The notes beneath the pieces were generated by a model. That model saw only the letters and a list, made by a program, of their open reading frames with translations. It was not told where the DNA came from and ran no database searches. Positions 1 through 64,000 of a DNA stretch of 64,000 nt are shown here, one piece after another (position 1 is the first letter of the stretch; each line of letters starts with the position of its first letter). Origin of the DNA: Orbicella franksi (Eukaryota); contig OZ116703.1 of assembly GCA_964199315.1 (NCBI GenBank), positions 31,806,001 through 31,870,000 on the forward strand, in the 5' to 3' direction. A program made the translations under genes and the position numbers.

Positions 1-112
1 ATGCAGATTAAGCTGCAGTTTAGTTTAGTGTGACTGTAGTTGAACCTTACCCATAGTTTAATTTATCTATCATTGCTACCATTAGCTAGAAATAACTTAT
101 CCTAAAACCATT

Positions 113-484
113 GGATTATGTGTACTAAAGGCATCAGTGGTTGTGAGTGGATCAATACCCTTGATCGATACCCTCTATCAACACTCGATCGATACTCCAT
201 CGAAACCTCAGTTGACACTTGATCGACACTTCATTGACATCTAGGTTGAGAATCAACTTATTTTTGTAGACATGCCATTGAGTGTTGATCAATACATATG
301 AATGTCGGTTGACACTCTTTTGACTATCAACCAACTGTCAATCGCATGTTGATCGAGACGTTGATTGAGTGTTAGCTGAGTATCGATCAATATGTCCATC
401 AGTTGTCGGTCGAGAGGTCGACTGAGGGTCGATCAAGAGTATCACTTGACACTCGACTGCAGATGCCCTTAGTACACATCATCC
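113..484. mobile_element. Non-autonomous DNA transposon (MITE), hAT/P-like
   Basis: 23-bp terminal inverted repeats match 21/23 (ggattatgtgtactaaaggcatc at 113-135; gatgcccttagtacacatcatcc at 462-484). 8-bp flanks aaaccatt and gaaccatt (7/8) fit a target-site duplication. Interior has tcgatc/ttgac-rich subrepeats and no credible ORF. Confidence 0.75.
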
Positions 485-1749
485 GAACCATTTAGAGTAT
501 TGGGCCAACAAAACCAATATATGATACAGTATACTACTTGATACTTTTGAATAAATTAACTTTCCCTTTCTCATCCAACCCAAACACACAGCGCAGCAGG
601 GATCACTGTCGTGCGAAAAGCTTATGGAGGAGGCTGAAACTTTCCAACAATTTCTCCAGACACTTTTTATCAGTGTCCTTCCAGTGGCCCTTTTCCCCAA
701 GCTCCCTTCTCATGTCATATATCACAGTCATATACTTTTAATTTTTAAAATTTTTTATCCCTAGTTCATTCATTGTAAATCATATTCATAAGTATAGTTA
801 GAGCAGCTTTCCATCAGGACTTTTGACTTGCCTATTCTTTGTAACCTGCTTTGAGGTGGCTCACTACAGTTTTTCAGAGACTCTGTAGCACATGCTACAA
901 CTGCCTTCCAGATGTCAGTATTAGTTGCGCATGCAAAAATAACGGAAGTAACCTTAAGAAGAAACAAAAAAAACTTCAGCACTTGAATTGCGTTAAATCA
1001 CTTTGGTACAAAAAGGGATAATTTCAAACTGCTTTGAAGCAAGTCTCTAAGCCTAGGACCAAAAAAATATGCCAAAAAAGGTTGATACACATGCGGTACA
1101 AGAGTTCTAATTTTCTCTAACCTGCTTTCTCATGTGCGATAGATGGCATCACATAAGCATGCACTTAGATAAAAGACATGTGCAGTTCAATTCCTGCGCA
1201 AGGTTGTAAAAACCAGTCTTTGATCCACGATTGCTCGAAAACCTATTGTAACACCCATGATGAAATTTTCACATTTGATTTGCAGGGCAGAATCGTGTTT
1301 TGAGCCAAAATTTTAAAAAAAATCTTTAAAACAGATTTTGAGCTATTTTTGAAATAGGCAAAATTTCACATTTTCTTAGCTCATGAAAAATGTGTTTAAT
1401 TTACAGATTTTTTTTTTGTTTTCACTCTGCATAAATGTTTAATCAGACGGGTAGATTTTGAGAAAAACGTCATTAAACCTGCAAGTTCCCAGTCGTTCAT
1501 TTTGGCTATTCATTGACAATTAAATTGTTCAAGTATCACATACAATGGTGGAAGACTTAGCAAACAGTAATTTAAGAAAGCAAAAACATTTTGGTACATT
1601 TTTCAAAAGGAAGAAGTTGGACTCCTACACTGTGGTTAGCCACCTTCAATAAATCATATATGTATGTAGGTACCAGTATGTAAGTATTACATTCAGATTA
1701 TGAGCACACATATTAGAGGAATTGAAAGTAAGTTTTTCTTTTAATTTAC

Positions 1750-2196
1750 CTCCGTAGCACAAACAGACGGTCCTCGCACCGCAATAAGAAGCCACCATAT
1801 CAAACCAAACAGAATCCAGGACAGCACATACGAACCACAAAATATCAAGATCACCCATGGCCAGTGAAGATCAATCATTGTAGTGAATATATCAGCGAAG
1901 TACAGCTTCGTTTTCCTTGGTACATTCCTGGCTGACACTTTAAGAGATCCATTTTTACCGACCAAACGTTTCTTCCTGGAACGACTGCGAGAAGGTAATC
2001 GAGTGTGTTGATCGAAAGTTGGTGAAGAACATGGCGGATGAAGTGAAATTGGTGCTCGATTTCCTTGACGCTTCGATGATCGCATGCTTACCAGATTATC
2101 AGAAGAGAATGGTTCTATTCTAACGAACGATTCTTCTGCATCATTGGCATCACTTGTGTCGGCATGGCGATCAAAACTCCAGTTGTTAGATGCCAT
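1750..2196 (-). CDS. Inward-rectifier K+ channel (Kir) paralogue B, first coding exon only; the rest lies left of the window
   Basis: Translation contains RLVGKNGSLKV, slide helix FADIFTTMIDLHW, M1 helix and the extracellular Cys (RGPSVCATE). It ends at a phase-0 donor GAG|GTAAAT (1750|1749). I found no TIGYG exon in 1-1749. Confidence 0.9.
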
Positions 2197-2523
2197 TTAT
2201 CTGAGATGTTTGTGTGAGCTGTGACGGCTGTGACAGAAGAAGTCACGCTCTCTGAACTAGTACCCAATCTCAGACATTGAACTGGTCGCGTGGCTAAACC
2301 TGGGTGCCAGACGAAATTGCAGAGGCCTTGAAGTTAACATTTCGGATAAATCAAGGCTAAATGCTGTACAGTTGTCTCGTAGCTGTCTCGTATCGTCAAT
2401 TTGACTAACATTTTGTGTGGTGAGGGATTTTTGTTTATTACTGATAGTCTGTCTGCACAATTTTTCGCAGTCACTCAGTACATTTTCAGGGATCCTAAAT
2501 CCGGACTGAAAGCTAAGATGCAA

Positions 2524-2566
2524 CCGTGGACAGCTGTTTCGAGCTGGTTGGATTTCGTCAGCACGG
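2524..2566 (-). ncRNA. Minimal type-I hammerhead ribozyme motif of Penelope type; stem II degenerate
   Basis: Minus strand reads CCGUG-CUGACGA-AAUCCAACCAGCUC-GAAA-CAGCUG-UC-CACGG: perfect stem I, intact core, palindromic stem III and GUC cleavage triplet; stem II does not pair. Confidence 0.55.
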
Positions 2567-4057
2567 AGTAGCAGCAAAATATAGAGCAATCAGCACAAAG
2601 GCTAATTGTTTACTTAATTCTCATGGTCTGAATGACCTCAGATGAAACTGAAATCCATGTTTGTGCAAATGTCCTTCCCGTGTTAGCTCGTGTTCCCAGG
2701 CCTTAGCGCCCTGGTAGAACAACCCACCTACCACCTAGCCTTGATATATACAAGGAAAGAATTGTCCTTCCGTTTACTTCACTGCCCTGAGCACAATGAG
2801 AGCCTCCCAGAAGGCAGACATTGTCTTAGCTCGTCAAGCCAGCCAAGTAGAAAGTCAGTTGGAAAAACGAAAGAGGAGGGACTAGACAGCTCATTATTGT
2901 CTAGAAAGCGCTTTTTTTCTACATAAGAGTAGTAAAGTTCACAACTAATCAAATAAAAAAAAGTATTTCTCGACCTTCTTCAAAAATAACTTATTTATTT
3001 CAGGTCAAATTCCTGATCTTAAAATTATATTTCTGTGCACGTAAGAAAATAAATCACTCAAATTAGAAGTTCACTGAGAACCTTGTCGATGAAAAATGGT
3101 TTGCTGTTTGAATATCATTATTTACACTCATTACGTTATTTCTATGCGAGATAGGAATATTGCTAGGCTTGATTTATACCAGCCACTGTTTAGGAATGAA
3201 AGAAACCTGCATTCCTTCCCCGCAGTCTCTACTCGGGGAGGAAAGTGGGCCGAACTCGAGAGAGCGGCGGAAATCGAGCCTAGAATATTGCATGACGCAA
3301 AAATTCTACAAATTTTCTAAAAAGCCACCGAGTTTCATTTTCTCACTTGCCACTTACAATGGCTTCATTTAATTAACGCCTATTTAAACACACCTTCCAA
3401 GAAGACGTTTCTCCATCGTTGTGCAACCTCTACTGACTAAGATAACTTCTGTAAAGGTCGCCATGTTTAAGATTGAGCGCAAACGTTTTAGATCGCTACA
3501 AAAGTTAAAACAGGTCACTACGAATGACTTCAAACTAATTAATGATAGCTAGCAGTATCTAGCTAAAAAGCAATAATGTCAGTTATTTATTTTTACCTCG
3601 TCAAAGCTTGGATACGCGCGTGTGGATAGAATCAAGTTTAATTTTCGCTAGCGTGAATTTCCACGACAGCGGGACGCTTCCCAGAAAACGTGAGCAGGCT
3701 GTTAACTTTAACTCGTTTGCCCAGCATACAACTACGGCTAAAATAAAATTATCTGCCAAATTCTACTATTTTTCGTTTCAGCTGATAATCAACAACTTTT
3801 CTGATCACCACACAAAACATACTTGCGAGAACTTCCGTGTCATATCGTTTTATGATGTGTAAAAATTTTGCCTGTTTTAACGCTTATACAATGAAAAACT
3901 ATCATAAACGACTTCGTGCTATGATCAGAGCTATTTAAACGATGAATTTATCAAGCTGGTGCAAGAAAAACAAAGGGTCAATTCTTAATCTGAAATTTGA
4001 TGAAACAGAATTAACGATGGTATGGCGGATTATCGTGATACAAAAAGATTACCAATT

Positions 4058-4063
4058 TTTATT
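4058..4063 (-). terminator. Candidate polyadenylation signal for Kir paralogue A
   Basis: AATAAA on the minus strand about 450 nt after the stop codon; usage not verifiable. Confidence 0.35.
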
Positions 4064-4513
4064 GCGCAAAATCGAAATTCGAAAATGATTATCTAATTCG
4101 AATCGAAACGCAAATTTACCACAAGAAGTATTTTGATCTTGATTGCCATGTAGATATTCGCACCTTGATAAGCCGTTTGAGTTGTTAATTGCTGTGCAAA
4201 ACAAACACAAAAAGGTCAATCGGTTTACCGCCATGAAATTTCGATTAGCAGTCTTTGTGATTTAGTTCATGTGCGTATCAGTTCGAAAATGAAATCACTT
4301 CAGCTAGCTTGTGATTTAGCTTTTAAAAACTGAAATGAAATGGCGCTCTCGTTAATACCAAAATTACCAAACTGCTCACCCATATATAGTGCTTCATATT
4401 CCAAGCACTCATTTTACAAGGTCGCGAAAAAAATTTGCTCGCCGTGTCAAGCTATATATACACCTTATCATTCCAACACACCTTTCTTGTTTCTAATACC
4501 AACCTAACTTATG

Positions 4514-5920
4514 TTAAACATACGCAATTGTGTCTCCTCCGTTTGTTTCAAACCCAATATTTAATACTGTATCGGCAGGTCTTTGTTCTTCAGAGTCTGA
4601 ATCGTCGTCGACCTCTTCTTGCATTCCAAGGCTCGGCAAAGAAGCTTCTGAATTCATTTTAAACAATTTTCCTTCGTAATAGTCCTTAGCGGAAACCCGG
4701 GGGGTGGAAACCGGGCGAGTGTCATCGAAAACTGAAAAATCTACCCTGTACCTGCCAGACCTCCACTTACTCTCGTCCGTAGTGCTCACAAACTCATGGC
4801 CCCACAGGATTTCATCTGCGATATAGGATGTTTTCGCTTGAACTAGCATACTTGTTGCTTCTACTGTCCCTTCTAGAACCACGACGATCTCGAAATCGCA
4901 ATTACGCACGTCTTTCGGTCGCATTTCGTAGAGGGGGCTATTTTCGTCGATAACGTGAACTATGGTAAGTGGAAGAATCAGAAAGATTGTACTGTCTTCC
5001 AGCAAGTTCTCGTCACAGGTCCAGTCTATTCCGACGGGCAATTTCTGTTGATAAAACGGCAGTTCAATTCCTTCCCGAGTTTTTCTTTTACGAAAGAGGT
5101 ACACTCGAACGACCGCTTCTAAAATCTGACTCTTTCTAACGTCACCCACTCGAAACATGAGGCACATTTTGCCGTCACGCACGGCCACAACAGCGTTGCG
5201 AGAAAACAGAATCGTTTCCGCTCGGTTACGTGGACGAGAAAGTTTGGCGAAAATCAAACCCAACATAAATGCACCGATAATGAACCCGATCAGCGATTGC
5301 ACATTGAGTAAAACAACAGCTTCGGGGCAGTTAGGGGTGATTTGTCGACCACCGTAGCCAATAGTTGTTTGCGTCTCAAGAGAGAAGAGGAACGCACTTG
5401 TAAAGGAGTCAACATTATCGACACAAACGTTGCCTCCGCGAAAGTACGTAATAAGCCACCACAAAAATCCAAAACCCACCCAGCTCCCACAGTACATGGC
5501 AGTGTATACCAAAGTGATCCATCGCCATTTCGAGTCAATCATTGTTGTAAACAAATCAGAGATATACATGCCGTGTTTTTGTGGGACTTGTGATGCTACT
5601 ACTTTCAAACCTCCCTGCTTTCCGACGAGACGGCGTTGCTTGCCGTGTTTCGTCGACAGGACTCGCTTCGTTCTATTCTTTTTACTCCTTGCCTGCCGTG
5701 GTTTGTTCCTTCGAGGATCACTTTTCCCATTTGGCTGTTGTATAGTCACTTCTTCCAGTTCGTACTTTTCGCTACCGTCTCCGCCGGAGTCGTTCATGTT
5801 TGAGCAATCCGTGGACGATGCTCTCGAGTCTGAAAAATCCTCTATTTCTATCTGTTCCGCCTCTCCCCTTTGCCAGTGACGTCTAACTTGGTTGCTAGCC
5901 CTGTCTGAGTAAGACGACAT
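4514..5920 (-). CDS. Inward-rectifier K+ channel (Kir) paralogue A, 468 aa, single coding exon
   Basis: Full Kir signature: DLFTTMID slide helix, M1, SAFLFSLETQTTIGYGGR pore, Cys pair (VC...NCP), M2, FAKLSRPRNRAETILFS, RVGDVRKSQILEA and FEIVVVLEGTVEAT. Subfamily not assignable by eye. Confidence 0.97.
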   Translation of the reverse strand: MSSYSDRASNQVRRHWQRGEAEQIEIEDFSDSRASSTDCSNMNDSGGDGSEKYELEEVTIQQPNGKSDPRRNKPRQARSKKNRTKRVLSTKHGKQRRLVGKQGGLKVVASQVPQKHGMYISDLFTTMIDSKWRWITLVYTAMYCGSWVGFGFLWWLITYFRGGNVCVDNVDSFTSAFLFSLETQTTIGYGGRQITPNCPEAVVLLNVQSLIGFIIGAFMLGLIFAKLSRPRNRAETILFSRNAVVAVRDGKMCLMFRVGDVRKSQILEAVVRVYLFRKRKTREGIELPFYQQKLPVGIDWTCDENLLEDSTIFLILPLTIVHVIDENSPLYEMRPKDVRNCDFEIVVVLEGTVEATSMLVQAKTSYIADEILWGHEFVSTTDESKWRSGRYRVDFSVFDDTRPVSTPRVSAKDYYEGKLFKMNSEASLPSLGMQEEVDDDSDSEEQRPADTVLNIGFETNGGDTIAYV

Positions 5921-7446
5921 GTTTAATGATCGACCACTTGCAGTAACGAAACTCTAAAACTCTGCGTCAAACACTTCTGACTTCCCGTCGTAAAATATAA
6001 GCATGTGACAAGGGTCGCCAAGCTGTAGCCCTTGGCCCGCTGTCAGGAATTATTGGTCAATATTTAAGCCTACGTTAAAATGTAATTTTTAACAGATACA
6101 CGTCAAAGTATGCAACACAATCTCAACTTATATTTCATCAAATCTCGACTGTGAAAATTCGAGACTAGGCGCGAAAAAGCTATCAAAAACCGCGGCAAAA
6201 ACGTGAACAATCGAGCGTAAACCACAATTACCCTATCATACCTGACAAATTGGTTTCCTCGTTCTTAGAAGTGTACACAATATTTAATTTTGTTTATCGA
6301 TATTCGCTGCAACGCCTGTTCATTGCTATGCTCTTTCGTTTATTGTGTTGGTGTACTTATTTTCCAGCTCTTGGGAATTTTACTGAATGCCGTGATCTAT
6401 TTGCATTAGCCATGAATTTAGCATATATTTGCATGCCCCAAGGTGACTTTTTCACTTTCGGAAACAATATTCTGTCACGTACTTCATGAAAATAAACATT
6501 GCACACTACACGTGGAAGTGCGGTGCCATTTTTTTTTTCTCGCACACGCTATTGCGCTTTTGTAGGACTGACCTTTCTCAAAAGAGCTGTTTATTAGTAC
6601 ACTTTCTTCGATGCACTCACTTCCTTGAGTCACTGTGTAGGGTTATCCTACCTGTGAAATTTTACTTGTAAACCCGGGCCATCTTTTGCCCTTCAGCTAG
6701 GGTTAACCCGCTTGCTAGGGTCACCCTCCCTCCTTGTAAACAGGCTTTTAGTGGAAAAGTGAAAACGAAATCGTTGTAAGGTGTTGAATTGTCAGTTTTA
6801 CTCTCTGTAACACTCCATGTCATGACATGCTGTTTCGACAATGGTTATTACGCAAACAGCGTAAAAGTGTACGCGACATTGGCGTTGTTTGATGGATCGA
6901 GGCTCACGGTCTTTTAGCAATTCAAAAAAAAAAAAAAATTATGACTTAGGTAATGCCCATGGTTAAATTCTCTTTTCCAAGGTATTTAGAGTGTTTGTGA
7001 TGACTATATATAAAAAACAAGAACAAAAAAAAATGACTGAGGCATTCCTGTTACTAGCTACGGCTCTGGCTTCAATCAAGCAACAGAACTGCCACCATTA
7101 TCCGTACTACGTTTTGACATTGTACTTAACGTGCGGTTACACTCAAAGGGTCTGATCTGGAAACAATCAGAAAGTTCACCCAGGTAGGCGGGTGAACCCT
7201 AGCTGGAGTGTTTACCAGGGAAAAAGTTAACCCACCTGCCAGGGTAATCCTAGCACGCAGATAGGGTAACTCGCCTACCTTTTCTTGAGAGTGAAACCAT
7301 TACACTGACAATTTCTTGTTCTCAAAAGCATAAATGTGAGAGTGAACTGATGCTGATGGTGAACTCGAAAAGTTAATGAGTACGAACTCGGACGGTGTGA
7401 AGTCAATTGGGTGCGAAACCTGCGCAGTTTAGCTGTTTCGACAAGG

Positions 7447-7958
7447 CCGTTTTTGAACTTGAGGACTTACTAGTGAAACCCGAGTCTACTTATAGCTTTA
7501 GAAAATCCTTAAATTTTGAGGTGGATAGACCAAGAACAGAAGTGGGAAGATCTTCTTTTAAACATCGTGCTGCATTATCTTGGAATTTCCTTCCCGATGA
7601 CATCAAGTCTTGCTCTAACCTTGATTCTTTCAAGAAAAAACTTAAGGCAAATAAGAGTCTCTTAAATTCTATCAGTTTCACTAAAGCGTCCTGCTGCGTT
7701 ACTAACAAATCTCTGGACTTCAAATATTTTTGATTAATTAATTAATTTATTTTTACTGTACATTGTTATTAATTCATCTATTTTACCTATCATTATTTAT
7801 TCAGCTATTGTAAATAAATTTTGGATCATGTATTATGTAGGATCTTATTGTAATTTACTATCTTAGATAGTGCAGGTCCACATCAGGACTTAACGTCTTG
7901 CCAATTGATCTGTAACCTGCTTTATCAAATAAATCATGTATGTATGTATGTATGTATG
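7447..7958 (+). mobile_element. 5'-truncated LINE (L2/CR1-like): ORF2 C-terminus, 3' UTR and (TATG)n tail
   Basis: Translation RPRTEVGRSSFKHRAALSWNFLP...SFKKKLK is typical of L2/CR1 ORF2 ends. An AT-rich UTR follows, then AATAAA and (ATGT)n ending at 7958. 5' boundary approximate; no TSD found. Confidence 0.7.
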
Positions 7959-8957
7959 AACAAAACGACGCTTCAATGCCGATTGGCATTATGGGTAGTA
8001 ATAGTTTAATGCTTTATTGAGGTTCAAGGTGTTTCAGTAAGAAGGATAGAGAAAGCATAAATACACGTGTTTGGGCTGTTTTCTTTTATTACGTTGAAAC
8101 ACCTTGAATTTTAATTAAGCAACAGTAAACCACCATTAGCCGTAATATTACCTTTCGACATTCTTCTTCCTCCAAGTTGCCCCACCTCCTTCATTGCTGA
8201 TGATTCTTGTAGAGGCGAAGATTTATTGTTGCGTACTCCTATACGCTTTTGTCACGACAAACTTTCTCAATGTGGCTGTTTACGCCGTTATTTCCGCTAG
8301 CCCGACCTTTGTTACCATTCCCTTCTGATAGACGGAAACTGCAAAACCGTGGCAACATGAGATAAAACTGTGATAGCGCAAGCACAGTATGACTTTCAAA
8401 TACGAGGGAAAATGGAATGATACCAAAAATCAAATATCTGATGCCTTCCTTGTTTTGTGATAATCTTGCTTTGATCTACGCAGTATTCTACTTTCAAATC
8501 AAACCAATGTAACTTGATTGCTATATCATAACCTTATTATATGTTCAAGATAATCGATGACCATAAATACTGTATGTATTCATGGTGATGCAAATAAAGC
8601 TAGTTGCTGTTGTTGTATGTTCTTTGACGCAAAAAAAAAAAAATGACTAGGAATAGGTCTAGGAACATTCATAAAAAGAAAACTAGAAACAAAGTAAACT
8701 CCCCGTTAGAGCTTACCTGTGAAAGAGTAAGAGAGAACCATCAATAACTGAGGACTGTATTTATCTATGTAAGAAACTACTTATGACTTTTAACAACGTA
8801 AACAGATCGATAAACAAAGGAATTACTGTTTAACATCATCGATTCTGCATTCGTCTCATTGTTTTGGAAAATGAAAACGCCATTGTTTTTTTTGGGAAGA
8901 AACAAACCTGAACAGATCATAAAAGAAAATCAAATTTGTACTAAACATGAATTTTTC

Positions 8958-9056
8958 TGTAGTTCGTATTGTGTGATCGTCCGGGTGAGGGTAGTTCTGA
9001 AAAGAACTGTTGTTGGTGACTGACGTTTCGACAACCTGAGCAGAAGTCATCTTCAA
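8958..9056 (-). mobile_element. Penelope-like element terminal-repeat fragment with decayed hammerhead
   Basis: Minus strand reads UUGAAGA-UGAC...GUC-GAAA-CGUC-AGUCA, followed by the segment translating as NYPHPDDHTIRTT. Family assignment is from recalled coral repeats. Confidence 0.55.
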
Positions 9057-9072
9057 TGTGAAGTGGGGAACC

Positions 9073-9445
9073 GGCCGGGGGTACTCTCAATAATGGCTAA
9101 AGCAGGGAGGCTCCGCTCAGTTGAAAGGGGTAGCTTTTTTCAGGTTTCAGATATATAAAAGAGGAGGAATTTCACAAGTTGAGGTATTTGAAAGGGTAGG
9201 GAAATCTATCATTTAGGTATTTAAAGAGGCCTTTAATTCAATTATCTCGAACAGACGCACCTTTTGGCTGTATCCGGTAATGTTTGAAGTTCTCCCGTAA
9301 AATTGTTCATTATTTCATTCCAAGGGTTTAGAAAAGGGATACAGTGTTGGTAAGTAGAAATGTGAACGGGGTACCTTTTCTGTCTAAATGGTATACAAAA
9401 GGGTAATGGGTTGGACATCGGGACGGGGCTTCCCCGTATCAAACT
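9073..9445. mobile_element. GGGGGTACTC-headed MITE-like repeat
   Basis: Starts ccgggggtactc, has repeated gaaaggggta(g/c) motifs, and resembles the elements at 26859, 49303 and 51689. Confidence 0.5.
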
Positions 9446-9455
9446 TCAGTTCTAC

Positions 9456-9526
9456 TTCAGAACTACCCTCACCCGGACGATCACACTATGCGAACTACTG
9501 ATAGTCCTGGGTTCAAACCATTTACT
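9456..9526 (+). mobile_element. Second Penelope-like terminal fragment, inverted relative to 8958-9056
   Basis: 9456-9497 is the reverse complement of 8960-9001 at 40/42 positions. Confidence 0.55.
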
Positions 9527-9840
9527 ATGAATTGTTCTCTCAGCCGCTGGCCTGAACCAATATCGTCTCCTAACTTAGGTAAGACTATTCTGATAAGGTT
9601 CTGGTTCATGGATCTCGGACGTACGAAAATCCGAGAACCGTTCCAGAACTGAGTGAGCTTCAAGAACTTCAACATAATCTTCTGCAAAAGTAAAACAAAC
9701 TTATGCAACGGAGGCCTTGGGGGAATTTAGTTCCATGGCTGAGCGGGAGGTTCCGAATAATAGGGGAGGGCTTTCCCGCGCCACAAATCTCTCTTAGTGT
9801 TTCTCTCGATATCAGCAATGCCTCTAGTCTGGACTTAAGT

Positions 9841-10104
9841 GGGGTAGCCTAATCAGTTAGCAAGCGGGATCGGGAGTCCAGATCGAGCGGTCTGGGTTCG
9901 AGCCCTCAGGGCCGGGGACATTGCGTTGTGTTTCTGAGCCTTTACAGCACCTTTGTCCACCCAGGGGTATAAATGGGTACCGGCAAATGCTGGGGGTAAC
10001 CCTGTGATGGACCAGCATCCCATACAAGAGGGAGTAGAAATACTCCCGGTCGCTTCATGTTACAGTAACTGGGATAAGCTCAAGATGTATAGGCCACTGG
10101 CCTG
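9841..10104 (+). mobile_element. tRNA-derived SINE (same family as 26118-26403)
   Basis: B-box GGTTCGAGCC at 9895-9904. Body shares gtataaatgggtacc...gggggtaacc...gatgga..agcatccca with the minus-strand copy at 26118-26403. Confidence 0.7.
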
Positions 10105-11479
10105 ACGCCGAAGTTTTTTGACTTAGTGGGTGAGTGTAGTGTTATATGCGCAACTGGCAATGAACGTACACGTTGCGTCTTGCTCACGAAGATTTTCCGA
10201 ATCACACTGCATGCAGTAAAAACAGGCAGGTGAAATGAAACTACGACCGTTTACCAATGTGTTGACTGTTCGCCTCTAATAGACCAGATTCGTATTCTCG
10301 CTATTGGACCAGAGCTAGCTTGCAACTTTCCTAGTCCCTAGCTATAGGCCTCAATATTTTGCCGTGGCCAATCGTTTCGGGTCGTGTGGTCCGGGCCGTT
10401 CGTTTTCGGTTACGTCATCGAAATCAATTGACCGTGAAGGCCTGGGAGAAAGCCGTACAGGAACAAGGCAAGCTTGCGACAAAGGCTAGTGCGGGGAGTC
10501 TTTTCAAATGCAAATGACATTTACCTCTTTTTATTCCTCCGCATGAGCCTCCATTGCAAGCTTTCAGTAAAACTGATAATTCAACACCTTACCACAATTT
10601 TACTTTCCTCCGATCCCTTTTGAGCAAATTATAGACTAAACGTCTTGCCTCACGTGGTAATGGCTGTGAAAGGTTTCTCACATATATACCAAGGCCGGTT
10701 CGCATCACGCTTTCTTGAGAGATCAATCGAGTTCGCTCCCTATTCTGTTCCCAGGAGTTAACGCTTTTCAACCTAAAACGGTTGAGAAACATCAACCGTA
10801 TCAACCCAACCCGGTGGCGGTTGAAACGGTTGATCCCAATCTTGTCCCAATAGAACACGACCTAAGCTACCTCGAGCAATGCAAATTGGCGCGATCATCG
10901 CTCAATGATTTTAAAATGTTGCTATAGCCGAGCTCCGGAGGCCGGAAGCGAAGAAAAGGAAAACAAAAAGGAAACCCATGCATGACCCCATGAGTGGATT
11001 TTCTCCTGGTTGCAATAGCTATCGCTTTTGGTCGTGGGCGCGCACGCACGACGATGTCGAGCAACATGGCGGTCATACTCCTGCGAGCTAATAGGCTGCC
11101 GAGACATGCAGCCTTGGTTTATACCTGACTTTTTAGATATTGGACATCCATGTTATAGTCAATTGACACCTGTCAAAACAAGGTATCTGCTGACCCGTAT
11201 CATGTGACCGTATCGCGGGCTCAAGTTTAGTTTTATTGTTCGGAAGCCGGTTAACGCATCCCAAAATGTTAACCGAAGTATAAATTTTTCTTGTAATATT
11301 GAATGCTTTTAACTGCATAAGTTTTGTGTAGTTTGAGGTTATTCAAACTCAAAACAGAAGGCCAAAAAATACGTACAGAAAACCTAACCGCAAAGTTACA
11401 AAACTCAAGTCAACTTCTCGCTTATCCTAGCCTTTGAGCTTATCGGGTTTCCAACAACCCGACTAGGAGCGAGCTTTTA

Positions 11480-11840
11480 GGCGTGGGGCGTGGCTATGTT
11501 TCCGGGTTTCGCGAGCACATCTTTTCTTCTCTGCGCTCGCAGCCAGAAGACGTCAGACCTACTAACATTACTCACAAATTTCCAGGAGTTCTAATTGCTG
11601 AACCGAGCCAAAACTAATTTTTTGGTTAGACCACAGAGGTCGTCTGGTTAGACCAAAAATTAACAACCTCCAAGCAGCTGCTTGTCAACAAAGCTTTCAA
11701 TTTGGCGCGGTTACTAGGCGATTTGACAGGACGATCTTGGTTTCGCCTATCACACGTATACACGCTAACGATTGACTTCTAGTTGAGTCTTTCGGTTTCT
11801 GTTTGCCGTGTCGTTGAATTGGAGCCCTCGTTATAGCAAA
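11480..11840 (+). promoter_or_regulatory. Probable promoter and non-coding first exon of the SMCHD1-like gene
   Basis: CpG-richer patch with GC box ggcgtggggcgtggc (about 11481) and E2F-consensus TTTGGCGC (11701-11708), ending in a donor AAA|GTAAGT at 11840|11841. The ATG-bearing exon has an acceptor at 15634, 37 nt before the ATG. The pairing is inferred. Confidence 0.5.
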
Positions 11841-12801
11841 GTAAGTGTATTTTATTTTACTGTAGCTGTGGGCTGCATTATGTTGCCAATGGCTCGCGCC
11901 TAGTCATAAGCTCACTTGCACGCTGTTTATCTTTTCAGCGTGCATAATGTCGATCGACCGGCGGATAAAAGCGCACTGGAGAGAAATTTTAAACAGCTGA
12001 TTTTTAGGTTATGCAAATGTGCATATGATTTCTCCTAGAACCTTGATACCTTCTGTTAAAGTTCTTGACAAAATGCACTCTTGCTCTCTGATGAAATTAA
12101 TGGGTCAAAGAAACTCTTAGAATTTCTCGGACAGATCGCAAGTTTCACGCCCGGACGCCAGATGCACAGATGTGTTGTCATCATTTTCAAGTGCGCAGTT
12201 CTGCGTCCGAACTTTTATTTCATCGGACTTAAGGCAGATATGTTGTAGTCGACGTTTTCTTCACATCCACGTTGGTTCGCAATTCTAGTTTAGGACATCG
12301 TTGTAGCAAACTCCTTCAATTCCAGGAAATGTTCATTTCCGATCGATCTCTCGCGGCGCATCTGTCAAACTGAACTTGTCACTGGCCTTGCTGCCATTTT
12401 CACAGACTCATTTGCTAGGCGGAAACTCTTCTTTGAACCAGCGTGTGCCTTTTTAGGAGACTTGGTTGAATTTTGTGCTGATATTAATTACACATGAGAG
12501 TTACGTAAGAAGAGCAATGTTTAGATTACTGTACCTTTGAGCTGCAGACAGTAATAGACGATACGGTTGACTAAGTTGAAAAGGTTCGTATGTTTTTAAG
12601 CTTAACTAATTGACAATTAGTCTAAAAACCCAAGTTTGCGAAAACAAGGGCAGTAGTCTAATTGTTTCAGTAGAAATTCTAAATTATCGCTGTCCAAAGC
12701 TACAATTTTATGTATTTTAACTGAAGATCAAGAATAATTGAGCCTTTCGAGAACATCCTGTTCTGAAACGTTGTTTTCTTTGCACCTTCGAGCATGACTG
12801 A

Positions 12802-13181
12802 GGCCCGGTTCATTTCTACCTGGTCGAATTCAATTCAACGAATTAAATGCGACAGAAATTCGACGTCTGAATCAGCTGCTGCATTTCTGCTGCAGGTTTG
12901 ACTGGTCTTGTCGCATTATCCAACAGAAATGTCAAATTTCTGCCATGTTGAATCTAATGCATACATTATGTTTATGTATTGAGTCCTTCGTCGCTCAGTA
13001 TTTTCGTCCGCCATACGGAATACTCTATGTTTAAAACATTTTCCGCCGGCTGACATACCTGACAGTATAAATTCTGACTTAAGTGCGACACAAGTGCGAC
13101 GTATGAATCCACAGTCGCATTTCTGCTGCACTTAATTGAATTGAATTCGACACGGCAGAAATGCGACGTATTTACTGGGCC
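12802..13181. mobile_element. PIF/Harbinger-type MITE
   Basis: GGCCC...GGGCC termini, identical TGA flanks (12799-12801 and 13182-13184) and long imperfect inverted repeats (gtcgaattcaattcaa versus ttgaattgaattcgac). Confidence 0.65.
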
Positions 13182-14970
13182 TGAGTCCTATTGCAGAACA
13201 GCTTACAATAGGAGAGCCAATCAGAGCTGTAGATTTCAACCAGAAAACATGAAAAGTAGAAGCAAACAGCCACGATTTTCAATGTGGGTTGAAAAAGTGC
13301 AAGATCACGAGCTGTGGTCCCTTTGACAGATCTGTATAGCACCCTGTAGTGTGTGAGCAGGCTCTTGTTCAAAGGCGAAGCTGCTAGAGATGAGGTGGGG
13401 AGCCAGCATGAATTAGAACCTACCTAGATGCTATTGTTTTCAGAATGCAGCCTCTCCAAAGGTGTCAAGATTTTGACAACTGGTTACCTGAATGTGTCAA
13501 ATTTACCAGCCAATAGAAAATGAGCCAAACATCAACAAATAGAGCAGTAAGTTGCATGTTGATGCGTTTAGTTCATATCACATCTATGGATCTTTGCTAT
13601 GGATCATGGGTTAACACCGAGGAAAGTTGCAAATATTGAGGTACGGGACTGGAAGTTCTGGTCAACAGAACTTACTTGAAGTATCGAATCATGATAGAAC
13701 CAGTGGAGAATTATTGGTGGCAATGTGAGAACTGAATAGGAATACAAACCATAAATCAGCTGGTGTGTCTAGTAGAGTTTATAATTGAGTGCTAAAAATA
13801 AGGAACTTATTCAGGCTTTTTAACAACTTAAGATAACAAAGTGCAGTGAAAGGCAATACAGAGGTTTTTAAAAACAGCTCTCTTACTCAAAGTATGTGTC
13901 AGGTGCCAACCATAATGTCAACACTGAAAGGGAGTCCTTGAAATGGAACAAGTGTCATAAACCAACGAAATGTGAAAGAAAGTCTTTCAGAAGTTTCTCA
14001 CCACAGAATTCCAGAGCCAATGATTTGAGCTTCTAGGCCCCTTGTCAGCTCCCTTCACATCATGGCTTCACCTAGCAATTGCTTTTCCCTGTTCGTGCTT
14101 TAGATCGACTAGGTTATTTGGGTTGACCAAAAGGTCAGTTTTCTCAAAGATTTTGTAAAGCTTTGGGAAAAAGAAGCTCAAATTTGGATTTTGAATGCCA
14201 TGTTTGTGTTTGATTATCGCCAATGCTGGTTTTGTGATAATAATAATAGGACCTGTTGTTTTCCACCAATCAGAATGCTGTATCCGTGGGAGATGCCAGA
14301 GATCGCTCTGTATTTGGAAAACAGTGGAGTCTGTGCAGGCTCTGATTTTTGTGCCAGGCTCCTTGCCGGCTCATTCGTTTGCCAACTTGTCTCCTGCAAC
14401 TCCACTTTTGCTCCTTTGCCCCTGATGAGCTTGCAACTGACTCTCCTTATCAGAAAGTTTTGAAAAATCCAAAAGAACTGAATGATGTTCAATGCATTAA
14501 CTGTATGTAACTTGAGGCAAACCCTAAGAGACGTTATGCTTGCTCATTCAAATACATGTCTCTCGCTTAAATGGAGCTTTCTTGCCAGGTTTAAAGTCAA
14601 CAGAGTAATAATTTTATAGCATGTAACTTCATAAAATTGCAATAACCAGTAAAAAGCTTTCATTTTCTAACGTAAGGTGAATATCAATTTTTGTTGCTAG
14701 AATTTTATTCTTAAGAAGAGGGGGCAGGGAATTATTGAAGTTTGTAAAAAATTATCCTTGTACTATCTAAATGTTGTATTATTATTTTATAGTCTCCTTA
14801 ATTTGAGTGGTTAACTGCAGCTATTTTTATATAACTGTTAACACAAAGTTTTTTAAATTATTAATAATGGAACATAATATTTGTGAAACTGAAAATCTAC
14901 AGTGCGCAGTTAATCAGTGTCTGTAAAGCGAGGTTGGTGTAGCTTGATGTGGCTTCCTCTCTAAATATAC

Positions 14971-15009
<39 letters not shown>

Positions 15010-15011
15010 TT
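14971..15011. repeat. (TTTA)n microsatellite
   Basis: About ten perfect TTTA units. Confidence 0.95.
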
Positions 15012-15671
15012 GTCCCTTGAATCACAGAAAAAGTATAGTCCTTATTGACTGGTGTCTGTAATAAGCAGGCCAATACAAGAGAGAATATATTGAGTGTTTG
15101 ACAGGGACAAGACGAATTGTCTATAATAAGCAGGAGTGAATTTAAGGTCGGAGTGGGTGGTAGACTGGGTGGAAGACTGGGTCACTAGCTATTCTCCTTT
15201 TGGAGAAGCTAAAAATAAAAAGATTGTGAATATTATGGCAAACATAAATGAAAACACTTAAATTTACAGGTGCATCATTGTAATTTCTATTTTGTGACAT
15301 TCCAGGTATTTTTAGTGCAACAGTTGTCAAATAGGTTTCAATTCTCAACTTACAACATTGATTTTTGGGGCACGCCCCATTGATTCTGCAACCCTAAGGT
15401 ACTAGCCCGCCCCCACCCCTCCGAAAAAAACCAGGGTCTACCCCTTTGCAAGTGGGTTTTTGTATTAAACAGGCCATTGTATAACAGAGTTCCACTGCAC
15501 TCTAAAATATCAAGTATGGGTACTTAAACGGACCTTGTTAAATTTTAATGTCATGGGATGGCACGCAATAAGTTAAGGATATAAAAATGCAATGTCGTGT
15601 TACATTTACCTGTGACTTTTTTTGTTTTATACAGGAAGTGGAATATTTGCCGGGCTCAGGCTTGTGCTTCC

Positions 15672-18600
15672 ATGGCGGAGGTGAATGTCTTGCTTTCTTG
15701 TGGAAATGACGACAAGACACTGAAGATTCAAAGGGACTGTACCTTTGATGAATTTAGGACACAAGTGAAGTCTCTCTTTCCTCATTTACCAGAGGTTAGT
15801 TCGTTTGAAACATTCTAACAGCAGGGATCCATAGTGGTTTTTTCTCCAAGTCGTCAGCTGGGTATGTATGTCAGGTGACATACTTGCCCTGGCAAACTTT
15901 TACTTGCCTGCTCAATAGGGAAGAATGGCAACAGAACAGCATGTAAATGGAAAGGTTATTTATTTATTATTTTCATGTGACCAGTCTCCCAGTATATCAT
16001 GTCCGTAGTGAGGCTGTCGGTGGACACAGAAAATCCTGGTACGAATGAAAACCAAGGCTTCTTTGACTGCCATGAAGGCTGAAAGGAATGCTCTTGCTCT
16101 TCCTTCTCTTGTTTGGCTTCTTTTTTTCTGAAGTGTTACCATTACTAAATGACATATCCTGATCAAAACAGCTGATGCAATTGCGCCATATGTTTTTGCA
16201 GATTCAGTACAGAGCATTAGCGGTTGACAAAATGAAAATTGTTAATGTAAATGTAAATTATGTGCACTTTACTGTACATCATATTTTCAACTCTCTTTTA
16301 GGTTTTTTGGAAATGTGGTAAAACATGCATGGTCTCTTGTGTTTGAGATATTACTTATTTAGAGGATACAATATCAAAATCTATTATTAAGTATCATACA
16401 ATCATGTAGTCTGGATAAGTATTGGTAATCATACGGTTTTCTTGTTCAGTTTGAAATTAATTTGCCCTGTTACTTTGGTGAGTGCAATTTCAGTTTTTTG
16501 AAAAACTCACAAGTGCAGATCAATTCCAAGTTGAACTAGAGAAACCGTATGATTACTTATTAATAACATAAACATGAAAAAATTTGCGTGTTGGAAGTGC
16601 TGGAAGATCTTTTTTGAAGCCATTTTTTCTCATTCGTGAAAACTTCTTTCAAAGTTTCTGCCCAAAATTTTCGTCATCATTTTACGTGATATCATTAGCT
16701 TGGAAAATTTCCTATTGTCTTTCAGCCAATCATAATCCAGGATTACGATGTGTAATTTGTACTGGTGTTACACTTTTTGCACTGATGTTACACTTGAACT
16801 GCACTGCTCTCATCCAATCAGAATCGAGTAATTTTTTCATGTGCATATTATTAGGGCTGTAATACAAATTCTTGTGTACATGTATGCATGTGCTTCGACA
16901 TGTATACTTTTTGGGACATGCATCTATTGAGTGATTATTGTGTATAAATTTATGTAGGTTCCCAAAGCATATAACTGCCCTTTCACACTCTAGATATCTT
17001 CCTGTTTTGTTTCTTTTTTTAGCATTTTACTATTAGTGATGGAGATTTCAATGAACTGGACACGGGAAATTTTCATCAAGTTAAAAACAGCAGACTTGAA
17101 ACGTGGTGTCTGGTGAGAAATAATTACATTTTCCTTTAATTTATTGCAATCATGTAGAAAATTATCTAGCTGAACAATTTTTTGGACTTCACAGCTGGTG
17201 AAAGTATGTTTAAGTTAACATTAAGGTGCCTGTAACATTTTTATTTGTGAAAGGCTCCGCATCATTTTTGTTTAACTTCTTTAATGTGTGAGTTTACAGC
17301 ACAGGTTGGGCCCTAGTTCCTAGTTCTGTATGGTGGTGGTAAGGCTAAATGGTTAGTGTGTTGGACTCGCAATTCACCAGTCCAGGGTTTGAGTCCCACT
17401 CTGACCACTACTTGTATTTGTTTCGCAGCAGCCCTGAGTTCAAATCCTTGGCCACACTTGTAAATAGCCAACTGGTTCACCTTTGGCCAGTTGCGATTCT
17501 CACACTGTAACAATGTTATCCTCAGTTTGAATGATTTGTTTCATTTGTTTGCTCAGCCCCACTAGCCTTTATGTGATAAACACCATAAAGGTTATTATTA
17601 CTATTAGCTCCAGTTTAGTGAAGATCTTGTCTCAAATTAATTGCCTTAAACCACAGTTTTCAACTGGAGCTGAACACATGAATTCAGGGCTTGGAATAAA
17701 ACCACAGCAAGTTCTACCCTTTGTAAAAGTCTCACAGATGTGACTACAAGAATTAGCTTTTGCTGTACGCTGAAGTAAATTATAAATTTGTATTGTACCA
17801 TCCATTCTCAGGTACGTGGCTCGAAGCAAGATGCCGTCAAACTGGACAAGCCGCATTCTGAATTGATGCGCTATGATGTGCACCCAAATGCACTCACTCA
17901 AAGTGGCAACTACCATTTTAGTGGTAAGGAATAGTTTGCTCTCACGGGGCTTGAAAAAAGTGCTGTCCAGTCGTCAGGGACGGGTAGATTTTCCCGGTGG
18001 GCAAGTAACTTTTCATTCTCACTTGACTGATGGGCAAGGGCCCAGGCAAGTCGTCTGCCAACTAAATCGATAAAGAGCAAACTAAGGCTTGCCCAGGGCA
18101 AGCAAAATTTGAGAACTACTTGTCCAAAGGGAAAGCTGGAAATCAAGATTTCTACAAGCCTTGTGTAATTACCAGTGAAATTAGTTGCTAATAAAGCGAT
18201 AGTGCTAATAAGGATGGCCAGCTCCAAGTAACTCCTGTTCCTATAACATGATACTGTAAGTTACTCTTTGCACCCATTCACAGCATATGTAATTTGTAAG
18301 TTTTTTGATACCTTCCGGTACAACAGGATTGAATTGTGCACTGTGAGAGTAAGGTGTCTTGCACAGTCTGGGCACAATCCAGGGACATAAATGGCTTAAA
18401 ACACCAGAATCTTTATGTACTTGCTCATCAAGTTTTCCTTTCCTTCCAACTCACTAGACAACTTTTCATTGTAGTTCATAGAAGTTGAAATGGTGACTGT
18501 CGCACACAATAATTTCTTTCCGGGATGTAGCCAAGATCTGGCTACTGGTTAATTTCACCAGCTGATGGGAGTGGTTGTAATCACCAGCTGAAATTTCACT

Positions 18601-21600
18601 CTAAAACAAACACCTAGGGAAATTATCAAGTTTCACAGACTTAATTTTTCTTACAATGGCATCATGAGATTGTTGTGTTAAATTTGTGTATTTTTCAACA
18701 TTGTCCTTGTTGATGCAGAGGTTATCTAGTATTTTTTCCTTTCTTACTTTTACATGTACACATAATTCCCATCCATGGAGTGTTATCTTTTTTTCTGTTT
18801 GCAGCCAGTTATCAAGCATTTTGTGAGTTTATTGACAACAGCATACAAGCCACAAGTACAAACAACTGCCGTGACATGGAAAGAACGATAGACATACACA
18901 TCTTCCTTAGAGATGTAAGGCATACATGTAGCATTTCTCAATTTTAAGGAGGAATACATGTAATTGAATGTTAATCTTGATACATTTAAAAATGGAATTG
19001 ATTGCATGGCTGTATAGTCTAAAATTAATAATTCTTGGTAGATATGATTTTAATCTACCAACTGAAGGTTAATTTACCATGGCCACTTTTTCTCTTATTC
19101 ACCTTCATGAACATTATCCTAGCAGTATGTGTATTACCTCTTACTGACTGAGTGGTCCATACTATAAGTTACATGTACGGACCACATTTTTCCCTTAAGT
19201 TGATTTATAGCCGAAGCGCAAAGCATACAGGTCATAAATCAATGGAAGAAAAACAAGGATCTGTAAGTGAGTAAGTAAGTTAGTAAGATATTTATGATAT
19301 CTCTACTTGGTGTCTGATGAGTTTGGGAAACAATTTCTATTCATGTGGGATGTCTTCAAATGACTCTGTGGATGTACAACAACTCAAAATTGTAAAGTCA
19401 TTAAAAAAACAAAAATTCTAAATTTTTATTTGCCTTGAAAGTTAAGAACACTCAAGGCATTAAATTACAAGACATTTTAGTTACAAAAATAGCTTTAAAT
19501 TTTAGTGGGTCATAAGTAGAGCTCATCCAGCCAAATTGACCAATCACAGTGTGTGGAGTTGATGAGAGATACAACAATTTAAAGTAAATCAAGTCCTGCT
19601 GTTTATAACATATGTTTTGTTTTGTCTTTTTTCCTAGAAATTAGTGGCTATATTTGACAACGGAGAAGGTATGACGTATGAGGGACTAAAAGCCTTTGCC
19701 ACTTACTTTTTATCACAAGCTGATCGTGGCCTGGAAAAAGAGGAGGTAGATCTTATACCTGCATATTTGGATGGTGCTATATCCAAGTTTGGTGTGGGAG
19801 CTACACAAGCAGTAAGTGTTGTGACACAGTCACCTGACAGTGTGTGTTTGACAATATAATCCATGTAAGGGATGGACCATTATTTTTTTGAGTGGGGAGG
19901 GGCAGGGGCTGGGCAATTTTTTGGGAGCATAATTTTTTTTCCCACCTGTAGGTTGTGCATGTTTTTTTTGGTTGACAGTGGCTTGTGCAACAATTTTTCC
20001 TAACATCAAAAATCAAAATAATGGTGCCCAGTAGAAAGTACTTGCTCAGTGTTTTCCCCATGGCTCCACTTGCACAATTTTTTTCAGCAATTTTTGCTGT
20101 GCAGGAATCTTGTTTTGAAATCGCCCAATCCCCTCCCTCTCAAAAACTTAATGGTCTGTCCCTAATAAAGAGAAACTGTGTGTAGATGATAAAAATTGTT
20201 GTGAAGCCAATCTGACTGAGGATGCAGAAGGTGCTGTCCACCCATTTCCGATTCCAGGTGTTTGGTTGGTCGAGGAGCAGCTCAAAGAATTGTGTGGGAA
20301 AAATAGGAGAGGACTCTTGGGCAATCGATTGCCTGGAATGTCCAGGGTAGTCCATCTGCTGCACAGAGTGTACCTTAATGACGTCTTAATGGCCAGCTGA
20401 TCAAACATTACGTGTAATGTAAAGTGAAGGAATAGAATGCTATTGATGATTTGCTTTGGCAGGATTTTGAAGCCTGCAGTGGATGGTAACTCACAAAATA
20501 AGTTTTTGACTGAATCCATCATTCCATCACTTACATCTACATGTAGTCAACACTGTTCATACTTGGTTTGACAATCATGTCAGACCCCAGTATTTCTTGC
20601 CTTGAAATCAACTTTGTTTACATTGACCCAGACCATTGCTTCTGTTCCAGGGCTTCTACCTTGGTGACCGTATTAAAGTTATTACCAAGAGGGAGGAATG
20701 CCCATATGTGACTGAAATTGCGATATCCAAGGTAAAGTGATCTCTCATTTATAGGACAGAGTTTTATGTTGAGGTATTCCTATTTTGTACACTTTGAACT
20801 AGAAGTTGTCAGTAGTTTTTAACCTGGAGTTTGCATCTTACAGACTTACTGAAAGAAATTTATCTCCATTCAGAAGCAGGGGAGATGTAGGAGGAAGGGA
20901 GCTAACTGGCAAGGGTTTCACCTTAGACTCCCTTTTCAATGCTTGCTTTAACACAAACTTACTGAAAGCTCTGATTACCTAGTATGTCATTATTCATGTC
21001 TTGTTACGTGTCCTGATAGGAAAAGCTTCAAGAACGAGCAAAGGAAGGCAAGCCTGTATTTGAGGACTACAGATGGATAAGAAATCCCAGTGACACATCC
21101 ACATTGCAACCAGGAGAAGAAGAGAGATGTCTGAAAGATATTGTGAGAATTACAGACTTTTATGTATGGCAGGGGTGGGGTCCTAACTAACATATCTCGT
21201 AGAAATGGTAAAATCCTTAAATTCAAGCACAGGACAAGTCCTTGAGGATTTCAGGTGGCTTATACATGTACAACAAGAAAAATAACATTGAAAACGAGAC
21301 TTATTAAAATAATACTAAGCCATCGAGACGTTTAGTCATTTGGTAGCTGTTACTTAGGTAGTCAAACAACGCTTTTTGGCGTAAACCCGATCCGCCTTCC
21401 TGTGCGCGGTTTAGCCAATAGGGAGAAGTGTTGGAAGACAAATTAACAATGGCGGCAGAGGAGACAAAGAGAAATGATAAAATGTAACGATGAGACAAAT
21501 GTTTTTTTGTTCACAGATTGAAAGGGAGGCGGCATTCTCACAATTCACCATGATTATTATCACCGGCATACGTGACATTCACATCAATTCCATCCGTGAG

Positions 21601-24600
21601 GATGGTGGAAGCAGTCTGGCCCGGAACCTCGCCCATGTCTACCACTTTTACTTGTTTGGTGAGCGTGGCCGTACAGGCAACATGAAGTTACCCGCCTTGA
21701 GTAACTCCAGAATCCCTGTAAGTATACTGTGGCCTGATGATCAATAGCCTAGTGAAAGAAATCTTCACAGTTATGAAGTACAGGTCACCAGACGTGATCT
21801 GTACTGCGCATCGTTGGGCTCCGTTTCAGTTTTATTGATACATTTTGATTTATATATGCCAAGATAAGTAGTTTTGGCAACAAAATGTTGCACCCACGAA
21901 AAAAAAAAAAAACCAGGTGTCATATTGCACCTCTACCTCCCCATAACGGAAAAAGGTCACCAAACCCGATCCGTACCGCGCTTCGTCGGTCTCTGTTTCT
22001 GTTAAGTTTCTGTGTTATTGATACATTTTGATTTATGTCTGCATAAATAAATAAACGTTTTTTTGACAAAAAAAGTTTGCCCCCCCGCCCCCCAAAAGAA
22101 ACAAAAACAATGGACAGGTGTGGTTTTACACCCCTACCCCCCCCCCCCCTTAACGGCGACCTCTCTACAACGGCCACCTTCCTCTGTCCCGGAGGTGGCC
22201 GTTGTGGAGAGGTTCCACTGTAACTGAGTTAATCTGTGTGCTTTCTTTGTGTTCAGATGGAGTTAGGAATGAGTTCTTTCCTGAAGGTGGATATCAGGCT
22301 GGTGATAGACGATGGGAGAAATTCCAACCAAAAGAATTTTTTTAATCTTCGTGAAATCGATGATGATCTGGAAAGTTTGTACCAGACCAGAGCTAAGGAA
22401 TGGTTCCCGTTTTCGTTGACAATGAAGGTTCCTGGTTTGGACCCTCATCAAACTGTCCAGGTATGTTTTTGATGACTGCTGTAAACTTAGAACGTAAGGA
22501 TTAACTGGCCAATCAGAAGAGGCGTAAATACTGCCATGGGCCAATGAAAATGTGAAGCCAAAACGTGCAACCCGCAGTAACCGCGGGAAACTCGCTTAAG
22601 CCAAGGCATTGCCTTCGCTTCTGATTGGTTGAGACAACAGCATGTACCGTGATTGCTTGGGTAGACCACGTGTTGAAAAAATTGTTAAAACCAGTCACGG
22701 GAGGCACATCAAGTTTGGTTAGGACTGACTCATTTGAAATTTCGCTTAAATCTTACCGAAACTTGGAATTCCTTTGAGACTGTATTTCCGTGTATTTTTC
22801 AGGGGGTATTGATGTATTTTCCTCATGAGGCGGGACACGAGACTCTTCCTCGGTCAACTGATCTTGAAGATGATGCACAAGAGCCTATATTTGAGTGTTT
22901 CTGGCAAGGAAGACTGGCTCCTCTCTCCTATGTTCACAAGTAAGGCGTTCATGTCGTGCCGTGCATGCCGATAAATCTGAAATAGGGAACTCTTTCAATT
23001 ATTTAAAAAAAAAAGATTGTTTACAGCAACCTGACCACTCTTTGCATCGGACTTCCAAGAAAAACCAAGAGCCAAGAAAATCCAAACCGCGATGGCCAAT
23101 AGTTAGCATCGATTTTTATTATTTTGTTTCTCCATTTTCTTCTCAGTTATAGTCCCTGTGCTCCTTCGTAAAATATTGGCTTACCACTCGAAAATGAAAT
23201 TCATATTTTGGCGTCGCCGTGTAGTTTCCTCTACATAACAACACTATTGTCTCCATAGGATGGAATTTTGCACTTCTCCAGCTCAACGATCAAAGAGGCA
23301 GAAAGATGTAGTGCCCGACAGCTGTTATCGCAGGCTCAAGGGAATTCTGTTCTTTAACAGACATACACCTGTCTCTAACAACAAACTGAAGATCCTGCTG
23401 GACGAGAGAAAGGACTTATCCAGTGCCCTGGAAGATGCGTCAACTGAAAGAAGACTGCCCCAGGAATTCAGATCATGGCTGGAAAAATGCCATCGAGAGC
23501 TGGATAAAGAGGTAGGTCTCAAACTACGCACGCAGCGATGTTTAAGCGTTGCGCCATGACTTTATTCTGCTGGCATGTTTCTTCTTTTACACAGTGTTTA
23601 TTGTATTCAGAACAGTATCCCAGTGATTGCAATAATTAATTAAGCTTATCACAATTCAACGTAAAATGTGCAGTCTGCAAAAACCGCAGGAAAACTCGTG
23701 CAAGCCAATTAACGCGGCTGGTGTTAGGACACTAGGGGACATGTTGAAGGGACATGAAGCGTAAGGACATGATGCAGCCATAGTTTTCCTTGTGTGACAT
23801 GTCCGTTTTTGTGAAAAGGTACTGTTGGGGGATAGACTTTTGTCCCCACAACACGAAGTTTAGCAAGTTTGTATTCGTGCGCCATGAAACAGGCCCAGTT
23901 GACCTCAGTTTTCAATGTGGCATCATGTACGCTGCTCTCGCAAACTGTCTCCGCTAGGACCCATTTTAATGCCTCAATCCGCTTCGTGTGCACCAGCTTG
24001 CTTACTATCCCTGCAACATGCGTCCTATGTGTACACACGAAGGCACTTGTCCCCGCTTCAAGTCTCCCCGAACTAGTGTGTCCCGAGCTTTATTTTTACG
24101 TGAAAAGAAAACTTTTTCCTCGGACTGATCAGGGCTTCTTTTCGACTGTCGATATAAAACGTTTGTTTTTAGTTCTTGATAGACTGGCCCGCCTATCCGC
24201 GGGCCCGTCTACTAGTAACTGTAAAAATGTAAATTGGAGAACGAAAATTAAGATTGAAAGATTGATAAAGCAGTCTTAAAAGAATATTTTTCTGTCGTCT
24301 TTCGTAGGTTAGCTTCGACTCTCCACTGCCAGCTTCTCAACAGCCGAGGTCAGGTGATGTGCTTCACAGCGTGTTACGTGTCACAACTAGTTCAGGAGTA
24401 CAAGTCTACAAAGTTTGTGATATTGTTAAACTGGACACCAAACCCATCATCTATGGCAAAGTCATGCACTTTGTAAAAGTCAGCAAGAAAAATGACGTAG
24501 ACAAGGTTGTTGTACAGCGACAACCAGAAGAGGTATGTAAAGACGAGACAGTAGGCGTTTTGTTAAATAGTTTCTACAGCAAACTACTCGCTTCTGTGAT

Positions 24601-27600
24601 CGAAACCCATTTCGATCACACTGATCGTACTGATTTTAACAATTTTTTTATTCGTAGGTTTACCCGTCTCAAAAAGAAGAACGGCCTATCTCCAGAATAT
24701 TAGAAATTCCTGATCAAAACACTCTGAAGAAGGTATTCAGCCAGGAAAAACAAATGCTTCCCAAAACAGGTAATTTACATTTGTGTGTCGTGCGAGTCGT
24801 CTCTCCGCTAGCGAGAGAGACGGTAATTTCCTGGAGTTATCGCCGATCCTCGATTAATCGTCCCCATTTGTGGATGATGTGAAATAATCGCTTTCCTTGA
24901 ATTATTCCCCCACCCACCCCCACCCACCCCGACTCTCCTCCTTCCTAGCCCTCTCCATCGTCCTTGAGTAATCAAGTCCCTCTCCCTACATCTCTACTTT
25001 CTTTCACTCCCCTGTCAAGTTTACATCTTGAATATCTAATTGAATGGGATACAAACTTTGATTTAATCGTTAAATACAACAGATAATCGACAAAATCTCA
25101 AGCTGAATCGCTCCATTCAACCTAAAATTGTGAACATTTCAAAACGGGTTCAAATGGAAAGGAAATTTCCTGGAAAGTTCCCAGAAAATCCGTAAATTGT
25201 TGAATTTCCGAAAAGCGAACCATTCAACCAAAAATGCCATGAGAAAAATTAAGTGGAACGGAGATTCCCGGTAAGAAAGTTCCGACAATTTTGGTATACC
25301 TCGGGAGGTTGTCCTCTTTTCCATAAATTCCAGGAAATGCTGTTTTATGTTCTCACGGTATTTACGTTTTACGAATTGTAAATTGTGTCACTCAGTACCT
25401 GACCACTTTTCAAGTGGAGAGAAGTATTGCGTTACGCAACGTGACGCACTTTCTTCTGAGGAAGCGTTGCGAATTGCGTTACCAAAGAAATAGCTGCTAC
25501 ATGTAATTACAAACTGGTTTTGATCTTGTTGACAGTCAGAGTGTACAAGGACAACATGAGCAATGAAATCACGTCCAAAACAGTGTTGCAGTGGTCGGCA
25601 GGTGAAACACAGAAGGATTTTACCGGCTTCTGGGTGAAAATCTTCAACGGCGAGCGACCGCCCAAACAGCTAGTGACCTTGCACAACAGGAAACTGTCCG
25701 TTCGTCAAGTGATAGAGGGACCAGAAAACATGGCGCCCATTCAGAATGACCAACCCCATGACGGAGAGAAGTTCGGCTTCAAGCCTTTCGGGTTGTCAGT
25801 GGCGGGCACTTACGTTCTCAAATACATTGCGATGCTGGGAGAGAGGGAAATGGCTTTCACACAATTCGACATTGTCATCAAAGGTTAGTCAATGGCTTCA
25901 GAGTCTGAAAGTAATTCAGTTGAAGAAACCTGCATATTATCCTCCGATGGTCGTAGATAATCATTCCATCCAGGGAATACCTCTAGTCTCTTCATGCTAA
26001 GGAAACCGGAGATATGCTCCAGCCTGTTGAAGCACTAGGCTCCGTCAAGACTTAGCTTGCTGATTTTCTTATTTACAACTCGAGCATCCAAACGTCAAAC
26101 AAATACTGCCTACGTCACGAGCCATGGGGCCCAGCAGGCCGGCGCTTATCTCCGGTTTCTGTGGCATGATGCGACTAGGAGTATTTCTATTTCCCCCCCC
26201 CCCCCGGATGGGATGCTAGTCCATCGCAAGGTTACCCCCATCATTGAATTCGCAGGTACCCATTTATACACCTGGGTGGAGAGAGGCACTGTGACAGTTA
26301 AGTGTCTTGCCCAGGAACCCAAGACAATGTCCCTGGCGCGGGATCGAACTTGGACTGCTCGATCCTGAGGCGAGCGCACTAACCATGGGGCCACCGCGCC
26401 TCCCAAACAAATACTAGGTAATGTAGCAATCTGATCTTGTTTTGTCTTTCTCTTCTTAGCCAACATCGCTTCCCATTTCACTCTTACCGAGCCTTCACGA
26501 ACAGAAACTCCACGTCTTGGGCTGGGCGAACCGGCCCTCAAGTTTAAGCTCTTATTCCAAGACAGCAAAAACAACCCGGCGACAGTGTTCAGTTCCGGGG
26601 AATTCGTCAAGTTGACAGTGACATGCCCAAACTTGGACGTGCAAGGCGTTAAGGACAAGTACAAGCCGAACAGCGACGGAGTAGTTGAGGTCAGCGGTAT
26701 AACTCTGACTCCCAATGCCTCGGGCAAGGTGCAGTATGGGCGCGATCAGATGGTCCGAGTTGACGTCACTGGAATTGATTACAGTAATTACGTGACGTTT
26801 CCGGTGAAAATTAAAGCAGGTAAGAACGGTGCAAGTAGGAATTGTTTGAAGGTTTTATCCCGGGGGGGGGGGGGGGGGGCCGTGGGGAAATTTATCCGAT
26901 ATGAAAGGGACCGGGGTGCTGGTCGGAAATGTTGACAAGAACTCCTAAGAGGTACTAAGATCCCGTTTTGTGGGCGTGGCTTGAAATTTTTTCCGCCCCT
27001 TAGAGGTATCAGCTCCCGCTGTGGACGTTTAGGGGTTGTACACCCTGAGAGCTACCAAAACCGCTTTTTTAACTCCTATAAGGTATGACGAGGACCCCCT
27101 GTCCCTTTTATATGGGAGTCCCCCCCTAACGGAAGGGTTTATTTCTGTCTTTGTAAAAATAGCTGGGATCGTTTTCAGACATAGCTATTGTTTGTCAGTT
27201 TTAATAAAGTAGCTGAGACTATCGCTATTATCTTTGCCATAGAAGAGCTATGCTATTCTTTTTCAAAATGCTAGACATAAATGAGTTCCTCCTCCTTAAA
27301 TGCTTTAATGTCGGGATTTAAGATTACCGGTGATGCGATTACTGCGCTCTGAAGCTCTTAATTTGAGGATTATGAACTGAGATGTGTCTGAGAAAATAAG
27401 ATAAGGAGATTGACTTCAGTTGTTTTGTTGCTTGAACGTCAAGGCTTTTGACTTACTAAGAACGCTGGGAATAGTTTGTTGTTTGGTATTAACTGTACAG
27501 AGCAAGTTCGCTTTAACCTGCGCTCCAGTTGGTTTAAGTTTTTGTTCATTTATCAAATGTTACGGTAATTTCGATGTGTGCTTTGCCATTTCTGATTGTT

Positions 27601-30600
27601 TACTGGCAGACTGAAGAACGGAATGGCGAAAATTTTAAGTGAGTTCACGTGAAGAAGCTGCAACTGTCGCAGTAATGATTCTTTCATAACATTCTAGGCC
27701 CTGCATGGACGTTAAATCGCATTTTCTCTGTTGTGCTAATTTTTTTTTTGTCGCTGTCAGGTCAACCACAAACTGTAAAACTTCCCCAGTTCGAAACAAC
27801 CGAAGTTCCTAACTACGAAGAATTCCCTGAGTTCGTGATTCAGGTCCTGGACCAGTGGAGTCAACCATGTTCTGTTAGCGACAAAAGAACGAAGCTTCAC
27901 GCCGAATGCGAGGCATTTATCACCGGGCCGCATCTCGCCAACATAGAGCACGGACAAGGCAGATTTTCCCCGATGAAGGTGAAACTTGCTCCTGGCAAAG
28001 CGCCTTGCACTGTCAAGGTTAAAATATCCCTTGTGGTCGTGGACAGTAATCGGCGAAAACTCACCGTAAGCGAAACTTTGAAGGAGTTAAAACAGTTCTC
28101 CATTAAAGTTCTACCCAGCACTTTGCCGCATAAAGTGATGATCTGTGAAGGAAACCAGAACGAAATGACGACGGCGAATGGAGTGGATAAGAATTCCAAG
28201 GAGGGTAGAGATTGTTTAGAGCTGACGGCTCCTGCCGGTTCCATCGTTAAGGGCTTGTTCTTGAAAGTGTTTGACGAGAGCGGAAGGTTTTTGGGTGACG
28301 AAGACTTTAAGGCAGCCGAGCCTAAAGTGACCACGAGTTGGAGCGGAGAGGTAAAGTAAATGTGATGTGTAATCCGTGATTAATTCTAAGTAACCGTAAG
28401 TCTCGCAACCATTAGGAAGTTATTTTAGCGTTTTTACTTCATTTCTGTCTACCAAGGTGCTATAAAAGAGAGTTCTGTTCTGGCTGGTTATAGTAACGGT
28501 CTGACGACAAGTTAACTCGTAGTACTTCGCTGTTTTTTCTCTTTTGATTATTATTGTTATTTTTTTTGTTCTTCCAAGGTTCCAGTGAGAAGTCTGCCGT
28601 ATCTGCCTGACTGCCCTGTGGCTAATCTCGCCAATAGCACTTTTGTGGGAAATGTGGAGTGTGTGTGTAGTGACGTCAAGTGTCAATCCCAAATAAGAAT
28701 TAAACCCATTGCAGGTACCGTAATTACTCAATTGAGTGTCACGGCGCTCTTTAAAGTTTGACAGTTGCAACGTTTAGTCGAGAGCGGCGCTATTGAATAA
28801 TTTTTGCTGTTATATAATTATTATTAAAGAGTTCCGACAAATTGCGCCCGTCTATTGAAAGCGTGTTCTACGAGTTGTTCGAGTCGTTAAAAGAACGTTG
28901 TTAAAGCAAAACACTCTTAAGCGTTTAGTAAATTGTTGATTAGTCTTCTCAAACTCTTTAATAATTCTTTCATGACCGAGACGGTGTTTGGATCTCTGAT
29001 CTCAATCAGCATAGATGTTTACGATTCTATTTCTCCGTTTTCTCCTTAGTTTTAGTTTCGATTGAGAAGATTTATTAAATAATCAAGACACTGTTTGATC
29101 ACACATTACCAAACACCTCGAAGTTTCAACGTTTTTCTCGCTGTTTGAAAATCTGATCAAATTCGGTCTTTCGTGTTTGATGTATTTCTTGAAGTAGATT
29201 TTCCTTGTGGTAGAACCTGTGCTGTCTTATTTCATCATCAGGTGAACCTCAGAAGTGGCTCTTTTCTAGTGAAACGGCTTCTGTGGAAATCGAATGTGAC
29301 AGCAAGAAACAACTGAGCCAAAAGCTTAGAGTACAATTACGGGACAAGCTAGGAAATCCCGCAGAGTGTCCCGCGGGTGTGGAGCCTGTCGTAACAGTTG
29401 AACATTCGCCATCCAAGAGGTAAGCCATTATCAAACTTTGTTGAATCATATTTCTGGCGCATAAGTTGCTACGTTAAAAGCTGTAGGAACAGTGGGCGGG
29501 GGGGGGGGGGGGTGGGGATCTTCGATAGCTTTGACACTTTTCTGTACAGGTTTGCTTTTGGTTTTGATTTTAACATACTGATACAGGTACTAACATTTTA
29601 AATGTATGGGCTGTATTGTGATGGGCATTTTGGCATCTAAACACCGTAGGCTTGGTAGAATAACACTTCCAGATTTTTCCCACAGTATGTGACTATTCCA
29701 CAGTATTTAATTGCTTGGTGCAAAACCAGAACAACCAAGGTAATCACTGTGGCTAATGACACTGTAGAAAGATACAGACCAAACTTTGTGGTGCAGTTAA
29801 CAATTATTCCAAGAGTACGCGTTGGATATGATAATAGAAAACTCATGAGGCGAGTAGCTCCGAGTTGGTTATAATCATCTCATATCCAACGAGCGCGGGT
29901 GAAATAAATGTTGCATTAACAACGCCCCCAAAATATGAAAAAAAAAATGAAAATGAAAATGAAAATTCCCCGCGAACGCTTACCATGTTTGTAGAGCATG
30001 GTGTAATGGCTCATATACCATGATGGCTAAGCCAATGAAAACCCTTGAATTGCATTATCCAATGATACAGTTTTAAATAGTGGTTTTATATGAATTGCAG
30101 TAGTTTTGATTATTACTTTCATACTCTAGTATATAACATTTTAATAACTTTCTTCTTTCCTTCAATCTCGGCAGTAGCAGCACGGCAGTTTTCATTGGAC
30201 ATTTAACCTTGAAGGGAACTGAATTCGTGTTCAACAACGACGCGACTATCTCCGGAAACCCTGGCATCATAACCATGTGTGTGTCTGACAAGGAAGGGAA
30301 ATTCTCCAGAGACACTCAGAAAATCAGTCTAAAACCCGGTCAGTGAGTTTTCTTTGTGTTGACAAGGTGTGATTAACATTTCGTGTATATAAACACCTCA
30401 GAAGATCTCGTTAAATGGTTTGGCCAACCAAGAGAGCATGAATGGTAAGGCAGTTAATCCCTATACAGCCCTTATTCCCAAAATAATCCTCCTTGAGTTA
30501 TTTTTAGACATGGTACCCAGTCCTTCCGCGGATAATGTTAGCACGCGCGATGCGTGGATGTTTTCGTGGAGGATGGAAGTGCATGTGAAGTCGCTTGGGC

Positions 30601-33600
30601 TGTCACGTGAGTAACATTTGCGTCACAGGATTGCCTGTTTCTAGGCATGCCTGGGATTACCGAAACATGGAATGATCCGAAAATAACTCAGGCTGCATGA
30701 CCTCGGAAAACCTTCTTACCCCTTTATCCACTCTTGGTCGTACTGTTTTTGCTGTTCTGTCTGCGAAGATCAATGATGGTTCTTTTTATAAGGCAGGCAA
30801 CAATTTTTCTCACATCGAGTTTCACTACAATGTCTCATTGTACTTGTTGATTCCGATCATGGCTCAATGAGACTTTTTTATTCGTCAAATGATCGTATTT
30901 TATCTGATCTCAGGTGCTCCGCATCACATTGAGTTGAAAAGCCAAGCATTCGATGATCCCTCACAGAAGCATGAGCACACAGCCAAGCTCTTCTCCAACT
31001 GCTTTCTCAGCGCGCCGGTCCACGCGTTTGTTTGCGATAGCTCTGGGAACAAGACTCCACTCAGAACAACGCTGAATCTGTCCTGGACCCCATCCTCCTG
31101 CGGGTTACTGCTGACCAAGAGGGCTCAGAAAGGAGAGGCGGTGTTTGAAGCGAACACGATGAAATGCGGAAGTCGCAGCGGAGATCAGCAGGTTAAACTG
31201 AAGGTGTTCAGTTCAGATCACAAAAATTTAACGGTGAGTTTCTGGAGAATTGTTTACTTAAAAAGACTCTCTACCGACCGGAATGCTTTGCCAGCGTTTT
31301 TTTGTTTCGATTCTGTCGCTGAAGAAAGCGCCAGAAAAATCGAAAAGATTTTGAGCATGTGGCGGCCTCAAATTTGATTTACAGGTAAACACAGGTATAC
31401 AGTTCAACCCCTATTAAACGGCCACCCTCGGGGAAATGGATAGTGGGCGCCTAAAAGGGGTTGGCCGTTTAATAGAGGTAAAAGCAATAGAAAAGCCCTC
31501 ATCGGAACTTTGATTACCGGCCGCCTAATAGGGGTGGCCGTTTAATAGGTGGCCGCTTAATAGGGGTTCAACTGTGATGTGTTTGCTTAAGATGCCATTT
31601 TGTCTTTCAGTTTGTTGAGCGAGCTTTTGTCTGTACTGTCTTGCAGGCCGCTACTGTTACAGCCACTCTGGAAAAGAGTAACCGAGTAAAAGCTGTAGTC
31701 GTGGAGGTATCCGCTGACCAGGCCCTGCTGGCCACAGGTTGTTATCCCACACTGAAGGTACACACTTTTATCACAATGTTGTAGCTTTTAACACTAACTT
31801 CGAAAGCCAAAAAGACATCTTTTGATTGGTTGAAACCTGATTATAGAGATCTGTATAGTCTTGTTAAAAATTACTATACAATCAAGTGTAATAATAGCGA
31901 TATAATGGATTAGGTGTTCACAAGGTTGTGATATCAAATTGAGAAAGACTGGCAGACTTAACATTCTGTCCTCGTATAATAACTAGTCGCCGTGATCATG
32001 TCCCTTGAATAACCATCGTCACAGCACGATAGCGTTTATTGATCTCTTGCTTTCGGCAGCAAGGACTAGTCACTCACTCGCATACTCATCTACTTTCACG
32101 AAGGTTACATGTCAAACAGAAGATGGAGTTCGAGTCGATGCCATGGGACATCTTAGCCTTGAAATAACTCGTCCAAATGGCACACCCGTAAACACGTCAA
32201 TCTACCGGAAACCCACTCAGAACCGTGAAGGCGTCGTCACCTTTCAATCAATAGCGAACCGTTACTTGGAGGAGGCGGGGCAGTGGTCCATCATTTGTCA
32301 GTACAACGAGTACAGGGAGAGGCTCAAGTCTGTCTTGCCCGTGACTGATCACATGACCAGGAGCCTTCCAGTTCAGTTCGTGGTGCATCCCGGTAAATCC
32401 ATGCGTCTTACATTAACTGTGTGTAGTAGTGTCATAAGTAATGTCATTTTGTCCTCCTTGGAAGACATATTTATGTGTCGCAAAATTGGTTGTATATTAG
32501 CGTAAAAGGTAAGCTTTTGTTTTATTTTTGTGTACCCGTTTCCAGGTCCTCCTCAACGACTCGTGTTACGTTTTCAGTCTGGTTCACCCGGCGTGATCTC
32601 TGCGTCTTGCACTGCTGACCTCAAGGGCCGTACCATTCTTCCGCGACCTGGAAGGAGGTAAGAAGTCGTTTGGAAAAGGATAAGACAATCAAACTAACAA
32701 AAACGGAAAAACTGTGACACTTTCAATACTTTTTCTTCTTTTATTATTATTATTATTTTTTAGCGGCGTAGAGGTTGTGGACCTCGTAGCTGAAGACAGT
32801 TGCGGCAATGTCGCGAACGTCTCCTTGACAACAAGCGTGGCCATTCAACCTTCAGGGACTGTGCCCGATGGCACGGTCCTTCCAGCTTTGGAGAACAGTC
32901 CGGTCCAGCTCACTCTCAACCGTGGTATGGCAAGGCTACCAAGGCTCACTCTTTGTAGTCGCGTTGGAAATTATATCGGGGAATATATGTTAGTATTTTC
33001 CGCTCCTGACGTCGATGTCGAGGCATATTCCGTTAAGTTTGCTTTTAGTACAGGTAAGTCTATCGCTACCTTTTCTTCTTTTTTTTTTTAGTGGATAAAA
33101 GAGGTTTTGTATTTTACCGCTATTCCTCCCAGAAAATCTAAGTTGTTAGTTGCAGTTCGGAAAATAGGCGGAGGTTTCTCGGCGTGGAAGTTCATCGTCG
33201 CTTTGGGAATCTTCGGATAAGAAGAATTGGACGCGTTTTCGGATGTACGGTGCTAGAGACCTTTCAAATCCAAGTTTACCGCAAACGTCTAACTGCTGTT
33301 TGAGCTTAGACGTTTGCTTTTCGCTGTTCGGACGTTAGTCGATTTAGATTGGAGTAAATTGAAGCAAATGGAAATCATCCTGCCAATGCATTGGAAATTG
33401 TCAAAATTAGGTCAATTTGGATTTAAAAAAATTAAAAGCCGCCGCCATATTGGAATTTTACTGAGGATCAGTGCATTTCTACAAAACAACAACAACAACA
33501 ACAAAAGGCTAGGAAATTGCTTATTCGCCTATGGATTATAACCGATTAGTTGAAAAAGCGTTACTTTATTCAATTTCGGCATTTGCACGCGGCAAAGAAA

Positions 33601-35891
33601 AAAAATTCAAGGCAATAAAGCTAGCGGTAAATGACTTACTTGAAAACCCACCTCTTGACGTTCAAAACGCGGGTCGAAAACCTCAAACGTGACGTCTGGT
33701 ACGGGTCAGGTGACCCCTAGCGGTTCACCGTTCGCGGGAAACTTGGATCTAAAAGTCTCAAATGTTGCGGTTGGTCTTCGGAAAATGAATTACAGCTGGA
33801 TAGATTGTTTGAAGCCAGTCTTCTCTAAAGCAGTATCTTTGAAAATTGTCGTACATATGTATAGATTGCCAACCTTTTTTTCCTCATCCTATACTGGGAA
33901 ATATTCGCCCTTCCCGATGTTGTATGTCACAGTTGGTCTGTAACGCCACGATCTCCGGCGTTGCACTTGATTACTAAGGAGCTATATTTTTTAGCCACTT
34001 CACAAGAAACTGTTCCTCATTTCACCCAATGCATGCCTGGTTGACTTCGTAACTATCTAGAGGTCATGAATCAGGATACATTCTATTCTGTTCCAGATGA
34101 ACATATACAGCGCATACAGAATGAGCTACAGCCGCTGAGAAAACAGATTGCAGATTACGAGCAGAACGTGGCAGAATCCAAAAGAAGACTGTCTCGGTGC
34201 CAGTCGGAGTTGACGACGGCACTCACGCCTGTCCGAAGCTCGTTCCGAGGAATGCCGAGGAGACCCGACGTAGTGAATATACTTCAGACCAGTAGAAACG
34301 AACTGAATCAGTTGGAATCTAGTCAGGCCACTACTCGAACAGTCATCACACAACCGGGCCACCCTCCTGCTAGGATACGACACTACATAAAGGGTGTGTT
34401 TACTGTTGCATTTGGTTTAATAAGTCAGTGTTGCGGAGCAGGGTGGTGGGGAGGGGGGTGGTTCAGTGTATGATTAGAGCGCCCGTCTCCCATCAGTGTG
34501 GTCCGGGTCGAATCCTGCACCCGACGTCATAAATGGATCGAATTTGTTGTTGGTTCTTGTATTCCTTCGATGTCAATTTACGAACACTTTAGCGAGTTCA
34601 TCAGAGCTCTTCCGAGTTTCATAGGTAAATAACATATTATGGACATCTCGCATTTTGATATTCATGCGGCAAATAAACTCATGTCATAACTTTCGAGAGC
34701 ATCGCGAAGTTAGTGTCCTCCCAATTACGGTTAAACGAGATGAATCAAAAGTCTACTAGTGAATTCAAACGTGTCTTGACTCCAAATCACCCGGCTTGAA
34801 ATATGCCCCAAAGCTGGAAAACTGAGATATAAGTTCCCGTTACTGATAACCATGATTTGGTGGAGTGTTATCTCTGAAAAAATTCAGCAGCTACTGATTT
34901 GCTTGTTCTCGTCACATAAATGTTGGATTGATTTTGTGGGCGTGAAGGTAAGAAAGAAAATTGTCTTGCTGTTTTGGCGGGAAATTGTAAACTTAGGTTT
35001 GACAGTTGATATTGTTTTTCTTCTTGGTTATTAGCATTGGTCATTCGTTATAGCAACAAGTGTTGTTTTATTCCCAGAAATTGTGTGGAAACGACGAAGA
35101 AATATTTTTGTTTCTTTTTTTCTTCTTCAGGTATTGTAGCAGAACTCGCGTACGTCTCTGACCCATTAGTTGCTCGCATCCTCTCGTGGTATCTTCAGTC
35201 GAAAATGCCAGTAGCGCTCACTACCACCACAGAACAGCAACGAAAGGTTTACGACGCAGGATGCTCGGCTTACTGCGAAGCGACTTTACTTCCCTTTTCG
35301 AAAAGGGACTTTGATGGAAGCGATGGCAAACCTCTGCCTTTAGAGCTCCCTGCGCCTCCTTCAAATTACCGAAGCCCTATTGAATTCGCTGTGAATCTGC
35401 TCGAGTTTACGAGTGACAATGGCTACCTTCGCAGCAGCCTTTTTTGGAATCTTCTATCGAAGACGATCGTGGTCAAAGATCTGAAGTCTGGACAGACGTA
35501 TCGCGAGCACCTCACCCGAATGAAGCAGTCTTGTCCCACGATTTTGACACGTGATGGGAACATGATCGCCTCTGACGGGTTGATGGATCCCAAGAAGCGC
35601 TGCCCACCAAGAATGGAAGATTTGCGGTTCGCGTTCGGAGCGTTACCGGCTCGCGAAAAGGTGCGTTATCGCGAACTGAAAGAGAGGTGCGAAGCTTTGG
35701 ACAGATTGCAGTTAACGTTCGAAAAACACGAGAAAGAGGCGGAAGAAGTTCGCGCGAAAGAAGACCAGTTGCGAGAGGTCAGAAATAGTTTGTCTCCTCG
35801 TATTACCGAACTTGAAAGGGAACTTAGAAAGTTGAGACCTGGCATTGAAAGAGACGGTAGTGAACCCCCTGATAAACGTAGAAAAAGATAG
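15672..35891 (+). CDS. SMCHD1: SMCHD1-like protein (GHKL ATPase plus SMC hinge), 26 coding exons, 5901 nt, 1966 aa
   Basis: Hand-spliced exons, all GT-AG with consistent phases: 15672-15794, 17023-17112, 17812-17923, 18805-18914, 19638-19811, 20651-20731, 21020-21142, 21517-21717, 22257-22460, 22803-22939, 23259-23511, 24308-24532, 24658-24769, 25536-25883, 26460-26819, 27761-28350, 28579-28714, 29242-29419, 30175-30338, 30914-31233, 31647-31757, 32104-32392, 32546-32657, 32764-33053, 34097-34393, 35131-35891. Motifs: CEFIDNS, DNGEGM, SKFGVG, LAHVYHFY, NLREIDDD, PIFECFWQGRL, CYRRLKG, EFRSWLEKCHRELDK; hinge GIVAELAYV...ILSWYL and CPTILTRDG; C-terminal PPDKRRKR. These are colinear with recalled human SMCHD1. 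Confidence 0.93.
16561..16853. mobile_element. MITE with 24-bp terminal inverted repeats
   Basis: taataacataaacatgaaaaaatt versus the reverse complement of the right end, taataatatgcacatgaaaaaatt (21/24). Confidence 0.65.
17331..17580 (+). mobile_element. tRNA-derived SINE, second family
   Basis: A-box-like TGGTTAGTGTG (17350) and B-box-like GGTTTGAGTCC (17386), no closing acceptor stem, followed by a non-tRNA body. 3' end approximate. Confidence 0.55.
17943..18165. mobile_element. Short MITE-like element
   Basis: cacggggcttg and caagccttgtg inverted ends (9/11); no TSD seen. Confidence 0.4.
20190..20400 (-). mobile_element. Degenerate Penelope-like reverse-transcriptase fragment
   Basis: Minus-strand translation SSPIFPTQFFELLLDQPNTWNRKWVDSTFCIL resembles the PLE RT block SPxxAxxFMExFE...WxRYVDDTF with the catalytic YVDD decayed. 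Confidence 0.35.
21855..22220. mobile_element. Tc1/pogo-type MITE remnant, possibly composite
   Basis: Right end ...gaggttccactg|TA with repeated acggccacc/ggtggccgt motifs. A decayed relative lies at about 42813-42940. Left boundary uncertain. Confidence 0.45.
26118..26403 (-). mobile_element. tRNA-derived SINE, near full length, antisense in an SMCHD1 intron
   Basis: Minus strand GGAGGCGCGGTGGCCCCATGGTTAGTGCGCTC...GTTCGATCCC gives A and B boxes; body shared with 9841-10104. Confidence 0.8.
26859..27127. mobile_element. CCCGGG/poly-G-ended MITE
   Basis: cccggggg...gggagtccccccc termini. Internal blocks (gaggtactaagatcccgttttgtgggcgtggcttgaaa) are shared with 49303-49611. Confidence 0.65.
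31400..31574. mobile_element. Tigger/pogo-like MITE
   Basis: TA|cagttcaacccctattaa ... ttaataggggttcaactg|TG inverted ends (17/18) with internal ggccg..taatag repeats. Confidence 0.7.
34457..34570 (+). mobile_element. tRNA-derived SINE head, third family
   Basis: A-box-like TGGTTCAGTG and B-box-like GGTCGAATCC, then gttgttggttct. Confidence 0.45.
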
Positions 35892-45884: not shown

Positions 45885-46804
45885 CATCCCTTTGCCATGT
45901 GGGTACTATGTATACGGGACTTCTTGGGCGAGGGAAAATCTTACATTAGATTACAAAGGTAGTGAACAGTATCAAAGGTACAGTGAAGTATGTTCTGATG
46001 GAGCAGGGGTTTCTTAAGGGACTGGGCACCGGGCAAGTTGACTGGTTGTGAAGACGATTTTGCCCCCCGGGTTTGACCATCCAGCGGAAAGTGTTTCTTA
46101 CAAAGAAGTTCAGTTCTGATAGTTTTACCCGCCTTGCCCTCTGGCGAAAAATGTTAACGAAACCACTGATAGAGTGAGGTACTGCTGTTCCAAGTTGCAA
46201 CCCATTTTAGCCTTTTCTTTGCCAAACTTTGACAGTACTCAATAGGCTGTTCTTATTCAAATGGTTTACTGCTGTTGTAATATTGTGAGAATAACCAAAA
46301 ATGTGTTCTTTCATTTGCAGGGTTTTCCATTTCAATGGGAACGAACATGAAATATGTGATGGACAAATATTGCGGCCAATATTATATTTAAAGTTGAAGA
46401 TAAAATAAAGATTGATTAACTTTACTTCTCGATAACATTTATTGGGTGGTTACGTTAACAGAAAATTGAAGTACTCTACTGGTGTGGTATATGAACTCGT
46501 TGCATAAGTACTGCTTGTGGCTGTTTATTTAAATGAACAAAATAGTAAGGTGAGGTGGGATAGGATTTTGTGCTGCCATTCTGATCGTGGTGTTTTTTAC
46601 CAGCTGTTTTTGAGGCCCCTTTTCTTTTTCCTGTTATGAGCATTAACTGAAATTTCTCTGTGAAAATTCTTGGCTTGTCATGTATGGTGCAAGAAAACCG
46701 AGGGAAAAGGATATAACTTGGTTGTATGTGATAATTGCAGAACATTTCTAACTGTCCAGTGATGTAAACCATCTGCTCAGCATGTTTATTTAGTATCGGT
46801 GGAG

Positions 46805-47451
46805 TAAGCCAGTCCTCACTTGTGACCCAAGCATAAACATAAGCATGAGGAGCTTATGCGCTAGTGAGGACAGCCGCGACATAAGCATAAGCTTTCTTCT
46901 TATGCTTATGCTTATGTTCAGTGAGGACATCGTTGACATAAGCATAAAGTGCTTGCTGATTGGCTGATAGTCATGGGCTTATGTTTATGTTTATGCCAAC
47001 ATGTCCTCACTGCACACAATAGCGACATGAGCATGAACATAAGAAGAACGCAAGGTTTTGATATTGTTTTGCTTATGCTTCTGTCATGGCTGTCCTCACT
47101 GGAGCATAAGCTTCTTTTATTATGCTTATGTTTATGCTTCTGTCATGGCTGTTCTCACTAGAGCATAAGCTTCTTTTATTATGCTTATGTTTATGCTTCT
47201 GTCATGGCTGTCCTCACTAGAGCATAAGCTTCTTTTATTATGCTTATGTTTATGCTTCTGTCATGGCTGTCCTCACTAGAGCATAAGCTTCTTTTATTAT
47301 GCTTATGTTTATGCTTCTGTCATGACTGTCCTCACTAGAGCATAAGCTTCTTTTATTATGCTTATGTTTATGCTTCTGTCATGGCTGTCCTCACTAGAGC
47401 ATAAGCTTCTTTTACTATGCTTGTGCTTGCGTCGCTAATGAGGACCAGGCT
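46805..47451. mobile_element. Harbinger-like MITE containing a 59-bp minisatellite
   Basis: Left end aagccagtcctcacttgtgacccaagcat resembles the reverse complement of the right end (aagcctggtcctcattagcgacgcaagcac). 59-bp units start at 47104, 47163, 47222, 47281, 47340 and 47399. Confidence 0.7.
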
Positions 47452-49302
47452 TTAACTTCAACCAGAACAAAACACTGATCAGTGAAAAATGGTGAGAGAG
47501 AAATTTTCATGTCGGTACAAGTACTTTTTTTTTTTTTTTCCAATATCTGGATTGACGACTTCCGTTGCATTGAAGTGATGACTGACATCGATATACGATA
47601 GTGGATATTTCATTCACCACTGATTACATATTGCAGTAGCAATTTTACATGTGATGGCAAGAAATGTGAACACTGCAACCACCATTATGGTACAGTTCGG
47701 TCAAACGTTGAAAATCATCTATAGAGAAATGTGGCCCTTCACAGTAACTTGCAGAAGGATTAACCTGCTGGTAAACTTTGTTTTGCACAAGGTAGTTTGT
47801 TAACTTTCCTGTCAAACCTACCTAAATATCATTTGGTGAAGTTGGTTTCAACAATGCTCTATATCGTGTATGAAGTATACCAAGCTGCAGAAGAAACATA
47901 TTTATATTGGATCAGCACTTCCGAGCCGGTATCAAAGACAACCGGGCGACAAACATAACCTTCATAAAAGCCGCAGGAAAGATATGCTTATAGCTTTGTA
48001 CGTGAAATGAATGAACCACATTTCCTGTAATTTAGACAAACTACCGCAAGATATGGTTTCACTTCCGGCTACTGTCAGCACAGTCGGGGAACTCCCGTTC
48101 AGTGTCTGAATGAACTTGATGTAGTTTGTTTATTATTTGGTTTCGAATTTTTGTGCCAGCTATGAAGGATTTTTATAAACCAGTTAGAATTTGAGAGGGC
48201 TTCGACCCGTGTTTCCGCTTCTGTATCCGGACCGGGCCTCGTGCAAAACCTTTGATACGAAAATGTGTTTGAATTACATGAAAATGAACCTGTAGAGGGA
48301 ACGCATTTTCATATGAGTCTGGTTTGGCGTAGTCTCTTCCGCAGCCGTTTTTTGGGATGTCACGCAACGCTTCCCCCAAAGAAACGGCTGCTGTTGCATA
48401 CCACAAAACGACTGCGGAGGAGACTAGGTTTGGCGCGAACCCGCAGGAAGTACTCCCCAAAGTTTTTGGTAGTAGGAGTTTGAGGCCCGCGCCTTGGAAC
48501 CCTTGCCTTATCTCAGACCTGAGCCAGAAAACGTTACACCATTTCACATCTCTAAAGAAGTACATGGCTCTAACACATGACCGCAGCTAACTAGAAATGG
48601 CTGCCATTAGCGTAAACATTTGAGAAGGGCTTCCACTCAAAACAGCTCAAAGACCATACCCTTAACTGGAGGCCGTACATTCCTAAATAACCCATATAAG
48701 AGAGTAATCCCCCAGAGGGAAGGGAAGGGAGGGTGGAGGGGGGGGGGGGGGGTTCAGGAAGCTTCGTTTTCCAACATGCAGGAAGCAACTCGTATAAAAT
48801 GGCCGCCTATTTACACATCTTGCGCTGCCTAAGATCGGTGAGGCCGGTATATCGCACATATCGATCAAGTCACTTTGACGAGACAGCTTTCGAAATCTGC
48901 TTGTTGATACTCGGGTAATGTTTGACTGTATTATAAGAATTGAAGATTCGTCGATATTTGAAAGTCCTTCTAAGGTGTTCGGTCATTATACGGAAAATGG
49001 TATTTGAGTAAGAAATTGTTTTCGTAGTGAACTATTTCGTTTCCGGCTGTCATGATGGTATAATGAACCGGATAGATCTTTCCTAGTGAGCAATGCAATT
49101 TTTAAAGTCATTAATATATGGAACAGACCATTATTCTTTAATATCGGTAGGTCATGTAATCAGGCATGTCTGTCTGCTCATGCAGTGTTGGATTTCCTAA
49201 TGGCTGAAACTCGAAATTCACTGACAATAGTTTTCCAAGCTTGCATGCATCAGATAATCGCGGACTTCAAACTAACCTCAGATTAAACTGCTGGCATCTA
49301 AG

Positions 49303-49611
49303 CCCGGAGGGGGAGAGGGGGAACTCCCGTATAAAAGAGACGGGGGTGCTCGTCGGAAGTTTTGAAAAGAGCCCCTTTAGAGGTACCAAGATCCTGTTTT
49401 GTGGGCGTGGCTTAAAATGTTTTCACCTTAAATAGGTACTAATTCTAAAACGGCACATAATCTGTCATATTTTGTTCGGCTCAATACCCTAAAAGTTACC
49501 GCAAAAGCTCCTGCAGTGGACCCCCGGAGTGGACCTTTTGAGACTCTACACCCTACGAGGTACCAAAACTGCCTTTTTAAACCCAGAAAGGTACGACGAG
49601 TCCCCCCCGGG
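49303..49611. mobile_element. CCCGG...CCGGG MITE with 8-bp TSD
   Basis: Flanks catctaag and catcaaag (7/8); body shared with 26859-27127. Confidence 0.7.
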
Positions 49612-51109
49612 CATCAAAGTCATTCACATCCCATTAGATGGACGGATTAAGAGAGTGAAATAGACGCTACCTTCTTTTTTTCCTTCCGTAGATTAAAGAA
49701 GCTTGTAAATGCGGTTAATTACCGCAACTTTTTTGACTGCGGCCCAAATTTTCAAATGCTCGCTAACAAATTATCACTGACTTATATCTCCCCGTTTTAC
49801 CACTGACTTAGTGACAGTTGACAAACAGCCAAAAAAAGAATTAGCTGATAGATGGCTGACTTCCCAACAAAGGCACTCCAAACACCATCCTGTTGGTAAA
49901 TGAAAGTATACAAAGAATTCGATGCTTATAAAGACTTAAACGTACCATGTATTCGTATCCGGTAGTTCGAGACGAAAAAATGTTGTAGCTGGCATTCATT
50001 TTATTCGCAAACATTTTGATGGTCAACATTCTTTTCCGGTTTTTGCACCGCAAATCCCTCCGAAAAACCACAAGATAAAGTTAAAGCGATAGGATTTTCC
50101 CCAAGAAGCGTGTTAAAAGAGCTCAATTACTTACTTTAAGGTTTACATTGGAGATTATCGCCTTAAAAAGTGTATCAATGTCCGGGCACGTACATCGTAA
50201 GCCGATTGTAAGACCAGATTCTGTTAGTTTCAGTTGATTTTGCAGAGTGGGCTTGTCTTGTCGGGCCGTGAAGGAAACCCGCAATGATTTTTTTCACATT
50301 TATTTTTGACCAGCCTTCTACATCCAATTATAAGTCAATATTTGTATCACTCGTTATGAACTATACTAATTACAGGTCAATATATACAGGTGTGTAGGAT
50401 GAAAAGGTTTGTGTTTCTCTGTCTGAGAAATCCGCCGCAAGGCATTCGTTCAACTATCAAACCTCCCACCCTCGTGAATTGATGAAGTCTTTCAGCAAGA
50501 CTGTTAGTTAATCGTAGGGGAAAATGCAGACCGTTTCCAAGCCTTCATCCAAGCGGAGACACTGGTGAAGATTGCTCTAATTTGACGCGTTTTTCATTTA
50601 TTTATTTTCCTAGTTCGCGTGTTTGTTTCGCCCATGACTTGAGAAACGTGACTGCGGAGTCCAACTCTGTGTATATTAATTTATCGACTACGAGACATAG
50701 CTGTTTTTTTTTTCCGTTGGTCTCACTGTGCTTTTAAAGCGTAGGAGAGAGTTCATGGGTTGCGAAAACTGACCATAGCTTATTTCAAGATAGTGCCCCA
50801 GCTAGAATTCTTTCGCCGCCTCATCTTTAATATATCTGATTGCAAGATAGCATGATAACCTGTGCGTTACAACACTGTGTGGTCTGAAACTATCTCTTCA
50901 CATTCCTCGTCGTAACGATGAAGGTCCAGTTATCAAAAGAGATTAAGGTAGTCATCGGGAAGGACAAATACAGGTTTTGTAAGAATTTCTGCGTTTGGGC
51001 CGAAAAGCGATTCGAGTTTAAAAACGTTCTTGAAATGTTCCCGTCAAAGTTTTCATGTTTAAAGAAGTTTATAAGTTAATTAAATCACCCCGAAATAAGT
51101 TGGACTTGT

Positions 51110-51505
51110 GCATTTACACGTGAGTGTAGATACACGTGTATATACACCGTACACGTGTATCTATACTATACACGTGTTGCCATTAAAAAATACAGCCACT
51201 CAGAAGACAGGAAGCCTCCAACCTTCTCATTATGTATCCGCGCGTATGTCACATTTTCTGTCTTGGCCACTGAATATTCTATGGCATGCTATAAAATAGT
51301 TATGCAATGCTCTCTCGTGATATACCATGGAATATCCACTTGTCACTTGTGCTCGAGTGGAAACAGGGAAAAGAATAAATAATAGATAGCTGTTACTTAA
51401 AAGAAAATACAAGTGAGTCGTGGGATAGTCCGTGGTATACCACGAGAGAACATTGCATAACTAGTATATAGTCACTATACACGTGTATAAACACTATACA
51501 CGTGT
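51110..51505. repeat. Foldback/inverted repeat with six CACGTG motifs
   Basis: Arms 51297-51350 and 51409-51463 match at 47 of 55 aligned positions. CACGTG occurs at 51117, 51133, 51152, 51171, 51480 and 51499. Confidence 0.7.
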
Positions 51506-51688
51506 CCGGTGCTGTCATGAGATGGCAGTGCTGGTAATCCCCTCTCCAGGAAAGGGGAAGGGGTACTCCACAAAGCCGGAGTGAAGCTTTACAGGTCAAT
51601 ATATGTAGGATGGAATGGATGGATGGATGGAATCTTTTATTTAAACTTGGAGCTTTATCAAATTAAAACCGGCGTACAAGTTTTAGGC

Positions 51689-52113
51689 TACGAGGAGGGG
51701 GGGGGGGTACTCCCTCATATGGGCTATACAGGTATGTGCGGTCCTAAAGGGTATGGTTTTTCAGCCATTTTGGTCATAAATAGGGTATGGTTTTTGCACT
51801 CTAGCCTTGATATGGGTATGTTTTTAAAAAGGAGCCACTTTTTCGTCATTATCGAAAAGAAAATCAACAAAAGCCCTTCACAAATTATGTTTACGGTAAT
51901 TTAACATTGGTCTGAACTCGGGAACTTATTACAACGCAGGTCTGAAACAGGGTTTTGATTTAAGGGTATGGTCATAAATAGGGTTTCGAATTTTTGGTCA
52001 GGTCATTTAATAGGGTGGGGAATACCGCAGATTTTGGTCATAAATAGGGTAAGGGTTTTGGGAAGCGGGTCGCACACCCCCACCCGATTTTTCTGGGAGT
52101 ACCCCTCCCCAGG
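51689..52113. mobile_element. GGGGTACTCCC...GGGAGTACCCC MITE with 8-bp TSD
   Basis: Identical TTTTAGGC flanks at 51681-51688 and 52114-52121; subterminal inverted repeat ggggtactccc/gggagtacccc. Confidence 0.65.
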
Positions 52114-52217
52114 TTTTAGGCCTATATCCTTTCATGTACCTTTCGCAGAATACGATAGAAATAATACCTTTTGCACGAAACCGCATAAGCAATATTGCGT
52201 CCATTTTCTAAACTGTT

Positions 52218-52250
<33 letters not shown>

Positions 52251-52440
52251 TAACTTTATTTAAGTGTCAGGCTAAAATAGCAGTAATAAAACCACTAAAT
52301 GGAATAAAAATTGAGTAACACTTTTTATTCGTTACATTCTTTTGGTTGTGTACTATCAACTAGCTACTAACTAATTTTCAATATTTTACAAAATACCTTG
52401 ATTTAAGGTGTGTCTCGAGATCGTCATGCAACGTTGTCAG
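52218..52440 (-). mobile_element. 3' end of a LINE/SINE in minus orientation with (TTAC)n tail
   Basis: Eight TAAG units (52218-52250) next to TTTATT (AATAAA on the minus strand, 52255-52260). Far boundary approximate. Confidence 0.5.
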
Positions 52441-55400
52441 ATCTCTGATGTATCGCAGGTCAACTGCGCTTTCACTTGTTACTGTCAAAGTGCCTTACAA
52501 GGTTTATCGGCTTTACATGAACAGATGAATGAATCCTTACTGTGTGACCAGTCAAATAACAGTAATCTAGCATTATAGTTTCATTTGCTACTGTTAAAGT
52601 GCTCTGCAAGGTTTATCCGCTTTATATGAATGAATCTTTAGTGTGTGACCATTCAAATAACAGCTATCGAACAGTACTTTCATTTGGTCTCTATTGCAAC
52701 TCAAGGTGATTCCAACTCGCTAGTTTTTTGTATGAACTTCGAACATTCATCTCAAGTAGGTCATGAGATCGCCGTTCAACATGTTTGGAAAAACTCTGAC
52801 ATGAAAAAAACATAGTTCACATATCGTATTCCAGACAGCTGTCAAACGTGAAACGTGACTGATGAATTGGGCAGTCGACTTCATTGCATTTTAGTGCCAC
52901 AGATATGTGACGTTTATTTTCATTGCCGTGTTTGGACTTAACTTTCGTGCATGCCTCTTGTCGGATGACGGAATGCCTCCCATTTCCTCCGTATTAGACT
53001 GAAAAATGTGAAGAAGTTAAGTTGGCATGACAAATATGTGCCAGTTATTTACTGCATGTGGAAGAACGTCTGAGAGCGAAGCGATAATTGATGCTAGAGT
53101 TCATAGTTCAGTAGTCGTTTCAATTCTTGATACACTCAAGCTAATTCGAGGCCAATTCCACAGAAGAGCGCCACTGATGTTGGTCTGCAAGCCGTGTCCC
53201 ACTACATATTCTTCTGCTTTTTGTTCACATTTCGTGTCGTATTTCCCAGCTCTCTTATTGCCTCGCGTGACTTTACTTTACGTGCAAATATTACTGGGAT
53301 TAGCTAGATTCGATTGCATACAAACGGGTGTTGCGAAGATGACCTTAATTGCAATAAATCTATAGACAAGTGACAGTTAGGTGGCTGTTTTGTGGGATGA
53401 GAGTCTAACGTCGCTTTTCAACCATCTTTGCGTGTCCAGCAGCAGCCGGACCCTCGGCATTATTATAACTCGGAGGGCAAATTTCCCCTTCTCCCTCAAC
53501 TTATAACATGGGGGACAAATTTTCCCCTCCCCCTCTTCACATACCACACCCCCGGTTGAGGGTTATCCTGGAAAGCGGAATTTAAAGAGTAGCAATATTC
53601 CCATTGGCCCACCCTGTTTCAATTTGGCGTGACGGAACTTGGCCGGAAAATCACTGAACGAAAGGGATCTGTAGAAAGAAATCTAAGTCCTGACTTGTGT
53701 CGCATTTCTTCAGTTGCCAGGCCTTTGAATGCACTCTGACGGTGATAGACGATTAACTAACGGCTAGTGTGAAAAAATGAAAAAAAAAAAAAAAAAAATC
53801 AAGTCAAATTACAAGCATGTCAATATCATAAACTGATTTCTCCATACTGATCTGTATGCGTTTCTTGTAGTTCTGGTTGTTTATCTTGACCGTGTCACCC
53901 AGCCGTTAACTTGGTTATTTCCTTGACGCTGAGCTGTCTCCCAGAATTTGCACGGACTTTTTGAGAATCGCGAATTGAGATAACTGAAACCCGCAGGGTG
54001 TCTTGCAGCCCTGGCTTGAAGGGCAATTGCAGTGATTTGTCTTCATGTTCCAAAATTATGCTTCAGTACCTTGGCTCGTAAACGAAATGCTCTCAGAACA
54101 CCGGCACCAAGAAGGAGATATTACGCGAATTGTGGAATAAATTGTTTAGTTTTTTTTTTTCAAGACTTTGATAAAGACCGTTAGACTTTTTTAAGTTGAC
54201 ATCACAAATTAATGCATGCGTGATATTATGGCGCCTCTTTTTATAGCTTCGGTGCATTTATTTATACAGGAACTCTGACCAACTCCTCTTTTTTTCGAGG
54301 TCACGCTGATGATAATTAATGCACGTTTAATGTTCTTATAATATCAAATGGGCAAAACGAAAACGTCATATTAACAATAAAAAACGTTCCCGCCTTTTCA
54401 GTCTCGTTGAGAAGAGAATTCTGTTGACGGAAAATATACGAAAAACGCCTTCATTGCAGGCTAACTGCACCCAACGTCTTCGACCTCTCTTTCAACTACG
54501 AGTCCAACATTTCTTACATCCTGTCGCCGTTGTTTCCGCTCGCCAATTTTCACGCTGGCTGAGTTTAAAGGACCCGTCTCATGCATTGCTATTTTCAACT
54601 CAATAACCACTTTCGATTTCTATTTCAGTATGTTGTTTAGTGTTTTTAATTGTTCATTTGGATTAACCTCAACCTTTCCGCTCTTGAATATTCATTTATG
54701 AAACAGCCGACGATATAATTGCTTGCGGAGCTGCATCCTGTCGCAGTTAGAAATATTGCCAGGCTTTATTTAAGACTACGGTTATTTCAAACTTCTGCTT
54801 ATTATAAATGGTTGTTAAAATGGTGTGTCATCGGGCGGTTTTCGGGATTTACGCTTCCTCTATATATCAAGATCTTGAGGTACAACGGACGGACCAGAGG
54901 AAAACTATTAGTGGAGTACTTGATTCCGCAGAGCAAACCTGTTCAGTTTTGTTCTGCATGTATAACTCACCCACGAGTAACTTTGGGGCCGGTCTTTTTG
55001 CAATTTGGAAAACAGTAAAATGTTGTTCCGTTTGTAAAAGCCGGCCCATTTAAAACAAACACCATTGCCTAAGGTTATACGGTGAATTGGTCCAAGATTA
55101 ATGCAAAGAGCTTCGAGTTGGTTGTAATTTTTTGCATGGACGAAACACTTTTCTCCGCGGTCTAATCTGAAAATAGCCGCGGTATCGCGGTACGTGCCAA
55201 GCATTTAATAAACCGAGGTTCGTCCACCACAACAAAGAGAATTAATTTGCTTGCACTCTTGAGGTACCCGGGTGTGTCCACTCAGCCGGAAGCCATTTTA
55301 TATACGCTAGATCAGCGTGGAAGATTTCGCTCATTGTTTGATTGTTAATTACAGGAAACGTGGATTATTTTAGAACACGTTTCAAAACAATTTAGATTTC

Positions 55401-56919
55401 AATTTTATGAACTCATCATGTGCAATATTATGCTCTTTAGGTTGTGGGTTCTGCTTGTTTTGAGTACAAAACAATCGGCAAGTACAATTTGACCGCTCGT
55501 AGATAAATTTAGTGCATCAGTATTTTTCGGCTTGCGGTTATTATGCTGGCCCAATGTAAATATTGTTGTTTCGTTTATAGTTCGCGCTTTGGGTGCAGCT
55601 TAATATAGCTTGTTTAGCTTGTTTCAGACAATGTTATTGCATAACAAGTTTACTGAAGAAAAAACAACGGCTGACTGCTTTAGCCGGACTCCTTTGAGTA
55701 TCGTCTTTGCACGAATGATAGTTGGTAATGCCCAGCAACGAGATATGAAAACACTCCCTCTTAAATTATATCAAAAGCTTTTTCCAGAATAGTACAAAGT
55801 TTCGTGGCCGGGAAATCTTTATCCGTAATTTGACGGGATTCGAAATTGCCGATCACTTTGCCAGGAAACTGTTGTTATCAAACCGTTCATAATTCACCAC
55901 ATTTAAACAAAGGATTTTATTTGATTTCTGATCTTGATAAGCACTTTTTTTTTCGATTTTATTCCACCGATTTCTCCTTAGTTTTATACTCCATTGCGTG
56001 TCGTTTGTTAAACTCTCTTGTCGGTGTTTGGAAATGTAATCAAAGTTTGATTCATTACTTAAAGATCGAGGTTGATTTTCGGAATTTCCCAGACGAAAGA
56101 GTGCTCATTCAGCACCAGACAGTACTTTATAAAATATTAAATCAGCTTGCTAGGGTTATAATCACCTACTGTGTACAGGTAACTAGCTTATGGCTTATCA
56201 TGAACGCGCATTAGAGTTTTTCATTAGCTGTACACGTAATACAAAACCTTTTAAGCACTGATAACCTCGTGTTATTTCCTTTTTAAAATTTTAACTGGCA
56301 AATTTAAGGAGTGAAGTAGTGAACCTAAAACTTCTCAGTAAAACTGAAACATAACACTGTATAAGGCGAAGAAGACTTCACAAGTTGCAACGAGATAGTA
56401 AGGAGATTATTGACTTTGGTCGGGAAGATCACTATATAGTGGGTAGTTTCTTTCCTTCCCGTTCCGAGATAATCCATCCCTGAAAGCAAATTAGTGTAGT
56501 ATTTAAAAATGAAAGGCCTTAAGTCAAGAATTATTATCATACTTTCCAACTCATCCATACATGTTTTGCATTTCTTTTCCCAGCCGGGAAATTTTTACCC
56601 TCTCTCGCTCTGCAAGGCGTCCTAGACCGCCCAAGATTGAAACTTCAAGGCCCATGATAAGTCAATCAAGCATCACAGTAGGTAGCAAATTATCTGTCTT
56701 ATAATCAGATTTACGAGTTTCCCCAAGGTATGAGTAAGAATTCCCCCGGTTATTTGCCCCCCCCCCCTCCCCCTCCCCTCTTATCTTCCCGTCGAGCTTG
56801 ATATGAAAGGTCCATGTATAGCAAAACATGGCGAAGACGTAGCCCTTAGATTTATTGACCCGTCTATCTCATTCAATAAGAAAAAAGGTCCGCACCGCTA
56901 ATTAATATCTTCCACGTGG

Positions 56920-56951
<32 letters not shown>

Positions 56952-59900
56952 CGCAGCACATCTTCCATGTAACTGCGAAAATTTAAGTGTAGTATTTTGA
57001 TAACTGTTTCTCTGTTCTTGCTGTCGTTTTTGTTGTTGCTGATTAGTTTACCAGTAATCTCATTTCCTTGCTTTCAAGTAACATCTGTTTCAGTTGTTGA
57101 ATGAGACCTACAGTCTGTGAGTACATACCTTGCACTAATCAGTAATTTTACAAAAAAAAAATAGATTTTGCAATTCAGGTTACGTAGGTTACGAAATCTC
57201 ATTACAGTCCAGTAACGATTATCACACACATTGCATTAGGTTCAAGCTGTGATCATTGAGGTCTCAGTAACTCTCTTTAATTCTTCAGTGTAGAGGTGGT
57301 TTCACTGATCTAGCTTTTTCGACTGTGTCTGGGTTTAGCGAACTCTCCGGTTAACACTTTGAAAATTTTATATATTTGATATCTTAATCCTGTGTTCTAT
57401 CAGTGCTACTGTTTCATTTCGGTGTTATCTTTCATCACTTCAAAATACCAAGGCATTAGCAGACGTTATAATAACACGAAGCACTAATAAGTTGGACTTT
57501 GTTTCTCTCTACTTGCGAGAAATTTTTGACACCAGTTTTTCATTCCTTCTGCTGCCAATGTTGCGACTGAAATGTTTGTGACAAGTGTAACATAATTCCC
57601 AAAGAGGTCAAGAGGTTTATTAACAGGTTAATAACGTGCTTCTGAAACGTGAAATTTGGAGAATTTCGTTGGAGAATTCCGAACGTGTGAACTCAAACAA
57701 GTACGTAAGAGCAACGAGTTTTTTCCGCATTAGAGCAAAATGATCGAGTGGAAACGTTTGCAAGCTTGTTTCTAATTCAGTGGAACGTCTTTGGAACTAC
57801 AGATACATTTGCGTGTTTGCCGATACATATTTAAGAGAGGAACTACCTTGCATAGCAACTCGTTATCATAAAATCTTAATTAAAGAAGATTTGTGTGAAA
57901 AAAAAAAATAAAAAATAAAACCCCGAACTGAATTACAGCTAGAGTAAATCTGGTTTTGTTATTTCAGGAATATTGACCTCGCAACTCTTTCTAATTTTAC
58001 GAGCTTCTTTAGGGCATTCCCAGTTTTTTTTTTTAACGTTAAGCTTTAAAAAAACCAACAACTATTTATGATGAGGAATTGAAATTTTTGTTTCTGAGGT
58101 GGAGGGTTCTGAAGTCGCGCTCTCTGAAACGGATAATATCAAGGATTTTCTAAATTCTTTAAGAGTATTAACGGTTGATATCAATGATGTTAACCGATCA
58201 AGCATGCACTCAAAGAGAAACATTTTTGAACATTTTATCTGTTAATTTCAGCTTTGATTATAACCAGGGAATTCTACTCCTCAGGAAAATTTTTAGATAT
58301 TTGTCCTAAGAAGTGCATGTTATTATCGCAATTGTAGTACCGACGATATGGTGATAAAAAAAGTTAATTGTCGTGATATTCAACTTATTTCCCTGCTACA
58401 AGCGTGCAGAGAGTTACTCTCTCACGAGGATCACTGATTTTCGGCAGTTTGGAGTGGATACCCGCGGTATAAAACTCTTATGCAGTCGAAATTAAGCACG
58501 AAATTTCTAGAAAGTCCAGACTAGACAGAAAATTAACACCTAAAAAAAAATGGGTGCACCCCAAAATAGCCGCCCACAGCGCGACCTGTAGACTGCAAAC
58601 ATCGCAGCTACATACCAACCGCAGCCCAGGTAGCGCAATGATCGGAATACACAGCGATTGGCAGACGTTTTATGTCTTTTGAGGCTGTGTGTGTACTTGT
58701 GCGTTTGGTTCTTGTAAATCAGACAGATACCTTGTAACTCAATGGTGCTGAATTTATGCCTGGAAACCTAATCGTAATCGGTAATAGAGAGAAACAAATT
58801 TTAAAAAAATGCTTAACACTACTCACTTCTTGATTCTTACTGCAGCGCACGAATCATTTTAATTTCATCTACCTTCAACATCTATATAGAAGTGAATTAT
58901 TCTTTTCAAGAAAACTTCGGAGCTGATAGCTCTCTTGTTGCCAACTAGTTCAAGTTGTCTCCCTTCGTGGCCTATCGCAAACAAGTTATCAACTGGCTCA
59001 CAGGCAGGCTGCATTTGATATGGTGCTTTTAGCACCTACAACCAAACTTGTTTTAAATTATGGCCTTCATTTCTGATGAAAATATTAAAAAGCACCATAG
59101 GCATTTTCCTTGGGATGTTTACTAGTTTTACAAAGGAAACATCAGAAGACTTAGTTCTAATTATGGTGGATTTAATCCAGGGGTAAGAAGCCACCGGAAA
59201 TACACCCCCGTACTCTGATTCCCCCCGTGCCGGAAGTGCGTCACATGTCCCCGTTTCGAAGCACGTTTCGCTGTAAAGTTTGTAAACAACTTAAAAACAT
59301 TGGGGTCGCGATTTCCTTGCTCCAAAAATAGTGTGTACAAAAAATATATTAAACCACGGCAAATATGCAACTGAAATTTGGAAACAGCTTGGTACTAATT
59401 GTCACACAAGTGACTGATAAAAATGCTCTCGGTATCTCTTTTGGTGACCTTAGAAAAGTAGCACTTTTGATAAACAATCAAACAAAAATGCGGTTACGCA
59501 GTGATAACACACTCACAGGGACTGCGTTTAAAACAAACATAGGTCCCGGCTTAACCCTGACAGCGGTAAAGATATTTTGAGATATTTCGGTTCGTGGTCA
59601 CGTCGACTTGATATTTCATGACCACAGTTCTTCAAGCGTAGCTGAAAAGTTCACGCAGCGTTGGTCCTGGCGGTTGTTATCTATTTATTTAGTTGGAATA
59701 TTTTTTGGGCTTATAGCACTCCCTGGATTAGAACTGAGAGCAGATATATCGCTAGAGACCGCAACACCATGTGACGGAGTATAACATGACTTCAAGACTA
59801 GTATCGGACTGCAAGTGTGCGGTATTACATTTCGGAAGTAATGTCATTAGTGGTTACAAATGCGTCGGCCGCGAGCCCCTCGTTTATGCATGTGAGACAC

Positions 59901-61159
59901 AGCAAGCACGCGGCGATTCAATATAACATTCACGCTCATCGGTTTGTTTTCCAAATCTTACCCAATTCATTTTTCGTGATTTTAACCCGCGTTATCTCCT
60001 CACAATCTCCGTGTAATCCAATCAGTCAGTTATTATCGCTTGTTGCTGACTCTCATACTGTACCAGCTCGGCCTATCTTGATTTTGCCGCTGGAACGTGG
60101 AGATAATGGTGCGATGGCCTTTGGGTTATTTCGGGTGGATATATGTTTCCCGTCTAGTCTCGGTCTGACCCCGAAAGCATCTGCATTTGCTCTTAGCTCG
60201 AAATACTCGCGAATGTCGGAATAAAAAACGCAAATGAGGTTTGGCGAGGCGAAAAAGGAATTGCTCTCGACGACATGACGTGAAATTTTGCGATTTAGCT
60301 TATTCACCGTTCGTTTAGTCACTCGCTTGATTTTTGCTCTCTCCTTGACCCCATCTGGGGTTTATTAATCTTCACACATGCAACCGTTAATGGCGTTGAA
60401 AACGAGACTCTGGTTACGTCGGGTTTGGCGATCTTTCTGAAATACGTTGCCTTGTGAACTTGTAATTTAATTATGCCCTGCTAACAGGACCTATTTTCCA
60501 GAAAGATCGAAGTGACCTTGCTCGCAGGAGATCTGAATTATGGACGATTTTATCAAACGGTTCGTCTAATTATCAGCGCCCTTATCAAACACGCGCGCAC
60601 ACTTCTTCTACAAATTGATATCTCCCACGAGCGCTTACGACATTTGTTCCAGCTAAGATATTTGTCGCCCTTTCCTGTTATTTTCCTCTTTTGTTCTCTA
60701 CCCTTTCCCGAACGCAAATCCTTTTTTCCCAGCTCCTACGCTAAAATGTTGTCTCGAAAAAAGACTGTCGAAGTCGCATTTCATGATCTCAGACGGTACC
60801 AATGCAACTGTAAAAAAAAAATATCTCCCGTGGCTTAACTTGATACTGTTTAAGACTCGCCAAAGATCACACCACCGTGTCGTGCCAGTGGATGGCAAGC
60901 GTTTGATTTGAGACGGGAGAAGAGCGCGCCAGCTCTGTCAACAGTACGGCGCGAGATAATTATAGAGTGCGCGCACGGCATGTAGTTTATTTACTCTCAC
61001 GGAATTGCTGTAGCAGCGTTCGAGGCCTACGTATCCTGCGAAAAGGAAATGAGTTCCAATCAAAATTTTCCTCGCCTCCAGAAAGACAAAAAAAGATAAC
61101 AGAGTTGCTGAGGTTTTGAAAGTAACACTTCGACGCCCACGTGCTCTGAGATCCCTTGG

Positions 61160-61312
61160 CGATGGCCAATAACAGAGCTTAGTTAAGTGGTTTCAACACA
61201 CCTACATCCAGCGGGTGTTTATGTCCTTGACACGAGCCATCTGATTGGCTGCGGTTTTCGGCTCGACCAATCAGCGAGAGAGGTAACATAATATGTTGTC
61301 TCGCTTGATTGG
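61160..61312 (+). promoter_or_regulatory. SoxE proximal promoter with four CCAAT/ATTGG boxes
   Basis: CCAAT at 61166 and 61267; ATTGG at 61244 and 61308; 140-290 nt upstream of the likely ATG. Confidence 0.55.
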
Positions 61313-61450
61313 TCAGGATATTATTATATGTGTGTTTTGAATATCTATACGCCAATATACGAATTGGCACGAAGTTCGATTTTTCGGCTGGAGAATTCTC
61401 AGTCCTGGTTTGAAAGCGTTAGAAAACAACTGATTGCGGTGGTAGAGATC

Positions 61451-62662
61451 ATGACGGAACAAACGAACCCCGAAATTAAGAAGAACGAACCGGACATCGC
61501 TCAGGCGAAGAATATGGATTTAAGCAGCGCCATCGCAACTGCGGTAAATCATGTCTTAGATGGCTACGACTGGTCTTTAATTCCGCTGCCTGTTAGAGTG
61601 AACGGAGGCCATAAACACAAGCCACACGTTAAGAGACCTATGAATGCCTTTATGGTTTGGGCGCAGGCGGCGCGGAGAAAGCTGGCTGATCAGTACCCAC
61701 ATCTTCACAACGCTGAACTGAGCAAAACATTAGGAAAACTGTGGAAACTGCTGAATGATGCGGAGAAGAAGCCCTTCATCGAAGAAGCCGAGAGACTGCG
61801 GCTGAAACACAAGCGAGAGCACCCCGATTACAAATATCAACCGCGGAGAAAGAAGCAAAAAGGCAACGGCGGTCCCGATCAACCGGAGGCAACAATCTCA
61901 GCCGATGATCTGTTGAAAGTCCTGAAAGGCGATACACAGCTGGTGCCAAAATCTGGATGCCAAGAGGGCAACTGCGCGAGCCCAGAAAGCAGCTTAAGCG
62001 AAGAAGCTAGCAGCCCGGGCTCCAGCAGTTCAGCAACTTCGCCTCCAACTACCCCCACAGCCACGGTCAAGTTGGAAGGTGGACTGAAGTTCTCCGAGGC
62101 GAGCGTGTCAGAGTCTGACATCCCAGGTCCTCCATCCAGCTTTCCTGCCTGCCCAAAGAAAACAGAGCAGAACAGCGGCAACAGCGCGATCGACTTTCAC
62201 GTTGAAATGGGCGACCTGACCACAGATCTAATGGTGGACACGACGGAGTTCGATCAATATCTGCACTCGTATACTCAGCCGCTGCTGTCCACACCACCTT
62301 CAACGGCCTCGTCCGTCACGTTTTCCTCTCACGGCTTCACCCAAACACACGGAGCGAACAAGTTCTTGTCGAATAATAATTCCGTCTCATCCAGTTACAC
62401 GGAGTTTATGGAACAGCTACAAAAGCTTCCCTCGTCTTACCCTCCGAACCAAGTCGCTCCGTCAGCCCTGCAGCAGAGAAACCAGCCTGAAAACGGTGCC
62501 TTTCAATTCCCGTTCGGTGAGCCTGAAGTCAGTGGTAATACCTCACGGGCCTTCGCGATCTCCAATGTTCCTTCTATTGTTGTTCCTGCTTCAACACCAA
62601 CCACTACCGCACAGAACCCACAGTCACCTCCCTCTCGTCTGCACACACTCGTTTGGAAGTGA
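61451..62662 (+). CDS. SoxE: SoxE-group HMG-box transcription factor (Sox8/9/10-like), 403 aa, intronless
   Basis: SoxE dimerisation domain [22 protein letters not shown], SoxE HMG box [42 protein letters not shown]...YKYQPRRKK, and central IDF...EFDQYL motif. ATG 61451 preferred over in-frame 61328, which lies immediately after the CCAAT cluster. Confidence 0.97.
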
Positions 62663-64000
62663 ACGATTTCAAGGATCAGGAACATTATTGACGAATTAGC
62701 TCCTATGGAGCGAGGATTTTAATTTAACTTGCTGCCATGGGCAGCTTTCAGCTAGGAGAACAAAATTTCGCATGGCTTCGATTACAGAAGCTATAAACAC
62801 GCTACCACACACGGTTTCTTGTTAGCGGAATCGAAGCGATGTGCCTCGCAACCCGATTTTACTAGAACACAGCTTATTGTAAAATTCACGGAACGATTCA
62901 TGCGCTTGAAACCGAATATTATTTTATTTGGAGCAGAATTTTACAGTTCTTGTTTTCCCTTTCCGCGAAAAGCCAAAAAAAATCTCTACATGCCAACTTT
63001 TGTGTCTGACACATCATCTGACAGGCGGTAGAAAAAGACCAGGTCGCAGTGTGTTATGTTGCAACAGAGCTACCAAGTTCTTAATTTATAGCGTTCCTCT
63101 ACATTAGAGTGCTTGCCAAATGAAACTTGATTTACGATTCTATCCTCATGTAAATAAGAGATCGATAGAGATGATAGCTTTTGTAAACGTCTTGCGGTAA
63201 TAATCAGAGAAAAAAAAAATAGTCATTCCTGTTGTGCCTTGGGCTGAAATCGCGTATTTGATGTTTCCATTTTTTGGCCAATAAAATTATTTTTTCACGA
63301 GATAATGTTAAGTGTGCTTGGTTTGTTCCTTCGGGCAGTGGGTTCCCTTTGGATTTACTGTCACACTTGGATGCCTCCCACTTCAACAATGGACCTACAA
63401 GGCAAATGTGTGTTTAAGAATTTATACAACAGTTCCAGTATCTCTGAGAATCAAACTAAAAGTAACTGGCAGTTCAGGGGGACCAAACCTAAACTTTTAG
63501 CCGGGAATCGAACGAAAAATCCCTGAGAAATTATGTAACTTGGGAACCAGATGAATCTGCAGTAACTACAAGTTGGCACATTAAATTGGCTTTTTGTACG
63601 TGCCTACAGTTAAATTTACATAACAGTGAATCAGGGTTATTTTTGACAAGTTTTTCTAAAGAATACAATGCATTAACAACGCTCTGACTAAAGTTTAAGC
63701 TGCGCATTTTGGCCGTTTTAGATCTTCACTCGTAGAAAATATCTTGGAACGGATATGAAGGCGAAAAGGTGACCTGGGCGTCATGGCCGGACATCAAGAT
63801 GTGTCAGTCTTGTGTTAAAATTTCTAAAGCAACGCGCGGTTCGTTTTATTTGCAAATGATTAGAGCACAACAGGGAATCAAAAACAAATGCATTGGTTTA
63901 TAGGTTTCTTGAGAGCAGTAGTGCTAAAAAGTGATCTTTGATTTTTTATGCAAAGGAGCGATGTGCAACTCAACACCGTGAAGGCGGAGTGAAATTTTTC

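Follow-up and report, generated by a model that had tools for sequence, protein, structure and literature searches.

Does the vertebrate neighbourhood of KCNJ2 and SOX9 descend from a compact gene pair that already existed when cnidarians and bilaterians diverged? In humans, KCNJ16 and KCNJ2 bound the SOX9 gene desert (17q24.3), which spans roughly 2 Mb, and SOX9-KCNJ2 is among the principal model loci for chromatin domains that shield genes from the wrong enhancers, where structural variants lead to disease. A stretch of 64,000 nucleotides from the coral Orbicella franksi, referred to here as the window, raises this question with Kir genes at one end and a SoxE gene at the other. Kcnj2 and Sox9 lie in neighbouring domains in vertebrates (PMC8290416). 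If the pair stood at tens of kilobases in the cnidarian-bilaterian ancestor, the vertebrate gene desert would be an expanded version of a short upstream interval.

The gene at 61328-62662 (plus strand) has an intron-free coding region with an HMG box and a Sox_N domain, and its predicted protein is a member of the SoxE group (Sox8/9/10). Sox_N (PF12444), the group-E dimerisation region, covers residues 56-90 directly N-terminal to the HMG box and scores 33.3 bits, above the threshold of 23.1; this is the only gene with Sox_N matches in the O. franksi genome. Among solved structures, the HMG box is closest to that of SOX9 (158 bits), and the next Sox group (SOX4) reaches 114. The protein matches cnidarian SoxE first and then vertebrate SOX9/SOX10, is 57% identical to Nematostella SoxE1 (Q3S379) across 91% of the query, and groups with it in the SoxE tree. 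Translation probably begins at the ATG at 61451; homologues leave the first 41 codons uncovered. We found the full coding sequence in RNA runs of several studies. A P0031 query matched a separate SoxE-like family lacking Sox_N and also returned amphioxus and Clytia SoxE proteins, the Clytia SoxE being identified as P0452.

The two Kir genes of the window, KirA and KirB, are inward-rectifier K+ channels (Kir/KCNJ) to judge from their sequence. Coding exon 1 of KirA (1750-2196, minus strand) runs from the N-terminus to the end of TM1 and matches the N-terminal half of IRK (E 1.6e-19). Its donor is at window position 1750, exon 2 lies left of the window (G000:C6:31805203-31805952), and the spliced model encodes 398 aa with a TIGYG filter. 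KirB (4514-5920, minus strand), the Kir nearest to SoxE, is a single-exon gene of 468 aa with both IRK (E 1.9e-44) and IRK_C (E 3.7e-59); its best solved-structure matches are Kir2.1, Kir2.2, Kir6.1 and Kir3.2 (301-316 bits), and its orthologues are present across Anthozoa. The apparent tandem belongs to a four-gene cluster (G000:C6, 31.780-31.812 Mb) that continues leftward beyond the window and holds four of the five Kir genes of the 497-Mb genome, which has two Kir loci overall. The TIGYG selectivity filter is intact in all five coral Kir gene models.

A preliminary description of this DNA placed the Kir genes about 55 kb 5' of SoxE, with two loci between them and the Kir genes pointing away from SoxE, and we confirm this layout. 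KirB and SoxE are 55.4 kb apart, KirA and KirB are on the minus strand and SoxE is on the plus strand, so that KirB and SoxE are divergent, 5'-to-5'. The first intervening locus is a multi-exon SMCHD1-like gene (15597-35891, plus strand) recognised by its domain matches: an SMCHD1_S5 domain (PF22899) at 23260-23559 (E 3.4e-18), a weak match to GHKL ATPase (19644-19859), and a C-terminal exon at 35037-35891 that resembles SMC-hinge/DMS3 clusters. The second is a snoRNA host region (about 40010-46425, plus strand), in which positions 41447-41517 match SNORD52 with 47.1 bits, above the gathering score. Since nothing else convincing was found between KirB and SoxE, the count of two intervening loci is about right. 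A short conserved non-coding block (59230-59291, no strand assigned) lies about 2 kb upstream of SoxE.

The same description likened the Kir-Kir and SoxE linkage to vertebrate KCNJ16/KCNJ2-SOX9 and proposed a Kir tree to see whether the coral Kirs group with Kir2/Kir5; the tree leads elsewhere. Every cnidarian Kir falls in one group, which 100/100 support sets apart from each bilaterian Kir in the sample, in a tree whose vertebrate subfamilies are Kir2, Kir3 and Kir6 and which omits Kir1, Kir4, Kir5 and Kir7. Forcing the SoxE-linked cnidarian Kir groups together with Kir2 was rejected by the AU test (p-AU 3e-8), and a tree in which the Kir linked to SoxE in amphioxus joins vertebrate Kir2 was not rejected (p-AU 0.34). 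Coral Kir bit scores against Kir2, Kir3 and Kir6 structures are near equal (291-316), the Kir2-type N-terminal domain PF08466 has no match in the coral Kir genes of the window, and KirB scores 233 bits against Kir5.1, compared with 301-316 for Kir2/Kir6.1/Kir3.2. On the 100/100 split and the AU result against Kir2, we reject the coral Kirs as Kir2 orthologues, and orthology to Kir5 seems unlikely. Since the cnidarian Kirs form one group and their grouping with Kir2 is rejected, the coral tandem is not homologous to KCNJ16-KCNJ2. KirA and its neighbour are mutual nearest relatives, indicating duplication within the coral lineage, and all four cluster members lie inside the cnidarian-only group, a duplication separate from that of the vertebrate pair. 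Cnidarian Kir diversity (four anthozoan orthogroups) originated independently of the vertebrate Kir2, Kir3 and Kir6 subfamilies. A published survey of ion-channel repertoires (PMC12749960) contains no tree of Kir subfamilies. Kirs of sea urchin (P0391-P0393) and Dendronephthya (P0168, P0247) were also identified.

Gene identities, distances and orientations are available from five genomes: O. franksi, the hexacorals ERZ25071792 and ERZ25072724, Nematostella and amphioxus. In ERZ25071792 (contig ctg18844), SoxE at 283346-284632 (minus strand) is separated by 69.5 kb from a KirB orthologue at 354126-355508 (plus strand), which is followed by two further Kirs. In ERZ25072724 (contig ctg140681), a Kir at 1379677-1381380 (minus strand) lies 91 kb from SoxE at 1472664-1473845 (plus strand). 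Both pairs are arranged 5'-to-5' as in O. franksi. The SoxE tree places both lineages outside Scleractinia and separate from Actiniaria, ERZ25071792 as sister to all Scleractinia sampled and ERZ25072724 as distant from the window's coral as sea anemones are. On the other hand, Nematostella carries SoxE1 on a 16.39-Mb chromosome that also holds each of its three orthologues of the coral-cluster Kirs; there the Kirs are unclustered and lie 2.0, 5.9 and 7.8 Mb from SoxE1. The expectation of linkage in other cnidarians was thus borne out in two hexacorals and failed in Nematostella, whose chromosome-level linkage is as expected of a scrambled ancestral cluster.

Linkage in amphioxus had been set as a test beforehand, and it is present. 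On CM027640.1 (23.08 Mb), a Kir at 12756548-12757945 lies 85 kb upstream of SoxE at 12843189-12845179, both on the plus strand. No additional gene was called within 10 kb of either gene, and neither the SMCHD1-like gene nor the snoRNA host was found in this interval, of which these flanks cover 20 kb of 85 kb. Amphioxus chiefly dates the vertebrate linkage to the chordate ancestor; it is no second independent witness for the cnidarian-bilaterian node.

All relatives were compared over 10-kb flanks on either side of each gene. Within these flanks, ERZ25072724, Nematostella and amphioxus share no protein or DNA similarity with the window beyond the SoxE and Kir genes, and no non-coding conservation was found between coral and amphioxus. 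In ERZ25071792, the 5' exons of the SMCHD1-like gene also adjoin the Kir, and the block at 59230-59291 has a single weak match (79% identity over 62 bp) in the corresponding place, which there likewise precedes SoxE by about 2 kb. Apart from this 62-bp block and the SoxE promoter/5' region, no distal conserved non-coding DNA was seen in the coral flanks compared.

Together, these findings suggest that Kir-SoxE is probably a conserved microsyntenic pair dating to the cnidarian-bilaterian ancestor, the ancestry of the adjacency being what we infer. Its presence in two further hexacoral lineages and in amphioxus indicates that the vertebrate KCNJ2-SOX9 neighbourhood probably came from a compact pair older than the split. 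The ancestor would have had one Kir upstream of one SoxE, at a distance of a few tens of kilobases. Hexacorals would have retained the pair at 55-91 kb as Kir multiplied into a local cluster now facing away from SoxE, and amphioxus would have retained it at 85 kb with both genes on the same strand. In vertebrates, the pair may have persisted after genome duplication as KCNJ16/KCNJ2-SOX9 and KCNJ4-SOX10 with a much expanded interval, and in Nematostella the genes would have dispersed along one chromosome. Several points count against an ancestral pair: tight linkage is seen in two deep lineages only (hexacorals and chordates) and is absent in Nematostella, Kir is divergent from SoxE in corals and co-directional in amphioxus, and Drosophila Sox100B and Irk1/Irk2, although both on arm 3R, are megabases from each other.

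The main alternative, possible but in our judgement unlikely, is that Kir and SoxE merely shared an ancestral linkage group and came to lie less than 100 kb apart twice, once on the stem of hexacorals and once on that of chordates, by random shuffling within the chromosome. The Nematostella chromosome, with its unclustered Kirs 2.0-7.8 Mb from SoxE1, fits this account, as do the differences between coral and amphioxus in orientation and intervening genes. All LMF1-like loci are on the coral SoxE chromosome, as would be the case if conservation with the region around human SOX8 were simply a matter of whole chromosomes. Very many windows were scanned, so some such coincidences are expected, and by a rough estimate the shared coral-amphioxus neighbour pairs arising by chance in conserved linkage groups number on the order of a hundred genome-wide. 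However, chance at this particular locus is small. For two coral Kir loci, one within 60 kb of SoxE is expected at about 5e-4 genome-wide, or about 3.5e-3 if Kir and SoxE are restricted to the same 33.9-Mb chromosome; for an amphioxus Kir within 86 kb of SoxE, the values are about 7e-4 to 2e-3 genome-wide and 7.5e-3 given the same chromosome. On a shared chromosome, adjacency has a probability of about 0.004-0.006 for hexacorals and of 0.0075 for amphioxus, which makes the joint chance very small. Kir is moreover 5' of SoxE in every genome with the pair, the Kir family is so tiny (two coral loci) that paralogues do not inflate these odds, and the link is stable in hexacoral lineages that differ as much as anemones do from stony corals.

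An ancestral pair could also have been kept without any function, in slowly rearranging genomes where 50-90 kb is a small target for breakpoints; we regard this, too, as unlikely. It is consistent with the loss of the pair in Nematostella with no obvious consequence, with the unrelated genes inside the coral interval, and with the lack of distal conserved non-coding DNA in the 10-kb flanks compared, but flanks of 10 kb per gene side leave distal elements beyond view. The vertebrate pair has, on the other hand, been kept in two of the three SoxE paralogous regions. Irimia et al. 2012 (PMC3514665) argue that where a developmental regulator belongs to a deeply conserved pair, cis-regulatory constraint typically maintains it.

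For the persistence of an ancestral Kir-SoxE pair, the reason we prefer, held less firmly than the ancestry itself, is that long-range SoxE regulatory DNA may occupy the upstream interval. We propose that breaks between SoxE and the next outward gene would then be selected against, and Kir would be a bystander or edge gene of the SoxE regulatory block. It is doubtful that this block has been regulatory since the cnidarian-bilaterian ancestor, with the 55-90 kb form of corals and amphioxus as the direct forerunner of the SOX9 landscape, 2 Mb in length, and of the boundary where it meets the KCNJ2 domain. If it has, a channel gene was kept apart from SoxE enhancers before CTCF-based boundaries existed, and a small locus in an invertebrate would allow this arrangement to be dissected. 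If the pair itself is ancestral, amphioxus and corals offer compact natural versions of the locus that could reveal whether the insulation of SoxE from Kir is ancient and whether CTCF is dispensable for it. To our knowledge, CTCF is absent from cnidarians, so a vertebrate-type boundary should not be assumed in the coral.

Mis-called genes or chimeric contigs are a highly improbable source of the linkage: two comparison contigs do come from metagenome-style assemblies, but every ORF is intact with full domains, the layout is repeated in three independent assemblies and a chromosome-level amphioxus assembly, and the SoxE coding sequence recurs in independent DNA and RNA runs.

Kir-SoxE resembles the KCNJ16/KCNJ2-SOX9 locus in that a Kir is the next protein-coding neighbour 5' of SoxE. 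KCNJ2 and SOX9 lie on the same strand in vertebrates, a layout that the amphioxus genes share. In contrast, Kir and SoxE are 55-91 kb apart in hexacorals and 85 kb apart in amphioxus, compared to the desert of about 2 Mb in vertebrates; the coral interval contains two unrelated genes; the coral Kirs are directed away from SoxE; and their cluster is the product of duplications specific to cnidarians, with no orthology to the Kir5.1/Kir2.1 pair. At KCNJ4-SOX10 (22q13.1), a Kir2-type gene lies 5' of a second SoxE paralogue with about ten genes and roughly 0.45 Mb between them, so that here, too, a SoxE paralogue has a Kir on its 5' side. This linkage implies that the Kir-SoxE pairing is older than the vertebrate genome duplications. 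POLR2F (PF01192), a human SOX10 neighbour, was not found in a six-frame search of the coral genome, its exons probably being too short. In a literature search, we found no report of Kir-SoxE linkage outside vertebrates and no discussion of KCNJ2-SOX9 and KCNJ4-SOX10 as a paralogous pair.

Two broader systems place the pair in context. Irimia et al. 2012 (PMC3514665) require conservation in at least four major lineages with at most four intervening genes. Like the pairs described there, Kir-SoxE sets an unrelated gene beside a developmental transcription factor over more than 600 My, with long-range cis-regulation as the proposed cause. The coral pair, with two intervening loci, is within the limit of four, and the pair is shown or established in three lineages: Cnidaria (hexacorals only, with Nematostella negative), Cephalochordata and Vertebrata. 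That study's main text makes no mention of Kcnj. Its cnidarian genome was reportedly that of Nematostella; if so, the cnidarian link would have been undetectable there, as the pair is dispersed in that species. Nematostella by itself would accordingly under-report cnidarian-bilaterian microsynteny if the pair is ancestral. In Runx-Clic, a channel gene has stayed beside each skeletogenic transcription-factor paralogue through the vertebrate duplications (PMC2265531), and Kir-SoxE likewise keeps a channel gene and a transcription factor together. Runx-Clic, however, reaches tunicates only and is on separate scaffolds in amphioxus, whereas Kir-SoxE is found in both amphioxus and hexacorals.

The preliminary description placed a pair of Kir genes about 55 kb 5' of SoxE, pointing away from it and with two loci between, and this layout is borne out: the gap between KirB and SoxE is 55.4 kb, their transcription directions diverge, and the intervening loci are an SMCHD1-like gene and a snoRNA host region. 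KirB (4514-5920, minus strand) is a single-exon gene encoding 468 aa with IRK and IRK_C domains. Coding exon 1 of KirA (1750-2196, minus strand) encodes the N-terminal half of IRK, exon 2 lies just beyond the window's left edge, and the spliced model is 398 aa long with a TIGYG filter. Much of the interval is occupied by the large SMCHD1-like gene (~15.6-35.9 kb; 15597-35891, plus strand), which encodes an SMCHD1_S5 domain (E 3.4e-18), a hinge-like C-terminus and, by a weak match, a GHKL ATPase, while the snoRNA host region contains a SNORD52-type box C/D match (41447-41517) above the Rfam gathering score. The window also contains two copies of a dispersed repeat (10007-10079 and 26118-26224), probably an old mobile element of corals. 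These overlap ORFs with a common conserved peptide, and the repeat is present again, at ~80% identity, near SoxE in the hexacoral ENA assembly ERZ25071792 (L009:19591-19690).

The two Kir genes had been described as a tandem; both are real, but they belong to a larger cluster of four genes that extends past the window's left edge. The window spans G000:C6:31806001-31870000 of a 497-Mb coral genome, and an IRK profile scan of that genome found only five Kir genes, all with intact models, four of them in this cluster on the SoxE chromosome (C6, 31.780-31.812 Mb) and the fifth on contig C15. Counting outward from SoxE, KirB comes first and KirA second, followed by a third gene with two exons and a fourth with a single exon on the opposite strand. 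The cluster (G000:C6:31780419-31808196, including window positions 1-2196) mixes gene structures, with KirB and the outermost Kir being single-exon; one intron just after TM1 (~residue 170 of KirB) is common to KirA, its neighbour and the unlinked C15 Kir. This pattern implies either two losses of an old intron or an origin of some copies by retroposition. The chance of a Kir lying within 60 kb of SoxE is ~5e-4 (two Kir loci, 497 Mb), or ~3.5e-3 when sharing of the 33.9-Mb chromosome is the sole constraint.

The SoxE ORF (61328-62662, plus strand) encodes the group-E Sox_N domain ahead of an HMG box, and a profile search of the coral genome returned it as the sole Sox_N match. Against solved structures, its HMG box scores far highest with SOX9 (158 bits, compared to 114 bits for the next Sox group). 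Among named proteins, the SoxE product is closest to Montipora 'SOX-9-like' and Nematostella SoxE1, with vertebrate SOX9/SOX10 coming next. Because homologues leave codons 1-41 uncovered, the true start is probably at 61451; RNA runs of several studies contain the full coding sequence. The coding region is intron-free, as in SoxE1 of Nematostella and other hexacorals, and amphioxus SoxE (L013:10001-11991) has an intron in the HMG box, at a position between coral ORF residues 152 and 153. A second anthozoan SoxE-like family (retrieved proteins P0031-P0034 and P0401-P0410) has an HMG box near that of SoxE and no Sox_N match, and may represent 'SoxE2'; its best coral candidate (G000:C2:2627921-2628172, on contig C2) has no Kir linkage.

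The proposal that this linkage is old received support from two further hexacoral lineages, but not from Nematostella, where the tight link is absent and only the chromosome is shared. On an 825-kb contig of ERZ25071792, SoxE lies 69.5 kb from the KirB orthologue, 5'-to-5' as in the window. Two further Kirs follow that orthologue and SMCHD1-like 5' exons adjoin Kir, so that this locus and the window are collinear. The SoxE tree places the lineage as the sister group of every stony coral sampled, whether of the window's group or of the Montipora group. On a 1.77-Mb contig of the second assembly, ERZ25072724, 91 kb separates Kir from SoxE, again 5'-to-5'; its proteins are 58% identical to the window's, about as distant as those of Nematostella, and both the Kir and SoxE trees place the lineage with neither anemones nor stony corals. 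On Nematostella OW051996.1 (16.39 Mb), SoxE1 lies at 2.127 Mb and the Kir orthologues at 4.12, 8.06 and 9.96-9.97 Mb. That SoxE1 and three Kirs share one of ~15 chromosomes is consistent with within-chromosome rearrangement having scattered an ancestral cluster, and this dispersal also shows that tight Kir–SoxE linkage is dispensable. The three Kir loci (L015, 4.12 Mb; L011, 8.06 Mb; L012, 9.96 Mb), spread over 6 Mb and each amid unrelated genes, are a clear example of a cluster dissolved in this way.

Amphioxus, one of the tests named in the preliminary description, has the linkage too. On CM027640.1 (23.08 Mb), a single-exon Kir (P0483; 12,756,548-12,757,945, plus strand) lies 85 kb upstream of SoxE (P0429, 'Sox-9-B-like'; 12,843,189-12,845,179) on the same strand, with no further gene called within 10 kb either side of the Kir or SoxE; at least one other amphioxus Kir type is on another chromosome. 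Human KCNJ16, KCNJ2 and SOX9 likewise share a strand and have the Kirs upstream, and the same holds for KCNJ4 and SOX10. The probability of such proximity arising by chance in amphioxus is some 7e-4 to 2e-3 across the genome, or 7.5e-3 once the shared chromosome is taken as given. The SoxE-linked Kir scores slightly higher with Kir2 structures (366 bits) than with Kir3 (348 bits), and an AU test does not reject a tree in which it groups with Kir2 (p-AU 0.34). These results are compatible with, though no proof of, a continuous SoxE-linked Kir lineage leading to Kir2.

The preliminary description proposed a tree to test whether the coral Kirs group with Kir2/Kir5; within the subfamilies sampled, they do not. 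We built a tree from the five coral Kirs and those of Nematostella, Actinia, Exaiptasia, Actinostola, Dendronephthya and Sanderia, together with bilaterian sequences whose labels came from cluster names and matches to solved structures (Kir2 of fish and hagfish; Kir3 of mammal, frog and tunicate; Kir6.1 of fish; sea urchin and insect Kirs; and two types from amphioxus), leaving Kir1, Kir4, Kir5 and Kir7 outside its sampling. Maximum likelihood under a site-heterogeneous model (64 rows) fully split 40 bilaterian from 24 cnidarian rows with support of 100/100, and a 169-row FastTree gave the identical split. The cnidarian side comprises four anthozoan orthogroups, in which KirA and its cluster neighbour are mutual nearest relatives. 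A topology constrained to unite the Kir2 clade with the two SoxE-proximal cnidarian orthogroups was 57 log-likelihood units worse and was rejected (p-AU 3e-8). Among structures, KirB matches Kir2.1, Kir2.2, Kir6.1 and Kir3.2 near-equally (301-316 bits) and Kir4.1, Kir5.1 and Kir7.1 less well. The coral Kirs are therefore co-orthologues of the sampled bilaterian Kirs, not members of the Kir2 clade and probably not relatives of Kir5, and their tandem arose independently of KCNJ16-KCNJ2.

In amphioxus as in three hexacoral lineages, a Kir is found no more than 55-91 kb away on the 5' side of SoxE; in vertebrates, the gene adjoining SoxE on that side, or one close by, is a Kir. The main rival to common ancestry is independent juxtaposition within a conserved linkage group. 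Amphioxus adds weight on the chordate side without counting as a third independent lineage. By our own rough estimate, chance neighbour coincidences between coral and amphioxus could number on the order of a hundred genome-wide. For comparison, Irimia et al. 2012 (PMC3514665) report a few hundred genuine ancient pairs. On balance, we regard an ancestral Kir–SoxE adjacency, with a single origin and few later changes, as the simplest reading and a fairly probable one. Those changes would comprise inversion of the Kir or Kir cluster in one lineage, local Kir amplification in cnidarians, expansion of the interval in vertebrates, and dispersal in Nematostella and in Drosophila, where Kir and SoxE are likewise dispersed. 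All coral LMF1-domain loci are on the SoxE chromosome (G000:C6, 2.41-2.42 Mb and 25.32 Mb); human LMF1 adjoins SOX8 and LMF2 is on 22q13, which hints that C6 is the counterpart of the linkage group of vertebrate SoxE regions.

An ancestral adjacency may have been retained through long-range regulation of SoxE, in which Kir would be a bystander or edge gene. In the 10-kb flanks compared, non-coding conservation was seen only in the SoxE promoter/5' region and in a block of 62 bp lying 2 kb upstream of the gene. To our knowledge, cnidarians lack CTCF, and any insulation at the coral locus would therefore differ in mechanism from the vertebrate boundary. Pairs of genes conserved over deep time around developmental regulators are a known kind of feature; for the Kir–SoxE pair as such, our literature search found no paper. 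Irimia et al. 2012 reportedly used Nematostella as their cnidarian genome and, if so, would have overlooked the cnidarian link, given the dispersal of the pair in that species. The pair draws its interest from the prominence of the SOX9–KCNJ2 locus; for vertebrates, the literature searched confirms that Kcnj2 and Sox9 lie in neighbouring domains (PMC8290416).
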